Below are positions 1 through 64,000 of a DNA stretch of 64,000 nt, piece after piece (within the stretch, counting starts at the first letter, position 1; the number at the start of each line of letters is the position of its first letter). The stretch covers positions 13,958-77,957 of the forward strand of contig JASJAX010000008.1 of assembly GCA_030066755.1 (NCBI GenBank), in the 5' to 3' direction. The DNA is from Acidimicrobiia bacterium (GTDB taxonomy: Bacteria > Actinomycetota > Acidimicrobiia > Spongiisociales > UBA5794). The notes beneath the pieces were generated by a model. It saw only the letters and a program-made list of their open reading frames with translations. It ran no database searches and was not told the DNA's origin. Position numbers and translations under genes: made by a program.

Positions 1-38
1 TGCCGGTGCGGGCAAGCGATGAGGGCGAGGGTGCCGTC

Positions 39-461
39 ATGACCGATGCACCGAAGCCGCACGTCGTCCAGCTGCGACTGGTCGTAGAGGCGGAGGACTT
101 CGATGCCGCGGTGGCGTTCTATCGCGACACTCTCGGCCTGGAACCCGAGTTCGACATCGAGAGCGACGGGGGTGCGCACGTCGTCGCTCTCCAGGTCGGC
201 CGTGCCACGCTCGAGCTCGTCAACCCGCCACAGCGCCGCCTCATCGACGACCTCGAGGTCGGTCGTGACGCGAGCGGCAAGTTCCGGGTCGCGTTCGAGG
301 TCACGGACACACGGTCCGCTACTGACCTCGCAGTGGCGGGGGGTGCCGAACTCATTGCCGCCCCGACCGAGACACCGTGGCGTTCCCTCAACTCGCGCCT
401 CGAAGCCCCCGCCGGCCTGCAAATCACCCTCTTCGAGGAGCTGGAGGAGAGTAGCGAGTAG
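39..461 (+). CDS. VOC/glyoxalase-family protein; the start is uncertain (GTG at 6 or ATG at 39) and the gene may begin upstream of the window
   Basis: Size and composition fit a glyoxalase-like fold (..VVQLRLVVEAEDFDAAVAFYRDTLGLE..). The 3' end, encoding EELEESSE, runs into the heptamer repeat. Confidence 0.5.
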   Translation: MTDAPKPHVVQLRLVVEAEDFDAAVAFYRDTLGLEPEFDIESDGGAHVVALQVGRATLELVNPPQRRLIDDLEVGRDASGKFRVAFEVTDTRSATDLAVAGGAELIAAPTETPWRSLNSRLEAPAGLQITLFEELEESSE

Positions 462-526
462 CGAGTAGCGAGTAGCGAGTACTCAGACTGGCGACTGGCG
501 ACTGGCGACTGGCAACTGGCGACTGG
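449..526. repeat. Tandem heptamer array: GAGTAGC x4 followed by GACTGGC x6
   Basis: Direct reading. The stop codon of the upstream CDS lies inside the array. Confidence 0.9.
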
Positions 527-657
527 CGCCGAAGGCGCCCCAAAGGCCCTTTGTCCCTGGTACGACGCGTAGGTTTTACAGAAGATCAAATCTGCGCTGT
601 GCGTGGGTACACGCCGCATCGGAGCATCGGAAGGGATCCCGTCACAAGGAGTGGCTG

Positions 658-1755
658 ATGGCTATTGAGGTACGGAAGGTCGTTCTCGAGAGTGTGAGTG
701 ACGCATCGGGCTTGGCCGAGCTCATCGACAAGGGTGTGTTCGAGGCGGACGGCGTCATCGCCGTCGTCGGCAAGACCGAGGGCAACGGCGGCGTCAACGA
801 CTTCACCCGGATCCTCGCCGATCAGGCATTCCGCAAGGTGTTGATGGAGCGGGGGACCCGTCCCGAAGAGGAAGTTGCCGAGATCCCGATGGTGTGGTCC
901 GGGGGCACCGACGGCATCCTGTGTCCCCATGCGACCGTGTTTGCGCGTGTCGACGACAAGGAACCGGCCTCGGATGAACCGCGGCTGGCCGTGGGCTACG
1001 CCATGAGCGACACGATCCTCCCGGAGGACATCGGCCGGCCCGCCATGGTGGAGAAGGTAGCCGAGGGCGTGCGGCGAGCCATGGGCGAAGCCGGCATCAC
1101 GGATCCGGCCGACGTGCATTACGTCCAGACGAAGACTCCGTTGCTCGTCATGGAGACGATCAACGATGCGAAGGCACGAGGCCACACCGTGTTCACCGAG
1201 GATCCGCTGGAGTCGATGAACGTGTCCAACGGCACGTCGGCACTCGGCATTGCCGTTGCGCTCGGTGAGATCGATATGCCGTCGGCCGAGCAGATCGGCC
1301 ATGACCTCAGCCTGTTCTCGTCGGTGGCCTCGTGCTCGTCCGGCGTCGAACTCGATCAAGCCCAGACCGTCGTCGTGGGGAATGCGCCCGGCGCCGGTGG
1401 CCGGTATCGCATCGGCCACGACGTCATGAACGATGCGCTCGACTTCGAAGGGGTGTACCGAGCGATCCGCAACGCAGGCCTCGACCTGCCCGACCGTGCT
1501 CGGCCCGAGGACCTCGATGGACGTCTCGTCAATGTCTTCGCCAAGTGTGAGGCCGACCCCACCTCCCGCCTGCGAGGGCGGCGCCAAGTGTCCCTCGACG
1601 ACTCCGACGTGCACCACCACCGCCACATCAAGGGTGCAGTCGGCGGTGTGATCGCCGCTGCCATCAACGATGCGGCAGTGTTCGTCTCGGTGGCGGCACT
1701 CCATCAAGGTCCATCGGGTGGCGGACCCGTCGCCGCGATCGTCGATCTCGGCTGA
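658..1755 (+). CDS. Ring-opening amidohydrolase of the barbiturase / cyanuric acid amidohydrolase (AtzD/TrtA) family; candidate barbiturase
   Basis: 365 aa. The N-terminal motif [16 protein letters not shown] matches the AtzD/barbiturase signature (KTEGNGCVNDYTR in AtzD). An AAGGAG RBS lies upstream. The size is typical of this three-repeat fold. Confidence 0.75.
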
Positions 1756-2601
1756 TTGGTGACCGCACCGGCGGTTGAGCAGGCGGCACCGCCGGCACTC
1801 GTTGAGGTGCCGGCGGTGGCCAGCCTCGCCGTGAGAGCCCTGGTCGCCGGACGACGCAGACGGTTCGGGGTGCTTGGAGCCTCGACCCACGCTGTGTGGC
1901 TCGACGGAGGTCACGACGTGCTCGTGCTTTCGACCCGCGATGCGACCCGGCTGCCCAACAGCGTGGAGCTGCCCTTCGATGCAGACCGAGCGTTGATGGC
2001 GAGTATTCCGCCCGGCGACACGATGCAGGTCGGCGGCGGTTTTGTCACCGGTGGACCGCTGACCGTGCGCGTCGTTCGTTGGTGGGATCCGCGGCTCGTT
2101 CTGGCGCCCGTCGCGCCGGGTGTGCTCGAGCGTCGTCTCAACGGCCTACCGGGCGAGGTCCCCGGGATCGACTCAGAGCCGCTGGCGTGTGCGATCCGGG
2201 CCCGGTGCCCCACCGGCGTACTCGACGCAGCAACCGAGCTGCTCGGTCTCGGGGACGGGTTGACCCCGGAGGCCGACGACATGGTGGCCGGCACACTGGC
2301 CGGAACTCGGTGTCTCGGTCACGCACTCGGTATGCGACGAAGCGTGGCTGCGCTCGACGCCGTTGCTCCGGTGCTGATGGCGACCGCAATGGCTCGTACG
2401 ACGACGTTCTCGGCCGCCTTGCTTCGGCACGCGCTGCGGGGCGAGGTTGCGGCTCCCGCTGCAGCTTTCCTCCGCGCCTTGGCCGGCCGTGGAGACGTTG
2501 TCGCTGCCCACACGCAATTGAGAAAGGTTGGACACTCGTCCGGTCGGGCGCTGGCGGCGGGCATCGTTCTCGCCGGGCGCACGCTGATCGCGACCGCATG
2601 A
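1756..2601 (+). CDS. DUF2877-like protein, the YlbF-type component of the FdrA/YlbE/YlbF trio
   Basis: About 280 aa and Ala/Gly-rich. It abuts the upstream stop and sits directly before the FdrA and DUF1116 homologs. The assignment rests on size plus context and is weaker on sequence. Confidence 0.4.
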   Translation: MVTAPAVEQAAPPALVEVPAVASLAVRALVAGRRRRFGVLGASTHAVWLDGGHDVLVLSTRDATRLPNSVELPFDADRALMASIPPGDTMQVGGGFVTGGPLTVRVVRWWDPRLVLAPVAPGVLERRLNGLPGEVPGIDSEPLACAIRARCPTGVLDAATELLGLGDGLTPEADDMVAGTLAGTRCLGHALGMRRSVAALDAVAPVLMATAMARTTTFSAALLRHALRGEVAAPAAAFLRALAGRGDVVAAHTQLRKVGHSSGRALAAGIVLAGRTLIATA

Positions 2602-2617
2602 TTGAAGGAGATGCCAG

Positions 2618-4054
2618 ATGATCGCTCGGGTCGAGGTTCAGCCCGGTCGGTACCACGACTCGGTGCGCCTGATGCAGGCCAGCAAGGTGTTGCAGGAGCT
2701 TCCCGGGATCGCCGACGCCCTCGTTGCCATGGGGACCGAGCTGAACCTCAGTCTCCTCGCCGACATGGGTTTCGATGCCGACGCTGCGGCGGGTGCGGGT
2801 CCGAATGACCTGTTGCTCGCGGTCAGGGCGGAGAACGACCAGGTGATGGAAGCCGCCCGACTCGCGCTCGAAGCCGCGTTGTCCGCGAAGCCGGTTGCGT
2901 CCGGGGGTCTGGATGGACCGGAGCCGCGCACCGTAGGTTCCGTAGCCGCACGAAGCGACGCGAACGTGGCATTGCTGTCGATGCCGGGAGAGCATGTGTT
3001 CGTCGAAGCGATGGACGCGCTCGACGCCGGCCTCCACGTGATGATCTTCAGCGACAACGTTCCTCTCGAGCAGGAGATTGCGCTGAAGGCCGCCGCCTCC
3101 AACCGGGGGCTGCTCGTCATGGGGCCGGATTGCGGCACGGCCATCGTCGGCGGTGTTGGCCTCGGGTTTGCCAATGCGATGCAACCCGGACCGGTCGGCA
3201 TCGTGGGTGCTTCAGGCACGGGCATTCAAGAGCTGTGCTGCCTGCTCGACGACGCCGACGTCGGCGTCACCCATGCACTCGGTACCGGCAGTCGAGACCT
3301 CTCTGAGTCCGTGGGCGCAGTCTCCACTCTGCAGGCGCTCAGCGCACTCGACACCCATCCACCAACGGAGCTGATCGTGGTGATCTCGAAGCCCCCCGCG
3401 GCGTCCGTTGCAGCGCGAGTCCGGGGAGCAGCCGCTGCTTGCAGTACGCCCACTGTCGTCACCTTCATGGGAGAAACCACGATCGAAGAGGGCGCTGCCG
3501 AGGTGTTGATGCGGCTCGGGGTCCCCGAGCCTGCGTATCGCTCGTGGGACTCCGGAGGTGGTCCGGTGCGACAGGGAACGATCCGAGGGCTGTTCTCCGG
3601 AGGAACGCTCCGCGACGAAGCGAGGTTCATCGCCATGGCCGAAGTCGGCGAGGTCGGCACGGTCGAAACCGCAGACGGTCACTGTTTCGTCGACTATGGG
3701 GACGACGAGTACACCAAGGGTCGTGCCCACCCAATGATCGACCAAACGGTGCGGCTCGATCGGCTGGCTGCCGCTGCCGATGATGCAACCATCGGCGTCA
3801 TCCTGATGGACGTCGTGCTCGGCTACGGCGCCAACCCGGACCCGGCATCCGAGCTCACCCCGATGATCCAGCGGGCAACGGACGCAGGAGCCGCCGTGGT
3901 GGTGTCGCTCTGCGGCACGCGGGGCGACCCGCAAGGCCGAGACGAGCAAGCCGCCGCACTCAACGGCGCCGGAGCGTCGGTGTGGCTCTCCAATGCCGCG
4001 GCCGCCCGTGAAGCCGTGCGCGTCTTCGCGGCGACGAACGGAGGCACGACGTGA
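2618..4054 (+). CDS. FdrA-family protein (succinyl-CoA-synthetase-alpha-like CoA-binding/ligase-CoA domains)
   Basis: The N-terminal MIARVEVQPGRYHDSVRLMQASK.. resembles the FdrA start. An SCS-alpha-like block VMGPDCGTAIVGG..GIVGASGTGIQEL is present. AAGGAG RBS upstream; GTGA overlap with the next gene. Confidence 0.65.
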   Translation: MIARVEVQPGRYHDSVRLMQASKVLQELPGIADALVAMGTELNLSLLADMGFDADAAAGAGPNDLLLAVRAENDQVMEAARLALEAALSAKPVASGGLDGPEPRTVGSVAARSDANVALLSMPGEHVFVEAMDALDAGLHVMIFSDNVPLEQEIALKAAASNRGLLVMGPDCGTAIVGGVGLGFANAMQPGPVGIVGASGTGIQELCCLLDDADVGVTHALGTGSRDLSESVGAVSTLQALSALDTHPPTELIVVISKPPAASVAARVRGAAAACSTPTVVTFMGETTIEEGAAEVLMRLGVPEPAYRSWDSGGGPVRQGTIRGLFSGGTLRDEARFIAMAEVGEVGTVETADGHCFVDYGDDEYTKGRAHPMIDQTVRLDRLAAAADDATIGVILMDVVLGYGANPDPASELTPMIQRATDAGAAVVVSLCGTRGDPQGRDEQAAALNGAGASVWLSNAAAAREAVRVFAATNGGTT

Positions 4055-5457
4055 GCGATCTCGACCAACTCCTCGACACTGAGGCATCGGTTGCAGCAGT
4101 CGGCACCGAGATGCTCGCTGCGGCCATCGATCAGCAGGGTGCCGCAGTTCACCGTGCCGATTGGCAACCACCGACACCGGGAACCGCGGCCGCGCTGGCG
4201 CGGCTCGCAGCAGGTGGGAGTACGGCCGAAGCGAACTCGACCGCCTTGACCCGAATGCTGGCCGTTCGGCCACAACTCACCGACGTCAGCACGGCGATCG
4301 AGGTGATCCCGGGCATGACCGAGCGGACGTTCCTCCACGCCGGTCCACCTCTCGAATGGGAACGCGCCAGCGGGCCGACGCGCGGAGCCCTCATCGGCGC
4401 CCTCATCTACGAGGGTCTGGCAGCCGATCCAAGTGAAGCTGAGGCGATTGCGGCGGCCGGCGAGATCGAGCTGTCACCGTGCCATCATCATTCGGCCGTT
4501 GGACCGATGGCCGGCGTCACGTCTGCGTCGATGCCGGTTGCGGTGGTCGAAGATGCTGCCGGCGATGGTGTGGCGTACTCAACGCTCAACGAAGGACTCG
4601 GGAAGGTCCTTCGATACGGTGCGTTCGCCGCGGAAGTCATTGAACGGTTGCGCTGGATGCAAGAGGTCCTCGGACCCGTACTCGGCGCAGCCCTGCGCAG
4701 CAGGGGACCGATCGGCCTCCAGTCGTTGATCGCGCAAGCGCTGCAGATGGGCGACGACGGCCACAATCGCAATCGGGCCGTGACCTCGCTGTTCCTGCGT
4801 GAGATCGGAGGTGCGCTCGTCGACGGAGCGGACGCTCCGGTGACCGACCGCAAGGCCGTCTTCGAGTTCATCGACGGCAACGACCACTTCATGCTCAATC
4901 TCGTCATGGCCGCCGGGAAGCTCGGGTCCGACGCCGCCGCCGGCGTAGCGGCATCGAGCTTGGTGACCGTCATGGCTCGGAACGGAACCGACTTCGGGGT
5001 TCGGCTGTCGGGAACGGGGGATGCCTGGTTCACGGCGCCGGCTCCGCCGGTTGATGGGCTCTACCTCGGCGCCTTCACGGAAGATGACGCCAGCCCGGAC
5101 ATCGGAGACTCGACGATCACGGAGACGGTCGGTCTCGGAGGCTTTGCGATGGCGGCGGCCCCGGCCATCGTCGGCTTTGTCGGCGGCACGGCTGCAGGCG
5201 CCGTTCGTCGCACCCTGGCGATGTACGAGATCACGCTCGGAGAGCACCCGGCGTATCAGATCCCCATGCTCGAGTTCCGTGGAACCCCCGTCGGGATCGA
5301 TGCGGCGCTCGTTGTGCGGACCGGAATCCGACCTCAGATCAACACGGGGGTTGCCGGCAAGGTCCCGGGCACCGGCATGGTCGGTGCCGGGTTGGTTGAA
5401 GCCCCCATGGAATGCTTTACAGAAGGTATAACTGCCCTAGCGGAGAGATTGGAGTAG
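4051..5457 (+). CDS. DUF1116 (YlbE-like) protein
   Basis: 468 aa. Its start overlaps the FdrA stop (GTGA), and it sits in the conserved position between the FdrA homolog and the next operon genes. Confidence 0.5.
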   Translation: MSDLDQLLDTEASVAAVGTEMLAAAIDQQGAAVHRADWQPPTPGTAAALARLAAGGSTAEANSTALTRMLAVRPQLTDVSTAIEVIPGMTERTFLHAGPPLEWERASGPTRGALIGALIYEGLAADPSEAEAIAAAGEIELSPCHHHSAVGPMAGVTSASMPVAVVEDAAGDGVAYSTLNEGLGKVLRYGAFAAEVIERLRWMQEVLGPVLGAALRSRGPIGLQSLIAQALQMGDDGHNRNRAVTSLFLREIGGALVDGADAPVTDRKAVFEFIDGNDHFMLNLVMAAGKLGSDAAAGVAASSLVTVMARNGTDFGVRLSGTGDAWFTAPAPPVDGLYLGAFTEDDASPDIGDSTITETVGLGGFAMAAAPAIVGFVGGTAAGAVRRTLAMYEITLGEHPAYQIPMLEFRGTPVGIDAALVVRTGIRPQINTGVAGKVPGTGMVGAGLVEAPMECFTEGITALAERLE

Positions 5458-5536
5458 GCGTCATCATGCCAGCGAAGGCTCCACCAGGCTTCACTGATTG
5501 CGTTTGCATCCTCAATCGGGTTGGGAGGAGATTTCC

Positions 5537-6421
5537 GTGGTGATTGCGCACGAGTTCGCATACGAACGTCCGACGACGCTCGAGGAAGCCACACGGGTGT
5601 TGACGGAACACTCCGGGTCGGTACGGCTCTTGGCTGGAGGCACCGATCTCGTCGCTTGGTTGCGCGACGACGCGGTCGCTCCGGATCTCGTGGTCGACAT
5701 CAAAGCGATCCCCGGTCTCGACACCATCGAGCTCGATGGTGACGAGCTTCACGTCGGATCGCTCGTGACCTTCACGGACTTGATCGAGTCCGAAGTAGTT
5801 GCCGAGCATGCTCCGTTGCTCATCGAAATGGCTGAGACCGTCGCGTCTCCCGGTATCCGGAATCGGGCCACCATGGTCGGCAATATCTGCTCGGCGGTCC
5901 CGTCGTGCGACGCGGGGCCGGTACTGATGGCCTACGACACGACCGTACATCTCATCGGACCGGGCGGCGCCCGGTCCGTTTCGATTGACGACTGGTTCAT
6001 CGGTCTGCGTGAGACGGCGTGTTCCGACGACGAGGTGGTCACCCACTTGACCCTTGCGCTGCGGCCGCACGGCGGGGTGTATGTGAAGCTGATGCGCTAC
6101 GGCGGAGAAGACCTCGCTCAGGCAGCCGTCGGCATCGTCGAGTACCCCGGCCACGAATACCGCGTCGCGTTTGGCGCAGTCGCCCCAACACCGATTCGGG
6201 CGCACCGCATCGAAGAAGTGCTTCGAGGGAAGCCGCTCGGTGAGGAAGTGATCGCTGATGCCGTGGCGTTGGTCCGCGACGAGATCAGCCCGATCACCGA
6301 CATGCGAGCCACCGCGGAGTACCGGGCACGGATGTGCGAGGTGATGCTCGAACGGGGGCTGGCCGCCTCCCACGAGCGACTCGAAGGCGCGGGACCTGCC
6401 TACGGCACTCGACTGATCTGA
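5537..6421 (+). CDS. FAD-binding subunit (CoxM/XdhB-like) of a xanthine-dehydrogenase-family molybdoenzyme
   Basis: A GGGAGGAG RBS lies 6 nt before the GTG. A CoxM-like FAD-binding (FAD_binding_5) and CO_dehydrogenase-flavoprotein C-terminal pattern is present (LLAGGTDL..). Confidence 0.8.
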   Translation: MVIAHEFAYERPTTLEEATRVLTEHSGSVRLLAGGTDLVAWLRDDAVAPDLVVDIKAIPGLDTIELDGDELHVGSLVTFTDLIESEVVAEHAPLLIEMAETVASPGIRNRATMVGNICSAVPSCDAGPVLMAYDTTVHLIGPGGARSVSIDDWFIGLRETACSDDEVVTHLTLALRPHGGVYVKLMRYGGEDLAQAAVGIVEYPGHEYRVAFGAVAPTPIRAHRIEEVLRGKPLGEEVIADAVALVRDEISPITDMRATAEYRARMCEVMLERGLAASHERLEGAGPAYGTRLI

Positions 6422-6431
6422 GAGGACGGCT

Positions 6432-6902
6432 ATGGAGCTATCACTGAACGTCAACAACGAGGAGTGGGCCCTCGACGTTGCTCCGGCAGACGTCCTCCTC
6501 GACGTGTTGCGGGAGCGGGTTGGTACGAAGAGCCCGAAGATCGGGTGTGAGCGCGGCGACTGCGGCTCGTGCACGATTCTGATCGACGGCCGCTCAGTGC
6601 GGAGTTGCCTGGTGCTCGCCGTCGAGGCCGAGGGACACGAGATCACCACGGTTGAAGGCATCGGCGCTGATCACCTGAGCGAGTTGCAGAACCTCTTCAT
6701 CTCGAACAATTCCTTCCAATGCGGATTCTGCGCTCCGGGAATCGTGTTGTCCGCCACCGAACTGTTGGCACGCAACCCATCGCCGAGTCGCCATGACGTC
6801 CAGGAGGCCCTGTCGGGCAACCTGTGTCGCTGCACCGGGTACGAGCCGATCATCGAGGCGGTCCTGGCTGCGGGTGAGCGGAACGAGGAGGTGTCCGCAT
6901 GA
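6432..6902 (+). CDS. 2Fe-2S iron-sulfur subunit (CoxS-like)
   Basis: Cysteine motifs CERGDCGSCT, CGFCAPG and CRCTGY are present. Confidence 0.85.
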   Translation: MELSLNVNNEEWALDVAPADVLLDVLRERVGTKSPKIGCERGDCGSCTILIDGRSVRSCLVLAVEAEGHEITTVEGIGADHLSELQNLFISNNSFQCGFCAPGIVLSATELLARNPSPSRHDVQEALSGNLCRCTGYEPIIEAVLAAGERNEEVSA

Positions 6903-9280
6903 CGACGACGTATCCGTTCGAAGCCGATTCGGTCGACGATGCGCTGACGGCCGTGGGCACGCCGGCGGTACGGATCGACGGCCTCGACAAGATCAGTGGA
7001 GCGGCACAGTTCGTCGATGATCTCGACTTCGGGCCCGACCTGCTGCACGGTGCGGTCGTCGAAAGCCCGCATGCGTACGCCCGGATCGTTTCGATCGACA
7101 CGAGCGCGGCCGAAGCGGCGCCGGGTGTCGTCAAGGTCATCACCGGCGAGGACTTCCCGTACAACTTCGGCATGTACATGGAGGATCGGTACATCTTCGC
7201 CCAGCACCATGTGCGCTTCGTCGGCGAGCAGGTCGCCGGTGTGATTGCCCGGACGCATCGCCAGGCGGTTCGAGCAGCCAAGCTGGTGGAGGTCGAATAC
7301 GAGGTGCTCGAGCCCCTGCTCGATCCCAAGGAGGCGGTCGCTGAAGACGCCCCGCTGATTCACCCGAACCTCGGTGACTACGCGCACGTGCCGTGGTTCT
7401 TCCCGAAGGCCGACACCAACATCGCCCACTGGCGAAAGATCCGCAAAGGTGACACGGAGAAGGCGTTCGCTGAGGCCGACTACGTACTCGAAGACACCTA
7501 TCGAGTGCCTCGCTACGCGCATTGCGCTATCGAGCCCCATGTCACAGTCGGCAAACTCGATCATGCAGGCCGACTGACGGTGTGGACGGCGTCGCAGTCG
7601 CCACACACGCAGCGGCACCTCTTCGCCGAAGCGCTGGCGCCACTCGGATTCGCCCACAAGGACGTACGGGTCATCACCCCGTACGTCGGGGGCGGATTCG
7701 GGGGGAAGGCCGGCGTGTCGATGGAGATCATCGGCGCAGCAATGGCGACGGCCGTCAAGGGGCACCCGGTCAAGCTGCGGTTCACCCGCGAGCAGGAGTT
7801 CTACAACACCTATCAACGTCAAGGTGTGGTCGCCGAACTCAAGGTCGGCGTGATGAACAACGGCACGATCACTGCGGTCGAGCACAAGCTCTACTGGGAC
7901 GCCGGCGCGTACGTCGAGTACGGCGCCAACGTCGTCAACGCCGCCGGTCTGTCGGCAACCGGGCCATATCGCGTCCCGAACATCAGCAACGATTCGTTGT
8001 GTGTGTACACCAACCTGCCACCGGGTGGTCCGTACCGCGGATTCGGGTACTCCGAATTCCACTTCGGTCTCGAGTCGCACATGGATCGCATCGCCGAAGC
8101 GATCGGAATGGATCCGGTTGATTTCCGCCGCAAGAACGCCATCGTCGAAGGCGACGAACTGTCGTACGGCGGCCATATGAACCCGTCGGGAATGATCGAA
8201 GCGATCGACAAGACGGCAGCGGCGATCGAGTGGGGCGTCGACGAGGAGTCGAAGAACCCGAACACCATCATGGGCAAGGGGGTCGCCCTGTTCTGGAAGG
8301 CCCCGGCGATGCCCCCGAACGCGTCGTCGGCGTCGTTCCTCAAGTTCAACGAGGACGGCAGCGTCAACGTGAGCGTGTCGGGCATGGAACTCGGTCAGGG
8401 GTACCTCACGGTGATGGCCCAGATCGCAGCTGAGATCCTTGGGCTGCCCGTCGAGATGGTCCGGGTCGAGACGCCCGACACGGATCGCAATCCGTACGAG
8501 TGGCAGACCGTGGCATCGCACGTGACCTGGAGCTCAGGTCTCGCCGTCGAGAAGGCTGCGATCGAAGCACGCGCCAAGATCTTCGAGGTCATCCACGAGG
8601 TCTACGGCTTCGAGGACGAGACGCTCTACCTCGAAGATCAGAAGGTGAAGTGCACCACGGATCCGGAGTTCGCCAAACCGCTCCGCGAGTTCGTGATCGA
8701 CGGTATCCAAACCGACGACGGCACCTGGCGGGGTGGTCCGATCATCGCCAGCGGCAAGTTCATGCCGGAGTTCACGAATGCGAACAGCGATCCGGAGACC
8801 GGTCAGGGTGGCCACCCCAACGTGCACTACACGGTTGGTGCGTGCGGCGTCCTGATCGAGATCGACAAGGAGACCGGCCGGATCTGGGTGCGTAAGGCGG
8901 CGCTCGCGGTCGATGCCGGGAAAGCCATCAACCCCGATCTGGTGAAGGGTCAGATCACCGGCGGCCTGGTGCAGGGACTGGCAACCGTCCTGTACGAGGA
9001 CATGCGCTTCGATGACGACGGCCGGCTCATGAACCCGAACTTCACCGACTACAAGATCCCGACGTCGTTCGACATTCCTGACGAGATGATCCCGATCATC
9101 GTCGAGGTCCCTCAGCCGGACGGCCCGTTTGGCGCCCGTGGCGTGGGCGAGCACACGATGATTGCCGCCGCACCCGTGATTGCGAACGCGGTCTACAACG
9201 CCCTCGGCGTCCGGATCAAGTCCATGCCCATCACCCAGGAGAAGATCGCGCTGGCCGTAACCGACCGGCACCACAACTGA
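6899..9280 (+). CDS. Molybdopterin-binding large subunit (xanthine dehydrogenase / aldehyde oxidase family); candidate uracil/thymine dehydrogenase catalytic subunit
   Basis: 793 aa. ATGA overlap with the FeS subunit. The GGGFGGK motif is present and the CODH-type AYRCSFR loop is absent. Confidence 0.8.
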   Translation: MTTTYPFEADSVDDALTAVGTPAVRIDGLDKISGAAQFVDDLDFGPDLLHGAVVESPHAYARIVSIDTSAAEAAPGVVKVITGEDFPYNFGMYMEDRYIFAQHHVRFVGEQVAGVIARTHRQAVRAAKLVEVEYEVLEPLLDPKEAVAEDAPLIHPNLGDYAHVPWFFPKADTNIAHWRKIRKGDTEKAFAEADYVLEDTYRVPRYAHCAIEPHVTVGKLDHAGRLTVWTASQSPHTQRHLFAEALAPLGFAHKDVRVITPYVGGGFGGKAGVSMEIIGAAMATAVKGHPVKLRFTREQEFYNTYQRQGVVAELKVGVMNNGTITAVEHKLYWDAGAYVEYGANVVNAAGLSATGPYRVPNISNDSLCVYTNLPPGGPYRGFGYSEFHFGLESHMDRIAEAIGMDPVDFRRKNAIVEGDELSYGGHMNPSGMIEAIDKTAAAIEWGVDEESKNPNTIMGKGVALFWKAPAMPPNASSASFLKFNEDGSVNVSVSGMELGQGYLTVMAQIAAEILGLPVEMVRVETPDTDRNPYEWQTVASHVTWSSGLAVEKAAIEARAKIFEVIHEVYGFEDETLYLEDQKVKCTTDPEFAKPLREFVIDGIQTDDGTWRGGPIIASGKFMPEFTNANSDPETGQGGHPNVHYTVGACGVLIEIDKETGRIWVRKAALAVDAGKAINPDLVKGQITGGLVQGLATVLYEDMRFDDDGRLMNPNFTDYKIPTSFDIPDEMIPIIVEVPQPDGPFGARGVGEHTMIAAAPVIANAVYNALGVRIKSMPITQEKIALAVTDRHHN

Positions 9281-9305
9281 GTCAAACCGAAGGAGAAGGA
9301 GCTGC

Positions 9306-10064
9306 ATGTCCGTCGACCTAGAGAAGATCCTTCGACCGGTTGACACCCCGATGAAGCCGTACGAGCCCAAGTACATGCTCTTGGCGAGCGGCGAAGCGGT
9401 GGTCGTCCGCCAGGTCGAACGTGACGAGATTCCCGATCTCTTGAAACACGTGGAGCCGCTCCTTCACGTGGAGCGCGACTTCTACGACGTGGTGGCGGCT
9501 CGGGTCTACTCCGAACTGCTGGCCCACTACCGGCACCGCTACCAGGACCAATACGTCCTCGCCGTCCAGATCGACGGCGAGCTCGCCGCCATCGTCAACG
9601 GACGCCAGGTCACGCCGAAGCTCGGTATGTCCCTGCACACGTTGGCCTTGCGGCGCGGCCTCCGGGTCGGGGCGCACGCGTTTGCCGCCAAGATGGAGTA
9701 CCACATCGACACGCTCGGCCACGACGAGGTGCTCATCGTCGCCGAGTCTCCGATCGGATTCCGTCGCTGGATGATCGAGTACAAGCTCGAGAAGCGATTC
9801 GACATCCCACACGAACTCGGTGGCGTGCCCTCGTGGGCGCTGACCCGCGAGTTGTTCGATCGGGCACGGTCGAGCCTCGTTGTAGGTCGCCGGCCGGTTC
9901 CCGATGAGCTGCTCGACAAGGCCATGGCGGCGATCTTGCCGCCGTCGGATCCGCCGACGCCACCGCTCGATCCGCTCGCCGCCACCCGGTCGATGTACGA
10001 CCCCACCGCGACCTCGTTGATGGCGCAGCGCTGGGAGATGGAAGGGAGGTCGGCCGATGCGTGA
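9306..10064 (+). CDS. Hypothetical protein, possibly a GNAT-like acyltransferase fold
   Basis: 252 aa, in-operon, with an 8-nt overlap with the downstream thiolase. I could not assign a family. Confidence 0.35.
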   Translation: MSVDLEKILRPVDTPMKPYEPKYMLLASGEAVVVRQVERDEIPDLLKHVEPLLHVERDFYDVVAARVYSELLAHYRHRYQDQYVLAVQIDGELAAIVNGRQVTPKLGMSLHTLALRRGLRVGAHAFAAKMEYHIDTLGHDEVLIVAESPIGFRRWMIEYKLEKRFDIPHELGGVPSWALTRELFDRARSSLVVGRRPVPDELLDKAMAAILPPSDPPTPPLDPLAATRSMYDPTATSLMAQRWEMEGRSADA

Positions 10065-11232
10065 CGTGTATGTCGCCGGGATCGGGATCACGACCTTCAC
10101 CCGGCTCGAATACCCGTTGTCGGAGATCGCGTCGTATGCGTCGATGATGGCCTTGAAGGACGCCGGCGTCACCGAGGTCGATCAGGTCTACGTCGCCAAC
10201 ATGGGGAGCCCTCGGGTGAACCACCAGACGGCCCTGGCCAGTGCGGTCGTCGACAGCCTGAGCCTGATGCCTGCAGGTGCGGCCGCGATCGAAAACGGGC
10301 CGGCCTCCGGCGCATCGGCCATCAAGGCCGGCTTCCAGGCGGTGGCATCGGGGATGGAGGACGTCGTTCTCGTCGCCGGCGTCGAACGGATGCGTGAGGT
10401 CAACAACCTCGAGGCCACGGACTTCGTCGCCACGCTGACGCATCCGCTCGCCGAGTACATCTACGGCGTCACTCTGCCGGCACACGCGGCGATGTTCACT
10501 CGGATGTACATGGACCGGTACGGCGTCACGGAACGCCATCTCGCCATGGTCGGCGTGAAGAACCAGAACGCAGCGCTCAACAACGTCTGGGCGCACCTGC
10601 AGCAGGAGATCACTCTCGAGGGAATCCTCGACTCGCCCGAAGCGATGACGAACAACCCGTACGTGGCCGAGCCGCTCCGGTTCTTCGACGCATGCCCGGT
10701 CTCCGACGGCGGGGCCGCCTTGGTGCTCGTCAGCGAGGAGAAAGCGCGAGAGCTGGGCCGTCCAATGATCAGGATCACCGGTGTTGGGCAAGCCACGGAC
10801 ACGCACGCAGTGTTCGAACGAGAGGATCCGACGGATCTGCTCGCCGTCCGCAAGGCGGCAAAGGATGCGTTCGCAATGGCCGGTCTCAGCCCATCGGACG
10901 TCGACGTGGCCGAACTCCACGATGCGTTCACCATCCTCGAGATCGTCGAGAGTGAAGAGGTGGGCTTCTTCCCGAAGGGAGAAGGCCACATCGCCCTGGA
11001 GAAGGGAGAGACCGCCCTCGGCGGTTCGATTCCGATCAATGTCGGCGGAGGTCTCAAGGGCCGCGGTCATCCGGTCGGCGCCACAGGCGTCGCGCAGGCG
11101 TGGGAGATCGTCACCCAGCTGCGTGGCGACGGCGAAGCCCGACAGGTGGAAGGTGCCCGCATCGGGTTCACCTGCAACTTCGGCGGTTTCGGCAACAACG
11201 TGGTGTGTCTCACCTTCGTGAGGGAGGACTGA
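10057..11232 (+). CDS. SCP-x/DitF-type thiolase-like protein (thiolase superfamily)
   Basis: 391 aa with a thiolase fold and C-terminal GFGNNVV..-type motifs. It is followed directly by a DUF35 partner, as is typical of SCP-x thiolases. Confidence 0.75.
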   Translation: MRDVYVAGIGITTFTRLEYPLSEIASYASMMALKDAGVTEVDQVYVANMGSPRVNHQTALASAVVDSLSLMPAGAAAIENGPASGASAIKAGFQAVASGMEDVVLVAGVERMREVNNLEATDFVATLTHPLAEYIYGVTLPAHAAMFTRMYMDRYGVTERHLAMVGVKNQNAALNNVWAHLQQEITLEGILDSPEAMTNNPYVAEPLRFFDACPVSDGGAALVLVSEEKARELGRPMIRITGVGQATDTHAVFEREDPTDLLAVRKAAKDAFAMAGLSPSDVDVAELHDAFTILEIVESEEVGFFPKGEGHIALEKGETALGGSIPINVGGGLKGRGHPVGATGVAQAWEIVTQLRGDGEARQVEGARIGFTCNFGGFGNNVVCLTFVRED

Positions 11233-11579
11233 TGGCTCGCGAGATCTACGCCTACAAGTGCCGCCTGTGCGGGACGCTCCACTACCCGTTCCGCATGGTG
11301 TGCAAGGAGTGCAAGCAGAACGACTTCTTCGAGTTCGACACCGTGCCGCTCCCGAAGGCGGGCACGCTCGTGACTTGGACGCGGGTGTACAACCTCCCGG
11401 CCCAGTACGAGGTGGCCACGCTCGGTCTCGGCATCGTCGAACTCGAGAACGGCATGCGGATGCTCGGACAGCTGGAGATCAGTGAGCCCGAGCTCGGTAT
11501 GGCAGTGATCGGCAACGTCGAAGTGGTGCGGAAGGAGCCGTACGACGACTACTACGGGATGGTGTTCAGGGCAGCCTGA
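11233..11579 (+). CDS. Zn-ribbon / OB-fold DUF35 protein (thiolase partner)
   Basis: A CxxC...CxxC zinc ribbon (CRLCG...CKEC) precedes an OB fold. The start is adjacent to the thiolase stop. Confidence 0.75.
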
Positions 11580-11629
11580 GCGATAGGAAGCGTTGGGCAA
11601 ACAGACAGCAAGCGGGAGAGGAAGGGTCT

Positions 11630-12871
11630 ATGCAACTCACGATGCAGAAGAAGGTGGTGCTGGGTCTCCAGCACACCATCGCCATGTTCGGAGCAACGGT
11701 GCTTGTACCGCTGCTCACCGGGCTGAACCCCTCGGTGGCACTGATCGCCGCAGGTGTCGGAACGTTGCTGTTCCACCTGGTGACGAAGCAGATGGTTCCG
11801 GTGTTCCTCGGATCGTCGTTCGCGTTCATTCCACCGATCGTGCTCGGCGTCGAACGCGGCTACTCATGGGCGGCCATCGGAGCCGGCATTGTCGGTGCGG
11901 CGGTGATCTATCTCACGATGTCCATCATCGTCACGTTCGTCGGCCATGACATCGTGCGGCGGATCTTCCCGCCGATCGTCACCGGACCGGTCATCACGGT
12001 GATCGGTATCACCTTGGCTCCGGTTGCCATCGGGATGGCCGAAGGAACCTGGTGGTTGGCCATTGTCACGCTGGCGGCGACGTTGATCGCGGCGGTGTTC
12101 TTCAAGGGCCTGTTCAAGATGCTGCCCATCTTGACGGGAGCCATCGTCGGCTACCTGACGGCGGCGATCTTCCTCGAGGAGTTCGACTTCTCGCCGGTAG
12201 GGGACGCCGACTGGATCGGATGGCCGGAATTCACGTGGGGTCTCGGCAACATCGAATGGGCGGCGATCGCCCTCATTGCCCCGATCGCATTCGTGACGAT
12301 GATCGAGCACGTCGGCGACATCCTCGCCAACGGCCGGGTGGTTGGGAAGGACTTCTTCGACGAGCCTGGGCTCAACCGGACACTGTTGGGCGACGGTATC
12401 GCCACCATGTTTGCCGGGCTGGTTGGCGGTCCGCCGAACACGACGTATTCGGAGAACACCGGTGTCCTGGCCGTGACCAAGGTCTACGACCCGTTCATCA
12501 TTCGCATCGGCGCAGTGTTCGCCATCCTGCTGGGTCTGATCCCGAAGCTGGCGGCGATCCTCCAGACCGTGCCGGTTGCGGTGCTCGGTGGCCTCTCGAT
12601 CGTGCTGTTCGGCATGATCGCTGCCGTCGGCATGCGCACGCTGGTCGAAGCGCAGGTCGACTTCAAGAAGAGCCGCAACATGATCGTGGTCGGCCTCATC
12701 CTGGTCTTCGGCCTCGGTGTCAGTGGATTGTCGACGCCGCTCGCCATCGGTGATGTGGCGATCTCGGGTCTCGCGCTGGCCGCCGTCATCGGTGTCGCCG
12801 CAAACCTGATCCTGCCGTTGACCGAGGAGGACGAGGAAGTCGCACTGCCCGCCGACGAAATGGTGTCGTAG
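11630..12871 (+). CDS. NCS2-family nucleobase permease, UraA-like uracil permease
   Basis: Long stretches are nearly identical to E. coli UraA (LGLQHTIAMFGATVLVPLL, GSSFAFIPP, TYSENTGVLAVTKVY, FAILLGLIPKLAAILQTVP). Confidence 0.85.
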   Translation: MQLTMQKKVVLGLQHTIAMFGATVLVPLLTGLNPSVALIAAGVGTLLFHLVTKQMVPVFLGSSFAFIPPIVLGVERGYSWAAIGAGIVGAAVIYLTMSIIVTFVGHDIVRRIFPPIVTGPVITVIGITLAPVAIGMAEGTWWLAIVTLAATLIAAVFFKGLFKMLPILTGAIVGYLTAAIFLEEFDFSPVGDADWIGWPEFTWGLGNIEWAAIALIAPIAFVTMIEHVGDILANGRVVGKDFFDEPGLNRTLLGDGIATMFAGLVGGPPNTTYSENTGVLAVTKVYDPFIIRIGAVFAILLGLIPKLAAILQTVPVAVLGGLSIVLFGMIAAVGMRTLVEAQVDFKKSRNMIVVGLILVFGLGVSGLSTPLAIGDVAISGLALAAVIGVAANLILPLTEEDEEVALPADEMVS

Positions 12872-12897
12872 CGCGCAAACAAGAATGTCCCGTCACG

Positions 12898-12930
12898 GAG
12901 AAGGGGAACCGGGCACCGGTTCCCCTTCTC
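12898..12930. terminator. Perfect 15-bp inverted repeat (GAGAAGGGGAACCGG-gca-CCGGTTCCCCTTCTC) between convergent genes; likely a bidirectional terminator
   Basis: Direct reading. It lies between the permease stop (12871) and the selenoprotein stop (12941). A T-rich run follows on the minus strand. Confidence 0.7.
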
Positions 12931-12940
12931 GCGTCGCGAA

Positions 12941-13933
12941 CTAGCGGGCGACGTTTCCGGCTCGCCACGGTTCGTCGAGTTCGACAACCGTGGCGCCGGA
13001 GGGAGCGTTCTCGAGTAACTCCAATGCGGACGAGATGACCCGGCGTTGGCGATCCCGATCGCCGGATGCCCCCAAGGGTCGTCCCATCGGATGTTGCGTG
13101 ATCAGCGTGCGGGGGAGACGCATGACCTCGGCGACGTGCTTGAACGCACGCACGAACACCGACACCGTCGGAATCCCAGCACTCTCGAAGGCTCTGGCGA
13201 CGTGTCCGACCGACACGTGGCACACCGGTCAGACGGGAACGAGCAACAGGACATCGATCGCATCGGACTGCAGCTGTTCGACCCAGCCCGGGATTGCCTG
13301 CTTCCGGAGCCGGCCCTGTGAGGTCGCACCGGTGAAGGAGTACATCGGCGAGCTGAGTTCACCGATGACCCCGTCGGCTTCGAGCGATTGCAGGATGCTG
13401 AGCGGGAATGCCACCTCTCGATCGTGCGACACACTGCGGACGTCATACCCACCATGGCGAACGCGTAGGTCGGTTGGTTCGAGGTCGGTTGGGATCGCAG
13501 AGAATTCCGGGGTGTCGCGTAGGAACTCACCGATTCGCTCCTCCGCTTCAGCCTGCGTCATGTTCTCCACACCGAACGGCTTCGGGTCGTCGCCCTCGGC
13601 GAAATGGCCCGAGCTCGTGAGCACTCCGACACGGCTCTCCGCCACGGGCTTCGCAAGCGGAGTGAACGGGGCATCGTCATACGCGTGGTTGCGACCGCTG
13701 CCCTCGTACCCACGGCGCTGCCACTCGAACACGAGCTGATGAATCGGGCTGATGTCGCCGTCGTCGAGACTGTGACCTACTTGCCACAACAGCTGGCGGA
13801 AGAACTCCCCGGCATCGTCGTCGGTGAGGGACTTCAGGAACTTGAAGGTGAGGTCGGACCGGGAGCCGTAGCTGAAGGAGTTCTTGAACTCTTCCAAGGT
13901 CTCGGCTGCGGGCGTGGCGTTCTCGTCGTTCAT
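12941..13933 (-). CDS. GrdB-like (glycine/sarcosine/betaine/proline reductase selenoprotein B family) selenoprotein with in-frame TGA (Sec) at 13229-13231
   Basis: Two track ORFs (13229..13933 and 12941..13225) are in the same frame and separated only by TGA. The read-through sequence ..DAIDVLLLVPV-U-PVCHVSVGHVARAFESAGIPTV.. matches the GrdB/PrdB U-x-x-C context. A hairpin sits 11 nt downstream. Confidence 0.65.
13200..13218 (-). ncRNA. SECIS-like stem-loop (ACGUGUC-GGUCG-GACACGU) 11 nt 3' of the in-frame UGA
   Basis: Direct reading on the mRNA strand. A 7-bp stem with a G/U-containing loop at the spacing expected for a bacterial SECIS. Confidence 0.5.
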
Positions 13934-14040
13934 GGTCGGGACGGTAATCGCCCGTTGTCCGCCGGCGCCGACAACCCGCCTCCCCAGGGTGTGCGGGCAC
14001 TACGCTGGCGGTGCCGGACCGGTGCTGCAGGGGAGACCAG

Positions 14041-15366
14041 ATGCGGGTCGTGATCGTAGGTGCCGGCCACGACGGCGCGTACCTCGCGGAACGACTCGTG
14101 GCCGAGGGCCAGGACGTGGTCGTCATCGAAATCGATGAGGCAAAGGCTGCCGCGCTGCAAGATCGACTCGACGTCCTCGTCATTGCCGGCAACGGGGCAA
14201 GCCCTGCCGTACTCAAGGACGCAGGAATCGAACAGGCCGGTCTCTTTCTGGCGGTTTCCGACCGCGATGGCGCCAACGTGATGGCGTGCCATTCGGCGAA
14301 GAACCTCGGGGCACGTCGCACGGTCGCACGGGTGGAGCACCCTGACCTGCGTGAGGTTTCGCCGGGACTCGGGGTCGACGTCATCATCGATGCCCGCCAA
14401 TCGGTGTCGCGTGAAGCTGCCGAGTTGGTCCGGTACATGGGGGTGTCCGAGATCGAACCGTTGGCGCAGGGGAGGTTGATGCTCGTCGGTGCCCGGATTC
14501 GTGTCGAGAGCCCTGCGCTCGGCAGAACGGTTGCCGAACTCCGATCGGAGTCCGCCGTTGATTGGGCCCTTGCAGCGCTGGTGAAGAACGGCGAAACCAA
14601 GGTCGGTCGCGGCAACGTCGTCTTCGACGAGGGCGATCACGCGGTGATGGTCGTGCATCCAGAGAACGTCAGGAAGGTAATGAACCTGATGGGCATCCCG
14701 CAGGTGCGCCCGCGCCGGTCGGTGGTGCTCGGTGGGACGAGTATCGCCGCATTGACTGCCGAGCGGATCCTGGCCCAAGGTCACGATGTGCTCATCGTCG
14801 AGCGTGACGCAGAACGGTGTGCGCTCCTCGCCAAGGAGTCGCGCGCACTCGTCCTCCAGGGTGATCCGGCGGACTCCGATGTGCTCGAACGGCTCGATCT
14901 CGGGTCCCACGATGTCGTGCTCGGGATGAGCGGCTACGACCAGGTGAATCTCATGGGCTGCATGCTGGCGAAGGCCATGGGAGCCGGGGCGACCATTGCC
15001 CGATTCGGCAAGGCGAGGTTGGCCCGTCTGCTCAAAGATGTCGGCGTCGACTCGATCGTGTCGTCACGGGTTGCCGCCGCCGACGCCATTCTCCGCTTCG
15101 TTCGCCGCGACCAGATCCTGTCGGTCTCAACGTTCATGGACACCGACGCAGAACTCATCGAGATCGAGGTCCAAGAGGGGACACCGGCGGCCGGGCAGAC
15201 GGTGCAGGGCATGCAGATGCCGGACGGCACGGTGCTGGCGGGGGTCGTTCGCGGGGGGACGGCGACCATCCCGACGGGAGCCACCCGGATCGAGGTGGGG
15301 GATCGGGTTGTGGTGCTCGCCGATCGGTCATCGATTGACATGGCAGAAGGGTTGTTCCTGCAGTGA
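14041..15366 (+). CDS. trkA: Trk system potassium uptake protein TrkA (two RCK/NAD-binding domains)
   Basis: MRVVIVGAGHDGAYLAERL.. Rossmann motif repeated in the second half. GGGGAG RBS upstream. Confidence 0.85.
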   Translation: MRVVIVGAGHDGAYLAERLVAEGQDVVVIEIDEAKAAALQDRLDVLVIAGNGASPAVLKDAGIEQAGLFLAVSDRDGANVMACHSAKNLGARRTVARVEHPDLREVSPGLGVDVIIDARQSVSREAAELVRYMGVSEIEPLAQGRLMLVGARIRVESPALGRTVAELRSESAVDWALAALVKNGETKVGRGNVVFDEGDHAVMVVHPENVRKVMNLMGIPQVRPRRSVVLGGTSIAALTAERILAQGHDVLIVERDAERCALLAKESRALVLQGDPADSDVLERLDLGSHDVVLGMSGYDQVNLMGCMLAKAMGAGATIARFGKARLARLLKDVGVDSIVSSRVAAADAILRFVRRDQILSVSTFMDTDAELIEIEVQEGTPAAGQTVQGMQMPDGTVLAGVVRGGTATIPTGATRIEVGDRVVVLADRSSIDMAEGLFLQ

Positions 15367-16850
15367 CCGCGCCGGGTTGGCTCGAGCGGTCCACACACCC
15401 GCCTCGCGGGAGACGCCTCATGTACGTCATCGGGGCCGTCATCACTGCGTCGGCGCTCGGCACGGTGCCTGCCATCCTGACCGGAGTCGTCTACCGGGAA
15501 TGGGACGACGTCCTCGGCCTTCTTCTCGCCGCCGTTTGTATGGCAGCGATCGGGGTGTCTGCGTGGCGAGGCTTCGGTCGTTCCGGACGGATGAGCACGC
15601 GCGAAGGTCTTGCGGTCGTCGGGTTGTCGTGGTTCGCCATGGTCGTGGTGGGCACCCTTCCGTATTTCTTCACCCAGTCGATCGGCGGCGTGACCAACAC
15701 GTTCTTTGAGACCGCCGCAGGATTCACGACGACCGGCGCATCCATCCTGCCGGATCCCGGCGTGCTCTCCCACGCCATGCTGATCTGGCGAGCAACGACG
15801 CAATGGGTCGGCGGCATGGGAATCATCGTGTTGTTCGTCGCAGTGCTGCCCTTGCTCGGTGTCGGTGGTGTGGAGCTGGCGCGTGCCGAATCGCCGGGCC
15901 CGGAACCGGACCGCCTCACGCCGCGATTCCAGGACACTGCGAAGCGACTGTGGCTGATCTACGTCGGGCTCACCGCAGGGTTGTTCGTGTTGCTGGCGCT
16001 CGGCGACATGTCGATGTTCGAGGCGATCGCGCATTCGCTGACCACCATCTCGACCGGCGGGTTCAGCACCGAGCCGGGTTCAATCGGAGCGTTCAGTGCG
16101 TACTCCCAGTGGATGATCGCGCTCTTCATCTTTGTGTCGGCGACCTCGTTTGCACTGCACTATCGGGCGAAATGGCGTCCGGCGCGGTACGTGGAGAACG
16201 CCGAGTTCCGCCTCTACGCAGGCACGATCCTCACTGCGTCGATCCTCATCGCGCTCGGCCTGGCGTCCGACCTCGCAATCGGCGACACGATCCGTGACGC
16301 GGTCTTCAGCGCCCTGACGTTGGTCACGGGAACGGGATTCGCGACGAGCGACTTCGGGCAGTGGACCGCAGGACTGCAGATCCTCGCTGTCTCCCTGATG
16401 TTCCTCGGGGGGATGGCCGGATCGACCGCCGGGGCGGTGAAGACCTATCGCATGGGTGTGCTCTACAAGTCGTCGGCGGCGAGTCTGAAGAAGCTGGCGT
16501 ATCCATCGGCCGTGATCGTGCCCCGATTCGGTGGGCGGCCGATTCCCGACTCGATCGTGCGCAACATCCAGCTCTTCTTCCTGTTCTACATGATCACCTT
16601 CGTCACCGGGACGGTGCTGTTGGCGCTCATCGATGCCGCTGCCGGCAACCAGGCAAGTCTCGTGACCACCACCACGGCGGTGGTGTCGGCGATCGGCAAC
16701 ATCGGGCCGGGACTTGCGGAGGTCGGGCCGGGCGGGACCTATCTCGTGATCTCCGACGCAGGGAAGTGGCTCTTGAGCTTCCTGATGATCGTCGGCCGCC
16801 TGGAGATCTTCCCAGTCGTACTCCTCTTCACCCGGTTCTTGTGGAAATAG
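15363..16850 (+). CDS. trkH: TrkH-family potassium transporter
   Basis: Multi-span membrane protein overlapping the trkA stop. TrkH-like repeats are present. The start may be ATG at 15420. Confidence 0.8.
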   Translation: MTAPGWLERSTHPPRGRRLMYVIGAVITASALGTVPAILTGVVYREWDDVLGLLLAAVCMAAIGVSAWRGFGRSGRMSTREGLAVVGLSWFAMVVVGTLPYFFTQSIGGVTNTFFETAAGFTTTGASILPDPGVLSHAMLIWRATTQWVGGMGIIVLFVAVLPLLGVGGVELARAESPGPEPDRLTPRFQDTAKRLWLIYVGLTAGLFVLLALGDMSMFEAIAHSLTTISTGGFSTEPGSIGAFSAYSQWMIALFIFVSATSFALHYRAKWRPARYVENAEFRLYAGTILTASILIALGLASDLAIGDTIRDAVFSALTLVTGTGFATSDFGQWTAGLQILAVSLMFLGGMAGSTAGAVKTYRMGVLYKSSAASLKKLAYPSAVIVPRFGGRPIPDSIVRNIQLFFLFYMITFVTGTVLLALIDAAAGNQASLVTTTTAVVSAIGNIGPGLAEVGPGGTYLVISDAGKWLLSFLMIVGRLEIFPVVLLFTRFLWK

Positions 16851-16913
16851 TCTCAGGTCTCAGGTCTCAGGTCACAAGCCTGACGTGGGACGTGGGACTT
16901 GGGACTTGTGACC
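16851..16913. repeat. Heptamer array GTCTCAG x3 then GTCACAA, switching to GTGGGAC / TTGGGAC / TTGTGAC (inverted orientation)
   Basis: It fills the whole gap between the convergent trkH and ltaE genes. The two halves are imperfect reverse complements. Confidence 0.9.
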
Positions 16914-16918
16914 CGGCC

Positions 16919-17953
16919 CTAGCCGAGCACCGTCGCCGCGGCCTTGATTGCTGCATCAATGTCATCCGTGGTGACGTGGAGGTTCGTGACGGCCCGGATG
17001 GTGTCGTGGGTGAGGGCCAGGGCGGCCACGCCGTTGTCGAGCCACGCAGCTTCGAACTTCGCGGCCGACATCGCCGTGACGCGGAAGTAGACCATGTTCG
17101 TGGCGACCGTGTCGAGATCGACTTCGACACCGGGTTGCTCGGCAAGGCCGACGGCGAGGCGGCGAGCGTTCGCGTGGTCGTCGGCGAGGCGCTCTCGATG
17201 GTGCTCGACTGCGTAGAGAGCTCCGGCCGCCATCATGCCGGCCTGCCGAAATCCGCCACCGAACATCTGCTTGAAACGTCGCGCCCGGTCGACGATGGCT
17301 TTGCTTCCGGCAAGGGCTGAGCCCATCGGTGCGCCCAGCCCTTTCGAGAAGCAGACGCTGACCGTGTCGAACCCTGCGGAGTACTCGGCCTCGGAGACCC
17401 CGGTCGCTGCCGTGGCGTTCCAGAGTCGAGCTCCATCGAGGTGCGTTGCCAGCCCGAGTCCCCGAGCCGTCTCGGTGACGTTGGTGAGTCGTGCGAGCGG
17501 CCAGACGGTCCCTCCGGCAGCGTTGTGGGTGTTCTCCGCCGCGACGAGCGTCACCGGCTGAAAGAGCGAGGCCGGCATCGATGCCGGGATCTCAGGTACT
17601 GCGGATCGAACCTGATCCGCGGTGAACGTGCCGGCCTCGCCGTCGAGCTGCTGGATGGTCAATCCCGAGATGGCGTTCGCCGCGCCGAGCTCGTGAAGGT
17701 CGATGTGGGCGTCCTTCGAAGCGAGGACGACATCGCCGGGTGACGTGTGGGCTCGCAGTGCCGTTTGATTCGCCATCGTTCCGGTCGGCGTGAACATGGC
17801 ATCGTCCTTGCCGAGGACCTCAGCAACCCGAGCCTCGAGCGCCAGCACCGTCGGGTCGTCGTGGTAGACGTCGTCCCCGACTTCAGCGTCGGCAATCACC
17901 CGCCGCATCGCGTCGGTAGGCCGGGTAACAGTGTCGGAACGGAGATCGATCAT
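16919..17953 (-). CDS. ltaE: Low-specificity L-threonine aldolase
   Basis: 344 aa. The N-terminus MIDLRSDTVTRPT.. and the PLP-fold motifs are typical of LtaE. Confidence 0.85.
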   Translation of the reverse strand: MIDLRSDTVTRPTDAMRRVIADAEVGDDVYHDDPTVLALEARVAEVLGKDDAMFTPTGTMANQTALRAHTSPGDVVLASKDAHIDLHELGAANAISGLTIQQLDGEAGTFTADQVRSAVPEIPASMPASLFQPVTLVAAENTHNAAGGTVWPLARLTNVTETARGLGLATHLDGARLWNATAATGVSEAEYSAGFDTVSVCFSKGLGAPMGSALAGSKAIVDRARRFKQMFGGGFRQAGMMAAGALYAVEHHRERLADDHANARRLAVGLAEQPGVEVDLDTVATNMVYFRVTAMSAAKFEAAWLDNGVAALALTHDTIRAVTNLHVTTDDIDAAIKAAATVLG

Positions 17954-17960
17954 GAGGAGA

Positions 17961-17995
17961 GTCTCAAGTCTCAGGTCTCAAGTCGCAAGTCGCGC
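17961..17995. repeat. Heptamer array (GTCTCAA, GTCTCAG, GTCTCAA, GTCGCAA, GTCGCGC)
   Basis: Direct reading in the divergent region upstream of ltaE and the four-helix-bundle gene. Confidence 0.85.
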
Positions 17996-18085
17996 CTGGA
18001 TCTGCGGTCTGTGTCCTCACGGTCCTGGTGGTCTGTGGTCGAGGGTCTTGTGAAGGGTGGTCGTGTGCGCTAATGGTCGACGTGA

Positions 18086-18445
18086 ATGCGCAACTTCCGG
18101 AACCTCAATGTGTGGCAACAGGCACGAACGTTGACACTCGAGGTCTTCGCCCTCTCAGAGCGTCTCCCGGACGTGGACCGCTACGGCTTGGCAGCCCAGT
18201 TACGGCGATCAGCAAACTCGATTGGTGCCAACATCGCCGAGGGGGCAGGCCGCCCGACGCGACGGGATTATGCACGGTTCCTCGCCCAGGCCATGGCGAG
18301 CAGCAATGAGCTAGAGCACCACCTCTCGATCGTTGATGGAGCAGGCTTGATCAACGGCGAGGATGTGGCGCCGTTGATCGATCGATGCGACCAAGTTCGG
18401 AGGAGGCTGGTCAATCTCCGCTCGAGGATCCTGGCCGAAACCTAG
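18086..18445 (+). CDS. Four-helix-bundle protein (the family often encoded in 23S rRNA intervening sequences)
   Basis: 119 aa. MRNFRNLNVWQQAR...IGANIAEGAGR...FLAQAMASSNELEHHL is characteristic of that family. Confidence 0.8.
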   Translation: MRNFRNLNVWQQARTLTLEVFALSERLPDVDRYGLAAQLRRSANSIGANIAEGAGRPTRRDYARFLAQAMASSNELEHHLSIVDGAGLINGEDVAPLIDRCDQVRRRLVNLRSRILAET

Positions 18446-18470
18446 GACCAAGCCGGTCGAGACCCTCGGC

Positions 18471-18519
18471 TTGGGACCTGGGACCTGGGACTTGTGACCT
18501 GGGACTTGGGACCTGGGAC
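18471..18519. repeat. Heptamer array YTGGGAC x7 (one TTGTGAC)
   Basis: Direct reading between the four-helix-bundle gene and the ABC exporter. Confidence 0.9.
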
Positions 18520-18547
18520 CTGCGCTGCCGAGTAGCCTCGCGCGGCT

Positions 18548-20362
18548 ATGTCCGTTCCGTCATCTACCGCCCCGAGCGGTCTTCGTGAGGCGCTGCGTGA
18601 GGGCTTTCGCCTGATCGGCACGTTCATCAGGAACGGGCCGGTGTCGTACGCACTGGCGGCCGGTGGTGCGGCGCTGTTTGCTGCGGCGATCGTTGCGGCG
18701 GCATTCGTGATCGGCGATGTCACCGATTCGCTGATCCTGCCGGTGCTCGATGAGGGTGTGTCGAGTGAGGGTCTGCTGTGGCCGGCCATCGCCGCCGTCG
18801 TCGGCGTTGCGACGTGGAAGGCTGCCGGGATCACGCTGCGCCGCACCGCGGCCGGATGGTTGCAGTTCCGGGCACAGACCGACGCACGGATCGGTCTCAT
18901 CGATCGGCTCCTCCGCACGGAGCTTCGGTGGTACCACCGTCAATCCGTCGGTGACCTGCTGTCGGTGACGGAAACCGACGCTCGGGAGGCGACCTTCATC
19001 CTCGCTCCGCTGCCGTATGCAACCGGAGCCACCCTTCTCCTGATCGGGACCGTGGTCATGATCTTCGTGCTCGATCCGATCATCGCCCTGGTCACGCTCG
19101 GGTCGCTCGGTTCGATCATTGCTGTCGACATTCGTGGGAGCTGGTCGTCGTTCGAGGCGTTCCAGGATGTGCAGCGGTTGCGCGGCAACGTCTCGCAGGT
19201 GGGTCACGAGAGCTTCGACGGAGCTCTCACCGTCAAGGCCCTCGGGCGCGAGGCGGTCGAGACGCGCAGGTTTGAAGCGGCGTCCGAGGAGCTCCGCGAC
19301 CGGATCATCGACGTGAACCGGGTGTTCTCCACGTATCGAGTCATCGTTGAGGCAATGCTGTCGGCCGTTGCCGTTCTCGTGCTGATCGTCGGCGCGTTCC
19401 GGACACGTGCCGGCGCGGTGACGCCCGGCGATCTGGTGACGGTTGCCTACTTGCTCACCTTGCTCTTCATCCCGATTCGCATCGTGGGCTTCGTTGTCTG
19501 GGACATGTCGCATGCCCTTGCCGGGTGGCGGCGGGTCCAGCGGATTCACGAGTCCGCTGAGTTGGTTGCCTACGGAGGGCTCGATCACCGTGGCGATCCG
19601 ACCGGAGCCGAGGTCGCCGGCGAGGCGGTGGCCTTCACCTACGGCGGCGATGAGGTCATCCTCGACGGGGTCGAGCTCATCATTCCACCCGGGCAGGTCG
19701 TCGCCGTGGTTGGGCCGACGGGAGCCGGCAAGACCACGTTGGTGACCCTGCTGGCTCGCCTGTGGGATCCAACCAGTGGACAGATCACCCTGGACGGGCG
19801 TGATCTCCGGGACTTCGCAAGGTCGGCGCTTCCCGGGGAGGTGGCCTTCGTCGCGCAGGACGCGTTCCTGTTCGACGATTCGGTAGCCGGCAACATCAGA
19901 TTCGGTACGGACGCCTCGCAAACGGACGTCGACCAGGCTGCGGCGCTGGCCGGCGCAACGAGTTTCATCGACGAACTCCCGGATGGCTACGGAACTCAAC
20001 TCGGAGAACGAGGCACGTCGTTGTCGGGCGGGCAACGACAGCGAGTTGCGCTGGCCCGGGCACTTGTCCGACGGCCGCGGTTGCTCATCATGGATGACGC
20101 CACGTCGGCCGTCGACCCGTCGGTGGAGACGCAGATCCTCAAGGGCCTGCGCGATGCTGAGTTGCCGTCGACCGTGGTCATCGTGGCGTATCGACGCTCG
20201 AGCATCATGCTCGCCGACGAGGTCATCTTCCTCGATGAGGGCCGCATCGTTGGCCACGGGACCCACGCCGAGTTGATGGCGACGACGCCGGGATATGCGC
20301 AGATCCTCGAGGCCTATGAGGTCGACGCCGTGCGACGCGCCGAAGAGAACTCGCAGCCATGA
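18548..20362 (+). CDS. ABC transporter permease/ATP-binding protein (exporter type)
   Basis: Six-TM N-terminal domain plus Walker A GPTGAGKTT, signature LSGGQRQR and Walker B LLIMDDATSAVD. Confidence 0.85.
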   Translation: MSVPSSTAPSGLREALREGFRLIGTFIRNGPVSYALAAGGAALFAAAIVAAAFVIGDVTDSLILPVLDEGVSSEGLLWPAIAAVVGVATWKAAGITLRRTAAGWLQFRAQTDARIGLIDRLLRTELRWYHRQSVGDLLSVTETDAREATFILAPLPYATGATLLLIGTVVMIFVLDPIIALVTLGSLGSIIAVDIRGSWSSFEAFQDVQRLRGNVSQVGHESFDGALTVKALGREAVETRRFEAASEELRDRIIDVNRVFSTYRVIVEAMLSAVAVLVLIVGAFRTRAGAVTPGDLVTVAYLLTLLFIPIRIVGFVVWDMSHALAGWRRVQRIHESAELVAYGGLDHRGDPTGAEVAGEAVAFTYGGDEVILDGVELIIPPGQVVAVVGPTGAGKTTLVTLLARLWDPTSGQITLDGRDLRDFARSALPGEVAFVAQDAFLFDDSVAGNIRFGTDASQTDVDQAAALAGATSFIDELPDGYGTQLGERGTSLSGGQRQRVALARALVRRPRLLIMDDATSAVDPSVETQILKGLRDAELPSTVVIVAYRRSSIMLADEVIFLDEGRIVGHGTHAELMATTPGYAQILEAYEVDAVRRAEENSQP

Positions 20363-22125
20363 CCGCACGATCCCAAGAGCTCACCACCACTGCCGCCCTC
20401 CGTCGGCTCTTGGTGGAGGCGCCCCCGATGCGGCGGGGCTTGATCGTGACGCTGTTGCTTGCGGCGCTCGGAACCGGAACCCAGATCATCGTTCCGGTGG
20501 TCGTGCAGCAGATCGTCGACTACGAGCTCCTCGATCCCGCCGGCGTCGACGTCGCCGGCGCGGTTCGGCGCGGTCTGGTTGCGCTCGTCATGATGTTCGC
20601 GGCAGTCTTCGTGCGGCGAGCGTCGCTGCTGCGCCTCGTGACTGCGGCATCGACAGGATTGTCCGAGCTGCGGGTCAAGACGTTCCGCCACCTCCATCAG
20701 CTGTCCATTCTCCACGTGGAATCCGAACGCCGCGGCGTGCTCGTTGCGAGAGTGACGAGTGACCCGGCGTCCATTCAGGACTTCATGGATTGGGGAGGCG
20801 TCGGGATGGTGATCGGCGCTGCCCAGGTCCTGCTGGCGATGGCCGTGATGCTGATCTACGGATGGCAGCTCGCCGTCATGGTGTTCGTCGGCGTGCTCAT
20901 CTACGCCGTGCTCCTGGCATGGTTTCAGCGGATTCTGCAACGTGCTCATGACCAGGTCCGACTGCGGATCGCCGAGTCGTTGGCGACGATGGGTGAGGCG
21001 ATCAGCGGTCTCCCGGTGGTACGGGCGTACGGTGCCGAGTCGGCGACGCTGGACAAGGTGGAGGCGGTGCTCGAGGAGCAGTTCCGGGCCGAGTTCAAGA
21101 CCGGGCGGCTGGGCGCGTTCCTCTTCTCGAGCGCGGAGTTGTTTGCCGGGCTGATCACTGCCGTCGTCATCCTCGTCGGGGTCGTTGCGGGTGGAGGTTG
21201 GGGAATGTCTGCCGGGACCCTCCTGGCCTTCTTGTTCCTGGTGACGCTGCTGGTCGAGCCCGTGCAGACGTTGGTGGAGACGCTGGATCAGGCGCAGTCC
21301 GCCGCCGCCGGGGTTCGACGAATCCTCAACGTGTTGGACGAGGCGATCGATGTTCCTGATCCCGTCGACGGGGTGGTGCTTCCCGATGAACGCCTCGACC
21401 TCGAGTTCGAAGGCGTTCGATTCCGCTATCCGACCGGCGACGACGTGCTCCACGACATCTCGGTGCGTGTTCGGGCCGGCAGCCGGATTGCAGTGGTCGG
21501 CGAGACCGGATCGGGTAAATCGACCTTCGTGAAGCTCGCCACCCGGCTCCTCGACCCGACGGCGGGTGAGGTTCGCCTCGGTGACGTCCCGCTGACGAGA
21601 GTCACGTTCGACAGCCTCCGGGACCACGTGATCTTCGTGCCACAGGAGGGCTTCCTCTTCGACACGACGATCGCCGACAACGTGCGGTACGGGAAGCCGG
21701 GAGCGACCGCTGCCGAGGTTCAGGCGGCGTTCGAGCAACTCGAGCTCGGTGACTGGCTCGCCGGTTTGCCGGACGGCCTCCGGACCCGTGTCGGTGAGCG
21801 GGGCGGGCAGCTCTCGGCGGGGGAGCGCCAGCTCGTCGCGCTGGTTCGTGCCTGGATCGCCGATCCCGAGCTCCTCATCCTCGACGAGGCGACCTCGGCG
21901 GTGGATCCTGCACTCGAGGTGCGGCTTCGCAGGGCGATCGAGCATCTGACGGAACATCGCACGTCGATCACGGTTGCGCACCGGCTGTCGACGGCCGAGG
22001 CGAGCGACGAGGTGCTCGTCTTCGACGGGGGCCGTATCGTCGAGCGAGGCAGCCATCACGACTTAGCGGACAGTGGGGGGGTCTACGCGGCGCTGCACGC
22101 CGACTGGATGAGTTCGACGGGCTAG
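20359..22125 (+). CDS. ABC transporter permease/ATP-binding protein; partner of the previous gene (heterodimeric exporter)
   Basis: ATGA overlap. Walker A GETGSGKST, signature LSAGERQL and Walker B ILDEATSAVD. Confidence 0.85.
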   Translation: MTARSQELTTTAALRRLLVEAPPMRRGLIVTLLLAALGTGTQIIVPVVVQQIVDYELLDPAGVDVAGAVRRGLVALVMMFAAVFVRRASLLRLVTAASTGLSELRVKTFRHLHQLSILHVESERRGVLVARVTSDPASIQDFMDWGGVGMVIGAAQVLLAMAVMLIYGWQLAVMVFVGVLIYAVLLAWFQRILQRAHDQVRLRIAESLATMGEAISGLPVVRAYGAESATLDKVEAVLEEQFRAEFKTGRLGAFLFSSAELFAGLITAVVILVGVVAGGGWGMSAGTLLAFLFLVTLLVEPVQTLVETLDQAQSAAAGVRRILNVLDEAIDVPDPVDGVVLPDERLDLEFEGVRFRYPTGDDVLHDISVRVRAGSRIAVVGETGSGKSTFVKLATRLLDPTAGEVRLGDVPLTRVTFDSLRDHVIFVPQEGFLFDTTIADNVRYGKPGATAAEVQAAFEQLELGDWLAGLPDGLRTRVGERGGQLSAGERQLVALVRAWIADPELLILDEATSAVDPALEVRLRRAIEHLTEHRTSITVAHRLSTAEASDEVLVFDGGRIVERGSHHDLADSGGVYAALHADWMSSTG

Positions 22126-22138
22126 GACGTTCGCCGGG

Positions 22139-23278
22139 CTACAAGATCCGTTTCGCCACGATCTCCTTCATGATCTCGGTGGTCCCGCCGCCGATGCTGA
22201 GGATCCGATTGTCCCGGTAGAGCCGCTCCACCAGGTACTCGCGCATGTAGCCGTAGCCGCCGAAGATCTGAACGGCCTCGTGGGTGACGAAGTCGCTCGC
22301 CTCCGTCGAGAAGATCTTCGCCATCGACACCTCAGTCACCTGGTCTTCACCCTCGGCCATCCGCGCCGCAACCCGGTAGGTGTACTCGCGACTCACCTCG
22401 ACCTTGGTCGCCATGTCCACGAGCTTGTGGCGGAGCACTTGGAATCCGGCAAGGGGCCGACCGAACGCCTCACGTTCAGTCACGTACGCGAGGCACGCCT
22501 GCAACGCCAGCTCAGCTGTGATGTTGGCAACGATCGACATCTGGAGCCGTTCCTTCTGGAAGTTCTCCATGATGGCGATGAACCCCATGTTCTCCGGCCC
22601 GATGAGGTTGGCTCTCGGCACCCGGCAGTCGTCGAAGAACAGCTCTGCGGTGTCGGATGCCCACCAGCCCATCTTCTTCAACGGCTCGGATCGGCTGAAC
22701 CCCGGCGTCTCCGCTTCGATGACGAGGAGGGAGATGCCGCTGTGGCCCTCGCCACCCGTGCGAACCGCAACCGTGTACTGGTCGGCCCGGCAGCCACTTG
22801 TGATGAAGGTCTTGGCGCCGTTGACGAGGTACTCGTCGCCGTAGCGCACCGCCGTCGTGCTGAGGCCGGCGACGTCCGATCCGCCGCCCGGTTCGGTCAC
22901 CGCGAGCGCAGCGATCCGCTCGCCGGAGAGCACGCTCGGGAGAAACCGTTCCTTCTGCTCGTCTGTACCGAACTTCAGGATCGGGGGGAGCGCGATGTGC
23001 AACGACCCCAGGCTCGCCCCGAGGCCTCCGGAGCCGGATCGAGCGATCTCCTCCCAAGCAACGACCTGCATGAAGAGGTCGCCCGGGGAGCCGCCGTACT
23101 CGGCGGGATAGCCGACTCCGAGGATCCCGATCTCGGCCGCCCGCCGGTAGAGATCACGGGGGAAGGTTCCCGCCTCCTCCCATTCATCGACGTTGGGAAG
23201 GATCTCTGCAGCGACCCATTGCCGGGCCGTTCGGCGGATCAACTCGTGGTCGTCGGTGAAGTAGCGGTCGAACCCCAT
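22139..23278 (-). CDS. Acyl-CoA dehydrogenase
   Basis: ACAD N-terminal, middle and C-terminal patterns are present. The start was chosen at MGFDRYF.. (TGATG overlap with the upstream stop). Confidence 0.8.
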   Translation of the reverse strand: MGFDRYFTDDHELIRRTARQWVAAEILPNVDEWEEAGTFPRDLYRRAAEIGILGVGYPAEYGGSPGDLFMQVVAWEEIARSGSGGLGASLGSLHIALPPILKFGTDEQKERFLPSVLSGERIAALAVTEPGGGSDVAGLSTTAVRYGDEYLVNGAKTFITSGCRADQYTVAVRTGGEGHSGISLLVIEAETPGFSRSEPLKKMGWWASDTAELFFDDCRVPRANLIGPENMGFIAIMENFQKERLQMSIVANITAELALQACLAYVTEREAFGRPLAGFQVLRHKLVDMATKVEVSREYTYRVAARMAEGEDQVTEVSMAKIFSTEASDFVTHEAVQIFGGYGYMREYLVERLYRDNRILSIGGGTTEIMKEIVAKRIL

Positions 23279-23790
23279 CAGGCGGGGAGCTCCCACTCCT
23301 TGCCCTTGAAGTGCCTGGGTTGGAGCACAAACGCCAGATCGCCGCGAACCGCCGGGAGGCGGCTCCAGCTGTCGACGAGCAGGTCAATACCAACAATGGT
23401 TCCGGTCTTGACCGTGACGGCTCCACCGGTCAGGTGATACGCCAATGCGCTCCATGTCGGCTCGTGGCCTACCAGCATGAGTGAGTCGTGGTCGTCCGAC
23501 GTGCCCCTCGCGACATCGAGGGCGCCGCTGGGAGACGTCCCGTACAACGCATCGGTCACCTCGACGCTGGTGGGCCAGTCGCCGGCTTCGACGGCCAGTT
23601 CCAGCGTGGTGCGTGCGCGAACCGCTGACGACGTGATCGCGTGGTCGGGCACGAGATCGGAGCGTGCAAGGACCAAGCCCATGGTCTTGGCGGCCTTCAC
23701 GCCGCGTTTGCTCAGAGGCCGCTCATGGTCCGACCCGAACGGGGCGTCCCAGTCGGACTTGCCGTGGCGAAACAGGATCAGTCGTCGCAT
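23278..23790 (-). CDS. Histidine phosphatase family protein (SixA-like)
   Basis: RHG catalytic motif LILFRHGKSDW. 170 aa. Confidence 0.7.
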   Translation of the reverse strand: MRRLILFRHGKSDWDAPFGSDHERPLSKRGVKAAKTMGLVLARSDLVPDHAITSSAVRARTTLELAVEAGDWPTSVEVTDALYGTSPSGALDVARGTSDDHDSLMLVGHEPTWSALAYHLTGGAVTVKTGTIVGIDLLVDSWSRLPAVRGDLAFVLQPRHFKGKEWELPA

Positions 23791-23814
23791 GATCTCCCGC
23801 TAAGTTCGGAGTTG

Positions 23815-24225
23815 ATGATCGAGTATCGCACCAATGTCGACGGCATCACACCGGATCAGCTCGAGGGGCCGTTCTTCGTCGGGTGGCCGAATCCTCCGAG
23901 CCCGGCCACCCATCTCCGTGTGCTCGACGGCAGCGCCCATGTCGTGGTGGCCGTGGACGAGTCGAACCAGCAGGTTGTCGGGTTCATCAACGCCATCACC
24001 GATGGCGTCTTCATGGCGTTCATCCCCCTGCTCGAGGTCGTACCCGAGTACCAGGGGCGCGGCATCGGGAGCGAGCTGGTACGCCGGCTCCTGGAGCTAC
24101 TCGATGGTTTCTACACCGTGGATGCGATGACCGACCCCGAGCTGCAGCCCTTCTACCGCCACCTCGGGCTCGAAGCGGCACACGGTGTTGCGCTGCGTGA
24201 TTACGAGCGTCAGTCGGGGGAGTGA
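23815..24225 (+). CDS. GNAT-family N-acetyltransferase
   Basis: Acetyl-CoA binding motif EYQGRGIGSELVRRLLE. Confidence 0.7.
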   Translation: MIEYRTNVDGITPDQLEGPFFVGWPNPPSPATHLRVLDGSAHVVVAVDESNQQVVGFINAITDGVFMAFIPLLEVVPEYQGRGIGSELVRRLLELLDGFYTVDAMTDPELQPFYRHLGLEAAHGVALRDYERQSGE

Positions 24226-24231
24226 GCTCGG

Positions 24232-25068
24232 TCAGCCGGCGGTGCCGATGGCGAGGAGATGTGGGCTGACACCGATGATGCTCGGTTCGCTCGCGACACG
24301 ATCCATCAGGTCGAGCAGCTTGGCACGCCGCTGCGGGTCGGCGAGCCGGTCCGCGAAATCGGGCGCCAGCCAAGCGATGCCCTCGACCGCATGAACCGCC
24401 ACGTGTTCGAAGCCGGCGTCGACGAGTTCCTGGGTGAGCTCGTCGGCGAGGTGGAAGTAGGCCGTCGTGAAGTAGGCCGGGTCGTTGGTCGGGTTGTGGT
24501 GTCGACCCGTCGCGATCGCCTCCTCGACCATGACCGAGAACGCCGGGTCGTCGATGAATCCCCGGTCGAGACCGTCGATGGTGGAGGCGAACCGTCCGAT
24601 CGCAGCTGCGGCGATCACTCCTCCCGGGCGTACCACCCGATGCGCCTCGGCTAGGGCCGCAAGTCGGTGACCACGCTCCTGCAGGTGGTAGAGCGGCCCC
24701 ATCAAGAGCACAGCGTTGGCCGTATCGGTCTCGAGCGCGACCGCCCTCGCATCGGCGACGGTCGCCGAGGCGAGCATCACCCCGGAAGCTGCGGCACGTT
24801 CGAGTGCTTGGTCGACGTGGTGGGGGACCGGGTCGATCGCGTGCACGGTGTAGCCGCGCTGGGCGAGCCACACGGAGTAGACCCCAGGCCCGCTTCCGAT
24901 GTCGACGATGGTGGCCGGTGGCGCAGGGAGTGTGCGCTCCAGGAGATGCTGCGTGCGGAGCCGTTCCAGGATTCCGAACGACTCCTCGGCGAGTCGTGAC
25001 GACTCGTCGTACCGGTCGTAGTGGGCGATGATCTCCGGTGGCGTGATCGGTGGGTCCTGCTCGACCAT
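24232..25068 (-). CDS. Class I SAM-dependent methyltransferase
   Basis: Motif I VDIGSGPGVYSVWLAQRG and acidic motif II. Confidence 0.75.
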   Translation of the reverse strand: MVEQDPPITPPEIIAHYDRYDESSRLAEESFGILERLRTQHLLERTLPAPPATIVDIGSGPGVYSVWLAQRGYTVHAIDPVPHHVDQALERAAASGVMLASATVADARAVALETDTANAVLLMGPLYHLQERGHRLAALAEAHRVVRPGGVIAAAAIGRFASTIDGLDRGFIDDPAFSVMVEEAIATGRHHNPTNDPAYFTTAYFHLADELTQELVDAGFEHVAVHAVEGIAWLAPDFADRLADPQRRAKLLDLMDRVASEPSIIGVSPHLLAIGTAG

Positions 25069-25070
25069 CG

Positions 25071-25700
25071 TCAGCCTCCCGCGGACCATGCCAGCAGCAG
25101 CTGGCCGACGTAGTAGAGCGGGAGTCCGGTCAGACGGTTGATGCGACCCGGGGTGACGAAACGGTCCCGCGCAACGTAGATGTCGGACACGTAGAAGAGG
25201 GCGGCACCCATCAGGATCCTCCAGTCCGCTGCAGAACCCTGGGTTCCGGCGGCCGTCAGCAACATCGCAGAGATCACCGCCATGTAGGCGATCACCGGGA
25301 TGCGCATCGCATCATCGAGATGTGGCAACAGCCAGGGAGCGATCACGATGGCGGCGGCTCCGGTAACGATCACGCCGGCGATCATCCAGCCCGGGGATTG
25401 ACCGCGGACGACGAAGGCAACCACGTACGCCACGTGCCCGAAGAGAAACGAGACGAGACCGAGCAGAAAGGCCCGGTCGCTGCGAAACGTCAGGAGCAGA
25501 TCCCCTGTCCACGACAGCAGGAGGCCGATGACGACCAGAGTGCCGAAAGTCGAGTCGAAGGCGCCGGCGACGATGGCAACGGCGATGAATCCGGTCGATG
25601 CGGCCATCTTGGCAACCCGAGACCGCTCACGTGAGTGCGGCTCCAGCGCAAGCGTCACCCCGGTGGCGACGATGGTGACGACGGCAGCCAACCAGCCCAT
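25071..25700 (-). CDS. YhhN/lysoplasmalogenase-family membrane protein
   Basis: 209 aa, multi-TM, with YhhN-like conserved HVAY and FYVSD motifs. Confidence 0.65.
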   Translation of the reverse strand: MGWLAAVVTIVATGVTLALEPHSRERSRVAKMAASTGFIAVAIVAGAFDSTFGTLVVIGLLLSWTGDLLLTFRSDRAFLLGLVSFLFGHVAYVVAFVVRGQSPGWMIAGVIVTGAAAIVIAPWLLPHLDDAMRIPVIAYMAVISAMLLTAAGTQGSAADWRILMGAALFYVSDIYVARDRFVTPGRINRLTGLPLYYVGQLLLAWSAGG

Positions 25701-25707
25701 GGGCAGA

Positions 25708-26256
25708 TCAGGCCTCGGCCTCGGTCATCCAGCCTGCCGGATATGCAGTCACGAGTCCGTGCTCGTTGATCGTGAGGTCTGCTGAGTAGGCCCCGCTTCG
25801 GTAGCGATAGCGGCGCTCGGCGAGGCGCTCGTAGGTCTGCGTGACCTTCTCGATGTCGCGTTGGGGGAAGTCGATGCGTATCGCCGTGATCTGGGCAGAC
25901 TCCCCGACCTCGAGCGCCAGGCGTTTGATCGGCAACGTGTTCGTCCCGGGCGTGAAGCCGAGATCGACGTCGGTCGCCCCGTACATCTCGAGTACCGGGG
26001 TATCACCCGCCGACCAGGTGCCGGAGCCATCGGTCGTCAACGCGAGTGTCCGATCGTTTTCGCCACCGTGGACGTTGATGCCGACGGAGATGGGCTGCCA
26101 TGCATGGTCGGTGGCGATCGTGTAGCGGATCTCGTACGGAGCCGAGTCGTCGACGAGCAACACCGTGCCGGCCAGCCGATGCCCCGTCGCCGTGTCGTCG
26201 AGCGTGCAATGCTCGTAGCTCGTCCGGTCGATGCGTCGCCACAGGATTCGTGCCAT
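25708..26256 (-). CDS. Hypothetical protein (putative glycolipid-binding-domain family)
   Basis: 182 aa. Family assignment is tentative. Confidence 0.4.
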   Translation of the reverse strand: MARILWRRIDRTSYEHCTLDDTATGHRLAGTVLLVDDSAPYEIRYTIATDHAWQPISVGINVHGGENDRTLALTTDGSGTWSAGDTPVLEMYGATDVDLGFTPGTNTLPIKRLALEVGESAQITAIRIDFPQRDIEKVTQTYERLAERRYRYRSGAYSADLTINEHGLVTAYPAGWMTEAEA

Positions 26257-26345
26257 GGAGCGAGCATATCGTCCCTGCCATCAGACTCGGTGACAGGGAT
26301 ACCATGGGCCGACGACCGGCTGATCGAAAGGACACGGCCTTGGCG

Positions 26346-26843
26346 ATGGATGCGAAGCTTGAAGCCGCCTACAACGCACAGATCACCATGGAGTACGGCT
26401 CGGCGTATGCCTACCTCGCCATGGGAGCCTGGCTCGAGGCGGAGGGTCTTCCCGGCATGGCGCTGTGGATGCGCCTGCAAGCCGACGAGGAGACCGAACA
26501 CGCGCTGAAGTTCTACCAGTTCGTGCTCGACCGCGGTGGACGAGTCGAGCTCGGAGCGATCGATGCCCCGGTGGCCGACTTCGAACGGCCCCTCGACGTC
26601 TTCCGGAGATCCCTCCAGCAGGAGCAGGCAGTCACGGCGTCGATCAACGAGCTCTACGCACTGGCGGTCCAGTCGAACGACTTCGCGTCGATTCCTTTGC
26701 TCGATTGGTTCGTCAACGAGCAGGTCGAGGAAGAAGCCACCGTGCAGCAGATCATCGATGATCTCGAGCGCGCCGGCGACGCCGGCCACACCCTGCTCAT
26801 GCTCGATCGAGAACTCGGAGCTCGCCAGCCCGAGGAGGATTGA
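26346..26843 (+). CDS. Ferritin-like protein (non-heme ferritin)
   Basis: Ferroxidase-centre ligands in EYGSAYAYLAMGAW, DEETEHALKF and QEQAVTASINELY. Confidence 0.8.
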   Translation: MDAKLEAAYNAQITMEYGSAYAYLAMGAWLEAEGLPGMALWMRLQADEETEHALKFYQFVLDRGGRVELGAIDAPVADFERPLDVFRRSLQQEQAVTASINELYALAVQSNDFASIPLLDWFVNEQVEEEATVQQIIDDLERAGDAGHTLLMLDRELGARQPEED

Positions 26844-26844
26844 G

Positions 26845-27966
26845 CTACAGCCGCTCCACGACGTAGTCGACGGCCGCGGTGAGGATTTCCGCATCCTTCG
26901 GAGGCACGTTCGGGAACGTTGCGAACCGGAGTTGGTTGAGGCCCAGCTTGCGATACGAGCCGGTGTCGACGATGCCGTTTGCCCGCAGCACGCCGCCGAC
27001 CGTATCGGCTGAGATGTGGTCCGGGAAGTTCACGGTCGCCACGGTCGGGCTGCGATGGGCCGGGTCGGCAACGAACGGCCAGGCGTATTCGGATGCCTCG
27101 GCCCACGAGTAGATGTGTCCCGACGTGGTTGCGGCGCGCTCCGCTGCCCAGCTGAGCCCGCCGAGCTGCAGCATCCACTCGACTTGCTCGGCCAACAGAT
27201 AGAGGGTGGCGATCGCCGGCGTGTTGTAGGTCTGGTCCTTGCGGGAGTTGTCGAGAGCGATCCGCAGATCGAGGAAGGCCGGGCACCACCGTTCCGACGC
27301 AGCGAGTTCCTCGATCCGAACCACGGCCGCTGGGCTCATGAGCGAAATCCACAGCCCGCCGTCGGATCCGAGCGCCTTCTGCGGCGAGAAGTAGTAGGCG
27401 TCGAAAGTCGCTGGGTCCGTCTCGATCGCACCGGCTGCCGACGTGGCGTCGACGAGGACCATGGCATCGCCGTCCGTTGGCCGCACGATCGGCATGGCGA
27501 CCCCGGTCGAGGTCTCGTTGTGGGTGAGGGCATAGGCGTCGACATCGCTGTTGGCGACGGGCATGGGGTGCGTCCCGACTGGCGACTCGATGACCTCCGG
27601 ATCGTCGAGGTGAGGCGCCGCGCGGACGACATCGACGAATTTCGAAGAGAACACGCCGAACGCACAGTGCTGGCTGCGACGTCGGATCAAGCCAAACGAG
27701 GCTGCATCCCAGAAGGCGGTCGCTCCACCGATACCCATCACAACCTCGTAGTCGTTCGGCAGGTCGTACAGGCGCCGCAACCCCGTCTTGACCCGGTGCA
27801 CGAGCTGCTTGACCGGTGCTTGGCGGTGGCTGGTGCCCATGATCGAGGTGCCGGAGATGCCAAGGCCAACCAACGCTTCGGAGCGAACGCGAGAGGGACC
27901 GGCGCCGAAGCGCCCGTCGGCAGGTATCAGGTCGTCGGGGAGTTTGATGTCGGGGTGCGTATCCAT
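26845..27966 (-). CDS. serC: Phosphoserine aminotransferase (actinobacterial type)
   Basis: 373 aa, conserved with mycobacterial SerC (..[12 protein letters not shown].., PLP-fold). Confidence 0.8.
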
Positions 27967-28031
27967 GGTCCTGCGATTCGGTAGGGTGCGGGCCGCAGTA
28001 CATATGCCGTACCCGCAGGAGGGTAGTGACC

Positions 28032-29243
28032 ATGAGCACCTCGCCGATCTCCGGGGTCTCCCAAAGAGCCAGCAACGTCGCCGTGTCGGCCACGATGGCG
28101 ATCACCGCCAAGGCCAACGAGCTGAAGGCACAAGGCCGTCCGGTCATCGGCTACGGCGCCGGCGAGCCCGACTTCCCGACGCCCCGGTACATCGTGGAGG
28201 CTGCGCTCGAGGCGGCCGGTGACGAGCGGTATCACCACTACACCGCCGCCGCGGGGCTGGCATCACTCAAAGACGCCGTCGCCGCAAAGACGATGCGGGA
28301 TTCTGGTTTCGCGGTCGATCCGAGCCAGGTCGTCATCACCAACGGCGGCAAGCACGCCGTGTATGCCACCTGCCAAGCCTTGATCGACGCCGGGGACGAG
28401 GTCCTTCTCCCGGCTCCGTACTGGGTGAGCTATCCCGAGATGGTCAAGCTCGCCGACGGCGTCCCGGTTGAGATCGCAACCGACGAGACGACCAACTTCC
28501 AGGTCACCGTCGACCAGCTCGAAGCCGCTCGAACGGACAAGACGAAGATGTTGGTGTTCGTGTCGCCGTCGAACCCGACCGGGTCGGTCTACGCCCCTGA
28601 TGCGATCGCCGCGATCGGTGCCTGGGCGGCCGAACACGGTATCTGGGTGATGACGGACGAGATCTACGAGCACCTCGTCTACGGGGACACACAGTTCGCC
28701 TCGCTTCCGGTGGTTGCCCCAGAGGCGGCGGACCGTACCGTGATCGTCAACGGCGTCGCCAAGACGTATGCGATGACCGGGTGGCGGGTCGGCTGGATGA
28801 TCGCTCCGGCGGAGGTCGCCAAGGCCGGTATGAAGCTCCAGTCGCACATGACGTCGAACGTCAACAACATCGCCCAGATCGCAGCACTGGCTGCCGTGTC
28901 CGGGCCGCTCGACGCCGTCCATGAGATGCGAGATGCGTTCGACCGGCGGCGTCGCAAGATGTTCGACATCCTCTCGGGGATCGACGGCGTGGTGTGCCCG
29001 GAGCCGCAAGGTGCGTTCTACGCCTTCCCCTCGCTCCGGGGTCTCCTGGGGCGGCCGCTCAACGGACGAACCGCCGACACCACGCTCGACCTCGCGGCGC
29101 TGCTGCTCGAGGAGATCGAGATCGCGATCGTGCCTGGAGAGGCATTCGGCGCACCCGGCTATGCCCGCTTCTCGTTTGCCATGAGCGACGACGACATGGT
29201 GGAAGGGCTCACCCGGCTCGCCGACCTGGTTGCGAAGGGGTAG
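28032..29243 (+). CDS. PLP-dependent class I aminotransferase (aspartate aminotransferase-like)
   Basis: AGGAGGG RBS. Conserved SPSNPTG and [11 protein letters not shown] (PLP lysine) motifs. Confidence 0.85.
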
Positions 29244-29254
29244 GAGAGGTCCCC

Positions 29255-29713
29255 GTGGACCTCGATGCCTTCATTGCCACCCACGGTCCGAGGACTGTGG
29301 TCGAAGCGATCGAGTGGCTCGAGGCCAACGGTTTCCACCGGACTCGTGCGATCGGGGGTGCCGATACGAGCTTCGGCAACGTGTCGGTGACCTACGTTCG
29401 CGATGCGACCACGGTGCTGATGGTCCGTGACCGGGGCCAGTGGTCGTGCGATCTGCGGTTCGACGACATCGACCAACCGTTCGATCTGGGCTTGATCGCC
29501 GCAGCGCGACGCGGCGATGTGTCATGGACGTACCGGCCCCACGTCGAGGGTGAGCCGATGGCGATACTCCTCACGGGCGACATCGATTGGCCTGCGGAGC
29601 TGGATGCCGGGTTGGCGTGGGTCGCCGCAGATCGATCTGCCCCCGGTGCGTTGATTGCGGAACGGGAGCGTCGGTCAGAGCAGCTCAGAGCTCGTTTCCC
29701 CTGGGCCCCATAG
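29255..29713 (+). CDS. Hypothetical protein
   Basis: About 152 aa of clean coding composition with a GTG start just after the upstream stop. No family recognised. Confidence 0.4.
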   Translation: MDLDAFIATHGPRTVVEAIEWLEANGFHRTRAIGGADTSFGNVSVTYVRDATTVLMVRDRGQWSCDLRFDDIDQPFDLGLIAAARRGDVSWTYRPHVEGEPMAILLTGDIDWPAELDAGLAWVAADRSAPGALIAERERRSEQLRARFPWAP

Positions 29714-29771
29714 GCGGTGTCTCGAGTCGATCTGCGAGGGTCGTTCACCGGGAAACGATCCGTGACGTCGC

Positions 29772-30968
29772 TCAGATCAGCGCTTCGATCTCACGGGCGA
29801 TCGACTCCCAGGCAGGGCCTGCGACGTCGATCAAGGAGAAGTGGTCCGCTCCGGTGAGTTCGTGGAACACGATGGCGTCGCCCGAGTCGGCGGCCCGGCC
29901 CACGTAGTCCTCGCTCAAGCGGATCGGCACCGACTGGTCACCATCGCCGTGAACGATGAGTTGCCGAACCCCCATGGGGAGGAGTGCCGCAGGGTTGGCG
30001 GAAGCGTACGTGTCGGGATCCTCGTCCGGACCACGGTGAAGGAAGTGTTCTACGGCGTCGTCCCCGATGCCGGCGGAGTATGCCGCAGCGAGGTCGGTCA
30101 CGGGGGCGAGTCCGACGGCTCCGCGTGGCATCACCTGCGGGATTGCTCCGGGAGCGTTTGGGCCGAGGCCGGTGCGTGCCGCCATCCAGAGGGCGAGATG
30201 GCCACCCGCCGAGTGACCAAGGGTGACGACTGCCCCGGTGTCGATGGGGAACGACGCAGCGAGATCCGACAGGAAGTCCACGGCCCGGGCGGCGTCTTCG
30301 AACGTCGCAGGCCAACCGCCGCCGGTGCCGGTGCGGCGGTACTCGATGTTCCAGGTCGCCCAGCCGCGACGTGTCAGATCGACGGCGATTCCGTCCATCA
30401 GGTCCCGCGTCCACACCTCCCGCCAGAACCCGCCGTGCACGATCACGACCAGTGGGAATGGGCCGTCGCCGTCGGGGAGCCGGAGATCGCCGACCTGTTG
30501 GTCCTCGGTGCCGTAGGCGAGCGTTTCGAAGGGCAGCGCCGCGCGCCACACGAGGTGGGCGAGCGCATCCTGATACCCGCGGAGTCCCCGTCCGAAGATC
30601 TGGTGAACGCAGGCCGGTGCCGTTACCGACTGGCGGCGCCAGTCCTCGCGGGCATGGATGTTGGAGATGTGCACTTCCACCGTCGGGAGGTCGATGGCCG
30701 TGATCGCATCGTGGATCGCATACGACGAGTGCGAGAGCGCTCCGGCGTTGACGATCACCCCGTCGACGTGACCCCGAGCCGAGTGGAGCCGATCGATGAT
30801 GGCACCCTCATGATTCGACTGAAAAGTCTCGACTCCGATATCGAGGTCGGCGCCCCACGCAACGACACGATCCTCGAGCTCGCCGAGCGTGGTCGTTCCG
30901 TAGATGGCGGGCTCACGGGTGCCGAGCAGGTTCAGATTCGGTCCGTTGATCATGAGGACGCGCTGCAT
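29772..30968 (-). CDS. aroQ: Fusion protein: N-terminal type II 3-dehydroquinate dehydratase (AroQ) plus C-terminal alpha/beta-hydrolase (esterase/formamidase-like; HGGFW and GHSAGG motifs)
   Basis: MQRVLMINGPNLNLLGTREPAIYG...HISNIHARE matches type II DHQase almost residue for residue. It continues without a stop into an HGG..GHSAGG..HGDGD esterase domain. The remaining upstream part of the track ORF is an antisense shadow. Confidence 0.7.
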   Translation of the reverse strand: MQRVLMINGPNLNLLGTREPAIYGTTTLGELEDRVVAWGADLDIGVETFQSNHEGAIIDRLHSARGHVDGVIVNAGALSHSSYAIHDAITAIDLPTVEVHISNIHAREDWRRQSVTAPACVHQIFGRGLRGYQDALAHLVWRAALPFETLAYGTEDQQVGDLRLPDGDGPFPLVVIVHGGFWREVWTRDLMDGIAVDLTRRGWATWNIEYRRTGTGGGWPATFEDAARAVDFLSDLAASFPIDTGAVVTLGHSAGGHLALWMAARTGLGPNAPGAIPQVMPRGAVGLAPVTDLAAAYSAGIGDDAVEHFLHRGPDEDPDTYASANPAALLPMGVRQLIVHGDGDQSVPIRLSEDYVGRAADSGDAIVFHELTGADHFSLIDVAGPAWESIAREIEALI

Positions 30969-31008
30969 GGTTCCACGGTAATGGGAGCGACGGTGATTGC
31001 GGTGTCGC

Positions 31009-31761
31009 TCAGCCGGCGGGGGAGAGGTGCTCGGCTTCGAGTGATCTGCCGAGAGCCAGCGTCGCCGAATCGAGCGAACCGCGTTCCAGCTGGGCCTCGG
31101 TGGCAAGCGTCTCGAGGACCGCATCCGCCGTTCGTTGCAGGGTGATGGACGGGTCCATGTCCTGGAGGGCTCCTGCGGTGGCTGGATCCCACTCGAGCTC
31201 CAGCGCGTCGTACACCGGGAGCAGGGCATCGCGGATGAGCCTGCCGTCGGAGACCACGATGACCCCGCCGATGTGTGCGGCGCTGCGGGCGAGACGCTGA
31301 CCGACGCCCATGACCTTGCGACCTCCGGCATGAATCGAGTACTCACCAGGGCAGTACTCGCCGGGGAGTTCACCGATGAACGCCGTAATGCCCAGACGCT
31401 CGAAGGAGCGTTGGAGAACGCTCGACAGCAGGCCGAAACGATCGTGGATGCCGCTCCGCGGGTCGTCGGTCGGGATCGACCATGAGAATGCGAGGGTGCC
31501 CTCGTGGAAGACCGCAGCTCGTCCCCCGGCGAGCCGCTCCACAGCGGCGAACCCCATGGATCGAGTTGCGGCAACCGCTGCGGGATACCCGGGGCTGATC
31601 ACGTCGCGCTTCCCGAACGCCATGACTCGTCCCGGGAGATGCAGCCGGAAGGTCTCGCCGAGTTCGCCTTCCGAGACACGCAGGAGCAGGGCGCGTGACA
31701 GTGCAGTGTCGAGACCGGGCGACAGTGGTTCGGAGTCCTGGACAACGGTGATCGTGCGCAT
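31009..31761 (-). CDS. Lipoate-protein ligase / octanoyltransferase family (BPL/LPL catalytic domain) protein
   Basis: BPL_LplA_LipB-like blocks (..AVFHEGTLAFS.., CPGEYSI, GRKVMGVGQR) are present. Confidence 0.6.
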   Translation of the reverse strand: MRTITVVQDSEPLSPGLDTALSRALLLRVSEGELGETFRLHLPGRVMAFGKRDVISPGYPAAVAATRSMGFAAVERLAGGRAAVFHEGTLAFSWSIPTDDPRSGIHDRFGLLSSVLQRSFERLGITAFIGELPGEYCPGEYSIHAGGRKVMGVGQRLARSAAHIGGVIVVSDGRLIRDALLPVYDALELEWDPATAGALQDMDPSITLQRTADAVLETLATEAQLERGSLDSATLALGRSLEAEHLSPAG

Positions 31762-31892
31762 CAGCGGCGGAGCGTACCCCCACAGCGAGGCCAATCCCCC
31801 GAACGGACCGGCGAAGCCATTTGGCTTCGCCGGTCCGCGTCTAACCTCCCGGCGCGGGAACCGTTCAACGACCTGAGAGAGTTCGACACCTC

Positions 31893-32570
31893 ATGAGGCG
31901 TCTCGCCACGATCATCGTGCTCGCACTGCTCGTCGCATCCTGCGGCGAAGGCGGTCTGCTCGACGGGGTCGGTGACCGTGCTCAAGATGCGGTGGTCGGG
32001 TCGCAGGTGGCGACCACCACGACCCTTCCGGACACCGGGAACGGGCTCGTTCTGAGGTTCCGCGAGGCCATCGAAATGGCGTGGTGGAACGATGGGATAC
32101 CGGATCAACGTATTGGCGAGCCTTCGTTCACCCAGGGTGTTGTGTGGGGACGGGCCGAGGCCAGAGTGATCCAGGCGAGCCGTGCTGAGATCGCGGCCGC
32201 ACTTCCGGGGATCCAGTTCCCGCGACTCGTTGCCGAGGACATCGGATGGGCGACGAGCCAGCTCGTGTTCGACGTTGCCTCGGCCCAGCTCGATCCGGGC
32301 ACCTCAGCGCAGTTCGGCCTTTGGGCGACCGAGCCGTACTCGCTCGATCAGAGCGCGGCGGCGGTGCTGCGAGTGGGCCGGCCGGCCGAGAGCGCTCTGC
32401 GGGGCGAGATCATTCCGGAGGTCGTCAGCGACGGGTTGTCGCTCAACTGGGTGGTTGGGGACTACCGCTACGAGCTGTTCTGCCAATCGACGCTGGCAGA
32501 GGAGTACTGCATGCAGATGGCGCGTTCGCTCACCCCGCTCGCCGACCTGGTTCCGGTCGTCGAAGGCTGA
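31893..32570 (+). CDS. Hypothetical lipoprotein
   Basis: Signal peptide with lipobox LLVASC. Confidence 0.6.
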   Translation: MRRLATIIVLALLVASCGEGGLLDGVGDRAQDAVVGSQVATTTTLPDTGNGLVLRFREAIEMAWWNDGIPDQRIGEPSFTQGVVWGRAEARVIQASRAEIAAALPGIQFPRLVAEDIGWATSQLVFDVASAQLDPGTSAQFGLWATEPYSLDQSAAAVLRVGRPAESALRGEIIPEVVSDGLSLNWVVGDYRYELFCQSTLAEEYCMQMARSLTPLADLVPVVEG

Positions 32571-32637
32571 GCCGGCCGTCGTCCAGCTCCCACACGGATC
32601 CTAAGCTCCCCCAGGACCGCCGAGAAGGGACCCCTTC

Positions 32638-34548
32638 GTGTTCAACCAGAGTGGCTGGTGGTCGTACGTGCGCTACGACGAAGACCAGGATCGCCCGACG
32701 ATGGATCGGGCGCTCCTTCGGCGCGTCTTCGGGTATGCCGCCGCGTATCGGGCGCAAATCACGGTCGTCGTCGTCACGATCTTCCTGATCTCGTACCTCA
32801 CGGTGTTGCAGCCCCGGGTCGTGCGATCGCTGATCGACACGGCGATCCCGAACGAGGACCTCCAGCTCGTGACGTGGCTCGGGTTGGCGTTGATCGGAAT
32901 TGCCCTCGGGAACGGCGTCATCGGTGTGCTCCAACGGCGAGCTTCCGCATCGATGGGTGAAGGGATCATCTACGACCTTCGCCGTGAGCTGTTTGGCCAT
33001 CTGCAACGGATGTCCCTTGGCTTCTTCACGGCCACTCGGACCGGCGAGGTCATGAGTCGCCTGAACAACGACGTCGTCGGCGCACAACAAGCGGTGACCG
33101 GCACCTTTGTCACCCTGCTCGCCAACGTGGTGTCCACCGTCATGGTGCTGATCGCGATGGCGCAACTGGAGTGGCGGCTGACCGTGCTGTCGGTCGCCAT
33201 CCTGCCGCTGTTCATCGGCGTGTCGCGCCGCGTGGGCCGCATGCTCCGCCAGGTGCGGCGAGACCAGATGGAGCAGAACGCAGCGATGACCGGGCACATG
33301 CAGGAGACGCTCAACGTCTCCGGTGCGCTGTTGGTGAAACTGTTCGGACGGACCCGGCGCGAGGATGCCCGGTTCGCTGAGCACGCCGGCAAGGTGCGGG
33401 ACCTGGGGGTGCGCCAAGCGACGATCGGCCGCTGGTTCTTCATGGCCCTCGGCGTGATGTCGGCGCTCGGCACCGCCATCGTGTATTGGCTCGGCACGGT
33501 CATGGTGATCAACGGCACGATCACCGTGGGGACGCTGGTGGCGCTGGCGCTCTATCTCGGCTCCCTGTACGGGCCGATGTCGGGGCTCTCCAATGCTCGC
33601 GTCGAGTTGGCTACGTCGTTGGTGTCGTTCGAACGGGTCTTCGAAGTCATCGACATGCCGCGCGACATCACCGATCCGGCCGACCCGGTGCAGGTTTCCG
33701 AGGTGCGCGGCGAGGTGGCGTTCGACGATGTCTGGTTCTCGTACACAGGGAACGGAGCGCAGGGCCTCGAAGCAGTGAAGCGGTACACGTGGCGCGGCGT
33801 CACCGAAGGTCCCGATGCGGGGACGGCCCCGATCGACGACGGCTGGGCCTTGCAGGGGGTTTCGTTCGGGATCGAGCCCGGGGAACTCGTGGCGCTCGTC
33901 GGGCCGAGCGGGGCAGGCAAGACCACGACGACGTATCTCGTGCCTCGCTTGTACGACGTCGGTCGTGGCGCAGTGCGCATCGACGGCGTCGACGTGCGCG
34001 ACCTGACCCTGGAGTCGCTTGCGGGCGCGATCGGAGTCGTGACGCAGGAGAGCTACCTCTTCCATGACACGATCGCCGCCAACCTCCGGTACGCGCGACC
34101 CGACGCAACGGAAGAGGAAATCCGGGCGGCCGCGTCTGCGGCGAACATCGCTGAGCTGATCGAAGGCCTGCCTGAGGCCTACGAGACCGTCGTTGGGGAG
34201 CGCGGCTACCGCCTCTCCGGAGGTGAGAAGCAGCGCATTGCCATCGCTCGCGTCATCCTCAAGGATCCGCGCATCCTCATCCTGGACGAGGCGACCTCCC
34301 ATCTCGACGCTCGATCGGAGTCGTTGATCCAGCAAGCGTTGGAGCGGGTGATGGAGGGCCGGACGTCGCTCGTGATCGCCCATCGGCTGTCCACCGTGTT
34401 GTCCGCCGATCGGATCGTCGTGATCGACCAGGGCACGGTGGTTGAGACCGGCACACACGCAGAGCTCCTCGATCGGGACGGTCTCTACGCAGAGCTCTAC
34501 CGCACGCAGTTTGCGACCGAGCCGGCGGCCATCGGCGACGGCACGTGA
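32638..34548 (+). CDS. ABC transporter permease/ATP-binding protein (exporter type)
   Basis: Six-TM domain with Walker A GPSGAGKTT, signature LSGGEKQR and Walker B ILILDEATSHLD. Confidence 0.85.
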   Translation: MFNQSGWWSYVRYDEDQDRPTMDRALLRRVFGYAAAYRAQITVVVVTIFLISYLTVLQPRVVRSLIDTAIPNEDLQLVTWLGLALIGIALGNGVIGVLQRRASASMGEGIIYDLRRELFGHLQRMSLGFFTATRTGEVMSRLNNDVVGAQQAVTGTFVTLLANVVSTVMVLIAMAQLEWRLTVLSVAILPLFIGVSRRVGRMLRQVRRDQMEQNAAMTGHMQETLNVSGALLVKLFGRTRREDARFAEHAGKVRDLGVRQATIGRWFFMALGVMSALGTAIVYWLGTVMVINGTITVGTLVALALYLGSLYGPMSGLSNARVELATSLVSFERVFEVIDMPRDITDPADPVQVSEVRGEVAFDDVWFSYTGNGAQGLEAVKRYTWRGVTEGPDAGTAPIDDGWALQGVSFGIEPGELVALVGPSGAGKTTTTYLVPRLYDVGRGAVRIDGVDVRDLTLESLAGAIGVVTQESYLFHDTIAANLRYARPDATEEEIRAAASAANIAELIEGLPEAYETVVGERGYRLSGGEKQRIAIARVILKDPRILILDEATSHLDARSESLIQQALERVMEGRTSLVIAHRLSTVLSADRIVVIDQGTVVETGTHAELLDRDGLYAELYRTQFATEPAAIGDGT

Positions 34549-35012
34549 ACGGGCCGCTCCGGCTGCTGGCGCTCGCCTTGCTGATCATGGCGGCCGGGTG
34601 CGCCGAGGACGACGGTGCCGACCGACGAGGGTCCGACGAGTCGACGATGCCGCCTGCGACGGTCGGGCAGGCCGACTCAACGAAGCTGGCCGCTTCGACC
34701 GAAGAATGCGCACACGTCGTCGCAGTCGACGTGAGCGGCGCTGCGTCCGGTTACACCTTCTCCGTGACGGTCTCCTCGACGGAGACGGGGTGGGACAAGT
34801 ACGCCGACGCGTGGGTCGTCAAGGACGTCGACGGCACGGTCTACGGCGAGCGGGTCCTGGCGCATCCCCACGTCGAGGAGCAGCCGTTCACCCGGTCCCT
34901 CAGCGGGGTCGCCGTTCCGGATGACGTCGCTGAAGTCGTCGTCGCGGCACGTGATTCGCTCCTCGGCTTCTGCGGCGACGAGATGACCGTGCAACTCGGA
35001 GGCCGCGGATGA
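34545..35012 (+). CDS. Hypothetical lipoprotein
   Basis: Lipobox LIMAAGC. The start overlaps the ABC gene stop. Confidence 0.55.
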   Translation: MNGPLRLLALALLIMAAGCAEDDGADRRGSDESTMPPATVGQADSTKLAASTEECAHVVAVDVSGAASGYTFSVTVSSTETGWDKYADAWVVKDVDGTVYGERVLAHPHVEEQPFTRSLSGVAVPDDVAEVVVAARDSLLGFCGDEMTVQLGGRG

Positions 35013-35563
35013 GTGCTACCTACCCGGTGTGGGACGGACGGGATTGGGTTGACCTGCCGGTGGCCGAGAGTGGGGGAGAGGCGGTGGTGGTGCCCAACGT
35101 CGCTGCGTTGGTGTATCGAGGCAACGAGCAGCGGGAGATCCTGCTGCAACGGCGAGACAAACCACGGGAGGCCGTTCGCGGTCGTCTCGAGTTGCCGGGA
35201 GGCCGATGGCGAGCCGGGGAGTCTCCCGACGCGGCGTTGGTTCGGGAGGTCGAGGAAGAATCCGGCGTGCGGCTCACCTCCGTCGGCGGTGCGTTCACGC
35301 GACCGAGGCTCGCCGAGCACGTGGCGTTCTCGATTGCGCGACCCCTGGCGGTCGTCAACGGCCTGGAGGGTGCCTATCCGGCACTGCACGTCCTGTTCGA
35401 GTGCCAGGGGGAAGGCGAGCCACGAGCACAGCCCGGCGAGACCACAGATCCGAGATGGTGGAGCCTGGCGGACGCTGAGGCGCACCTGGCTGCGGCTCCC
35501 GACGACTTCGTCTGGCACACACGAGCCATGCTTCACGCTGCGTTCGGCTGGTCCGGCGCCTGA
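35009..35563 (+). CDS. NUDIX hydrolase
   Basis: Nudix box GGRWRAGESPDAALVREVEEESGV. Confidence 0.8.
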   Translation: MSATYPVWDGRDWVDLPVAESGGEAVVVPNVAALVYRGNEQREILLQRRDKPREAVRGRLELPGGRWRAGESPDAALVREVEEESGVRLTSVGGAFTRPRLAEHVAFSIARPLAVVNGLEGAYPALHVLFECQGEGEPRAQPGETTDPRWWSLADAEAHLAAAPDDFVWHTRAMLHAAFGWSGA

Positions 35564-35573
35564 TTGGTTTCCC

Positions 35574-36461
35574 TCAGGCCGAGTCGCGAAGGAACGCAAC
35601 GATGTGGTCCCCGATCAGGTCCCCCTGATCCTCCTGGAGGAAGTGGCCGGCTTCATCGATGCGGATGAGCTCGCGAGCGCCCGGAACACGTTCGACCCAA
35701 CGTTCGCCGACGCGAGGCGAGAAGATCGGATCGGCCGTCCCGAAGATCACCGCCGCCGGCCGGGTCCACTCGGTCAGCGCCTGGCGGACCCGCTGCATCT
35801 CGTCTGCGCCCTCGTCGCCGGGAGCGATGGGGACGATCAGGGGAAACCGGTGCGCTCCCACTTTCGATGCGGCGTCGGGGAACGGCGCCTCGTACGCAGC
35901 GAAGACCTGGGGAGACCACTGTGTGATGGCCGAACGTTGCATGATCATGCCGACGGGCAGATCCGGGTTGGCCTCGACGAACGATCGCCATTGCAGGAAG
36001 GCCGGCGGTGGCGTCGCACCGGAGAAGAGCCCGGTGTTCATGATGACGAGGCGCCCGAATCGATCGGGGTAGTCGACGGCGAGGCGGAGGCCGATCGGTC
36101 CGCCCCAGTCCTGGACGACGGCGCACGCATCGGCGACGTCGAGCCGCTCCAGGAGTTCGGCCATGAAACTCACGTGCCGATCGAAGGTGTAGAAGGCGGG
36201 ATCGGTCGGCGTGTCCGACTTCCCGAAGCCCGGGTAGTCGGGAGCGATGGCCCGGAATCCGCCCGCAACGAGCTTCCGGATGATCTTCCGGTAGAGGAAC
36301 GACCAGGTGGGCTCCCCGTGGAAGAGCACAACGGGCGGCCCGGAGCCTTCGTCGAGGTAGTGGACGTCGACACCCTCGATCGTTTCGTAACGTGCTTCGA
36401 AGTCGAAATCCGGGAGGTCGGCGAACCGGTCCGGGTCGGGCCGGATCGTCTCCCAGCTCAT
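35574..36461 (-). CDS. Haloalkane dehalogenase-like alpha/beta hydrolase (DhlA-type, HLD-I)
   Basis: Strong similarity to DhlA (HGEPTWSFLYRKII.., VVQDWGGPIGLRL, DxGHFxQE). Confidence 0.75.
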   Translation of the reverse strand: MSWETIRPDPDRFADLPDFDFEARYETIEGVDVHYLDEGSGPPVVLFHGEPTWSFLYRKIIRKLVAGGFRAIAPDYPGFGKSDTPTDPAFYTFDRHVSFMAELLERLDVADACAVVQDWGGPIGLRLAVDYPDRFGRLVIMNTGLFSGATPPPAFLQWRSFVEANPDLPVGMIMQRSAITQWSPQVFAAYEAPFPDAASKVGAHRFPLIVPIAPGDEGADEMQRVRQALTEWTRPAAVIFGTADPIFSPRVGERWVERVPGARELIRIDEAGHFLQEDQGDLIGDHIVAFLRDSA

Positions 36462-36973
36462 GCCGGGTCGTCCCCGTTCGAGGATCCACCGTCTTTCATC
36501 GGCGGCGGGAGTACGAGCACCGGGCGGCCGGACTCAGCCATGACCCGTGCTGAGACCGACTCCCAGGCCGACTGGTCGAAGATCTTCCTCGTCGAGCCGA
36601 GTACCACGACATCCGCGTCGACGTCGTCGGCGAGCTGCGAGATCATCGCTGCCGGGTCCTCACCCTCGAGGAAGACCACGTCTGAGCTGATCCCCGCTGC
36701 GCGCAGCGCACTCACGACCGGCTCCGTGATCCGCTTGCCACGCTCCTCGACGTAGCGCGAGATCAGCTCCTCGTCCTCTCGGAGGAGGACGCCGCCATCG
36801 TCGCCATCGTCCAGCGGATGCCACTCCTCGGACCGAAGATGTTCGAGGAACGTGCGGGGCACTTCGATCACGGTCGTGACGGAAACGCGGCCGTTCGATC
36901 CGATCAGTGTCGAGGTGAACTCCACCGCTGGGCCGGGACTGAGGACCCCGGTCGTCGCGATCAGGACGTGCAT
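36458..36973 (-). CDS. Universal stress protein (UspA family)
   Basis: USP ATP-binding motif VVVLGSTRK... The start overlaps the downstream gene. Confidence 0.75.
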   Translation of the reverse strand: MHVLIATTGVLSPGPAVEFTSTLIGSNGRVSVTTVIEVPRTFLEHLRSEEWHPLDDGDDGGVLLREDEELISRYVEERGKRITEPVVSALRAAGISSDVVFLEGEDPAAMISQLADDVDADVVVLGSTRKIFDQSAWESVSARVMAESGRPVLVLPPPMKDGGSSNGDDPA

Positions 36974-37073
36974 GGCGTCATCCTAGATTCGGTCTTGGCC
37001 TTCCCGCCCGGCGAGGCTGGGGATAGCTGGCAGGCCACCGGTAGGGTCGTGATCCCAACCACAGGAGCGCTCG

Positions 37074-37591
37074 TGACCACGCCTGCCCCGGCCCCGGAAA
37101 CCCTGAACAAGGTGCTGTGGAGCATCCCCAATGTCCTGTGCCTCATTGGTTCTCGATCGGGCGACGAATGGAACGGCATGACGCAATCGTGGGTGACCCA
37201 GGTGGCGATGGAACCGGTGTTGGTTGCCGTGTCGATCGATGTCAAGGCTGTGACCAATCGGCTCATCAAGGAGAGCGGGTCCTTCTCGATCAACCTGTGG
37301 GACCGTGCCGACACCCGGCCGTTCGTCAAGTTCTCGAAGCCGGCCACGAAGGAGGGCATGACCCTCAACGGACGCCCGGTCCGAGAGGGTTGGACCGGGG
37401 TTCCGATCTTCGAAGAGGCCGTTGTGTGGATGGAGTGTTCGGTGTGGCAGACCATCGACTGCGGTACGCACGACCTCTTCATCGGCGAGATCATCGATGC
37501 TGCATTCCGTGACGACGTCGAGGATCCCCTCGTGGCCCGGATGGAAGACACCCGGATGAAGTACGGCGGAGTCAAACGCGGAGGACATTGA
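37074..37591 (+). CDS. Flavin reductase-like (FMN-binding split-barrel) protein
   Basis: AGGAGC RBS 6 nt before the GTG. Flavin_Reduct domain pattern (..VLCLIGSRSG..MTQSWVTQVAMEPVLVAVSI..). Confidence 0.65.
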
Positions 37592-37592
37592 G

Positions 37593-37610
37593 CGGCGGCT
37601 AACGCCGCCG
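37593..37610 (+). terminator. GC-rich hairpin (CGGCGGC-uaac-GCCGCCG) 2 nt after the stop codon
   Basis: Direct reading. A 7-bp stem followed by a short T run (gggttt). Confidence 0.5.
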
Positions 37611-37673
37611 GTCGCCCGGGTTTCGGTGCGACGACGGCTCGGACGCGGCAGACCTGCTCTTGTCTTCGCTGAG

Positions 37674-37807
37674 GTCGAGTCTCAAGTCGCAAGTCTCAAG
37701 TCAGGCATCGGGCGGACCTGAGACCTGTGACCTGTGACCTGTGACCTGGGACCTGAGACCTGGGACCTGAGACCTGGGACGAAGAACGACCTGCGACCTG
37801 AGACTCA
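37674..37807. repeat. Heptamer arrays: GTCNCAA-type x4 (left) and GACCTGN x about 12 (right, inverted orientation)
   Basis: They fill the gap between convergent genes. The two arms are imperfect reverse complements. The right arm runs up to, and includes, the minus-strand stop codon. Confidence 0.9.
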
Positions 37808-39007
37808 GTCTTCCACCTCGTAACCGGGGTGGCCGTGGTCGATCCAGCTCTGGAAGGCTTCGTCGTTGGGGACGTCTCGTTCTTGGCGGCGGGCCAGGAT
37901 GAAGCGGTGGTGGAGGAAGTCGCAGTAGGCCTGAACCAGGTCGGCCTCGCCCTCGCGCGTTTCTGCCAATCGCAGCATCAACGGTTCGAAGACGTCGACG
38001 CGCCACCTGATTGCGGCGATCGCTTTGCCGGTAGCGGAGGTGCTGCCGAGCCTGGCCTCGTGATACTGCAGGTCCGACAGGATCTGACGGGCCTGGTTCT
38101 CCGATGCCTCGATGCGGGTGAGCTCGCGGAGACGATTGGAATGGAAGTTCCGTCCGCCCACTGCGATCTTGACGACGACACGGTCGCCACCGGAAGGATC
38201 GGGCGTGAGGTCCACATCCTCTGCGTCGAATCCAAGGTCGTTGAGGCGCCCGATCCGCTCACCGATTCGATACCGCTCATCTGGACCGATGACGATGTCG
38301 TGCTGGAGCTCGGTCCACAGGGCGGCGTAGCGCTCGGCAACGTCTTCACCGAGGTTGAGATCGGCGTCGTCGACTTCGGTGCCTTGGGAGGCCGCGATAT
38401 CGGCCATTCCGCCGGCAACGTTCATGATCATGATTTCGATGTCCTCGCGACGTTGACCCGCGGTCATCGTCTCGTAGAGCCGACTCGTTTCGGCGTCGAT
38501 CATGATCGCCTCGATCTGGTTGGCGTCGTAGCGGTACAACACGTTGGACAGCGAACAGTCGCCCCAGAAGCAGCCGGTGAGATGGAGCTGTACCAGGAGG
38601 CCGGCGAACGCGTCGAGCATCTGATTGCGGCGAGCTCCGAACCCGGAACCCTGGACAAGTTCGCGATACGGGAACGCGTGGTCCACGTACCGGGTGATGA
38701 CGGCACCCGCTCCTTCGATCGACCCGTCGAGCCAGTGCCGATCAACGACGCCGACGGGGCGGGCGACCGGCCGGATCCTCGTGGACAGCCTGCGGAGTGT
38801 TTCGAACTCGTGATAGGCCAGGTCCCGCGGCAATTCCTTGATGGCATAGAGACCTTCGGTGTACGCCACGAACTGCACGGGATGCCGGTGGATGCCCGTC
38901 GGAATCGTGACCAGTCGTTCATGGTCCCAGTCGTCGATCGGGCGGTCCCAGTCCAGATCGAGGAAGTCCGGGTTGCCGGGTCGGATGTGCAGCTTTGGTG
39001 TTCCCAC
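37805..39007 (-). CDS. DUF4032-like domain protein (kinase-like fold), conserved actinobacterial hypothetical
   Basis: About 400 aa of good coding composition. The start was chosen at GTG (VGTPKLHIRPG..); the N-terminal 97 aa of the track ORF is shadow. Family assignment is tentative. Confidence 0.45.
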   Translation of the reverse strand: MGTPKLHIRPGNPDFLDLDWDRPIDDWDHERLVTIPTGIHRHPVQFVAYTEGLYAIKELPRDLAYHEFETLRRLSTRIRPVARPVGVVDRHWLDGSIEGAGAVITRYVDHAFPYRELVQGSGFGARRNQMLDAFAGLLVQLHLTGCFWGDCSLSNVLYRYDANQIEAIMIDAETSRLYETMTAGQRREDIEIMIMNVAGGMADIAASQGTEVDDADLNLGEDVAERYAALWTELQHDIVIGPDERYRIGERIGRLNDLGFDAEDVDLTPDPSGGDRVVVKIAVGGRNFHSNRLRELTRIEASENQARQILSDLQYHEARLGSTSATGKAIAAIRWRVDVFEPLMLRLAETREGEADLVQAYCDFLHHRFILARRQERDVPNDEAFQSWIDHGHPGYEVED

Positions 39008-39077
39008 GTCCGTAAGTCTGGCGCATCCCGGGTCGCAGGGGAGCGATAGCGCGGAGCTGCACCGTATCCTCCCGTTC

Positions 39078-39410
39078 GTGGAGCTTCCCGAACGTATCGA
39101 AGTCGAGGGTGGCGACGAGGTCATCCTCACCTGGGCGGATGGACACGTCGGTCGTCTGTCCGCAGCGGAGCTGCGTGCCGCCTGCCAGTGTGCGTCGTGC
39201 CGTGAGCCGGATGGCATGCGTCGAACAACGGAAGTCTTGGCCGGGGCGGTTCCCGTCACGATCGCCGAAGCCAAACTCGTCGGTGGATATGCGATCAACT
39301 TCGTCTTTGCCCCGGAAGGCCACGGGACTGGGATCTATCCCTTCACCGGGTTGCGGAGCCTCAGCGAAGCGATGCAGGAAGCGGCTGACACCGGGGACAC
39401 CAGTACGTGA
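39078..39410 (+). CDS. DUF971-like small protein (gamma-butyrobetaine hydroxylase N-terminal-like domain)
   Basis: A pattern of about 110 aa, ..ILTWADGHVGRLSAAELRAACQCASC.., typical of DUF971. Confidence 0.5.
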   Translation: MELPERIEVEGGDEVILTWADGHVGRLSAAELRAACQCASCREPDGMRRTTEVLAGAVPVTIAEAKLVGGYAINFVFAPEGHGTGIYPFTGLRSLSEAMQEAADTGDTST

Positions 39411-40161
39411 GTCGTTCCCCGGCAGGGAGCCCGTCCATCTCGACCGGTGTCCGGCAACGGCGGCACGGCTTGCCACCTCGTCCGTAGACCCAGAGTGTGG
39501 CTCCGGGGCCGCGACGTCCCGTCGTAGACCGGTTGGGTCGATCCTTGTTGGCGATCAGCAGCCGGCGAGCGCGCTGCCCGAGCCTCTGCAGCGTGTCGTC
39601 GTCGAGCATGGCCGCCGGTGTCGCCGGATTGATACGTTCGAGGTAGAGCGTTTCGGACTTGTAGACGTTCCCGACTCCAGCCATCACGGTCTGGTTGAGG
39701 AGGAGGTCGGCTGCCGTCGCTGCTTCCGCGGCACGGGCCCGTCCGACAACGCGGTCCCAGTCGATCACATCGTGAATCAGGTCCGGCCCCAGATGGCGAA
39801 GCGCCGCCTCGACCTCTGCGTCCGGGGCAATCTGAACGGTCGGCGCCGCGAAACACACGGCAACCCAGTCGGTCGATTCGAGAACGACCCTCGCCTTGCC
39901 CGCAGAGGTGCGCCATCGTTCATCGGGTCGGTACCGGTGCCACGATCCGGTCATCTGGAGATGGGTACGCAGCGACCAGCCATGGTCGAACCCGATGATC
40001 AGGTGTTTGCCTCGTGCCCGTACCGAATCGACGACGTGGTCGACGAGGCGTTTGCCGTGAGCGATGACTGCCCGATGGGATCCGGCGACCTTGCGGATCG
40101 ATTGGCCCTCGAGCACGGCCAGCTTGGTTGCCGCCTGATGCAGCGTGTCGCCCTCAGGCAC
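39361..40161 (-). CDS. nei: Fpg/Nei-family DNA glycosylase (endonuclease VIII-like)
   Basis: N-terminal MPEGDT (catalytic Pro2), H2TH, and a C-terminal zinc finger CRRC..CPRC. Confidence 0.85.
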   Translation of the reverse strand: MPEGDTLHQAATKLAVLEGQSIRKVAGSHRAVIAHGKRLVDHVVDSVRARGKHLIIGFDHGWSLRTHLQMTGSWHRYRPDERWRTSAGKARVVLESTDWVAVCFAAPTVQIAPDAEVEAALRHLGPDLIHDVIDWDRVVGRARAAEAATAADLLLNQTVMAGVGNVYKSETLYLERINPATPAAMLDDDTLQRLGQRARRLLIANKDRPNRSTTGRRGPGATLWVYGRGGKPCRRCRTPVEMDGLPAGERLTYWCPRCQPLPASLR

Positions 40162-40164
40162 GGT

Positions 40165-43100
40165 TCACCGCCGCTTCGTGCGCAGGGTCAACCCCTTGTA
40201 GCCGGTGGCGAATCCGGCTGCGGCGAGGGCGGCCGCGTACCGACCGGTGGCTGCGGCGTCTCCATCGATCATCTCGAGCGACATCCTGCGGTACCGGTCA
40301 CGGGCGAGATCGGCGAGCGCGTTGGCAATTGCGTCGGTGTCCGGATCCTCGAAGGTCGTGACTCGTTTGCCGCCCCGTTCGACGTAGGCGGCGAGCGTTC
40401 CCTCGACGAGGATCACATGGGCTCCAGCACGTCGTGCCGCCCGGCCACTCTCGCCGGCGTCCGGCCACGGCAGCGAAGCACCGTAGGGATTCGCCGGATC
40501 GGTCGCCGACAGCACTTGGATCCCGCTGTCGGCCTCGCCCCGGAGGCGATCGATTGCACCGGGCAAACCGAACTGCGCTCCGCCGAGCCCCTCGATGAAG
40601 TACCCACGACGGGTCCGACCGGCGTCCTCCATCGCCGCGAGAACCGGGTACAGACCCGAGAACCCACCGGGGATGCCCTCGGCGAGCACGCCATCGCGGG
40701 TGACGATGCCGTGGCGTTCCAGCAGGTTCTCGGCAACGGCCTTGGCCCGCACCTCGTTGGCAGGCGGAATGTCGTCGATGAGGTCGGCAGTGAGATACCA
40801 GCGACCGGTGCCCGCAGGGGGCGTGGCGCTCGAGACAGTGCGGCCGGATCGCCCGCGTTTCCCGGAGCCGCCGAGGAACGCTCGCAACGGCGCCAGCGTG
40901 TCGTTGGTGACCTCGCCCGACCAGACCAGGTCCCAGATCGCATCGAGAACCATGGCCGGGTCGCCCCCCTCGCCGGCCACATACAGCTCGCGGAAGAACG
41001 ACGCACCACGCTTGGAGAGGTGATGTCGGAGCCGGTCGTGGATCGTTCCCTCGGGTCGCTCCTCGTCCGGAGGCGGAGCCCACAGCAAGGGAACCTGATC
41101 TCGCAAGACGAGACTCATCCTGCCGTCACGTTTGCCGAGCGAACCGCGTCCGAGCCAGACGACGTCACCGGACGCAAGGAGCTCATCCATGAGGCGGGTG
41201 TCGTACGCCATTCGTGCGGACAGCACATCGGTCTCGAGCGTGCTGGCAGGGATCGCAGCGGCCTGGATCTGACGGACGACCTCGAGCAATCGGCCGCTGT
41301 GACCCACGGTCGTGCCGATTCCCTGCCATGCAGGGAGGAACCTCCCGAGGGCGGCCGCATCAACGGGTTCGACCTCCCGGCGAAGCACAGCGAGGGACCT
41401 GCGGCGCAGGCGACGGAGGACGTCGACGTCGACCCACTCCTGTCCCGTGCCGCCGGGTCGATACGCTCCAGCGGCCACCCGGCCCTTGGTCTGGAGCCGC
41501 TCGAGGACCTCGGTGACCACGGCGGGGGGCAGTCCGAGGTCGGTGGCCGCTTGATCGGCGACGAAGGGTCCATGCGTCCGTGCAAAACGACCGACGACGT
41601 CCCCGAGTGGGTCGGCAACGGGGTCCAGCCACGTCGAGGCGACGCCGGCTGGGGGAGTGACACCGAGAGCATCGCGCAGCCGGGCGAGGTCCTCAACGGC
41701 GGCGAAGCGGCTGTCGCCACGAATCCGCACCGAAACGATGCGGCGGGTGCGTTCGAGTTCGACGAGCCACTCCGTGCTGGGAGCGTTCCCGCTGCGAGCC
41801 GCGATCTCCTCGGCAGTGAGCGGACCGAGGCTACGGAGTGTGTCGGCCAGGTCGTCCATGGTGCGGATGTGTCGATCCTCGGCGAGCCGCTGAAGCTCCA
41901 ACTCGACGTCGGCGATGACTGCCGGATCGAGCAGTTCGCGAAGCTGAGGGTCGCCGAGCAGCTCACGAAGCAAGGATCGATCGAGAGTGAGCGCTGCGGC
42001 CCGCCGCTCGGCGATCGGCGCGTCGTACTCGTACATGAACGACGCAATGAAGTCGAACATCAACGACGTTGCGAACGGTGAGGGTCCGCTGAGCGAAACC
42101 TCGCGGATACGTACTTTGCGTTGCGACACGTCGCCGAGCACTTCGCGGAGAGCCGGCAGATCGAAGTAGTCCTGAAGCACCTCGCGGTAGGTCTCGAGGA
42201 TCACCGGGAAGGTGCCGAACTGGCGGGCGACGTCGAGCAGACTTGCCGCCTTGCGGCGTTGGAGCCAGAGCGGCGTGCGCGAACCGGGACGTCGCCGGGG
42301 GAGCAGCAGGGCACGGGCGGCCGCTTCGCGGAACTTGGAGCTGAACAGCGCCGAATCGCCAACCTCCTCCAGGACGAGCTCCTCGATCTCGTCGGGCCCG
42401 ATGATCAACTCGTCGGTGCTCGGCGGTTCGTCGACATCGGGGAAGCGGAAGATGATCCCGTCATCCGACCAGATGACGTCGACTTCGGTCCCGTGGGTGT
42501 CTCGGTATCGGCGGCGTGCCGCCAGCGCCCACGGGGCATGGACCCGTGCGCCGAACGGGGACAGGACGACAACCCGCCAGTCGCCGATCTCGTCCCGGAA
42601 CTGTTCGAACACGATCGTGCGGTCCGTCGGCAGCGCACCGGTGGCTTCCATCTCGTCGGCCAGGAACTGGGCCAGGTTGCCCGCCGCCCACTCGTCGAGG
42701 CGGTACCGCTCGTGGAGCGTCGCCTCCGCCTCCGATCGGTCCATGGCGCCAACTTCTCGCACGAAGGCCCCGACGGCGCGACCCAGCTCGAGCGGGCGCC
42801 CCGGGGCGTCTCCGTGCCAGAAGGGGAGCTTGGCCGCAGGTTCGCCGGGTGCCGGGGCAACGATGACACGATCGTGGGTGATCTCACTGATCTTCCACGT
42901 CGAGGAGCCGAGCACGAAGACCTCGCCGGGTCGGCTCTCGTAGACCATCTCCTCGTCCAACTCGCCGACTCTGCCTCCTTCGGGCAACGTGACGGTGTAG
43001 AGCCCCCGGTCGGGAATCGTCCCCGGATTGGTGACCGCGAGCATGCGGGCGTTGCTGCGGGCCTCCAGTCGGCCTTCGACCCGGTCCCACACGATGCGGG

Positions 43101-44574
43101 GTCTGAGCTCAGCGAAGTCATCCGACGGATAGCGCCCCGAGAGCATGTCGAGCACAGCGTCGAACGAGCTGCGGGGCAGATCGCGATAGGGCCCGGCACC
43201 ACGGACCAACGTGTACAGCTCGTCGGTGCCGGTGGGCTCGACGGCGACGGTCGCCACGACGTGTTGCGCCAGCACATCGAGCGGGTTCGCAGGGATTCGG
43301 GTGGCTTCGATGGCGCCCTGGTTCATCCGTTCGACGACGACGGCCGTCTCGAGCAGGTCGCCCCGGTGCTTCGGGAAGATGCGGGCGACCGACGCCGCTC
43401 CGACCTGGTGACCGGCACGTCCGACCCGTTGGAGTCCCCGAGCGACCGAAGTCGGCGATTCGACCAACACAACGAGGTCGACGGCCGCCATGTCGATCCC
43501 GAGCTCGAGGGTCGACGTCGCCACGACGCCGCGCAGCTCTCCTCGCTTGAGGCGGCCTTCGATCTCGACCCGCTGCTCACGCGAGACCGACCCGTGATGC
43601 GATTGCACGAGCTCTTCGCCCGCAAGACGGTTCAGCTCGGCGGCCAGACGTTCGGCAAGCCCGCGGGAGTTGACGAACAGGAGCGTTGATCGATGGTCGA
43701 GGATGAGGCGAAGGAGGCGAGGGTAGACGGCCGGCCAGATCGACCGGCGGGCGCCGTCGTCGGCCTCGGCGGCTTCGACATCCTCCGTGACGGTCTGCTC
43801 CGGCCGAGTCATGTCCTCGACGGGCACCACGATCTGCAGGTCGAGCTGCTTGTCCCACGGAGCGTCGACGATCGTGACGGGGCGGGCCTCCCATTGGCCT
43901 TTGGCGTCGACCATGCCGCCGCCCAGGAACTCGGCGATGGCCTCGAGCGGTCGCTGGGTGGCAGACAGCCCGATGCGCTGTGGGGGAGCGGTGGTCAGGT
44001 CCGCAAGCCGCTCGAGGCTCAGGCTGAGGTGCGCGCCACGTTTGGTCGCCGCTACCGAGTGGATCTCGTCGATGATCACGGTCTCCACCGATGCCAGGAT
44101 GCTGCGAGCCTGCGACGTCAGCATCAGGTAGAGCGATTCGGGAGTTGTGATCAGGATGTCGGGAGGGTGGCGGAGCATCGCCTGACGATCGGCCGACGGC
44201 GTGTCGCCGGTACGCATGGCAGTGGTGATACGCGGGGGAGCCTCTCCGAGCCGTTCGGCGGCGAGTTGGATGCCGGTGAGCGGCGCCCGCAGGTTGCGCT
44301 CGATGTCGTAGGCCAGTGCCTTCATCGGCGAGATGTAGAGCACTCGGCAGCGCTCCTTCTCCGGCGGCATCGGTGCCGCGGCGAGGCGGTCGATGGCCCA
44401 GAGGAACGCCGCCAGCGTCTTGCCGGACCCGGTGGGGGCGTGGATCAGTGTGTGGTCGCCGCGTGCGATCGATTCCCACCCGTGGCGCTGTGCGTCGGTC
44501 GGCGCGGCAAACGAGGCGTCGAACCACGCCCGCGTTGCGGCAGAGAAGCCTGCTCGTACGTCCCCAGCAGTCAC
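40165..44574 (-). CDS. lhr: ATP-dependent helicase Lhr (large helicase-related; SF2 core plus Lhr C-terminal extension)
   Basis: 1469 aa. Walker A HAPTGSGKT, DEIH box and an Lhr-type C-terminal domain. Confidence 0.85.
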   Translation of the reverse strand: MTAGDVRAGFSAATRAWFDASFAAPTDAQRHGWESIARGDHTLIHAPTGSGKTLAAFLWAIDRLAAAPMPPEKERCRVLYISPMKALAYDIERNLRAPLTGIQLAAERLGEAPPRITTAMRTGDTPSADRQAMLRHPPDILITTPESLYLMLTSQARSILASVETVIIDEIHSVAATKRGAHLSLSLERLADLTTAPPQRIGLSATQRPLEAIAEFLGGGMVDAKGQWEARPVTIVDAPWDKQLDLQIVVPVEDMTRPEQTVTEDVEAAEADDGARRSIWPAVYPRLLRLILDHRSTLLFVNSRGLAERLAAELNRLAGEELVQSHHGSVSREQRVEIEGRLKRGELRGVVATSTLELGIDMAAVDLVVLVESPTSVARGLQRVGRAGHQVGAASVARIFPKHRGDLLETAVVVERMNQGAIEATRIPANPLDVLAQHVVATVAVEPTGTDELYTLVRGAGPYRDLPRSSFDAVLDMLSGRYPSDDFAELRPRIVWDRVEGRLEARSNARMLAVTNPGTIPDRGLYTVTLPEGGRVGELDEEMVYESRPGEVFVLGSSTWKISEITHDRVIVAPAPGEPAAKLPFWHGDAPGRPLELGRAVGAFVREVGAMDRSEAEATLHERYRLDEWAAGNLAQFLADEMEATGALPTDRTIVFEQFRDEIGDWRVVVLSPFGARVHAPWALAARRRYRDTHGTEVDVIWSDDGIIFRFPDVDEPPSTDELIIGPDEIEELVLEEVGDSALFSSKFREAAARALLLPRRRPGSRTPLWLQRRKAASLLDVARQFGTFPVILETYREVLQDYFDLPALREVLGDVSQRKVRIREVSLSGPSPFATSLMFDFIASFMYEYDAPIAERRAAALTLDRSLLRELLGDPQLRELLDPAVIADVELELQRLAEDRHIRTMDDLADTLRSLGPLTAEEIAARSGNAPSTEWLVELERTRRIVSVRIRGDSRFAAVEDLARLRDALGVTPPAGVASTWLDPVADPLGDVVGRFARTHGPFVADQAATDLGLPPAVVTEVLERLQTKGRVAAGAYRPGGTGQEWVDVDVLRRLRRRSLAVLRREVEPVDAAALGRFLPAWQGIGTTVGHSGRLLEVVRQIQAAAIPASTLETDVLSARMAYDTRLMDELLASGDVVWLGRGSLGKRDGRMSLVLRDQVPLLWAPPPDEERPEGTIHDRLRHHLSKRGASFFRELYVAGEGGDPAMVLDAIWDLVWSGEVTNDTLAPLRAFLGGSGKRGRSGRTVSSATPPAGTGRWYLTADLIDDIPPANEVRAKAVAENLLERHGIVTRDGVLAEGIPGGFSGLYPVLAAMEDAGRTRRGYFIEGLGGAQFGLPGAIDRLRGEADSGIQVLSATDPANPYGASLPWPDAGESGRAARRAGAHVILVEGTLAAYVERGGKRVTTFEDPDTDAIANALADLARDRYRRMSLEMIDGDAAATGRYAAALAAAGFATGYKGLTLRTKRR

Positions 44575-44826
44575 CCGGCGAGGGTACAGGGAGCGTGTGA
44601 CGAAAACGGCGGCCGACGGTGGGGTCGATCACGTGTCGAAGGGCAAACCGTGGTTCCGACATTGATTCGAAACGCTGAACAGGCGTTTTGCAGAAACCCT
44701 CAACCACCACTCGAAGCTTGCGTGCAAGCGAATGACAAAATCGTCTTACTGTCGGTCGTGCGCGTAAGACGGGGCTCAGGCCTCGCAGGCGAGGCGTTTC
44801 AATGTCAGATGGGGCGGGAGACCTGG

Positions 44827-44933
44827 GTCCCAAGTCGCAAGTCGCAAGTCGCATGTCCCAAGTCCCAAGTCCCAAGTCCCAATGCGCCGTCTGCCGGACC
44901 CGAGACCTGAGACCTGAGACCTGAGACTTGAGA
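44827..44933. repeat. Heptamer arrays: GTCNCAA x8 (44827-44882) and GACCTGA x5 (44899-44933), in inverted orientation
   Basis: Direct reading in the lhr / LLM-oxidoreductase divergent region. Confidence 0.9.
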
Positions 44934-45010
44934 CCTCTGCCGACGTGAGACCTGTGCCGACGTGAGACCTCTGCCGACGTGAGACCTCTGCCGGCCGTAG
45001 GATCGGTGCC
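44930..45010. repeat. 17-nt tandem repeat GAGACCTCTGCCGACGT x about 4.5
   Basis: Direct reading, immediately upstream of the LLM oxidoreductase start. Confidence 0.85.
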
Positions 45011-45025
45011 ACGCGTTCCCGAGGA

Positions 45026-46057
45026 GTGTCACCAATGAAGCTGGGTCTGTCGGTCGGGTACTGGTCGGCGGGTCCGCCCCATGGTGTCGAAGATCAGATC
45101 GCAGCGGCCGAACGGCTGGGTTTCGACGCGATGTGGACGGCCGAAGCCTACGGATCCGATGCGCTCACACCCCTGGCGTGGTGGGGAGCGACGACGGAGC
45201 GGATTCGGCTCGGCACCGGGATCGTGCAGATGTCGGCGAGGACACCTGCGGCGACCGCCATGGCAGCGATGACGCTCGATCACCTCAGCGGCGGACGAAT
45301 GATCCTCGGTCTCGGCGTGAGCGGCCCGCAGGTCGTCGAGGGCTGGTACGGCCAGCCGTATCCCAAGCCACTGGCCCGCACCCGTGAGTACGTCGAGATC
45401 GTGCGGCGCATCTTCGCTCGCGAGGCTCCGGTCGAATACGACGGTGCCTTCTACCAGCTCCCGCTCGAGGGAGGAACCGGGCTGGGTAAGGCGCTGAAGA
45501 GCACGCTGCATCCCTACCGAACCGATATCCCGATCTTCCTCGCCGCCGAGGGCCCGAAGAACGTCGCACTGTCGGCCGAGATCTGCGACGGCTGGTTGCC
45601 GCTGTTCTTCTCCCCGGGCGACGACGGTTTCTACCGCCGTGCCCTCCAGGAGGGTTTCGACGCTGGTGGCCATCGTTCCTGGGACGACTTCGAGGTTCAC
45701 GCGGTCGTTCCGGTCGTTCCCAATCCGGATGTCGACGCTGCGGCCGACATGATCCGGCCGATGCTGGCGCTCTACATCGGCGGCATGGGTTCCAAGGACC
45801 GCAACTTCCACAAGGACGTGTTCGTGCGAATGGGATTCGAGGCGGAGTGCGAGACCATTCAGGATCACTACCTGGCCGGTCGCAAGTCGGACGCGATCGC
45901 TGCGGTGCCCACCAGCATGGTCGAGGCCATGTCGCTCGTAGGATCCCCCGACAAGATTCGTGACGAGTTGGCGAGGTGGGAGGAGTCGGTGGTGACGACG
46001 ATGATCATCCAGGGTCCGCCGCCGTTGCTGGAGATGATCGCCGGTCTCGTCGGCTGA
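45026..46057 (+). CDS. LLM-class F420-dependent oxidoreductase (luciferase-like monooxygenase family)
   Basis: 343 aa with the LLM fold and actinobacterial F420-dependent subgroup features. Confidence 0.75.
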   Translation: MSPMKLGLSVGYWSAGPPHGVEDQIAAAERLGFDAMWTAEAYGSDALTPLAWWGATTERIRLGTGIVQMSARTPAATAMAAMTLDHLSGGRMILGLGVSGPQVVEGWYGQPYPKPLARTREYVEIVRRIFAREAPVEYDGAFYQLPLEGGTGLGKALKSTLHPYRTDIPIFLAAEGPKNVALSAEICDGWLPLFFSPGDDGFYRRALQEGFDAGGHRSWDDFEVHAVVPVVPNPDVDAAADMIRPMLALYIGGMGSKDRNFHKDVFVRMGFEAECETIQDHYLAGRKSDAIAAVPTSMVEAMSLVGSPDKIRDELARWEESVVTTMIIQGPPPLLEMIAGLVG

Positions 46058-46060
46058 GCG

Positions 46061-46543
46061 TCAGTCCTCGGCTGCCCGCTCAGGAAGCACGAGCACTCCG
46101 TCCGAATCGACGTAGACCCACTCACCCGGGACGAACTCCACGCCGAGGAACGACACCGGCACGTCCTGTTCGCCCTCGCCTCGCTTGACGCTGCGCCGAG
46201 GGTGCGCTTCGAGGGCCCGCACGCCGAGTTCCATCCGGCGTAGGTCCGCACTGTCGCGCACGCAGCCGTTGACGATGACGCCGGACCAGCCGTTGACGAT
46301 GGCCAGCGCTCCCAGACGATCACCGAGCAGCGCACAGTTCCGTGAGCCGCCGCCGTCCACGACGAGCACCGCCCCATCTCCCTGGTCTTCCAGAGTCGTT
46401 CGCACGAGTGAGTTGTCCTCGAAGCAGCGAACGGTCCGAATGAAGCCGGAGAACGCGACCCGACCGCCGTAGTCACGGAGGCCCGGCGTTGCGATCGAAG
46501 CCTCGGGGTGGGCATCGGACAGATCAGCCGTCGTCACGCGCAT
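46061..46543 (-). CDS. RraA-family protein (RNase E regulator / HMG-CHA aldolase family)
   Basis: 160 aa with the [29 protein letters not shown] signature. The longer track ORF is an antisense extension. Confidence 0.75.
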
Positions 46544-46570
46544 GGGTCCATTGTGCCAGCGGAGCGCTCC

Positions 46571-47248
46571 GTGTGGGGTAGCGTCGGGTCGATTCCATCT
46601 CGGAGGGCGCTCATCGACATCGCGGTCAATCTCGTCGAGACCTATCTGCGTCTCACCGGCTACCTGACGTTGTCCGAGTTCGAGGTCCAACGCCGGGACG
46701 CGGACGGCGAGTTCCGCACCGTCACCGATGTCGACATCATGGCGATGCGCCTTCCGGGGTCGATCTACGTCGGAGATCCCCACAACGCCGATGAGGGCGA
46801 CCTCCTGTTGCTGGAGGATCCGGTGCTCGACCTCGAAGACGACTGTATCGATGTGATCATCGGCGAGGTCAAGCAAGGCGAGGCAGATCTGAATCCCGGC
46901 ATCACCGACCACGTGGTGCTCCACTCCATGCTCCGGCGTGTCGAGTGGATCTACGACGAGCCACTGACGGAAGTGGTGCAGCGGATTCAGGAACACTTGG
47001 TCCACCACTCGCCAGCGCGCGGCGGGGGCCGGGTGCGAACCCGGATCGTGGCGTTCGGCCGCGCCCGGGTGTCCGGGCTCAACGTCATCACCCATTCACA
47101 CGTCGTGTCGACGCTGCTTCGCTTCTTCGAGGAGCACGAAGCGGCGTTTCGCCCGATTCAGTTCAAGGAGCCTGCGCCTGCGTTCCTCCGGCTGCTCCTG
47201 AAGGCGGGTTTCTCGATCGACCGCAGCGGTGGGTTCGACGACGCATAG
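46571..47248 (+). CDS. Hypothetical protein with a possible PD-(D/E)xK nuclease-like motif
   Basis: Clean composition with D..(D)..IGEVK motif spacing. The start is uncertain. Confidence 0.4.
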
Positions 47249-47260
47249 CGCCGTCGACGA

Positions 47261-48013
47261 TCACTTCCGCGAGGCCGTCTTCACAAACGTCAGGGCGCGC
47301 TCCGGGGAGACAGGGTTCGACGCGATGCCGTGGCGTTTGATGGCCGTGCCGGCAATGACCCCGTCGGCGACGCCCAAGATGTCAATCACCGTATCGGTCG
47401 TCACTCCCGATCCGACGAAGATCGGGGTTCCGTCTGCGGCATCCTTCACAACCCGGATGTCATTCATCGCAGGTGGGCGTCCGGTCCCCGTGCCGGACAC
47501 GATGATGGCGTCGGCGCCACCGCGCTCTGCAAGGTCCCGGGTCGCCAGGTCGAGCGACAGGCCTGGCGGGGGTGTGGCGTGTTTCACGAAGACGTCCGCC
47601 ATCACCGCGACGTCGGGTGCGATCTCCTTGCGGAGGCGCGCCACTTCGGCCGCCTTGCCGATGATCGGGCCCTGATCGGTCGACATCATTCCGGACAACA
47701 CGTTGACCCGGATGAATCGGGCCCCGGTCGCTGCGGCGACGGCGAGGGCCCCGAGCGCATCGTTGCGCAGGACATTCACGCCGATAGGCACGTCGAACTC
47801 GCGGGCGATGTCGGCGACGGCTCTGGTCATGGCCGCAATGGTCACCTTGGGAGCATCGTCGGCGTAGAACGGGGCGTCGCCGAAGTTCTCGATCATCAAA
47901 CCGTCGAACCCGACCCTGCGCAGGATCCGACCGTCGGCGATCGCCGCATCGATGAGCGCGTCGACGTCGCCTTCGAACCCTGGGGACCCGGGCAACGGGC
48001 CCAGGTGGATCAT
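47261..48013 (-). CDS. BtpA/SgcQ-family (TIM-barrel) protein
   Basis: IGMIHLGPLPGSPGF is the hallmark BtpA N-terminus. Confidence 0.7.
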   Translation of the reverse strand: MIHLGPLPGSPGFEGDVDALIDAAIADGRILRRVGFDGLMIENFGDAPFYADDAPKVTIAAMTRAVADIAREFDVPIGVNVLRNDALGALAVAAATGARFIRVNVLSGMMSTDQGPIIGKAAEVARLRKEIAPDVAVMADVFVKHATPPPGLSLDLATRDLAERGGADAIIVSGTGTGRPPAMNDIRVVKDAADGTPIFVGSGVTTDTVIDILGVADGVIAGTAIKRHGIASNPVSPERALTFVKTASRK

Positions 48014-48041
48014 GCCGATGAGTCGTGGCAGCACGATCGAA

Positions 48042-48806
48042 TCAGTACGCACGAACGACTTGCAACGCCGTTTCGGCGTCATCGCCGATCGCCTTGAGGC
48101 CGGTATCGGCGACATCGAGACGGTGGACGGCGACCCGGCACCACTCACCAGCGATCCCCTTGATCACCTGCTCGGTGTCGTCGGGTCCGTAGACATAGCG
48201 GGCATATCGGGGCCCCATCAGCTCGACGCGAATGCCTTGCTCCGGGTACGTCTCGCCGGCCTCGGAGAACGCCCAGGGCAAGAGGCGGTGGGCCAGCCAC
48301 GCGATGTGCCGGATCCGGGGTGTGTCGGCGGTCGGGTCTTCTTCGTCCTCGGCGAGGGTGATGCGCCCCTCCATTGCCGCCTTGATGTCGAGTCCGTGCG
48401 CCCACGTCTCCATGAGCCGCAGCGTGGCGAATGCTTTGGCGCTCGCCGAGCTGTAGACCCACGGGACACGGTCCTTCGGATCCATTCGCGAGAGGGCGTC
48501 GACCACGCTTGCGCGGCCGTTGCGCCACCACTCGATGATCTCCTGGTACCGCTTGCCGCGGCCTTGCTCGACCCCACGCTTGGTCCACTCGTCGATATCG
48601 GTGATGTCTGCGGCATCGACAAACGCCTGGCCTTCGGAGATGGCCTGGGCCGCGAAGGTCTCCGTGTATGCGAGGTGGCAGACGGTGTCCATGATCGACC
48701 AGCCGGTCGCCGGGGTGGGGAGCTTCCAATCGCGCTCATGAATACGCTGGAGAAACTGATCCAGCGACTGCTCCTCGGCTACCAGGTCGGAGAGAATCTC
48801 GCGCAT
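48042..48806 (-). CDS. Maleylpyruvate isomerase-family mycothiol-dependent enzyme (DinB_2-like N-terminal domain)
   Basis: W..MDTVCHLAYTE metal-binding pattern. Actinobacterial family. Confidence 0.65.
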   Translation of the reverse strand: MREILSDLVAEEQSLDQFLQRIHERDWKLPTPATGWSIMDTVCHLAYTETFAAQAISEGQAFVDAADITDIDEWTKRGVEQGRGKRYQEIIEWWRNGRASVVDALSRMDPKDRVPWVYSSASAKAFATLRLMETWAHGLDIKAAMEGRITLAEDEEDPTADTPRIRHIAWLAHRLLPWAFSEAGETYPEQGIRVELMGPRYARYVYGPDDTEQVIKGIAGEWCRVAVHRLDVADTGLKAIGDDAETALQVVRAY

Positions 48807-48818
48807 AGGTGCGACATT

Positions 48819-49886
48819 TTAGGGCGTGTCGGGACCCTCATCTTCCGACGCTTCGCTGTTGAGCCGATCGACGAGTCTGCGGAGCTTCCCCAGGTGGCGC
48901 CGGTCGAAGTGCAACTGGACGCGAGGCAGCTCGACGTGGTCGTCGTCGTTGATCTCGGCGGCCGTTGGTTCGATCTTCTCGATCGAGCCGGACACCACGA
49001 TGTCGGCGAACTCGTCGTTGATCGTTGCGATCAATCCGTCGCTCGGTTCGCTCTTGAGCCGCAAGACGAGCCGGCCGTTCACGTACCGCTGAGAGTGGTA
49101 GTTGTCGTAGAAACTCAGGATCTCCTTGCAGGCCGTGTCGATGCTCGTGGTGTAGGTGAACAAGCTGCGGTCGTCCGGGGCGATCATGCCCTGGGCCTCG
49201 AGCATGCCGACCAGGTCGAGCCACTTCTCCCAGTAGCCGGTGCCCTCGGCTTCGAGCAGCACGATCGGGTGCATGTCCGACTTGCCGGTCTGGATCAGCG
49301 TGAGCAACTCGAAGGTCTCGTCCTGGGTTCCGAAGCCACCCGGGAAGAGCACGAATGCGTCTGACTCCTTCACGAAGATCAGCTTCCGAGTGAAGAAGTA
49401 CTTGAAGTTGATGAGGCGGCTCTCGTGGACGTACGGGTTGGCTTCGGCCTCGAACGGAAGTCGGATGTTGACACCGAATCCGTACTCGGTTCCGGCTCCG
49501 AGGTTCCCGGCCTCCATGATCCCGGGCCCGGCGCCGGTGATCACCATCCAGCGGTGCTCGTCCGTCATCCGGCGGGCGAATTCGGCAGCGATCTTGTAGT
49601 TCGGGTCCTCGGGTGAGGTCCGCGCCGAGCCGTACATCGTGACCTTGGGGATGTGCCGGTACCGCGAGAACACCAGGAACGAGTACCGCAGTTCCTTGAG
49701 TGCGCTGTTGACCAGCTTGAGGTCTCCCCGGTCGGTGTCGTCTCGCAGCATCTTCAGCCCCGACACCATCATCTCTGCGATGAGCTCTTCGTCCTGATCG
49801 GGACCATCCGGGTCGTCCGTTGCATCACGGACCAGCTCCACCAGACGGCGGTCGAGATCTTCGTCTCCCAAGCGGTAAGGGCGCAT
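48819..49886 (-). CDS. LOG-family protein (cytokinin riboside 5'-monophosphate phosphoribohydrolase-like) with an N-terminal extension
   Basis: PGGFGTQDE and GAGPGIMEA LOG motifs. Confidence 0.75.
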   Translation of the reverse strand: MRPYRLGDEDLDRRLVELVRDATDDPDGPDQDEELIAEMMVSGLKMLRDDTDRGDLKLVNSALKELRYSFLVFSRYRHIPKVTMYGSARTSPEDPNYKIAAEFARRMTDEHRWMVITGAGPGIMEAGNLGAGTEYGFGVNIRLPFEAEANPYVHESRLINFKYFFTRKLIFVKESDAFVLFPGGFGTQDETFELLTLIQTGKSDMHPIVLLEAEGTGYWEKWLDLVGMLEAQGMIAPDDRSLFTYTTSIDTACKEILSFYDNYHSQRYVNGRLVLRLKSEPSDGLIATINDEFADIVVSGSIEKIEPTAAEINDDDHVELPRVQLHFDRRHLGKLRRLVDRLNSEASEDEGPDTP

Positions 49887-49966
49887 GTCGCTGACGCTAC
49901 TACCGGCTCGAGCCTTTTCGGTCGCACCGGCCGAACGATTCGCCCTCCGGTGATACCGTTCCGCCG

Positions 49967-50623
49967 ATGCGCCACGTGATCTGGGATTGGAACGGCACGC
50001 TGCTCGACGACCTCGAGATCGTCGTCGCCGCCGTCAATGACTCCTTGGCGTTGTTCGACGCGGCGCCGATCGACCCCGACGGCTATCGGGATCACTACAC
50101 GAGGCCGGTATACCGCTTCTACGAACGGCTCCTCGAGCGGGAGGTGACGGCAGCTGAGTGGGAGCGGATCGATGTCACCTTCCACGACTCCTACCGGCGG
50201 CGGCTCACGGCATCTCGGCTCACGGACGACGCTCTGGATGCACTGGGCCTTGCCGCAGACAGGGGTGCGTCGCAGTCGTTGCTGTCGATGTGGTGGCATG
50301 ACGAGCTGGTGCCCGCAGCGAACGACTGGGATGTTGCTCGCTACATGACGCGCATCGATGGCAATCGTGGCGAAGCCGGAGAGACGAAGGCGCGGCACCT
50401 CGCCAAACACCTCGCGGCGCTCAACGGTGACACCTCGGCCATCGAGCCCACGAGCGTCCTGGTGATCGGCGACAGTCTCGACGATGCGGTGGCGGCGCAG
50501 GAGGTCGGGGTGCCGTGCGTGCTCTACGACGGTGGGTCGCACCACCGGCGTGAGCTCGATGCGGCCGGTGTGCCGGTGGCGCAGAGCCTCGTCGCTGCGC
50601 TCCAACTCGGCGGCGTCGTCTGA
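49967..50623 (+). CDS. HAD-family hydrolase
   Basis: Motif I VIWDWNGTLLD and a C-terminal GDSLDD. Confidence 0.75.
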   Translation: MRHVIWDWNGTLLDDLEIVVAAVNDSLALFDAAPIDPDGYRDHYTRPVYRFYERLLEREVTAAEWERIDVTFHDSYRRRLTASRLTDDALDALGLAADRGASQSLLSMWWHDELVPAANDWDVARYMTRIDGNRGEAGETKARHLAKHLAALNGDTSAIEPTSVLVIGDSLDDAVAAQEVGVPCVLYDGGSHHRRELDAAGVPVAQSLVAALQLGGVV

Positions 50624-50669
50624 ACCGCCGTCCCTCCAGACCGTGAGCCGACCGGACTAGCGTGAGGGT

Positions 50670-51206
50670 ATGGCGGATTTGCCCACTCTCATCGGTGAGA
50701 CCGACATCCAGCAGCGCGTTGGCGAACTCGCCGATGAGATCAACGAGGCGTACGCGGACACCGACCTGCTGGTGCTGGTCGGCGTGCTGAAGGGCTCGTT
50801 CATGTTCCTCTCCGACCTGGCGAAGCGGCTCCGGGTACCCCACCGGGTTGAGTTCATCGCCGTGTCGAGTTACGGGGATCGCGAATCTGAGGAGCACACG
50901 GGTGCGGTCCGGCTGATCATGGACGTGCGCCACGATTTGGCCGGTGCCGACGTGCTCATTGTCGAGGACATCGTCGACACCGGGCACACGATCGTCTACC
51001 TCAAGGAGCTCCTGCAGGCACGTCACCCGAAGTCGCTTCGGCTCTGCACGCTGCTCCACAAGCCGGATCGCACAGAGGCGGACGTCGAGATCGAATACCT
51101 CGGCTTCACGATCCCCGATGTGTGGGTCGTCGGGTTCGGCCTCGACTACGCCGAACGCCACCGTACGTTGCCGTACGTCGCGGAACTCCCGCCCGACCAG
51201 CGCTGA
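50670..51206 (+). CDS. hpt: Hypoxanthine phosphoribosyltransferase
   Basis: PRPP-binding LIVEDIVDTGHT and an Hpt-family N-terminus. Confidence 0.85.
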   Translation: MADLPTLIGETDIQQRVGELADEINEAYADTDLLVLVGVLKGSFMFLSDLAKRLRVPHRVEFIAVSSYGDRESEEHTGAVRLIMDVRHDLAGADVLIVEDIVDTGHTIVYLKELLQARHPKSLRLCTLLHKPDRTEADVEIEYLGFTIPDVWVVGFGLDYAERHRTLPYVAELPPDQR

Positions 51207-51207
51207 T

Positions 51208-51224
51208 ACGTCGTCGGGCGACGT
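51208..51224 (+). terminator. Short hairpin (ACGUCG-ucggg-CGACGU) after the hpt stop
   Basis: Direct reading, between the convergent hpt and yajQ genes. Confidence 0.35.
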
Positions 51225-51270
51225 AGGTCGCAGTACGTCGTACGGCTGAGCCGGAGGCTCGGCGAGCTGA

Positions 51271-51756
51271 TCAGTCCCGGTAGTTCACGTACTGCAGCGG
51301 GAGCCGGTAGTCGAGTCCCTTCACGAGTGCGATGACGGTCTGGAGATCGTCGCGTTTCTTGCCCTGAACCCGCAGCTGGTCGCCCTGGATCTGAACCTGG
51401 ACCTTGAGCTTGGCGTCGCGGATGTGCTTGGAAAGCTCTTTCGCGGCGTCCTGGGCGATGCCCTGGTTCAACGTGAACTCCGCTCGTACCCGACCCCCGG
51501 CGGCCGGCTTCGGATCGCCGCCGGCGAGGGACTTCAGCGATACCGACCGTTTCACCAGCCGACCCTTCACCACGTCGATGGCGGCGTCGAGCCGGCCGTC
51601 GGAGGCCGACTCGATCACGATGGCATCGTCCGAGATCTGCACGGTGGTGTTCGTGCCCTTGAAGTCGAACCGGTTCACGATCTCACGGTTGGCTTGATCG
51701 ACTGCGTTGCGGACTTCCTGCATGTCGACTTTGGAGACGATATCGAAGGCTGGCAT
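51271..51756 (-). CDS. yajQ: YajQ-family nucleotide (c-di-GMP)-binding protein
   Basis: Colinear similarity with E. coli YajQ (MPAFDIVSKVDMQEVRNAVDQANREI..KVQVQIQGDQLRV..). Confidence 0.85.
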   Translation of the reverse strand: MPAFDIVSKVDMQEVRNAVDQANREIVNRFDFKGTNTTVQISDDAIVIESASDGRLDAAIDVVKGRLVKRSVSLKSLAGGDPKPAAGGRVRAEFTLNQGIAQDAAKELSKHIRDAKLKVQVQIQGDQLRVQGKKRDDLQTVIALVKGLDYRLPLQYVNYRD

Positions 51757-51798
51757 GGCGGGGAGCGTAGCCTGATGGCCGCACCATCAGGCTGGTTA

Positions 51799-52644
51799 TC
51801 AGCGTGGGGCCAGCTCGGACGACTGGACGGCCCGCGCCGCCTGGACGGCACCGGCGTGCATTGCGGGTTCGAGCTCGGCGCCACCGAGCCACGTCACTGC
51901 AAACCCGGCAAAGAAGGCGTCGCCGGCTCCGTTGGTGTCGACGACCTCGCCGGATTCGACCGGCACCGCCGGCATGTCCACCCAGCCGTGCTCGGCAGTG
52001 AGCCCCGTTGCGCCGGCGCTGCCGTGCGTGCAGACGACGGTCGTCGTTCCCGCCTCGATCCGACGCTCCATGAAGCCGCGCCAAGCGTCGAGGCGGTTGG
52101 ACGTGAGCTGGAGATGGGCAGCGCCCTCGATGAAGTCGGTGTAATGCGGGTTGTCCGCTTCGTAGTCATGGAGATCGCACCAATAACCGATGCCCGCGTC
52201 AGCGAGGATCGGGAGCAGTGGCCGAGCCGCGTTGACGATCGTGACGGCGCACAGGTCGACGTCGTGCAGCAGCGGAGACACGAAGCCGGGGTCGACCGAA
52301 AGCCGCTGCAAGCCCCCGTTGGCGAAGATCGAGATCCGCTCGCCCTTGCCGTCCATCAAGTTCACGTGGCGCACGGTCCCGGTTGGATCCGGGGCGGTCA
52401 CGAAGTCGACGCCGGCGCGATCCATGTAGGCGGTGATCCGCCGCCCCGGGTCGTCGTCGCCGATCATGCCCCACAGGGTGACGTCGACGCCGAGGGTCCG
52501 GAGGTTCAGCGCCTTGCCGGCTCCGCTCGATCCCACGGTTTCGTGGTAGCCGTTGCTGAACACCGTCGCCGGTTCCGGAGCCGGGAACCGATCGACGTAC
52601 ACCATCGTGTTCCACGCCACGCCACCGAGGACGAGAGCGCGCAT
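51799..52644 (-). CDS. PfkB-family carbohydrate/nucleoside kinase
   Basis: N-terminal GG motif (LVLGGVAWN) and C-terminal TNGAGDAF. Confidence 0.7.
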   Translation of the reverse strand: MRALVLGGVAWNTMVYVDRFPAPEPATVFSNGYHETVGSSGAGKALNLRTLGVDVTLWGMIGDDDPGRRITAYMDRAGVDFVTAPDPTGTVRHVNLMDGKGERISIFANGGLQRLSVDPGFVSPLLHDVDLCAVTIVNAARPLLPILADAGIGYWCDLHDYEADNPHYTDFIEGAAHLQLTSNRLDAWRGFMERRIEAGTTTVVCTHGSAGATGLTAEHGWVDMPAVPVESGEVVDTNGAGDAFFAGFAVTWLGGAELEPAMHAGAVQAARAVQSSELAPR

Positions 52645-52660
52645 ACCGTCGGCAGTCACG

Positions 52661-53650
52661 TCAGCGGTAGGCAGGCCCGGCTGGTCCACGCCGCACGACG
52701 GCCGCCCATACCGTGTCGTAGTGATCACGATCGAACGGGTCGATGTGGGGAAGCACGAACTCCTCCCATGAACGGCGGAGTGGGTCCGCAGCGCTGTTGT
52801 AGACGCGCAGTCCGGCCGGAATCCGATCGAGCACGGTCCGCAGGCTCATCGGCGTCTCGACCCGCGTGCGAGCGTCGGTCGAGGTGAACGACGCGTTGAC
52901 CTCGACGGCCAGTTTGGCGATCAGCTCGCGAAACTCGACCTTGAGGCCGGGATGCCGGCGATCGAGCATGGACGTCAGCTGGTCCTCAGCGGGGAAGTCC
53001 TTCTCCCAAATGATCCAGCGGTCGGCGAAGGCCTTGTTCAGTGTCTGCGTTCCGGCGTAGTCGCGTAGGTCCGTCGGGTTGAGCGTGCCGAACACTCGGA
53101 CGTCATCGCGCAGGCGCACGAGTTCGCCGGTCGGAAGCTCGAGCGCGCGATGTCGATCGAGGAGACCGTGCAGCGCAAACAACGTCTCGGCGCCGGCGGC
53201 ATTGAGCTCCGAGAGGTTGATGAGCGCCGGGCCTCGCAATGCGCGGGTGATGTCGCCGTCCTCCCAGCGGGATTCCGTGCCGCCCTTGCCGTCCCCGTGC
53301 AGCTTGACCGACCCGATGAGGGTGATGTCACGGACCTCCCCGGTCAGCGGGATCCGATAGTGGGGCATGTGCAGCAACGCGGCGAACTGCTCGAGATCGT
53401 GGTCTTTCCCGGTTCCCATGTGTCCGCGAAGTGCGAGATGTAGGGGGGTGTCCGCAAAGGCGCCGCGGCGAACCTGTTCGAGCTGCGCCAACCGGTACAG
53501 CATCCCGAGGTCGACGTAGTACGGGTCGGGCTCGGGAATGTGCGCCGCACGGAGTTCAGCGTCGGACAGGTCCTTGGGTAGGGCGACCGTCTCGAGCTCG
53601 ATGGGCGGGCCCTCGCCGGTCGGATCGGTGAAGGTCACGATGTCAGACAT
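52661..53650 (-). CDS. CobS-like AAA+ ATPase (AAA_5 / MoxR-like)
   Basis: Colinear with CobS blocks (GHMGTGKDHDLEQFAALL, DITLIGS, FGTLNPTD..GTQTLNKAFADRW). Translationally coupled (ATGTCTGA overlap) to the upstream VWA gene. Confidence 0.65.
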   Translation of the reverse strand: MSDIVTFTDPTGEGPPIELETVALPKDLSDAELRAAHIPEPDPYYVDLGMLYRLAQLEQVRRGAFADTPLHLALRGHMGTGKDHDLEQFAALLHMPHYRIPLTGEVRDITLIGSVKLHGDGKGGTESRWEDGDITRALRGPALINLSELNAAGAETLFALHGLLDRHRALELPTGELVRLRDDVRVFGTLNPTDLRDYAGTQTLNKAFADRWIIWEKDFPAEDQLTSMLDRRHPGLKVEFRELIAKLAVEVNASFTSTDARTRVETPMSLRTVLDRIPAGLRVYNSAADPLRRSWEEFVLPHIDPFDRDHYDTVWAAVVRRGPAGPAYR

Positions 53651-55868
53651 TGCTGCTCCTTGCGGATGTTGGTTCGTAGATGTTGCGTTCTGATGAATGG
53701 GCCCACCAGGTGTCGCCACCGGTGGTTGCCAGGGTCTTGTAGAGGGTGGAGCGCACGCCACCAACCATGGCGGCGGCGAGCTCTCGGGGTTGCTCGACGA
53801 CCTGATTGCGGGAGTAGGCGGCTTGCACCGTCTCATCGCCGATGCCGATGCCGAGCACGACGGCACCAGTGTGTTCGACCGCTTCGACGGAGTCGGCGAG
53901 ATCCTGGACAGACCCGCGGGTCATACCATCGGCAAGGACGACGAGGATTCGGGTCGACACCTTGCGATTGGCGAGTCGCATCGCGGCGTACTGAACGTTG
54001 AACTCGTCGACGTTTGCGGCCTTGTCGAACATCGAGATCGGCGGTGCCTTCTCGGTATCTCGCCTGACCGTCCGGCTGGCTTCTTGCGGTGTGGCTGCCA
54101 TGTAGAACAACCCAGCCAGCAACTCCTCGGCGGATCGCCACCGGGCGTCGAACGGTTTGACCAAGTAGTGATTGACGGTGCGCGTCAGTCGCTCGGCCGC
54201 GCCCCCTTGGCTCCGCCTCAGCGCGCCGGTCGCAGCATGGCGGCGTTCCGAGAACGACTTCTCGGTGTCGTCGGCCGCGGCGGCAAAGGCTCGATTGAAG
54301 AGCGCGACCTCGAAGTCGATCTGCAACTCGTCGCAGAGCCGCGCCAGGGTGATGGCTCCGAGGGTTGCAGCCGCAAGGGCCCAGGGAGTCTTGCGACCGG
54401 CCTCGAGCGGGCGAGGCTGGAGCATGCTCGCCGAGCCGTCGACGAGGAGGCTGACGCCGTACGAACGCTTGGTCGGCAGGTCGCGTCGCTCGAACATGCG
54501 CTCATAGAGACCGCCGCCCAGGAGGAGCGCCGCATACGGAGACAAGTCGCCGGCATCGAAACCGGAACGGAGGCCGCGTCGCTGGTTGGCGAGGAAGAGG
54601 GGATAGAGCTCGCCCGACACCCGGCGTTGCGCCACCTCCCACTCCTGTGACGCCCGGGCGATGAGTTCACGACCGTCGGCGCCGAACTGTGCAAACCGCT
54701 CCGGGAAGGACGCGACGACCAGCTTGCCGCCCTGGCCGGTCGGCAGGTAGACGGTGGGCGACTCGCTCACCTTGACCAGCTGATCCGTCGCCGGGTCACC
54801 GGCCATCTCTGCGTCACCCCGGCGACCGTGTTGCGCCGACACGGTCTGGGCCGCCTGACGGGTCTGGTCGTAACTCTCCGCATCCTGGAGGGGCGGAGTG
54901 ACGATGCGGACTGCGTCGACCGACTCGGACATCGAGGCGGCGTCGGCTTCCGACATGAGGGTCCGGTCGGACTTGGAAGCGTCCGCACCGGTTTCGGTGA
55001 GGAGCTGGTGAACTCGGGCGACTTCCAGCAGCTCGAGCGCAAGGCCGCCGACATCCCACGGGTCGTCGGTTTCGGCGAGGCGTTCGATCCACGCCATGGC
55101 GTCATCGAGCGCCGCCGCAACATGCGGGGCGACCCGCCGTTGCAGCATGTCTCGGTCGGCGTAATCGCCGCCGAGCATGAAGCACGCCAACGCGAACTGT
55201 CCCAACGGCCGTGCGTCCCGCATCGCATCGGTCATCGCCGCGCGATAGAGGTCGCCCAGCACCGATCGTGCTCCCTCGTACGCTGCGAAGTAGCGCCGTT
55301 CCTGCCGGGCGTCTTCGAGCGAGAGGAACATCGCCTCGGCTGCGGCCCCACCAGCTTCGTGGAGCGCCTCGAGGAGCGGAACGGCAACGGCGTCGAGCAA
55401 CGCGGCCGAAGGCTCCTCGGCGATCGGTTCCGGCTCGACGTCGAGTTCCTCGGCGTCATCGTCGAAGTCGAAGAGCCCGAGCGGTCCGTCAATCCGCTCT
55501 GGCGCCGTGTCTTCGACCTCGGGCGGCGTCGGCAGCCAGGACGGCGGGATCGGCCGCTTCTCCTCGAAGTCGGTCGCGACGAGGTGCACCGCTTCATGCA
55601 ACGCCGACGCCAACGCCACCTCGGTGGGCGTCACCGGGGCGCTGCGGGCGTAGGCCGCCTGGAACACGCCCGGGTCGATCACGATCTCGTTCTCGTCCGC
55701 TGCGGCCTGCGAACCGAGCCGCACCGTGAGCTCTTCGTTCCCGGAAAGCGTCCTGGCAAACCGGGTCACGGCCGGCGCTACCCGCTGATAGCGCGCAACT
55801 ACGGCCTCGATCACCCGTTCGTCGGGCGGCAAGACCTCGTTGAGCACCGATTGCGTACGGTCGCGCAT
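53643..55868 (-). CDS. CobT-like von Willebrand factor A domain protein
   Basis: 741 aa with a C-terminal VWA domain and MIDAS motif (LLVDGSASM). It is the partner of the AAA_5 ATPase. Confidence 0.6.
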   Translation of the reverse strand: MRDRTQSVLNEVLPPDERVIEAVVARYQRVAPAVTRFARTLSGNEELTVRLGSQAAADENEIVIDPGVFQAAYARSAPVTPTEVALASALHEAVHLVATDFEEKRPIPPSWLPTPPEVEDTAPERIDGPLGLFDFDDDAEELDVEPEPIAEEPSAALLDAVAVPLLEALHEAGGAAAEAMFLSLEDARQERRYFAAYEGARSVLGDLYRAAMTDAMRDARPLGQFALACFMLGGDYADRDMLQRRVAPHVAAALDDAMAWIERLAETDDPWDVGGLALELLEVARVHQLLTETGADASKSDRTLMSEADAASMSESVDAVRIVTPPLQDAESYDQTRQAAQTVSAQHGRRGDAEMAGDPATDQLVKVSESPTVYLPTGQGGKLVVASFPERFAQFGADGRELIARASQEWEVAQRRVSGELYPLFLANQRRGLRSGFDAGDLSPYAALLLGGGLYERMFERRDLPTKRSYGVSLLVDGSASMLQPRPLEAGRKTPWALAAATLGAITLARLCDELQIDFEVALFNRAFAAAADDTEKSFSERRHAATGALRRSQGGAAERLTRTVNHYLVKPFDARWRSAEELLAGLFYMAATPQEASRTVRRDTEKAPPISMFDKAANVDEFNVQYAAMRLANRKVSTRILVVLADGMTRGSVQDLADSVEAVEHTGAVVLGIGIGDETVQAAYSRNQVVEQPRELAAAMVGGVRSTLYKTLATTGGDTWWAHSSERNIYEPTSARSSNV

Positions 55869-55934
55869 AACCGGCTGATTGTCTCATGGCTGTCAAGTAG
55901 CGGGGACGCGTGACGACAAGACGCCGTCGCCGAG

Positions 55935-55976
55935 GTCTCAGGTCTCAGGTCTCAGGTCTCAGGTCTCAGGTCTCAA
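55935..55976. repeat. Heptamer array GTCTCAG x5 plus GTCTCAA
   Basis: Direct reading in the divergent region between the VWA gene and arfB. Confidence 0.9.
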
Positions 55977-56003
55977 GTACGTGTCACCGGCTACGTTGGC
56001 TTC

Positions 56004-56426
56004 ATGGACGATCTCCAAGTGACGCCCGACCACTTCATTCCGGCCAATGAGCTGGAGTGGCGGTTTGACACGTCTGGGGGGCCTGGGGGGCAGCATGCGA
56101 ACAAGGCTGCCACTCGGGTCGAGCTGCGTTTCGACCTCGGCCGGAGCGAGGTGTTTCCTGCCGATATGCGGCGACACATGCTCGACCAGCTCGGCAGTCG
56201 GGTTCGTGACGGCGTGGTCACGGTGTCCGTCGACGAGTCTCGCTCGCAGTACCGGAATCGGGTGACGGCCCGCCGGCGACTCGCCGAGCTTCTCGCCGAG
56301 TCGATGCGGATGCCGACTGCGAGGCGCCCGACACGTCCGAGCCGGGCCGCGAAGCGCCGTCGTAGCGAAGCCAAGCGGCGGAGATCGGAAACGAAACGAT
56401 TGCGGCGTCGCCCGGAGCTCGACTGA
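56004..56426 (+). CDS. arfB: Alternative ribosome-rescue factor ArfB (peptidyl-tRNA hydrolase, GGQ domain)
   Basis: GGQ motif SGGPGGQHANK with a basic C-terminal tail. Confidence 0.85.
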   Translation: MDDLQVTPDHFIPANELEWRFDTSGGPGGQHANKAATRVELRFDLGRSEVFPADMRRHMLDQLGSRVRDGVVTVSVDESRSQYRNRVTARRRLAELLAESMRMPTARRPTRPSRAAKRRRSEAKRRRSETKRLRRRPELD

Positions 56427-56429
56427 ACG

Positions 56430-57209
56430 CTACGGGGTGACCACCGAAACGGTGAGCGATCCGTCGAGTCCGCTGGGACGCTCGCCTCTCGCAAAGCTGG
56501 CAGCGAGCTTCAGCTCGTAATCGCCCGGCGTTGCATCGGCGGCGTCGACGAAGAACCGAACCACGTCGGTCTCGCCGTCCTCGAGCGATGCATCGTGGTG
56601 CAGGCTCGTCGTCGACCCGTACCCCGGGTAGGTGATCGGCAGTGCTGCTTCGGCCCCAACGACGACCGAGAACCGCTCGACGACAGGAGCGAGGCCGGAG
56701 TAGGCGACCTCCACCCACATGCCGGCACCGGCGGTGACTTCGACCGCATCAGTCACTTGAGCAACATCGGTGCCCCGGTAAACGGTTGTTGGAACCTTGA
56801 CGTTGTGAATCGACGACTGGCGGCGTCGGCCGCCATCCCACGACGCCTCGAGTTGGAGCTTGAAGCCGTTCGCTCTGGTCGCCTTCGATGACTCCGGCAC
56901 GTGGACCTGGATCGCCGTGTAGTCGATCTCGCCGTCCATCAGGTGCGGTGATTGGTACGGGCCGCTGTACGTTGCGGTGTTCTCCGGGTAACCGAACTCC
57001 GCAGCGTCGGTGCGCCGGACGACGACCCGGAAGTTCTCGAGATCGCCTTTGGCGCGCCAGGTGAAGGCCAACCACACGGTGTCGCCGACAACGACGGCGG
57101 CGGAGCGTTCTTGAATGAGTTCGACCTTGCCGGGCCGATCCGCACTTGCGGGAGCCGCCAGCGACACCACCAGGCCGGTCAGCAGGAGGCAGATCGTCAA
57201 GCGTCGCAT
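56430..57209 (-). CDS. Hypothetical secreted protein
   Basis: Signal peptide MRRLTICLLLTGLVVSLAAPASA, beta-rich. Confidence 0.5.
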   Translation of the reverse strand: MRRLTICLLLTGLVVSLAAPASADRPGKVELIQERSAAVVVGDTVWLAFTWRAKGDLENFRVVVRRTDAAEFGYPENTATYSGPYQSPHLMDGEIDYTAIQVHVPESSKATRANGFKLQLEASWDGGRRRQSSIHNVKVPTTVYRGTDVAQVTDAVEVTAGAGMWVEVAYSGLAPVVERFSVVVGAEAALPITYPGYGSTTSLHHDASLEDGETDVVRFFVDAADATPGDYELKLAASFARGERPSGLDGSLTVSVVTP

Positions 57210-57210
57210 C

Positions 57211-57498
57211 TCAGCCCTCCCCGCACACGGTGTCGAACGCCACGGAGACCCGCTGACGCAGCTCGGCGTCGTCATCGAGTGTTGCCTTGAAGTCGTCATA
57301 GACGGCGCGGTCGACGCCAGATTCCGCCAACAACGAAGTCAGTTCGGCGTCGATGTCGACCGCCTCGTCGAATGCGAAACGCGGTACATCACAGAGCCAG
57401 GCCGCCTCCACGGCGACCACCTCATCGGAGAACGACGTTCCCCCGCACGCGCTGAGCAGGGCGGCGAGAACGAGGCCGGCGATTGCACTTCGACGCAT
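57211..57498 (-). CDS. Small hypothetical lipoprotein
   Basis: 95 aa with lipobox LLSAC, immediately upstream of the secreted protein gene. Confidence 0.45.
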   Translation of the reverse strand: MRRSAIAGLVLAALLSACGGTSFSDEVVAVEAAWLCDVPRFAFDEAVDIDAELTSLLAESGVDRAVYDDFKATLDDDAELRQRVSVAFDTVCGEG

Positions 57499-57609
57499 GG
57501 CAAAACCTCGGATCGCTTTGCACTCCTGTCGGCAAAAACCCCTGGCAGGAAAGGACTCATCGGTGGGTGCGCGACGGGTTGGGGCGCCGCCGTCTCTACA
57601 CTCGAGTCG

Positions 57610-58860
57610 ATGCATTTCGACCTCACCACACTGCCCAACGGCCTCCGTGTGATCTCCCAGGACATGCCCTCCGTTCGCTCGGTTTCGGTCGGCATGTGGG
57701 TTGACGCCGGAAGCCGCGATGAAAACCCCGTTGAAGCCGGCGCCAGCCATTTCCTCGAACACCTGTTGTTCAAGGGGAGTGACCGCCTCTCGGCCCAAGC
57801 GATCGCCGAAGCATTCGACGCCGTCGGCGCCCAACACAACGCGTTCACGTCCAAGGAGTACACCTCGTACTGGGCGAAGCTGCGCGACGCCGACCTGCCG
57901 CTTGCGACGGAGATCCTCTCCGAGATGCTGATCCGTCCCGCGTTCCGCCAAGAGGAGATCGACTCGGAACGCCACGTGGTCATGGAAGAGATCAACATGA
58001 ACGAGGACGACCCGACCGACGTCGCCCACGAGATGTTCGTGCGGTCGCTCTGGGCGGGGCACCCCCTCGCCCCCCCGATCCTCGGAACCCGCAACTCGAT
58101 CACCGAGATGACGCGAGACACGATCGCCGGGTACTGGGGTCGCCGCTATTCACCGCAGTCCGTCGTCGTTGCTGCTGCGGGCCGGGTCGACCACGCCGAA
58201 CTGGTTGCGCAGATCGAATCGCACATGGGGGAGTGGTCCGGCCCGACGATCGACCGGCAGGTCTCGCCCGCCGAACCGCACGCAGAGGTCAATGTGACCC
58301 GTCGCGACACCGAGCAAGCCCACCTCGTGTTCGGCGGTGAGGCGCTCACCCGCGACGACGAGCGACGATGGGCGCTGACTGTGGTCGACCACGTCCTCGG
58401 CGGCGGCATGTCGTCCCGGCTCTTCCGGGAGATCCGCGAGCAGCGTGGCCTCGCATACGCCGTCCACAGCTTCCGGCTGCCGTTCAAGGACAGCGGTGCG
58501 TTCGCCATCTACGTCGGTACGACACCCACGCAGACCTCCGAGGTGTTGAAACTCATCCGCAGCGAGCTGGACAAGATGATGCAGGACGGGCTGACTGAAG
58601 AGGAGCTGCGGCGAGCAAAGGGCCACGTTGCCGGGGCGTTGGCGCTGTCCCTCGAGGACTCGGGTAGCCGGATGAACCGACTGGGTCGCAACGAGCTCAC
58701 CGGTATCGAACAGCTGTCGGTCGACGAGATCGTTGCCCGTGTAGAAGCTGTTGATTTGGACGAGGCGTTGGACGTCGCCCGGGATGTCTATGCGGGGCCG
58801 TACGTGCTCGGCGCCGTTGGGCCCTTCGACGCCGAGGATCTCGAGAGCTTCATCGCATGA
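57610..58860 (+). CDS. M16-family zinc peptidase (insulinase-like)
   Basis: HxxEH zinc motif HFLEHLLF. Inverted zincin fold. Confidence 0.85.
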   Translation: MHFDLTTLPNGLRVISQDMPSVRSVSVGMWVDAGSRDENPVEAGASHFLEHLLFKGSDRLSAQAIAEAFDAVGAQHNAFTSKEYTSYWAKLRDADLPLATEILSEMLIRPAFRQEEIDSERHVVMEEINMNEDDPTDVAHEMFVRSLWAGHPLAPPILGTRNSITEMTRDTIAGYWGRRYSPQSVVVAAAGRVDHAELVAQIESHMGEWSGPTIDRQVSPAEPHAEVNVTRRDTEQAHLVFGGEALTRDDERRWALTVVDHVLGGGMSSRLFREIREQRGLAYAVHSFRLPFKDSGAFAIYVGTTPTQTSEVLKLIRSELDKMMQDGLTEEELRRAKGHVAGALALSLEDSGSRMNRLGRNELTGIEQLSVDEIVARVEAVDLDEALDVARDVYAGPYVLGAVGPFDAEDLESFIA

Positions 58861-59618
58861 TTGCGGTTGCCGTCTCCGGAGCTGCAGGACGCATGGGGCG
58901 TCTGGTAGCGGAGACGGTCGCCGAGACCGACGGCCTCGATCTCATCGCATGTTTCGATCCCGGTGCGCCGGGAGACACCGTGGCGGGAACCCTCGTATCG
59001 GATGAACCCGGCGCGGTCGCAGACGCCGACGTGGTCGTCGAGTTCACCCAACCAGACGTCGTCATCGGAAATCTGACGGAGTGGCGCCGGCAAGGGGTCC
59101 ACGCCGTGGTCGGTACATCCGGATTCAACGATGAGCGATTGGCCGCTGTGCGCGCCATGTGGGGCGACGGTCCTCCGAACTGCATCATCGTGCCGAACTT
59201 CTCAATCGGAGCCGTCATGATGATGCGGCTCTCCGAGTTGGCCGCCCCGCACTTCCAGGCTGCGGAGGTCATCGAACTCCACCACGACAAGAAGGCTGAC
59301 GCCCCGTCCGGCACGGCGCTCAACACTGCGGCACGGATCGCGGCCGTTCAGGAGCAACAGCGGGCCGTCGAATCTCGTGAGCTCTCGACCGGCGCGCGAG
59401 GTGCCTCGGTCGACGACGTTCGGGTCCACTCGGTGCGTCTGCCCGGCTACGTGGCACACCAGGAGGTCATCTTCGGCGGAGTCGGCGAAACGCTGACGAT
59501 CCGCCACGACACGACGGATCGCCACTCGTTCATGCCGGGTGTGGTGCTCGCCGTGCGCCAGGTCGCGGGGCTCGACGAATCCGTGGTTGTTGGGCTCGAC
59601 GCCCTCCTCGGCATCTGA
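58857..59618 (+). CDS. dapB: 4-hydroxy-tetrahydrodipicolinate reductase
   Basis: ATGA overlap with the peptidase. DapB motifs (GAAGRMG, ELHHDKKADAPSGTA). Confidence 0.85.
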   Translation: MIAVAVSGAAGRMGRLVAETVAETDGLDLIACFDPGAPGDTVAGTLVSDEPGAVADADVVVEFTQPDVVIGNLTEWRRQGVHAVVGTSGFNDERLAAVRAMWGDGPPNCIIVPNFSIGAVMMMRLSELAAPHFQAAEVIELHHDKKADAPSGTALNTAARIAAVQEQQRAVESRELSTGARGASVDDVRVHSVRLPGYVAHQEVIFGGVGETLTIRHDTTDRHSFMPGVVLAVRQVAGLDESVVVGLDALLGI

Positions 59619-59682
59619 TCTGGCACATCTGACGCATTTGTAGGCTCCGTAGAACTTCCGAGACGCAACAACTGGAAGGCCC

Positions 59683-60537
59683 ATGGACCCGTTTCGCCAC
59701 TCCGCACTCGCTCGACTCATCGATGTGCGCTACGCCTCGAATCGATTCGTCGTCATGGCTGCCGTCCTCGGGGGAATGGTGGCGTTCGGCTATCGCTGGA
59801 TCTCCGACGGAGCCGATCCATTCCTTTGGGCCTTTCGCGTGGGTGCCGCCACGTTCCTCGGTTGGGCCATCGCCCGTGAGCTCGATCCAGACCACCCGGT
59901 GTCGGCCGGTGTCGCAGCGATCGTCGCTGCGGGCGCCGTTGCCTTCGGTGCCCCCGAGATCGGCGCCGTCGCCGGATTCCTGATCGCGTTCCGGATCGCC
60001 GCGCGCACCACCGGAATGAGCGCCCATCCATGGGAGCTGGCCCTCGTGGTCGGTTTCGCCGGCTACCTCGCCGCCGGGCCGGCTTCGTGGCCTGCAGCCA
60101 TTGCGCTCGTGGGCGCCTTGTGGATCGACGGGGGCCATGCCCACGTGCCGCACCCGCCGGCACGAATCGCTGCCATTGTCGCCGCGTTCGTGGTCATCGC
60201 CGTGGCCGTCTTCACCTTCCCAGCCGACGTCTCTGCCGACGGAGGGTGGCTTGCCTTGGCGCTACTTCTCGCCGGAGCGGTCCTGGCGGGTGTTGCCGCG
60301 GCTCGCCTCCGTACGCCCACATCGACGGGCGATCGAGACCGTCAACCACTGTCTCGTGGCCGGGTGGCTCAGGCTCGTGCCCTCGCCGGGATTGCTCTTG
60401 TCGTCGCAGCAGTCCTCATGCCGGCCGACCCCGCAGCGTACGGCCCCCTCCTCGCCGCAGTACTCGCCGTCGCCGCAGTGTCGTTCACAACGCGAACCGT
60501 GGTATCCGCTTCGGATCCGGCGCCGCACCTCAGCTAG
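59683..60537 (+). CDS. Hypothetical integral membrane protein
   Basis: Multiple hydrophobic helices; Ala/Gly-rich. Confidence 0.45.
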   Translation: MDPFRHSALARLIDVRYASNRFVVMAAVLGGMVAFGYRWISDGADPFLWAFRVGAATFLGWAIARELDPDHPVSAGVAAIVAAGAVAFGAPEIGAVAGFLIAFRIAARTTGMSAHPWELALVVGFAGYLAAGPASWPAAIALVGALWIDGGHAHVPHPPARIAAIVAAFVVIAVAVFTFPADVSADGGWLALALLLAGAVLAGVAAARLRTPTSTGDRDRQPLSRGRVAQARALAGIALVVAAVLMPADPAAYGPLLAAVLAVAAVSFTTRTVVSASDPAPHLS

Positions 60538-60559
60538 CGGTCTGGCTACTGGCGACTGA

Positions 60560-61393
60560 CTAGAACAACGCGTTCGCCAGCCGCCGCCGGTACGGCGCAG
60601 TCAACGGGTGTCCATCGCCGAGCACATCGAAGATGTCGAGCATCGCCTCACGGGCATCGTCCTTACGCTCACCCTTCGCCTCCACGACGGCAATCAGGTG
60701 ATCCAGTGCAGGCTCGTACTGGCCCTTTCCCGCAAGCGCGTTCGCCAGCGCGATGCGATCAGCATCGCTGCCGGATTCGGCGAGCTTGGCCTCGAGGTCG
60801 CCGATATCGCTCCCGCTCGTGGCAGCGAGTCGGGCCGCCGCCTGAAGGCGTTCGACCTCCGCAGTGGGTGCCAGCTTGCCGAGCACGATCAACGCTTCCT
60901 CGGTCTCGCCGCGGGTGATGAGAAGCGAAGCGAGACCGGTGCCGGCCTCGATGTGGTCGGGCTGCATCGTGAGCACGCCTCGGAACCGGTCTTCGGCCAT
61001 CGCGAGGTTGCCTTCGAGGACGGCGTCGCGGGCCTCGTCCACCATGTGATCGAGTTCTGACGGCAGGAGCTCGTCGAGCCACTGGCGGAAGGATTCCTCG
61101 GGGATAGCGCCCGTGAAATGCGACACCGGAGCCCCGTGTCGAAACCCAACGACCATCGGGATCCCTTGAACGCCAAACTGACCTGCGAGCTGCTGGTTGG
61201 CGTCGACGTCGACTTTGACGAGTTCGAACGCGCCGTCCATTTCGTCGGCAACTCGCTCGAGAATCGGTCCGAGGACTTTGCAGGGTCCACACCACTCGGC
61301 CCAGAAGTCGACGACCACCGGGACCTCTTGAGAACGCTGGAGGACCGCCTCTGGGAATTCTGCCGTGGAAACGTCGCGAACGTGTGTTGCCAT
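60560..61393 (-). CDS. Thioredoxin-domain plus TPR-repeat protein (YbbN/CnoX-like)
   Basis: WCGPCK active site followed by TPR-like repeats. Confidence 0.75.
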   Translation of the reverse strand: MATHVRDVSTAEFPEAVLQRSQEVPVVVDFWAEWCGPCKVLGPILERVADEMDGAFELVKVDVDANQQLAGQFGVQGIPMVVGFRHGAPVSHFTGAIPEESFRQWLDELLPSELDHMVDEARDAVLEGNLAMAEDRFRGVLTMQPDHIEAGTGLASLLITRGETEEALIVLGKLAPTAEVERLQAAARLAATSGSDIGDLEAKLAESGSDADRIALANALAGKGQYEPALDHLIAVVEAKGERKDDAREAMLDIFDVLGDGHPLTAPYRRRLANALF

Positions 61394-61445
61394 GGCCGGC
61401 AGGTTAGTGACGATACGGCACCAAAAAGCGCGCTGAGTGAGGCCG

Positions 61446-62384
61446 ATGAGCACTCCAGAATCACGGACCCCTGCTACCGTCGCACGTATGGAACATCGAC
61501 CCGACGCTCCCTTCGGCGACCTCCTCACCGCCGTACTCACACCCTTCGACGACAACGGTTCCGTCGACTACGCAACGTTCTGGAGATTGGTCAAGCACCT
61601 TGCCGAGAACGGATCAGATGGTCTCGTCATTGCCGGGACGACAGGCGAATCGCCCACACTGTCCCATGTCGAGAAGATCGCCCTGTTCAAGGCGGCAAAA
61701 GAGGCCGTTGGCGACCGCGTCAAGATCATCGCCGGGACGGGTACCTACAACACCAAAGTCTCGATCGAGCTCACCGAGCAGGCCGCTGAAGTCGGCTGCG
61801 ACGGGGTGATGGCCGTTACGCCCTATTACTCCAAGCCGCCGCAGGAGGGCATCTACCAACACTTCGTGGCGATCGCCGAGGCGACGGATCTCCCGGTCCT
61901 GCTCTACAACATCCCGGGTCGCACGGCCCGCCTGATCGACATCGAGACGCTCAGCCGGTTGGCAGAGCACCCGAAGATCCTCGCCGTGAAGGACGCCGTC
62001 GACGACCTCGAATGGACCGGGAAGGCCATCGCGGCGCTACCCGAGGGCTTTGCCGTCTACTCCGGATCGGACGGCATGACCAAGGGCATGCTCGATCTGG
62101 GCGGCGTCGGCGTGGTGTCGGTGGCGTCTCACCTCGCCGGCAACCACATCAAACGAATGGTGCAGGCCGCCAAGTCGGGCGACGACGACGAGGCCCAGCG
62201 ACTTCACGACGGGCTGTCCCCACTGTTCGATGCGCTGTTCCTCGAGCCCAACCCGATGCCGTTGAAGGCAGGGATGAACGCCCTCTGGGCGACCGTCGGT
62301 CAGCCGCGTTTGCCGTTGATCCCGGCCAGCGAGGAGACCGCAGCAAGCATCGAGCAAGCCATGGCAGCGGTCCAGGACCTGTGA
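61446..62384 (+). CDS. dapA: 4-hydroxy-tetrahydrodipicolinate synthase
   Basis: DapA motifs (GTTGES, catalytic lysine region ..KDA..). The start is ambiguous (GTG 61437, ATG 61446 or ATG 61488). Confidence 0.8.
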   Translation: MSTPESRTPATVARMEHRPDAPFGDLLTAVLTPFDDNGSVDYATFWRLVKHLAENGSDGLVIAGTTGESPTLSHVEKIALFKAAKEAVGDRVKIIAGTGTYNTKVSIELTEQAAEVGCDGVMAVTPYYSKPPQEGIYQHFVAIAEATDLPVLLYNIPGRTARLIDIETLSRLAEHPKILAVKDAVDDLEWTGKAIAALPEGFAVYSGSDGMTKGMLDLGGVGVVSVASHLAGNHIKRMVQAAKSGDDDEAQRLHDGLSPLFDALFLEPNPMPLKAGMNALWATVGQPRLPLIPASEETAASIEQAMAAVQDL

Positions 62385-62396
62385 CCCCTCTTCCGG

Positions 62397-62431
62397 CTCA
62401 CTCGCTACTCGCTCCTCGCTACTCGCCACTC
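62397..62431. repeat. Heptamer array GCTACTC-type x5 (reverse complement of GAGTAGC)
   Basis: Direct reading. It fills the dapA-rnj intergenic spacer. Confidence 0.85.
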
Positions 62432-62436
62432 ACCTC

Positions 62437-64000
62437 ATGACCGTTGGCGTCACCTTCCTCGGCGGTCTCGGCGAGATCGGGCGGAACTGCGCCACGATCG
62501 AGATCGACGGCAAGCTGGCTCTCCTCGACGTGGGGTTGATGTTCCCTGAGGAGGACATGCTCGGGGTCGACCTCGTGCTCCCCGACTTCAGTTCGGTGCT
62601 CGAGCGCCGCGACGACGTCGAGTGTGTGGTGCTCACGCATGGTCACGAGGATCACGTTGGAGCTCTGGCGTACTTCCTGCGCGAGGTCAACGTCCCGGTG
62701 TTCGGAACCCCGCTCGCAGTGCAGTTCGCCAGAAGTCGGGTTGAGGAAATCGGGGTCGCTCCCGACCTTCACGCCGTCGACTTCCGAGAATGGGTCGAGG
62801 TCGGACCGTTCAAGTTCACGCTCGTCCAGGTTGCTCACTCGACTCCCCAGGCCGCCGGCGTGGTGTTCGACACACCGGAAGGCATCGTCGTCCACTCCGG
62901 GGACTTCAAGCTCGACCCCACGCCGATCGACGGCCAACCGACCGACCTCGCAACGTTCGCCGGGTTCGGGAGGCAGGGTGTCCGGCTGCTGATGGTCGAC
63001 AGCACCAATGCGGAGCGGGAGGGATTCGTGCCCTCGGAAGCCTCGCTCGGTCCCACGTTGGCCGATCACGTGCGCGGTGCGGATGGCCGTGTGATCCTGG
63101 CGTGCTTCGCAAGTCACGTTCATCGCGTCCAGCAGGCAATCGATGCTGTTGTCGATTCCGGGCGCAAGATGGCGTTCCTCGGTCGCTCGATGCTCCGCAA
63201 CACCGAGATCGCTTCAGGACTCGATCTCCTCGATGTTCCCGACGACGCAGTCGTCACGATGGACGAACTGGTCGACCTCCCGCCGGAGGAAACGGCCGTG
63301 ATCTGCACGGGGAGCCAGGGCGAGCCGTTTGCTGCGTTGTCGCTGATGGCATCCGGCAACCATCGCTCGCTGCATCTCGATGCGTCCGACACCGTCATCA
63401 TCTCGGCGACGCCGATTCCGGGCAACGAGACCAAGGTCGGGCGGGTGATCAACAATCTCAGCCGCCTCGGCGTGACACTGTTCCACGGGCGCAACTCGCA
63501 TGTGCATGTCTCCGGGCACGCCGCCGCCGATGAGCTGAGGACGTTCATGAACGTCATCCAGCCGCAGGCGGTCGTCCCGGTGCATGGCGAGCATCGCCAC
63601 CTCCGAGCGAATGCGGCGCTTGCCCGTCAGGTCGGAGTACCCGAGGTGGAAGTGCTCGTCGACGGGGATCGGGTGGTGCTCGAGGACGGTGGATTGCGTG
63701 TGGAGCGCGGAGCGGTACCGGCCGGGTACGTGTACCTCGATGGATACGGCATCGGCGATGTCGAGAACGTGCTGCGCGACCGCCGGCATCTCGCCGACGA
63801 CGGGGTCGTCATTGTGACGGTCGGGATCGAAGTGTCGTCGGGCGAGATCGTCTTCGGTCCGGACGTCGACAGCCATGGCGTCAGCGACGAAACCAAGGAG
63901 ATCCACGCCGAGGTCGAGCGCAGCGTCACCGACTCGTTGTCCCAACTCGATCTCCCAACCGACCTGGACACCGTGCGCGCCCGAGTCCGCTCGTCCGCCG
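62437..64000 (+). CDS. rnj: Ribonuclease J (metallo-beta-lactamase / beta-CASP), 3'-truncated at the window end
   Basis: MTVGVTFLGGLGEIGRNC..THGHEDHVGAL signature. The frame stays open to the window end, which is why it is absent from the ORF track. Confidence 0.85.
   Translation, partial: MTVGVTFLGGLGEIGRNCATIEIDGKLALLDVGLMFPEEDMLGVDLVLPDFSSVLERRDDVECVVLTHGHEDHVGALAYFLREVNVPVFGTPLAVQFARSRVEEIGVAPDLHAVDFREWVEVGPFKFTLVQVAHSTPQAAGVVFDTPEGIVVHSGDFKLDPTPIDGQPTDLATFAGFGRQGVRLLMVDSTNAEREGFVPSEASLGPTLADHVRGADGRVILACFASHVHRVQQAIDAVVDSGRKMAFLGRSMLRNTEIASGLDLLDVPDDAVVTMDELVDLPPEETAVICTGSQGEPFAALSLMASGNHRSLHLDASDTVIISATPIPGNETKVGRVINNLSRLGVTLFHGRNSHVHVSGHAAADELRTFMNVIQPQAVVPVHGEHRHLRANAALARQVGVPEVEVLVDGDRVVLEDGGLRVERGAVPAGYVYLDGYGIGDVENVLRDRRHLADDGVVIVTVGIEVSSGEIVFGPDVDSHGVSDETKEIHAEVERSVTDSLSQLDLPTDLDTVRARVRSSA

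Follow-up and report, generated by a model that had tools for sequence, protein, structure and literature searches.

The 64-kb stretch of DNA analysed here (the window), part of a MAG of an uncultured Acidimicrobiia bacterium, carries real, multi-copy, intergenic repeat arrays of strictly 7-nt period, and inverted pairs of such heptamer arrays bracket nearly every PF05635 gene that we sampled. This association is a concrete lead on what the repeats are. Tentatively, and with slightly less than an even chance of being right, we read the sites as a lineage-amplified heptanucleotide family (STRR/long heptamer simple-sequence repeats) that would serve as IVS-type stem elements.

A period-specific scan of the window gave nine arrays at period 7 and none at periods 4, 5, 6, 8, 9, 10, 11 or 12. 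Adjacent GTCNCAN unit pairs occurred 20 times, against 0.17 expected when the window was resampled 100 times with a first-order Markov model, and adjacent NTGNGAC pairs 21 times against 0.12, i.e., 41 tandem pairs combined where about 0.3 were expected. The preliminary description's genome-dispersed family of intergenic tandem heptamers is supported, and all eight sites that it listed are present at the coordinates given. Every array lies in a gene gap. Three overlap or abut a stop codon (459-461, 16848-16850 and 37805-37807), a feature that had also been described.

Assembly artefacts, named earlier as what could undo the description, have a negligible probability. Short-read assemblers do break here, and arrays mark the exact ends of three other contigs, which a multi-copy repeat would lead one to expect. 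Against this, positions 13.9-21 kb were recovered gap-free from six independent assemblies (ENA, NCBI, Logan; identity 99.7-99.98%), all with identical arrays and unit order, and orthologous arrays occur in a different species (L365). On the six assemblies, the artefact reading was rejected for sites 16850-16913, 17960-17995 and 18471-18522.

Neighbouring units within an array are alike. They form runs of identical units (GTCGCAA three times and then GTCCCAA four times; CTGTGAC three times), a period-14 super-unit and a 17-nt super-unit in four copies. The preliminary description distinguished two families, GTCNCAR (A) and GACTGGC/GAGTAGC (B). GACTGGC is one base from TTGCGAC-type units and both are mixed inside one array of another genome (L014), which places family B, at least in part, within family A. 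Unit composition also makes it very improbable that the repeats form G-quadruplexes, the proposal made for GGGAATC and GGGGAYT arrays. TGGGACC x7 (18471-18522) and the minus strand of 44855-44882 give at least four GGG tracts with 4-nt loops, but most arrays have no G3 tracts, among them the (AGGTCTC)6/GAGACCT, GAGTAGC, GACTGGC, GCTACTC and CTGTGAC runs, so G4 formation cannot be their common property.

Five array pairs of the window are inverted and fold into periodically mismatched hairpins of 24-40 bp. Two of them lie at convergent junctions, as had been claimed. Between TrkH and threonine aldolase, the left arm, (GTCTCAG)x3.4 plus GTCACAA (16850-16877, plus strand), begins on the third base of the TrkH stop codon, and its inverted copy of GACGTGG/GACTTGG units (16882-16913, minus strand; duplex -41.3 / -21.1) completes a hairpin that fills the gap (16850-16913; -40 kcal/mol and z -5.35 on the plus strand, -25 on the minus strand). 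At the other junction, (AGTCTCA/AGTCGCA x4) lies 3' of a flavin-reductase gene (37674-37705, plus strand), and the right arm, (GACCTGN)x9.4, an 8-nt break and GACCTGC GACCTGA GAC (37715-37804, minus strand), reaches the stop codon (37805-37807) of a DUF4032/kinase-like gene; the whole, 37674-37804, folds with z -2.0 on the plus and -3.2 on the minus strand (duplex -38.1 / -50.1). Near the left end of the window, (GAGTAGC)x4.7 (449-481, plus strand; TRF 100% matches) overlaps the end of a glyoxalase-family gene (Pfam), covering its final codons and TAG stop (459-461), and the array's partner is (GACTGGC)x6.1 (486-528, plus strand). These two are direct repeats at the DNA level, yet five of the seven positions per unit pair as plus-strand RNA (fold -37.9 kcal/mol, z -3.4; duplex -33.6 on the plus versus -22.4 on the minus strand).

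The expectation that arrays are inverted at convergent junctions and unidirectional elsewhere failed twice. One exception is an inverted pair around the IVP gene discussed below. The other lies between divergent Lhr helicase (minus strand) and luciferase-like (plus strand) genes, where (GTCGCAA x3, GTCCCAA x4) (44827-44882, plus strand) is followed by inverted (GACCTGA x5.7) (44897-44936, minus strand; duplex -62.7 / -39.3). This hairpin, 44827-44936, is strongest on the minus strand (-65.4, z -6.3, against -38.2 on the plus strand), and its right arm is overlapped and prolonged by four copies of a 17-mer (GACGTGAGACCTCTGCC) with the heptamer inside (44925-44993; TRF score 124). Two arrays are unpaired: a perfect (AGGTCTC)x6.1 (55933-55975, plus strand), ending 29 nt before the start of an arfB-like gene (RF-1 domain), and (GCTCACT/CGCTACT)x4.6 (62396-62431, minus strand), which occupies the gap between dapA and RNase J, stopping 5 nt short of the RNase J ATG at 62437. 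The window contains no transposase gene.

The preliminary description took the inverted arrays at convergent genes for bidirectional intrinsic terminators and the single arrays for 5'-leader elements, which we consider distinctly improbable. Its hairpins exist: like Rho-independent terminators, they are G+C-rich and stand right after the stops of convergent genes, and they exactly fill the TrkH/threonine aldolase and flavin reductase/DUF4032 gaps. In Xanthomonas, too, an array usually lies much nearer the ORF upstream of it (28 nt on average) than the following ORF (160 nt; PMC4692102). The terminator role, however, found no support: a T-run follows none of the hairpins, no terminator-like site occurs in 16.7-18.7 kb, and the periodically mismatched 24-40 bp stems are 3-5 times longer than those of terminators. 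Mycobacterial RNA polymerase is reported to require a U-tract at intrinsic terminators, which we count against this view. Moreover, an inverted pair just as strong stands at a divergent junction (44827-44936), and a further pair surrounds a gene. The 5' leaders are doubtful because many genes appear to be leaderless, having TAnnnT 6-7 nt ahead of their start codons; arrays 17960-17995 and 55933-75 would then coincide with promoter positions or lie immediately 5' of them.

The arrays 17960-17995 and 18471-18522, described earlier as separate and unidirectional, are inverted arms of one small gene's cassette. The gene (18086-18445, plus strand) encodes a 119-aa four-helix-bundle protein (PF05635 23S_rRNA_IVP, Pfam 1.5e-30; NCBIfam TIGR02436; Avd-like), for which the closest solved structure is XCC0516 (PDB 2GSC, E 8e-18). 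The 5' arm (AGTCTCA/AGTCGCA x5; 17960-17995, plus strand), which on the minus strand stops 6 nt short of the threonine-aldolase ATG and contributes a -10-like GAGACT, pairs across the entire ORF with the 3' arm (TGGGACC x7.3; 18471-18522, minus strand; duplex -54.1 on the plus and -44.5 on the minus strand). Folding of 17950-18535 closed the ORF with this long-range stem, in the MFE structure as well as the centroid. An orthologous cassette from a different species (L365) has GTTNCAA / TTGNAAC in place of GTCNCAA / TTGNGAC. In the relative L124, whose flanking gene is 82% identical, the site is an empty 141-nt gap with merely one or two degenerate units, single units being present at both edges. 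Six arrays were counted in the 388 kb of relatives' DNA; one of these belongs to a contig of the same species, and beyond this contig the relatives' DNA has no PF05635 gene.

The position of the 5' arm raises the possibility, which we judge improbable, that arrays act at the DNA level, as binding sites of a multimeric factor (possibly a pentameric four-helix-bundle protein) or as promoter parts. With units in the YTGAGAC orientation, a spacing of 3x7+2 = 23 nt sets TTGNGA 17 nt upstream of the -10-like GAGACT. Before the threonine-aldolase start, the array indeed builds TTGCGA-N17-GAGACT-N6-ATG, and array-less relatives have GAGACT, TAGACT or TACACT at equal distance. Geobacter heptamer arrays were proposed as global-regulator sites (PMC2700814), and the XCC0516 crystal contains five chains (PDB 2GSC; PMC10053308). 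On the other hand, a consensus promoter scan found nothing at the arrays, most of which lie at gene 3' ends or are oppositely oriented. A row of direct binding sites would not need conserved arm complementarity, and the rRNA IVS example described below is an RNA context.

To survey the flanks of PF05635 genes elsewhere, 34 genes were picked by protein similarity alone and compared with 425 random positions (95th percentile of the control: upstream period-7 score 5, flank complementarity 10). Of the 34, 30 exceeded the complementarity threshold, against 5% of control positions, mostly by virtue of inverted heptamer arrays. Among four metagenome and 12 plasmid homologues, 13/16 passed for upstream period 7 and 14/16 for complementarity, the failures being L340 and L346 (period 8); all 15 viral-contig homologues scored 11-22 for complementarity. 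Two of three extra look-ups were above threshold (L367, 16; L368, 14), and the third, L365, scored 8 with a mis-called gene start and has, by eye, inverted arrays on both sides. Exceptional arrays (L335, L340, L346) were period-8, direct, or upstream only. The 39 plasmid hits were nearly all cyanobacterial (Gemmatirosa and Azospirillum are among the few exceptions), and the cyanobacterial genes have heptamer arrays on their flanks; in plasmid loci L341 and L343 (16 kb), no period-7 array occurs other than the two flanking the PF05635 gene. The bracket extends to other phyla, phage-like contigs and a true 23S rRNA intervening sequence: L339 (Azospirillum lipoferum) has its PF05635 gene within the 23S rRNA gene (Rfam 899 bits), in an IVS stem of CRGAKGA x4.5 against TCYGTCN x4.5 (z -11.5). 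Arm complementarity was 16.1 within own pairs versus 9.4 across loci, with the own partner best in 8/14; both arms of a cassette evidently change together.

A simpler account is that replication slippage biased to 7-nt units, a bias attributed to Mrazek et al. 2007 in the summaries of PMC4679880 and PMC4692102, makes functionless microsatellites wherever they are tolerated, i.e., in intergenic DNA. Inverted pairs and the PF05635 link would then be by-products, with slippage expanding both arms of hairpins that already existed and the gene inserting into these hairpins. We regard this as unlikely overall, though it deserves serious weight. Period-7 specificity holds even in relatives that have few arrays, units vary between related genomes, and the empty L124 site already has single units at both edges. 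Scrambled control heptamers gave arrays at 88 and 19 loci in viral contigs versus 17, so the GTCNCAR unit itself is not special. PF05635 is the only gene family recurring beside arrays. What speaks against functionless microsatellites is that cassette arms keep their complementarity while their sequence changes, and that independently sampled PF05635 genes have complementary flanks so much more often than control positions. The six near-identical assemblies also revealed no copy-number change, and hence none of the VNTR behaviour considered earlier, where hypermutable repeats should vary; with consensus assemblies and divergence of at most 0.3%, this is a weak test.

Under the stem-element reading that we favour, arrays would grow and homogenise through 7-nt slippage and be transcribed together with neighbouring genes. 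One cassette has an ORF (17960-18522); 449-528, 16850-16913, 37674-37804 and 44827-44936 would be ORF-less hairpins and 55933-75 and 62396-431 half-sites. Instead of working as canonical terminators, the long stems may act as double-stranded RNA, with a part in insulation, in the protection of 3' ends or in RNase III-type processing, and the four-helix-bundle protein is the best candidate factor for recognising or propagating the arrays. The PF05635 gene is absent from four of the five window pairs and from about 114 of 117 array-selected loci, for which reason a trans-acting or derivative relation is assumed; gene-less sites on the same contigs share the cassette's unit family (L347, L348, L342 and the window). 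Other small genes, too, are bracketed by arrays in array-rich genomes (L014, L049). Homologues at 44-46% identity carry unrelated units, and unit sequence tracks the host, not the protein tree, which speaks against gene and arms having simply been transferred together. Over 35 cassettes (the 34 homology-selected less L335, L346 and the duplicate L358/L364 contigs, plus five array-selected), the sense stem was the more stable in 16 and the antisense stem in 17 (Wilcoxon p 0.46), so RNA-level action on the gene's own strand is not specifically supported.

As stated earlier, the arrays are not CRISPR, REP or HIP1 elements. They are not an unrecognised class, however: dispersed intergenic heptanucleotide arrays, often in close inverted pairs and without an assigned function, are described from Xanthomonas, cyanobacteria (STRR), Beggiatoaceae and Geobacter (PMC4692102, PMC4679880, PMC2700814), and what is new is an unusually dense member in an Acidimicrobiia MAG. 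GGGAATC in Xanthomonas campestris/axonopodis and GGGGA(C/T)T in Nostoc PCC 7120 form tandem arrays of 2-26 units, about 90% intergenic and transcribed, with 70-75 cases per genome of two nearby inverted arrays (Rehm et al. 2015, PMC4692102). The window has related units (GGGACCT/GGGACTT versus GGGAATC/GGGGACT), but it belongs to Acidimicrobiia, its unit family is another one, mostly without G3 tracts, and it is about five times denser (12 arrays/64 kb versus 186/5.1 Mb; PMC4692102). One of the published GGGAATC arrays, #15, overlaps the XCC0516 start codon (PMC4692102, supplementary file 2), XCC0516 being a PF05635 homologue like the window's IVP gene; the array-PF05635 link is absent from the account of Rehm et al. 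(2015).

The window shares highly iterated tandem 7-nt units in non-coding DNA with the STRR heptamers of Calothrix/Anabaena (Mazel et al. 1990, as cited in PMC4692102). Its host is a high-GC actinobacterium. STRR1-3 have the units CCCCAGT, TTGGTCA and CAACAGT, none of which is a window unit. TAACTGA repeats of marine Beggiatoaceae (MacGregor 2015, PMC4679880) and the paired, looped GGGACCG / MTYCTGA elements of Geobacter metallireducens, proposed regulator binding sites (PMC2700814), are likewise short arrays at many intergenic sites, often just 5' of starts without Shine-Dalgarno sequences, as at 17960-17995 and 62396-62431. Nearly all Beggiatoaceae arrays are direct repeats located on the 5' side, unlike the mostly inverted pairs at gene ends of the window. 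REP/BIME and REPIN-RAYT systems (PMC3116915) are similar in their dispersed intergenic short repeats, often inverted doublets with hairpins at gene ends, and in an associated gene flanked by inverted repeats of a family found at many gene-less sites; they differ in having a 20-40 nt palindromic unit instead of a tandem 7-mer array and a Y1 transposase instead of a four-helix-bundle protein. A long inverted-repeat stem around a gene whose product is a four-helix-bundle protein (about 120 aa) also characterises 23S rRNA IVSs with a PF05635 ORF (Leptospira/Coxiella type). Excision of rRNA IVSs by RNase III is established. The window cassette lies between protein-coding genes and most window copies have no ORF. 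In L339 the IVS stem itself consists of inverted heptamer arrays, and 17960-18522 has the same anatomy.

The heptanucleotide arrays are plain in the raw sequence of the window, and Tandem Repeats Finder returned period-7 arrays at every site named in the preliminary description. Together with our own scan it gave head-to-tail 7-nt units in 3.4-9.4 copies, with 86-100% matches. In a period-specific autocorrelation scan of the window, nine arrays had period 7; periods 4-6 and 8-12 yielded no array. Adjacent GTCNCAN units occurred 20 times against 0.17 expected from first-order Markov resamplings, and adjacent NTGNGAC units 21 times against 0.12, a total of 41 unit doublets where about 0.3 are expected. 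The G+C content of the window is 65.5%; the DNA is metagenomic, and exact protein matches point to an Acidimicrobiia MAG.

On a GC3-based gene map with Pfam assignments, the arrays occupy eight gene junctions in 64 kb, all of them gene gaps or overlaps with last codons only, and the stop codons at 459-461, 16848-16850, and 37805-37807 are each touched by an array. Three junctions are convergent: site 1 (449-528) between glyoxalase (+) and an unknown gene (-), site 2 (16850-16913) between TrkH (+) and threonine aldolase (-), and site 5 (37674-37804) between flavin reductase (+) and DUF4032 (-). Site 6 (44827-44993) and site 7 (55933-55975) are divergent, separating Lhr (-) from a luciferase-like gene (+) and an unnamed ORF (-) from an arfB-like gene (+), respectively. 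Site 8 (62396-62431) lies between the co-directional genes dapA and RNase J, and sites 3 and 4 (17960-17995 and 18471-18522) flank a 119-aa four-helix-bundle gene on both sides. The rule that arrays are inverted at convergent pairs only does not hold, since the arrays of site 6 form an inverted pair between divergent genes. GTCNCAR, GACTGGC, and GAGTAGC units are all present as described, but their division into two families is not sharp: GACTGGC differs from TTGCGAC-type units by a single mismatch, and because an array from an Acidobacteriota genome (L014) mixes both, the two families overlap.

Site 6 continues into four copies of a 17-mer (GACGTGAGACCTCTGCC) with the heptamer embedded (44925-44993), directly upstream of the luciferase-like monooxygenase gene. 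On the other side, between the Lhr start and the arrays, lies a 250-nt non-coding stretch (44575-44826) with no Rfam match and with stem-loops CGTCTTAC...GTAAGACG near 44742-44771 and GCCTCGC-AGG-CGAGGC near 44780-44796. The whole window yielded no Rfam family, no rRNA and, in a tRNA scan, no tRNA. Elsewhere, a purine/ureide catabolism-like cluster at 2618-12871 (CoA-ligase-like, AllG oxamate carbamoyltransferase subunit, three-subunit molybdopterin enzyme of the xanthine-dehydrogenase type, thiolase-like, xanthine/uracil permease) is ordinary and carries no arrays. A 600-aa ORF at 29772-31574 (-) combines a type II dehydroquinase domain with an esterase/BD-FAE domain behind it, which is either a fusion or two genes merged by ORF choice.

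Assembly artefact can be set aside as a source of the arrays. Six independent assemblies cover positions 13.9-21 kb of the window at 99.7-99.98% identity with zero gaps, and because the arrays recur gap-free in all six they are not artefacts and their copy number is constant at shallow divergence. The variation in copy number expected of a VNTR was not observed among these six consensus short-read assemblies at ≤0.3% divergence, in which minority alleles are hidden; in L365, the orthologous cassette from a related species, both copy number and unit differ from the window. Three other contigs (L005, L006, and L145) stop or turn chimeric exactly at arrays (window positions 16835-16850, 17990, and 18520), as assemblers usually do at multi-copy repeats, and heptamer arrays are likely to interrupt contigs commonly in MAGs from array-rich lineages. 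The contigs L001-L006 derive from sample CHAS20-1 (ERZ23486775), assemblies GCA_029980145.1, GCA_029979915.1, and GCA_029976185.1, and runs SRR23318459 and SRR23318457.

RNA folding predictions bear out that the inverted arrays at convergent junctions (sites 2 and 5) fold as hairpins. The folds differ between strands: site 2 reaches -40 kcal/mol (z -5.4) on the plus strand and -25 kcal/mol on the minus strand, site 5 has z-scores of -2.0 (plus strand) and -3.2 (minus strand), and site 6 gives -38 kcal/mol on the plus strand versus -65 kcal/mol (z -6.3) on the minus strand. At site 1, where GAGUAGC pairs with GACUGGC at 5/7 positions, the plus strand folds at -37.9 kcal/mol (z -3.4) and the minus strand at -25.8 kcal/mol (z -1.9, not significant). 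Arm-versus-arm duplex energies agree with the folds of the site pairs (plus versus minus strand, -41 versus -21 kcal/mol for site 2 and -39 versus -63 kcal/mol for site 6). The strand differences in stem stability come from G-U pairs, and since the GC skew keeps its positive sign from one end of the window to the other, replication bias does not explain the switch of the favoured strand. Striking as it is in the window, this wobble asymmetry was dropped as proof of selection at the RNA level: in 35 cassettes with a PF05635 gene, sense and antisense stems were the more stable ones equally often (16:17, p 0.46), and the asymmetry is therefore not used as evidence.

The hairpins are thus real, but the label of intrinsic terminator, proposed earlier in the form of a built-in bidirectional terminator, is not established for them. 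A consensus scan of positions 16700-18700 detected no hairpin with a T-run behind it, and T-runs are likewise absent from the sequence at the other sites. A minor alternative is that the arrays supply promoter hexamers. The aldolase start is preceded by TTGCGA-N17-GAGACT-N6-ATG, made wholly of the site 3 array; as 3×7+2 = 23, an array in this orientation gives -35-like and -10-like hexamers at standard spacing. Relatives without the array have GAGACT, TAGACT, or TACACT at the same distance from the aldolase start. However, a consensus scan of 16.7-18.7 kb found no promoter match at the arrays, the aldolase-side array included, and for this reason promoter supply is retained only as a minor possibility. 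Many operon-first genes in the window have a TAnnnT hexamer 6-7 nt ahead of the start codon and lack a Shine-Dalgarno sequence (starts at 13933(-), 14011, 25708-26256(-), 48806(-), 50670, 51756(-), 56004, and others), and operon-internal genes carry GGAGG. This sequence pattern suggests that leaderless mRNAs are frequent in this Acidimicrobiia genome.

The gene between sites 3 and 4 (18086-18445) encodes a member of PF05635/TIGR02436, the 'four helix bundle protein' or 23S rRNA intervening-sequence (IVS) protein family (Pfam 1.5e-30, TIGR02436 98 bits). Its nearest solved structure is XCC0516 of Xanthomonas campestris (PDB 2GSC, E 8e-18, five chains), which is homologous to Avd of diversity-generating retroelements (review, PMC10053308). 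When the region 17950-18535 was folded, the 5' and 3' arrays paired with the entire ORF between them, in the minimum-energy as well as the centroid structure, and the duplex of the two arms (17960-17995 and 18471-18522) was calculated at -54 kcal/mol. The related species (L365) has an orthologous cassette in the same gap between aldolase and ABC-transporter genes, encoding a protein that is 61% identical, with arms GTTNCAA/TTGNAAC where the window has GTCNCAA/TTGNGAC. In another relative (L124), with a flanking threonine aldolase 82% identical, the gap is a cassette-free 141 nt with 1-2 degenerate units at the edges and no four-helix-bundle gene (L124:1-185 compared with window 17945-18560). 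The window and L124 represent a presence/absence polymorphism of the cassette.

Inverted arrays accompany PF05635 genes well beyond the window. In loci selected for arrays, every PF05635 gene found was bracketed (L017, L027, L098, and L240). Sixteen further homologues were picked by protein similarity alone, four from metagenomes and twelve from plasmids (ten of cyanobacteria, the others of Gemmatirosa and Azospirillum); cyanobacteria, the classic STRR taxa, account for nearly all of the 39 PF05635 matches on plasmids. At 425 random control positions, the 95th percentile was 5 for the period-7 score upstream and 10 for the complementarity of the flanks, and these thresholds were exceeded by 13/16 and 14/16 of the homologues, respectively. 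Two plasmid loci of 16 kb contained no period-7 arrays other than the two beside the PF05635 gene. Viral-contig homologues, found with a single-protein query, were all bracketed by inverted GGCTNNA-type heptamers (15/15), as were three further Acidimicrobiia-type homologues by inverted arrays; those of L365 were read by eye, as the automated score fails there from a mis-called gene start. Overall, complementary flanks above threshold occur in 30/34 homology-selected PF05635 genes. Exceptions are arrays of period 8 in L335 (Gemmatirosa) and L346 (Oscillatoria nigro-viridis), with GAGGGCAG-type and GGGAGAGT-type units and direct orientation in L346, and the direct arrays of L340. In one of the Acidimicrobiia-type loci, the 3' arm (L368:1864-1895, Acidimicrobiia bacterium BMS9Abin07) reads TGGCTGA TGGCTGA TAACTGA TGGCTCA; TAACTGA is known from Beggiatoaceae and cyanobacteria.

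The PF05635 genes compared (window, L017, L027, L098, L240, L328, L333, L335-L348, and L350-L368), nearly all bracketed by inverted tandem arrays of short period (7, sometimes 8), belong to Actinomycetota, Acidobacteriota, Bacteroidota, Cyanobacteriota, Gemmatimonadota, Pseudomonadota, and phage-like contigs. One of them, on plasmid AZO_p2 of Azospirillum lipoferum 4B (L339, 13798-15330), is located within a 23S rRNA gene (Rfam LSU, 899 bits) as a classical IVS with ORF, closed by a stem of inverted heptamer arrays (4.5 copies of CRGAKGA against 4.5 of TCYGTCN, z -11.5). These sequence comparisons give good support to the view that PF05635 genes are normally flanked by inverted heptamer arrays, rRNA IVSs included. 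We could not find this cross-phylum regularity in the searchable literature, and a search of open-access papers returned no published link between IVS proteins and heptamer repeats. In Xanthomonas campestris, GGGAATC array #15, between bccP (XCC0517) and XCC0516, overlaps the start codon of XCC0516; only about 6% of the genes of this strain are listed as array-associated (Rehm et al. supplementary table, PMC4692102).

In 14 related viral cassettes, complementarity between a cassette's own arms averaged 16.1 versus 9.4 between loci, and the own partner was the best one in 8/14. The arms of a cassette change together, as those of L365 also do, and this, like the rRNA IVS of L339 and the array at XCC0516, lends weight to the flanking rule. 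The unit family beside the PF05635 gene recurs at gene-less sites of the same contigs (L347, L348, and L342) and in the window. Cassettes often lie within operons, e.g., at trpG|trpD (L017), at nuoD|nuoH on the strand opposite to nuo (L328 and L347), and at cas6|cas4 (L337 and L343). The last junction, part of type I-D CRISPR-Cas, is occupied twice, in different cyanobacteria, and L347 has a gene-less array of its cassette's unit between nuoK and nuoJ.

The unit itself is not special. Four tandem copies of GTCNCAR matched more than 117 loci when representative genomes from many phyla (38-73% G+C) were scanned, and 17 loci in viral contigs, where two scrambled control units gave 88 and 19. A single GTCNCAR unit that spread horizontally across phyla was therefore dropped as an explanation, and because any heptamer forms arrays we make no claim of a shared spread unit. 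Relatives have only six period-7 arrays, and none of other periods, in 388 kb surrounding their threonine-aldolase gene (55-82% identity), and the units are different ones; the window organism is about 10 times richer in arrays. When the ORFs lying no more than 600 nt from an array were compared all against all, no recurrent neighbours besides PF05635 emerged, only recurring array translations.

To connect these observations, the window family may be regarded as IVS-type stem elements, comprising one cassette with an ORF, four ORF-less hairpins, and two half-sites. The stems would work as long double-stranded RNA in the transcripts of neighbouring genes, and the arrays probably grow by 7-nt slippage, as runs of identical units and super-units of 14 and 17 nt suggest. 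By analogy with REPIN-RAYT systems, the PF05635 protein might recognise or spread the arrays. Extending this analogy, heptamer arrays and PF05635 genes could be two halves of one REPIN-RAYT-like system, in which the gene always sits inside its own genome's inverted arrays, the product recognises, maintains, or spreads arrays, possibly by way of the excised RNA and together with a reverse transcriptase, as in the case of Avd, and gene-less arrays are non-autonomous derivatives. We consider such a two-part system possible but rather unlikely.

A serious alternative is that neutral slippage makes the arrays and the PF05635 gene merely inserts into hairpins. Several observations argue against a linked system: most arrays have no PF05635 gene nearby, other small genes are also bracketed in array-rich genomes, and units follow the host and not the protein tree. 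Comparison of units with the protein phylogeny showed no tracking, as homologues at 44-54% identity have both related and unrelated units. If arrays and gene do form one system, the hundreds of gene-less arrays (cyanobacterial STRRs, the Xanthomonas GGGAATC arrays, the window arrays, and ORF-less rRNA IVSs) would be derivatives, which would account at once for a class of repeats that has lacked an explanation since 1990 and for a protein family without known function. We know of no account of the origin and role of dispersed heptamer arrays, noted as STRR in 1990, by Mrazek in 2007, in Geobacter in 2009, and in Xanthomonas/Nostoc and Beggiatoaceae in 2015; to our knowledge, the equally common 23S-rRNA-IVS/four-helix-bundle family is likewise unexplained outside diversity-generating retroelements. 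The PF05635 link joins these two open questions into one that can be approached experimentally, with Xanthomonas campestris (crystal structure of XCC0516) and the genetically accessible Nostoc PCC 7120 as tractable organisms.

CRISPR repeats, with 23-55 nt and unique spacers, differ from the contiguous, spacer-free 7-nt units of the window, and a tandem heptamer is not the imperfect palindrome of 20-40 nt that defines REP, so that both exclusions made in the preliminary description stand. Unlike BIME or REPIN-RAYT systems, the window has no RAYT (Y1 transposase) gene and no transposase-like domain in the approximately 40 ORFs scanned. Intrinsic terminators share the hairpin but also have a U-tract, which is lacking here. 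RNase III excision is established for rRNA IVSs; the cassette of the window shares with them the PF05635 gene and the pairing inverted arms, but is located between threonine-aldolase and ABC-transporter genes instead of in a 23S rRNA helix.

Closest are the dispersed heptamer repeats, which also serve for strain typing. STRR1-3 of cyanobacteria have the units CCCCAGT, TTGGTCA, and CAACAGT, and by this strict definition GTCNCAR, GACTGGC, and GAGTAGC fall outside, the nearest approach being GTCCCAA, one mismatch from rotated STRR1 (GTCCCCA). According to the two papers through which we cite them, Mrazek et al. (2007) described heptanucleotide arrays as the commonest long simple-sequence repeats in many bacteria, especially in large high-GC genomes (PMC4679880, PMC4692102). 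Xanthomonas campestris has 186 GGGAATC arrays, about 90% intergenic, transcribed and with no function found, and 70 cases of close inverted pairs (Rehm et al., PMC4692102). In a Beggiatoaceae genome there are 169 TAACTGA sets, mostly just 5' of start codons without ribosome-binding site (MacGregor, PMC4679880), and Geobacter metallireducens carries four copies of GGGACCG at 49 loci plus paired sites with five of MTYCTGA (PMC2700814). In contrast to the quadruplex-forming heptamers of Rehm et al., with at least four consecutive G3 tracts per array, most window arrays have no G3 tracts. Density also differs, with 12 arrays in the 64 kb of the window and about one per 27 kb in Xanthomonas. The window does show all three marks of the STRR/heptamer LSSR class, namely tandem 7-mers of at least three copies, an excess of period 7, and dispersed non-coding loci. 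The feature itself is real, and the preliminary description portrayed it well. Since the kind was already described, inverted pairs included, our firmest conclusion is that the window arrays are a new member of the known class of heptamer simple-sequence arrays, not a new class, to which they add a new lineage (Acidimicrobiia), a new unit family, and a high array density.

Follow-up and report, generated by a model that had tools for sequence, protein, structure and literature searches.

The window analysed here, a 64-kb stretch of DNA from the metagenome-assembled genome of an uncultured member of the Acidimicrobiia, contains an operon of eleven tightly packed genes between positions 658 and 12871, ending in a strong hairpin (Table 1). 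The family of each gene was assigned using Pfam and NCBIfam models. A previous sequence-only reading had described eleven co-directional and partly coupled genes, and all eleven were recovered on the + strand with overlaps of 1 to 8 nt. The start and stop codons overlap by 4 nt between AllF and AllG and between CoxS and CoxL of the molybdenum (Mo) hydroxylase, by 8 nt between the gene for the 252-aa protein and the thiolase-like gene, and by a single shared base between the thiolase-like and DUF35 genes. The remaining intergenic gaps in the operon are each 50 nt or less, and terminator-like sites within the cluster did not rise above chance. Directly after the permease stop codon, the sequence from 12872 to 12960 folds at -44.9 kcal/mol (z -4.3). 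Upstream of the operon lie two tandem arrays of heptamers, (GAGTAGC)x4.7 at 449-481 and (GACTGGC)x6.1 at 486-528, both identical across four independent assemblies.

Table 1. Features of the operon and its flanks in the 64-kb window.
Feature	Position	Strand	Evidence
Upstream intergenic region, presumed promoter location	462..657	.	Searched for a sigma-70 consensus and against Rfam; no match to either
Barbiturase-clade ring-opening amidohydrolase, 365 aa	658..1755	+	AtzD/TrzD family; PF09663, 490 bits; TIGR02714, 516 bits
AllH-like subunit (DUF2877), start uncertain	1756..2601	+	PF11392, 75 bits; 29% identity to E. coli YlbF/AllH
AllF/FdrA-like subunit, 478 aa, CoA-binding and CoA-ligase domains	2618..4054	+	PF00549, PF02629; 40% identity to E. 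coli FdrA/AllF
AllG-like subunit (DUF1116), 468 aa, 4 nt overlap with AllF stop	4051..5457	+	PF06545, 303 bits; 45% identity to E. coli YlbE/AllG
FAD-binding subunit, xanthine-oxidase-family molybdenum hydroxylase ('type A')	5498..6421	+	PF00941, PF03450
2x[2Fe-2S] subunit of type A hydroxylase	6432..6902	+	PF01799, PF00111
Molybdopterin subunit of type A hydroxylase, 793 aa	6899..9280	+	PF02738, PF20256, PF01315
Divergent GNAT-fold protein, 252 aa, small orphan family	9306..10064	+	No Pfam match
Thiolase-fold protein, archaeal/SCP-x type, 391 aa, Pro for nucleophilic Cys	10057..11232	+	PF22691, PF00108
DUF35 protein (zinc ribbon and OB fold), 115 aa	11232..11579	+	PF01796, 31.7 bits; PF12172, 19.1 bits, under the 23.2-bit cut-off
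NCS2 permease, uracil-permease type, 413 aa	11630..12871	+	PF00860, 317 bits
Stem-loop closing the operon, likely terminator without T tract	12895..12930	+	Fold of 12872-12960

The AtzD/barbiturase, DUF1116, DUF2877 and FdrA assignments of the sequence-only reading are all matched in Pfam (PF09663, PF06545, PF11392, and PF00549 with PF02629, respectively). The first gene, read earlier as a barbiturase/AtzD-family amidohydrolase, belongs on sequence comparison to the barbiturase clade and not to that of the cyanuric acid hydrolases. It aligns to the solved Rhodococcus barbiturase (5hwe) with 537 bits and approximately 70% identity, against 318 bits at most for the cyanuric acid hydrolases, although it also passes the NCBIfam equivalog for cyanuric acid amidohydrolase (470 bits, cut-off 360). 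Position 188 is an arginine in cyanuric acid hydrolases that is absent in barbiturase, an enzyme reported to be specific (PMC4051656); gene 1 reads SNG at this site, the same motif as barbiturase.

The three genes that follow encode all three subunits of oxamic transcarbamylase, in agreement with the FdrA/DUF1116/DUF2877 module identified earlier. AllF scores 414 bits on NF004760, slightly under the cut-off of 433. The AllH gene may start at a TTG at 1756, immediately after the barbiturase stop, or at 1816 as in the public assembly; in several aligned orthologous loci the reading frame begins 1-6 nt past this stop. The E. coli AllFGH proteins have been purified as an oxamic transcarbamylase that splits oxalurate with phosphate, independently of CoA (PMC11326118). 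The link between this module and oxalurate, previously described as genetic, is now established biochemically.

The next three genes encode a three-subunit FAD/FeS/Mo hydroxylase, as described before. The large subunit shares 27% identity with the barbiturase-linked large subunit of Rhodococcus, and on this comparison the enzyme is not its ortholog. The Mo subunit scores under every NCBIfam equivalog cut-off; the Mo subunits match models of xanthine dehydrogenase best, with scores far short of the cut-offs (522 versus 780), and the best solved match of the large subunit is the alpha subunit of 4-hydroxybenzoyl-CoA reductase (330 bits). Because of the low identity to the Rhodococcus enzyme and the scores below the xanthine dehydrogenase cut-offs, naming uracil as the substrate of this enzyme is a guess. 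The permease at the end of the operon is UraA-like, as proposed, and the possibility that it is specific for xanthine was checked. The UraA model gives 357 bits and the xanthine permease model 236 bits, the best solved match is UraA (286 bits), and the NAT signature motif, ENTGVLAVTK, opens with the glutamate of UraA, not the glutamine of xanthine and urate carriers.

Between the hydroxylase and the permease lie three genes of less obvious function. The 252-aa protein, previously listed as unknown, indeed lacks a Pfam match but can now be given a divergent GNAT fold, with a CoA-binding loop that appears atypical when the alignment is read by eye. Its neighbour had been called an SCP-x thiolase. 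The best solved matches are to archaeal thiolases (7yvy, 262 bits; 6esq, 205 bits), followed by BbsB, Ltp2 and PhlC, but the protein reads IENGPASG where the archaeal thiolases read IEAACASG, and proline occupies the nucleophile position in 24 of 24 orthologs. Since the nucleophilic cysteine is absent, the protein cannot be a conventional thiolase. A thiolase nucleophile is also missing from the steroid aldolase Ltp2. The DUF35 protein matches the BbsA model weakly. Together, the GNAT-fold, Cys-less thiolase-fold and DUF35 proteins probably form one complex, acting on the malonyl/malonamate part or at an earlier step.

The neighbourhood of the barbiturase gene is conserved. AllF and AllG lie downstream of it in 52 of the 56 related loci whose downstream flank extends for 4.5 kb or more. 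These loci come from Acidimicrobiia, Nitriliruptoria and Haliangium, and the barbiturase-AllHFG arrangement recurs in dozens of environmental genomes. The Rhodococcus amidase was found in none of 80 related loci. Neither the 64-kb window nor the 10 kb preceding it contains an amidase, carbamate kinase, urease or allantoin/urate genes, which bears out the earlier statement that the operon has no amidase and extends it to the adjacent upstream DNA. In Rhodococcus qingshengii an amidase-signature gene, likely encoding the ureidomalonase, overlaps the barbiturase stop, with no AllFGH nearby. Carbamate kinase, missing here, does occur within ten related clusters (TIGR00746, 350 bits; NF009007, 298 bits, cut-off 266), found either in the gap separating barbiturase from AllH or immediately upstream of AllH, and adjoining AllH in seven, an insertion to be expected if the product were carbamoyl phosphate. 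However, in Nocardioides-type clusters carbamate kinase accompanies barbiturase where AllFGH is absent, so that the kinase by itself does not point specifically to AllFGH chemistry. Regulators of the PucR type are encoded upstream in 17 of the related loci and also flank the Rhodococcus barbiturase gene.

Two types of Mo enzyme accompany AllHFG. Type A, the one in the window, co-occurs with the GNAT, thiolase-like and DUF35 genes in 28, 26 and 25 of 29 loci, respectively. Other clusters with the same barbiturase-AllHFG core carry an ortholog of the Rhodococcus barbiturase-linked enzyme (56-59% identity) and lack these three genes altogether. There a CN-hydrolase gene comes after the Mo enzyme, and its product could remove the amide group of malonamate; we found no obvious enzyme for this step in our operon. 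We also identified a sister operon, in more than 500 metagenomic stretches, in which counterparts of the type A Mo enzyme, GNAT, thiolase-like and DUF35 proteins (67-77% identity) stand beside a more divergent AllHFG and a PF04199 hydrolase in place of barbiturase. Barbiturase was found in 0 of 80 of these loci, some of which also hold an Amidohydro_1 cyclic amidohydrolase. The sister operon means that the substrate could be a different heterocycle. It also makes the proposal that the thiolase-like, DUF35 and GNAT-like proteins handle the C3 product unproven and a guess, because they co-vary with the type A Mo enzyme and AllHFG even where barbiturase is missing.

On balance, we lean towards an operon that takes up uracil or a closely related pyrimidine and degrades it oxidatively, through a variant of the barbiturate pathway that uses AllHFG. 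The UraA-like permease would import the base, the Mo hydroxylase may oxidise it to barbiturate, and the barbiturase-clade enzyme, given its identity to the solved enzyme, very probably opens barbiturate to ureidomalonate. Ureidomalonate is the one-carbon homologue of oxalurate. The AllH-AllF-AllG complex would then convert ureidomalonate and phosphate to carbamoyl phosphate and malonamate, a step we infer because the complex is homologous to the enzyme purified from E. coli and the gene neighbourhood is conserved; its counterpart in Rhodococcus is thought to be the amidase, releasing urea. Carbamoyl phosphate could yield ATP, ammonia and CO2 through carbamate kinase, whose gene belongs to the cluster in related genomes but is missing from this window, or could enter arginine or pyrimidine synthesis. 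The phosphorolytic route put forward in the sequence-only reading thus gains backing from the 52 conserved loci and the ten kinase-bearing clusters, without being proven.

It is possible, if unlikely, that AllHFG does phosphorolyse an acylurea as proposed but that the operon degrades an N-heterocycle other than uracil. The type A Mo enzyme, GNAT and thiolase-like/DUF35 proteins would then prepare or trim the ring, with barbiturase as the opener here and the PF04199 hydrolase in the sister operon. The distance of the type A large subunit from the Rhodococcus enzyme, its best solved match to a CoA-ester reductase, the company it keeps with the three accessory genes, and the recurrence of this set beside AllHFG, a PF04199 hydrolase and at times the Amidohydro_1 protein would all suit such a substrate. 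The identity of gene 1 to authentic barbiturase, which is reported to be specific (PMC4051656), the UraA-like permease and the barbiturase-AllHFG core of the clusters with the Rhodococcus-type Mo enzyme speak against it. A breakdown of cyanuric acid, biuret or s-triazines, with gene 1 as cyanuric acid hydrolase and AllHFG phosphorolysing carboxybiuret or allophanate, seems most improbable. Gene 1 passes the equivalog for that hydrolase, and allFGHK lie beside biuH and trtA in nitrifiers (PMC12625717), but the barbiturase match is far stronger, Arg188 is missing as in barbiturase (PMC4051656), no biuret or allophanate hydrolase is found in the loci, and a Mo hydroxylase and uracil-type permease would have no role.

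The homology of the trio to E. coli AllFGH could also mean that it is a conventional oxamic transcarbamylase whose oxalurate comes from purines or allantoin, with the Mo enzyme as xanthine dehydrogenase and barbiturase as an accidental neighbour. The best NCBIfam matches of the Mo subunits and the PucR-type regulators would fit, yet the former lie far under their cut-offs and PucR flanks the Rhodococcus barbiturase gene too. Uricase, allantoinase, allantoate amidohydrolase and ureidoglycolate dehydrogenase are absent from the window and do not recur in related loci, the permease motif carries glutamate, and an adjacency kept in 52 of 56 loci is no coincidence, which makes this explanation very unlikely. 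Also improbable is a CoA-dependent route, in which the FdrA-like protein as acyl-CoA former, or the GNAT working in reverse, splits ureidomalonate (N-malonylurea) to urea and malonyl-CoA, which the Cys-less thiolase-fold protein and DUF35 would decarboxylate to acetyl-CoA. AllF does have CoA-binding and CoA-ligase domains, GNAT and thiolase folds are typical of acyl-CoA enzymes, and two genes of Rhodococcus- and Nocardioides-type clusters, for a carboxyltransferase and a family III CoA-transferase, are absent here. Against this, the E. coli homologue of the complex works as a transcarbamylase independently of CoA (PMC11326118), a carbamate kinase gene adjoins AllH in related clusters, AllHFG clusters with the other Mo type do without the GNAT, thiolase-like and DUF35 genes, and the CoA-binding loop of the GNAT-like protein appears atypical.

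A literature search returned no paper linking barbiturase with AllFGH. If the favoured pathway is correct, it would represent an undescribed and possibly ATP-yielding degradation of uracil-type bases, recurring in dozens of environmental genomes. Among the closest known systems is the oxidative pyrimidine pathway of Rhodococcus erythropolis (uracil/thymine dehydrogenase, barbiturase and ureidomalonase), which shares with the operon a similar barbiturase, a three-subunit Mo/FeS/FAD hydroxylase and an NCS2 permease in one cluster and, in relatives of the operon, a PucR-type regulator. In contrast to Rhodococcus, AllH-AllF-AllG occupy the position of the amidase after barbiturase, the Mo enzyme is non-orthologous, and the operon has no CoA-transferase, carboxyltransferase, aminotransferase or hydantoinase A/B genes. 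It is predicted to yield carbamoyl phosphate and malonamate instead of urea and malonate. As in the archaeal thiolase-HMG-CoA synthase-DUF35, PhlACB, BbsAB and Ltp2-ChsH2 systems, the gene for the thiolase-fold protein comes together with those for DUF35 and a third partner, but here proline replaces the nucleophilic cysteine in all orthologs and the third partner is a divergent GNAT-fold protein in place of an HMG-CoA synthase or KAS III-like protein.

The same three protein families as the trio are encoded together in E. coli, where AllFGH and AllK serve the anaerobic allantoin pathway (PMC11326118, PMC9843812). The substrate class would again be an N-carbamoyl amide, one carbon longer than oxalurate in our case, and allK adjoins allH just as carbamate kinase adjoins AllH in related barbiturase clusters, although the window itself has no such kinase. 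The genes run H-F-G here and F-G-H in E. coli, our AllF stops some 75 residues short of the end of E. coli FdrA, and the context is barbiturase, Mo hydroxylase and uracil-type permease where the E. coli trio stands with allECD. A similar logic is seen in the reductive uric acid pathway, variants of which cleave the ureido group hydrolytically (UacY) or phosphorolytically with conservation of ATP (YgeW), through enzyme families and a substrate unrelated to those proposed here (PMC12507026). Finally, in nitrifier genomes, where neither cyanuric acid hydrolase nor barbiturase genes were found, allFGHK adjoin the biuret and triuret hydrolase genes biuH and trtA, and oxalurate was proposed as the substrate (PMC12625717). 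As in our operon, AllFGH homologues there stand outside allantoin catabolism, beside enzymes for ureido compounds.

The eleven co-directional genes that had been proposed as a catabolic operon were recovered as described. All lie on the plus strand between 658 and 12871, and Pfam and NCBIfam models assign ten of them to families.

Genes of the operon, with window positions, strand and source of the family assignment
Product	Position	Strand	Assigned by
AtzD/TrzD ring-opening amidohydrolase	658-1755	+	Pfam/NCBIfam
AllH/DUF2877	1756 or 1816-2601	+	Pfam/NCBIfam
FdrA/AllF-like protein	2618-4054	+	Pfam/NCBIfam
AllG/DUF1116	4051-5457	+	Pfam/NCBIfam
FAD subunit, xanthine-oxidase-family hydroxylase	5498-6421	+	Pfam
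2Fe-2S subunit, xanthine-oxidase-family hydroxylase	6432-6902	+	Pfam
Molybdopterin subunit, xanthine-oxidase-family hydroxylase	6899-9280	+	Pfam
252-aa protein, no family match	9306-10064	+	
Thiolase-fold protein	10057-11232	+	PF00108, PF22691
DUF35 protein	11232-11579	+	PF01796
NCS2 permease	11630-12871	+	Pfam/NCBIfam

Several features confirm an operon-like unit. Overlaps of 1-8 nt join four gene pairs and the remaining gaps are 50 nt or shorter, no terminator-like sites above chance were found within the cluster, the last stop codon is followed by a hairpin of -44.9 kcal/mol (z -4.3), and the downstream neighbours, a GRDB-like ORF on the opposite strand, TrkA, TrkH and ABC exporters, are unrelated. 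The G+C content of the window is ~65%; sigma-70 consensus promoters did not occur above chance, and no Rfam matches were obtained in window 1-13400. The 10 kb preceding the window hold a glyoxalase-family gene, a small ORF, AIM24, dnaE and others, with no amidase, carbamate kinase or regulator, and the remainder of the 64-kb window contains only housekeeping and unrelated genes. A tblastn search of the window with carbamate kinase, CN-hydrolase, PucR and the Rhodococcus and Nocardioides amidases returned no match. The claimed absence of an amidase from the cluster was borne out across the window and the 10 kb upstream, and within this same range we found no adjacent canonical ureidomalonase.

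The region also carries a number of repeats. Two adjacent heptamer tandem arrays at 449-528, perfect or near-perfect, (GAGTAGC)x4.7 and (GACTGGC)x6.1, extend across the glyoxalase-family stop codon into the first part of the intergenic region that precedes the operon, with the same copy numbers in four independent assemblies. The 9-mer TCCCGTCAC is found at 638-646, immediately ahead of the first gene's ribosome-binding site, and a second time at 12888-12896, directly after the last stop; the chance expectation for such coincidences is ~0.5 in 64 kb. Elsewhere in the window, on the minus strand, we observed an Lhr-type helicase gene of 1469 aa (40165-44574) and a 741-aa ORF (53643-55868) with good coding statistics and without a Pfam match.

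The amidohydrolase encoded by the first gene is matched over its whole length by PF09663 (490 bits) and TIGR02714 (516 bits), and the identical sequence is present on contigs of Acidimicrobiia metagenome-assembled genomes. Against 5hwe, the solved Rhodococcus barbiturase, it scores 537 bits with ~70% identity, compared with 318 bits and ~45-48% for the best cyanuric acid hydrolase. The alignment places SNG, in both the window protein and 5hwe, at the Arg188 position of the cyanuric acid hydrolases (SRG), and the lack of Arg188 has been noted as characteristic of the barbiturase subgroup (PMC4051656). The motifs of the universally conserved Ser/Lys dyad are retained, and QTKTPLL and SCSSG are conserved. 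Both the scores and the shared motif uphold the initial assignment as an AtzD/barbiturase protein and place the enzyme in the barbiturase clade. It also passes the NCBIfam equivalog model for cyanuric acid amidohydrolase, NF052395 (470 bits, cut-off 360), which evidently captures barbiturases as well. Several public sources name close relatives of the protein, even the Rhodococcus barbiturase relative, 'cyanuric acid amidohydrolase'. The analysis shows curated models labelling barbiturases as cyanuric acid hydrolases, in what looks like a systematic annotation hazard. Among the proteins returned by homologue searches, a 490-aa predicted protein (P0348) contains amino-acid-kinase (carbamate kinase type) and AtzD-family domains, and is either a fusion or a merged call of neighbouring kinase and barbiturase genes.

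The following three adjacent genes contain all three subunit families of the AllFGH transcarbamylase (PF00549 with PF02629, PF06545 and PF11392), with BLASTP identities to E. coli AllF, AllG and AllH of 40%, 45% and 29%. The trio are true homologues of all three subunits. The FdrA, DUF1116 and DUF2877 assignments of the sequence-only reading were supported by Pfam and BLASTP, with the reservation that AllF falls just under the cut-off of the curated FdrA model NF004760 (414 bits, cut-off 433); the C-terminal ~75 residues of E. coli FdrA are without a counterpart in the window AllF. The E. coli proteins FdrA-YlbE-YlbF, renamed AllFGH, were purified in 2024 and constitute the oxamic transcarbamylase, which catalyses the reaction oxamate + carbamoyl phosphate = oxalurate + phosphate (PMC11326118). 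The genes are co-transcribed with that of the carbamate kinase AllK, and urease-negative enterobacteria are noted to depend on the transcarbamylase and kinase together for ureido nitrogen recovery (PMC11326118). Genes for transcarbamylases of this type were identified only in 2024, and the enzymes have been characterised so far only with oxalurate and oxamate. Compared with E. coli, the gene order in the window is H-F-G and the context is without allantoin genes; allB, allC, allD and allE were seen neither in the window nor among the recurrent neighbours of 80 related loci.

Scanning one genome per species, we identified amidohydrolase relatives in 468 genomes, of which the best 80, 73-92% identical, were analysed using a codon log-likelihood gene caller. 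These 80 come mostly from Acidimicrobiia, plus Nitriliruptorales, Egibacteraceae, Euzebyaceae, Microthrixaceae and Haliangium. Among the best 80 of 468, 56 loci have 4.5 kb or more of downstream sequence, and in 52 of these AllF and AllG follow the barbiturase gene; the four exceptions are two apparent deletions, one contig that ends too early and one myxobacterial locus. In the aligned orthologous loci the AllH ORF starts 1-6 nt past the barbiturase stop. The Rhodococcus- or Nocardioides-type amidase, the family III CoA-transferase and the carboxyltransferase were found in none of the 80 related loci. Ten related barbiturase-AllHFG clusters include a carbamate kinase (350 bits on TIGR00746, 298 on NF009007 with a cut-off of 266), and in seven loci it separates barbiturase from AllH or immediately precedes AllH, an arrangement that mirrors the allH-allK adjacency of E. 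coli. A divergently oriented PucR-family regulator is present upstream in 17 related loci.

Individual loci depart from this arrangement in several ways. In one (L012, 9965-17568) barbiturase occurs twice, the copies being 90% and 69% identical to the window protein and flanking a PucR gene, and two others (L032 and L036) keep barbiturase and AllH with AllF and AllG missing, through deletion or misassembly. An NmrA-like NAD(P)-binding protein, not found in the window, adjoins barbiturase or AllG in several lineages (L054, L079, L081, L058, L061, L076, L080 and the Nocardioides-type loci).

The sequence establishes the families, operon structure and conserved adjacency, and we propose the following route. 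The molybdenum hydroxylase would oxidise uracil to barbiturate and the barbiturase-clade enzyme very probably opens the ring to give ureidomalonate. AllHFG would then convert ureidomalonate and phosphate to carbamoyl phosphate and malonamate, and ATP could be recovered via carbamate kinase where the gene is present. Under this scheme AllHFG is predicted to prefer malonamate and ureidomalonate. We lean slightly towards this central mechanism. A parallel is offered by the reductive uric acid pathway, in which loss of the ureido group is hydrolytic in one organism and phosphorolytic in another (PMC12507026).

The identity of the first enzyme in this route is less straightforward. The FAD, 2x[2Fe-2S] and molybdopterin domains are encoded by three adjacent genes (Pfam), in agreement with the three-subunit hydroxylase first proposed. 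The large subunit is only 27% identical to the barbiturase-linked one of Rhodococcus and is not its ortholog. The large subunit falls below every curated NCBIfam cut-off, the best being a xanthine dehydrogenase equivalog (522 bits versus 780), and its best solved match is the alpha subunit of 4-hydroxybenzoyl-CoA reductase (330 bits). We refer to the window enzyme as type A, which is present in 29 related loci (best 80 of 468), and to the ortholog of the Rhodococcus enzyme as type B. The latter, 56-59% identical to the Rhodococcus enzyme, occurs in nine related AllHFG loci, where a CN-hydrolase follows in five and carbamate kinase is present in three. The proposed route takes its cleanest form in these type B loci, where the CN-hydrolase is a candidate malonamidase. 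The permease had been described as UraA-like, and this holds at the level of the NCS2 family (TIGR00801, 353 bits, cut-off 292) and of its signature motif, ENTGVLAVTK versus ENIGVMAITR in UraA, which starts with Glu and not the Gln of xanthine/urate carriers. UraA is also the best match (286 bits), but the UraA equivalog model is missed (357 bits, cut-off 477). The genetic context and the permease suggest a uracil-type base as the type A substrate.

The 252-aa protein gave no Pfam, NCBIfam or PDB sequence match, and a profile of its family returned nothing significant against the PDB. It was identified as a divergent GNAT fold, in which, on our reading of the alignment, the CoA-binding loop is RRGLRVGA versus the usual R/Q-x-x-G-x-G/A; no homologue was present in a plasmid collection. 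The neighbouring thiolase-fold protein is closest to archaeal acetoacetyl-CoA thiolases (7yvy, 262 bits; 6esq, 205 bits). Its description as an SCP-x thiolase with a DUF35 partner is correct for the domains of both proteins but not for the active site, where Pro replaces the nucleophilic Cys in all 24 orthologs as well as the window protein, making the thiolase acyl-enzyme intermediate impossible. We take the steroid aldolase Ltp2, a thiolase fold with a DUF35 partner and without the nucleophilic cysteine, to be a precedent. Of the 29 type A loci, 25-28 carry the GNAT-like, thiolase-like and DUF35 genes; no type B locus has them. In one genome a 6-kb inserted gene parts the Mo enzyme-GNAT-thiolase-like-DUF35-permease genes from barbiturase-AllHFG, which shows that the operon consists of two blocks. 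Eleven long loci without a Mo enzyme had pointed to the Mo/GNAT/thiolase-like block being dispensable; this was dropped for at least one genome, in which the block lies 6 kb further, past an insert with an alpha-2-macroglobulin-like gene.

A sister operon (metagenome contigs L097-L178) came to light through two remoter homologues of the 252-aa protein; its order is GNAT, thiolase-like, DUF35, AllH, AllF, AllG, a PF04199 'cyclase' hydrolase and the type A Mo enzyme. When metagenomes were scanned for the PF04199 protein, more than 565 stretches were returned, of which the best 80 were analysed. Within these best 80, the PF04199 gene is preceded by AllF and AllG in 38 of the 40 loci that could be assessed and followed by the type A Mo enzyme in 29 of 32, and the GNAT, thiolase-like and DUF35 genes accompany it in 16-17 of 24. 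Barbiturase was found in none of the 80, and PF04199 was found in neither the window nor the barbiturase loci. Comparison of the two layouts gives identities of 67-72% for the Mo large subunit and 73-77% for the GNAT and thiolase-like proteins, but only 43-54% for AllF and AllG. Additional genes occur in some sister operons, namely a convergent amidase-signature gene together with YdcZ, an Amidohydro_1 cyclic amidohydrolase or a fragment of carbamate kinase.

Most simply, barbiturase and the PF04199 hydrolase would serve as interchangeable ring-opening steps within one pathway frame, and the true substrate of the type A systems may be other than uracil itself. The thiolase, DUF35 and 252-aa proteins had been assigned to the C3 product, and although they may work on it, we did not accept this assignment because the sister operon carries the same three proteins without barbiturase; their linkage is to the Mo enzyme and AllHFG, not to barbiturase. 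A wider proposal, which we regard as possible but doubtful, is that AllHFG, the type A Mo hydroxylase and the GNAT-fold, Cys-less thiolase-fold and DUF35 proteins make up a widespread pathway of N-heterocycle catabolism with an interchangeable ring-opening hydrolase. If true, AllFGH-type enzymes would be a general family of acylurea phosphorylases, and the three orphans would assemble into a novel kind of complex whose undescribed chemistry targets the malonyl, malonamate or acylurea portion, such as a decarboxylation or the making of a thioester in the absence of the thiolase nucleophile. The analysis brings these three proteins and the sister operon to light as needing functions.

The oxidative pathway is the least understood route of pyrimidine breakdown, and as far as the searchable literature shows barbiturase is its only gene tied to sequence. 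The window operon and 50-plus related loci predict a new activity, the phosphorolysis of ureidomalonate. If true, ureido nitrogen would be recovered without urea or urease, with one ATP gainable through carbamate kinase, which would be relevant to the abundant uncultured Actinomycetota that scavenge nucleobases in sediments, soils and waters.

The barbiturase locus of Rhodococcus qingshengii, whose enzyme is 99% identical to 5hwe, is organised differently. Here an amidase-signature gene, likely encoding ureidomalonase, overlaps the barbiturase end and is followed by an aminotransferase, NCS2 permease, three-subunit Mo hydroxylase, COXG-like gene and hydantoinase A, while UPRTase, PucR, family III CoA-transferase and carboxyltransferase lie on the other side of barbiturase. 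No AllFGH genes were found at this locus. The amidase position of Rhodococcus, in which the pathway was first defined, is occupied by AllHFG in the window, bearing out the core of the replacement originally suggested. A third layout, in Nocardioides, Blastococcus and Embleya (L086, L088-L091 and L093), has the conserved order hydantoinase A, hydantoinase B, an NmrA-like protein, carbamate kinase and barbiturase, with a Rhodococcus-type Mo enzyme, COXG, an amidase or CN-hydrolase, and CoA-transferase with carboxyltransferase nearby. AllFGH was not found in these loci either, and carbamate kinase beside barbiturase is therefore weaker as specific evidence for AllFGH; the ATP-dependent hydantoinase pair is a candidate source of carbamate or carbamoyl phosphate in this layout.

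We found no literature joining barbiturase or barbiturate with FdrA, YlbE or YlbF in full text, a corpus in which subscription journals are largely uncovered, and a prior description is possible. The nearest report describes allFGHK beside biuret and triuret genes in nitrifiers, without AtzD-family genes (PMC12625717). The operon is best viewed as a variant of a known pathway for which a concrete new enzyme activity is predicted, and by analogy the urease-free logic of ureido nitrogen recovery used by enterobacterial AllFGH and carbamate kinase would extend to it.

Follow-up and report, generated by a model that had tools for sequence, protein, structure and literature searches.

On the minus strand of the 64-kb stretch of DNA analysed here (the window), two adjacent reading frames make up one gene of 330 codons, the internal TGA of which very probably encodes selenocysteine. 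Comparison with relatives gives us high confidence that the product is a selenoprotein, 330 residues long and belonging to the GRDB (PF07355) superfamily, with PrdB as its nearest characterised relative and with the UGA read as Sec. The features on which this reading depends are the following.

12941..13933, minus strand: selenoprotein gene (PrdB-like), complete, with ATG at 13933..13931, Sec-UGA as codon 235 and stop TAG at 12943..12941
330-residue product: helices at the N-terminus (about residues 1-90), then a PrdB-like alpha/beta core, homologues aligning over the whole length
13229..13231, minus strand: in-frame UGA, the probable U235 (TGA kept in relatives, TGC in full-length homologues, alignment with PrdB U151)
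13220..13222, minus strand: codon of Cys238, the presumed resolving Cys of U-x-x-C (TGY invariant in 80 sequences; aligns with PrdB C154)
13200..13218, minus strand: core of the SECIS-like hairpin, with 7-bp stem ACGUGUC/GACACGU and apical loop GGUCG (pairing, covariation and synonymous constraint)
13196..13222, minus strand: extended putative SECIS, with a lower 3-bp stem (Cys UGY against Ala GCR) and a 1x1 internal loop below the upper stem (lower helix 90% paired in the family)
12898..12930, no strand assigned: inverted repeat of 15 perfectly paired bp around a 3-nt loop, UGC, found by folding, between the convergent selenoprotein and permease genes
13934..14010, no strand assigned: divergent intergenic region of 77 bp common to the gene and trkA, in which the promoter would presumably lie

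The reading frame, its relatives and its neighbours

The upstream ORF, 13933..13229 on the minus strand, comprises 234 codons and closes at the TGA 13231..13229, past which the same frame runs for 95 further codons to the TAG at 12943..12941 (the downstream ORF taken by itself has 94 codons). Both the coordinates and the common frame agree with the earlier note on this DNA, which had described two ORFs split by a single TGA at 13229-13231, and translation likewise yields the 330-residue read-through protein with ..VLLLVPV-U-.. and a U-x-x-C motif that it had proposed. The product reads ..AIDVLLLVPV-U-PVC-HVSVGHVARAFESAGIPTV.., with the motif LLLVPV-U-PVC-HVSVGHVAR, and the sequence spanning U235 is ..LLLVPV-U-PVCHVSVGHVAR..; C238 is the sole Cys of the protein, U235 and C238 being its only Sec/Cys residues. 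The composition speaks for coding sequence before and after the TGA, with GC3 of 0.79 and 0.76 in the two halves against GC2 of 0.45 and 0.52, in a window of 65.5% GC. One gene, not two, is supported by this coding GC3 in both halves together with the alignment of relatives across the TGA to about residue 324. Since TGA is the ordinary stop for 32 of the 46 genes called in the window, any read-through must be site-specific, and the codon has not been reassigned throughout the genome; when the window was scanned for further in-frame TGAs flanked on either side by coding signal, just adjacent genes or antisense artefacts came up.

Membership of the GRDB superfamily is indicated by the Pfam model (PF07355), which gave 34.2 bits against a gathering threshold of 22, with residues 150-231 on model positions 263-344 of 347. 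The strongest match is to the PrdB model TIGR04483 (92.2 bits, E = 3e-26), where residues 90-320 lie on model positions 20-231 of 238, at a score well below the equivalog cut-off of 300. Other models of B proteins also remain below their cut-offs, namely TIGR01917 (55 bits against 602), NF040794/5 (52.7 and 43.6 against 800/775) and the broad B-protein subfamily TIGR01918 (49 against 65.45), as do the UGSC models PF24696 (18.2 against 25 bits, E = 0.003) and NF041046 (18.8 against 125, E = 0.001), both over residues 211-273. For direct alignment with PrdB we used a sequence of the C. difficile type that was accepted as PrdB on its score of 416 bits, end to end, on TIGR04483; BLASTP against this sequence gave E = 1e-23 with 29% identity over 183 residues, and set U235 opposite residue 151, C238 opposite C154 and RVRHGGYD opposite MVSHGGYD. 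The Sec position thus matches U151 of PrdB, the catalytic Sec, whose attack is directed at the alpha-carbon of D-proline attached to the PrdA pyruvoyl group (PMC11229817). The N-terminal ~140 residues are left unaligned to PrdB by BLASTP (the extra region amounts to ~90 residues by HMM), and they bear family-specific motifs such as E-x-F-K-[ND]-S-F-x-Y-G. Of the description 'GrdB-like' in the earlier note, the assignment to the GRDB superfamily and the U-x-x-C motif therefore stand, whereas the nearest relative is PrdB (92 bits) rather than GrdB (55 bits), and the UxxCxxC motif is missing.

The gene is monocistronic, being convergent with a Xan_ur_permease gene (11630-12871), as the earlier note had said of a uracil permease, and divergent from trkA (14011-15366) of a trkA-trkH pair. 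A promoter scan of the 77-bp region 13934..14010 found no sigma-70-like match. The 15-bp hairpin that had been called a perfect terminator at the 3' end is real, but the repeat at 12930..12898 has no U tract and a consensus terminator scan gave no call; it probably serves as a bidirectional transcript end. No grd or prd gene was found by Pfam among the ~57 ORFs of the window, and none around relatives either, in keeping with the orphan status claimed for the gene. The wider neighbourhood was surveyed over ~195 related loci, of which ~113 had enough flank. Over the ~195 loci no conserved neighbour emerged, and among the recurrent families that were annotated none resembles PrdA or GrdE. The commonest neighbour, in 17 of the ~113 loci, is a class-I pyridine nucleotide-disulfide oxidoreductase, which in seven cases comes immediately after the gene and in the same orientation; an AhpD/CMD-type CxxC protein occurs in 12 of the ~113, and a CoA_binding_2 protein and an ArsM-like methyltransferase in 10 loci each. 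The notion of a conserved partner gene that would define function was rejected, since even the most frequent neighbour family reaches no more than 17/~113 loci. The two redox neighbours, both absent from this window, are a hint that would fit a Se-S cycle with a dedicated reductant, one loosely comparable to PrdC or TrxB of the characterised systems.

Could the protein nevertheless serve as the true B subunit in a D-proline (or glycine/betaine) reductase, with prdA and prdC, or grdA, grdE and grdC, located elsewhere in the genome? The best HMM match, the homologous Sec and Cys, the common HGGYD and the label 'D-proline reductase (dithiol) PrdB', which JGI attaches to several relatives, would all accord with such a role. 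We regard it as very improbable, given the shortfall against both the equivalog model (92 against 300 bits) and the broad B-protein subfamily (49 against 65), an N-terminal extension (~90 residues by HMM, ~140 by BLASTP) that carries a separate invariant motif, the missing second Cys of GrdB, and a neighbourhood in which no family exceeds 17 of ~113 loci and the recurrent annotated ones are not PrdA- or GrdE-like. The hosts, too, are mainly MAGs of Acidimicrobiia and Chloroflexota, groups in which we know of no Stickland fermentation. Identity as bona fide PrdB or GrdB was rejected on the sub-cut-off scores, the extra N-terminus and the lack of partner genes in the window and in the flanks of relatives, and for GrdB also on the motif.

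Conservation of the TGA codon and of the hairpin behind it

If the TGA encodes selenocysteine, the codon and its downstream frame would be expected to persist in relatives. With each GTDB species represented by a single genome, a scan turned up 187 relatives, the best 80 loci of which were analysed; all 80, from 80 species genomes and at least 7 phyla, carry TGA at this exact codon, and in all 80 it is followed by P[VIM]C[HY].SVGH.AR. The 80 loci comprise 41 from Actinomycetota (mostly Acidimicrobiia), 21 from Chloroflexota, eight that are Deltaproteobacteria-like, four from Gemmatimonadota, two each from Acidobacteriota and Pseudomonadota, one from Spirochaetota and one unclassified. An independent metagenome scan, in which the query was the downstream peptide alone with all third codon positions free, reached at least 119 contigs and gave 118 usable matches. 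Among those listed, the codon before the peptide is TGA in 116/118, TAA in 2/118 and TGC or TGT in 0/118. The two TAA copies represent the same decayed, frame-disrupted remnant and thereby provide an internal control, showing that TGA is not retained once the gene dies. An ordinary stop in close relatives was thus not what we found: TGA and the frame behind it are kept in the relatives examined (80/80, and 116 of the 118 listed metagenome matches). The downstream peptide is moreover the most conserved portion of the protein, and the two codons separating the TGA from the GTG 'start' of the downstream ORF are also conserved.

A protein search over 5.8 billion proteins returned 1283 relatives. 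Among the best 120 of these, 113 have 225-262 residues, the length that results if a gene caller takes the TGA for a stop, and seven are full length. Five full-length homologues (P0011, P0015, P0017, P0019 and P0025) carry Cys at the TGA column (CPVCHVSVGHVAR; CPVCHVS), so that the alignment places Cys exactly there and not elsewhere; one further full-length homologue has Trp at this column and another Arg. The DNA retrieved for four of the Cys forms shows TGC at this codon, and that of the other two non-Sec forms shows TGG and AGA. A metagenome scan for a Cys version of the exact motif gave 0 matches, and for this reason the Cys-form control used below is limited to four Cys sequences, complemented by the one Trp and the one Arg form.

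The hairpin ACGUGUC-GGUCG-GACACGU occupies 13218..13200, separated from the UGA by 10 nt, within the codons for H-V-S-V-G-H-V. The earlier note had described a 7-bp stem with a 5-nt GGUCG loop starting 11 nt past the UGA; it is present as described (the stem begins at the 11th nucleotide), and in relatives it is both paired and covarying. Folded as a single sequence the region is unremarkable, the 60-nt fold giving z = 0.48 against dinucleotide shuffles; by stability the hairpin does not stand out from chance, and what makes it significant is solely the comparison with relatives. We therefore examined a gap-free alignment of the 80 species-genome sequences (78 distinct), together with 109 distinct sequences among the metagenome matches listed. 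Across the 78 distinct species-genome sequences 98.5% of the cells of the 7-bp stem are paired, and all seven pairs are present in 109/109 of the listed metagenome sequences. Compensatory changes occur 11 times at columns 15-31 (CG to UA), twice at columns 16-30 (GC to AU) and once at columns 18-28 (GC to AU), where, in locus L080, the peptide itself is altered, His becoming Tyr together with a change of GUG to GUA.

Synonymous codon choice follows the same pattern. Val+5 is GTG in 76/77 species-genome and 109/109 listed metagenome sequences, against a same-gene background of 40%; Gly+8 is GGR in 80/80 and in 109/109 of the listed metagenome sequences, against a background of 41% and a preferred codon GGC; and Ser+6 is never AGY in the species-genome set, nor in the 109 listed metagenome sequences. 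The lower 3-bp helix is paired in 90% across the species-genome alignment, the GCR codon at the lower-stem position making up 78% of Ala codons (74% of all 80 sequences) against a background of 47%; the window itself has GCC as its Ala codon, which limits the lower stem to two of the three pairs. In the apical loop the central GU (G22 and U23) is invariant, and the loop sequence is GGUCG in 37/40 Actinomycetota and CGUGG in 18/21 Chloroflexota and in 7/8 Deltaproteobacteria-like loci. The stem or codon rules are broken in at least two of the four Cys forms and in four of the six non-Sec forms (for example GGC in L088, and GUC and AUU in L089), with no such break in ~187 Sec forms; on counts assigned by eye from the sequences, Fisher tests give p = 3e-7 for the six non-Sec forms and 3e-4 for the four Cys forms. 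Rfam returned noise only, both when the whole window was searched at gathering thresholds and when the surroundings of the site were searched at permissive E-values, a null that is uninformative since bacterial SECIS elements are poorly covered there.

Conservation of the hairpin is, on the alignment, partly forced by the conserved HVSVGHV peptide, and one may ask whether the structure is altogether a by-product of the near-palindromic peptide H-V-S-V-G-H-V, the UGA being passed in some other way, such as near-cognate read-through to Trp or Cys. Retention of the peptide in the Cys forms, two of the four of which also keep the hairpin, and a stem stability that is not exceptional at this GC content both point in that direction. 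Against it, third positions left free by the peptide are fixed as the stem requires, one compensatory change (that of L080) alters the peptide, the constraint is relaxed in the non-Sec forms, and the spacing and the small G-containing apical loop agree with the description of bacterial SECIS elements (PMC1088965). We accordingly consider this explanation very improbable, and the hairpin a well-supported candidate SECIS. Least probable of all is a pseudogene or a pair of genes, in which the TGA would end a 234-residue protein and the 94-codon ORF would be independent or non-coding: public annotation does call the 234-residue product only, and 113 of the best 120 database relatives have that shortened length, but such lengths are expected of gene callers that read TGA as a stop, intact relatives always have TGA and never TAA or TAG (the TAA copies being visibly decayed), the downstream peptide is the most conserved part, the Cys homologues are continuous through the position, and conservation extends to the codons that lead from the TGA to the GTG 'start'.

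Structure, decoding and a proposed mechanism

The fold was approached through a structure model of the Cys homologue P0011, which is 56% identical to the window protein. The model (pLDDT 91, pTM 0.89) consists of four N-terminal helices followed by a Rossmann-like alpha/beta domain, and places the Sec position in a loop between the strand 225-229, which corresponds to LLLVPV, and the helix 235-248, with the equivalent of Cys238 at the start of this helix. As modelled, such a strand-loop-helix location would be the usual setting of a redox-active CxxC-type pair. A sequence search of the PDB gave no match, and no solved structure of a relative was found.

Decoding of the UGA as Sec calls for dedicated machinery. 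Pfam found no SelA, SelB or SelD among the ~57 ORFs of the 64-kb window, a tRNA scan of the same 64 kb found no tRNA and hence no tRNA-Sec, and scans of the window together with 211 related loci (1.8 Mb in all) likewise found no tRNA-Sec. One related locus, on an Anaerolineaceae contig (L026), carries, 6.4 kb from the family member, a selD gene that has its own in-frame TGA at the active site, so that at least that host decodes Sec. Sec machinery has also been reported in other Acidimicrobiia (bioRxiv 10.64898/2026.04.03.716425).

By analogy with the canonical bacterial pathway, a ribosome arriving at UGA235 would meet the hairpin 10 nt downstream, whose 7-bp stem and GGUCG loop with its conserved central GU would serve as the element recruiting SelB with Sec-tRNA(Sec); Sec would be inserted and translation would proceed to the TAG at 12943..12941. 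In the folded protein Sec235 would then act as the nucleophile, Cys238 would resolve the Sec235 adduct into a Se-S bond, and this bond would be re-reduced by a thiol or flavoprotein system. We infer that the Sec-x-x-Cys centre works like that of PrdB, and the protein seems to do without a pyruvoyl partner such as the PrdA or GrdE of its characterised relatives. On this basis we put forward, tentatively and as a possibility about which we are somewhat less than half convinced, that the family constitutes a self-sufficient selenoenzyme, in which the conserved N-terminal domain would supply the substrate site and either a dedicated flavoprotein disulfide reductase or an AhpD-like protein would regenerate the Sec235-Cys238 pair; genes for these two proteins adjoin family members in a minority of genomes only. 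Were the family indeed self-sufficient, it would represent a new selenium-dependent reductase activity on a small molecule, distributed over Acidimicrobiia, Chloroflexota and other environmental phyla, and one that almost always depends on Sec rather than on Cys. That the family is almost never swapped for a Cys form suggests that selenium is needed for its chemistry.

Comparison with known systems

The family is not new: it is widespread, usually mis-annotated and related to proline/glycine reductase protein B. A 'proline reductase PrdB' with pfam07355 and UxxC has ranked among the most abundant marine selenoprotein families in surveys since 2005 (PMC1088965, PMC2398784), the Sargasso Sea survey of 2005 listing 42 Sec forms against one Cys form (PMC1088965) and the GOS survey of 2008 listing 235 against 110 (PMC2398784). 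The gene in the window very probably belongs to this set, with which it was matched by descriptors rather than by sequences: both have pfam07355, UxxC and many more Sec than Cys forms, and they differ in that the marine set was filed under the enzyme name PrdB and the stand-alone subfamily was not separated. Since 'PrdB, UxxC, pfam07355' selenoproteins have been catalogued since 2005, the gene is real but not of a new kind. In the literature we found no study that separates or characterises a stand-alone PrdB-like subfamily.

What such a subfamily offers is, to begin with, an abundant and phylogenetically broad selenoprotein family to which neither substrate nor partner has been assigned. Database records end the gene and 113 of its best 120 relatives at ~230 residues, so that the active site is lost along with the C-terminal 95 residues, and the shortened annotation conceals the selenocysteine use of the host. 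Thus, on public MAG contigs that carry the identical gene, the 234-residue part is annotated alone and the 3' part is left intergenic, and NCBI names shortened relatives 'glycine/sarcosine/betaine reductase selenoprotein B family protein', while several relatives bear at JGI the PrdB label mentioned above. Biochemical work could well start from a member of Acidimicrobiia or Chloroflexota origin whose SECIS is clean, and a hairpin placed inside the codons of the active-site helix, with two loop types that follow lineage, would make a neat case for the co-evolution of SelB and SECIS under coding constraint.

The comparison with characterised enzymes may be drawn as follows. With PrdB (TIGR04483), the Sec subunit of the D-proline reductase of C. 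difficile and C. sticklandii, the window protein has in common a homologous alpha/beta core, a Sec/Cys U-x-x-C at homologous positions, the HGGYD and C-H..A/V..RA.E.AGIPT motifs and a hairpin after the Sec codon; it differs in lying far below the family cut-off, in its extra N-terminal region, in having no prdA, prdC, prdH or prdR near the gene or its relatives, and in its hosts, among which Actinomycetota, Chloroflexota and groups like them take the place of Stickland-fermenting clostridia. With GrdB, GrdF and GrdH, the substrate-specific B selenoproteins of the glycine, sarcosine and betaine reductases, it has in common the GRDB domain, a homologous C-terminal ~170 residues and the U-x-x-C motif, but the match covers only the last third of GrdB, the gene is without grdA, grdE, grdC and trxAB neighbours, and its motif is UPVCHVS, with Ser in place of the second Cys of UxxCxxC. 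The latter is given as the motif of GrdB (PMC13188914), reviews attributing UxxC or UxxCxxC to GrdB and UxxC to PrdB (PMC9312934, PMC13188914). To the UGSC proteins (PF24696/NF041046) there is a weak local similarity over the strand-U-x-x-C-helix, of a kind that the PrdB sequence used for the alignment also gives, yet both cut-offs are missed, the motif is UPVC and not UGSC, and the UGSC models span only 147-172 positions. Taken together, these likenesses and differences make a stand-alone PrdB-like protein within the GRDB superfamily the most fitting description.

Apical-loop versions and a decayed relative

In the alignment of the Sec/SECIS region (80 sequences from species-genome loci, the best 80 of 187 relatives), the apical loop of the hairpin lying 3' of the UGA occurs in two versions which track lineage (alignment columns 21-25; window 13207-13211, minus strand), such that GGUCG, the form in the window, is found in 37 of 40 Actinomycetota, whereas 18 of 21 Chloroflexota and 7 of the 8 Deltaproteobacteria-like genomes carry CGUGG. 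Between the two versions the Ser and Val codons change jointly at their third positions, UCG-GUC versus UCC-GUG, and the difference may reflect lineage-specific recognition by SelB.

Among the 118 usable metagenome matches listed, selected by the downstream peptide alone, the only cases lacking the TGA are two loci of identical sequence (L109, at ~3271, and L129). These represent a decayed remnant of the PrdB-like family, in which the TGA is replaced by TAA and numerous stops and frameshifts lie on either side.

Surroundings of the gene in the window

Next to the selenoprotein gene lies a run of plus-strand genes (658-12871), which looks like a cluster for oxidative pyrimidine/purine catabolism:

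658-1755, plus: AtzD/TrzD ring-opening amidohydrolase (barbiturase/cyanuric acid hydrolase family)
2618-4054, plus: FdrA-like CoA-ligase protein
4051-5457, plus: AllG
5498-9280, plus: xanthine-dehydrogenase-type hydroxylase, FAD, 2Fe-2S and Moco subunits
10057-11579, plus: thiolase-like protein and OB-fold protein
11630-12871, plus: uracil/xanthine permease

The spacer between two convergent genes contains an inverted repeat (12898-12930) whose 15-bp arms pair perfectly around a 3-nt loop; the consensus terminator scan made no call there because a U tract is absent on both strands.

The window further encodes:

9306-10061, plus: 252-residue ORF
39361-44574, minus: Lhr-type helicase (1469 residues), then Fpg/Nei-type DNA glycosylase
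48045-48806, minus: mycothiol-dependent MDMPI_N/DinB protein
53646-55868, minus: 741-residue ORF
56004-56423, plus: small RF-1-domain protein (ArfB-like)
60563-61555, minus: thioredoxin-TPR fusion protein, the sole thioredoxin-fold gene seen within the window

The 252- and 741-residue ORFs both show a clear coding GC3 signal and have no Pfam match at E <= 1e-5. The helicase and glycosylase genes share a frame and are separated by a single TGA, which was rejected as a recoding site, the two being ordinary neighbouring genes. The mycothiol-dependent protein points to an actinobacterial host.

Recurrent neighbours and selD among relatives

Four families recur near the PrdB-like gene, each in a minority of related loci and none of them present in the window: a pyridine nucleotide-disulfide oxidoreductase of class I (17 loci, directly downstream in 7 of them), an AhpD/CMD CxxC protein (12 loci), a CoA_binding_2 protein (10 loci, all on the same strand and directly upstream) and an ArsM-like SAM methyltransferase (10 loci). 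Example genes of these families are:

L182:815-2242
L021:3096-4343
L074:1790-3241
L065:4320-4883
L027:9546-9986
L066:1771-2574

An Anaerolineaceae MAG contig (L026) carries a selD homologue (13504-14532, minus) 6.4 kb from its PrdB-like gene. At its active site this homologue has a TGA in frame (SKCAG-U-ASK) and therefore encodes a Sec-containing SelD, which shares 37% identity with E. coli SelD.
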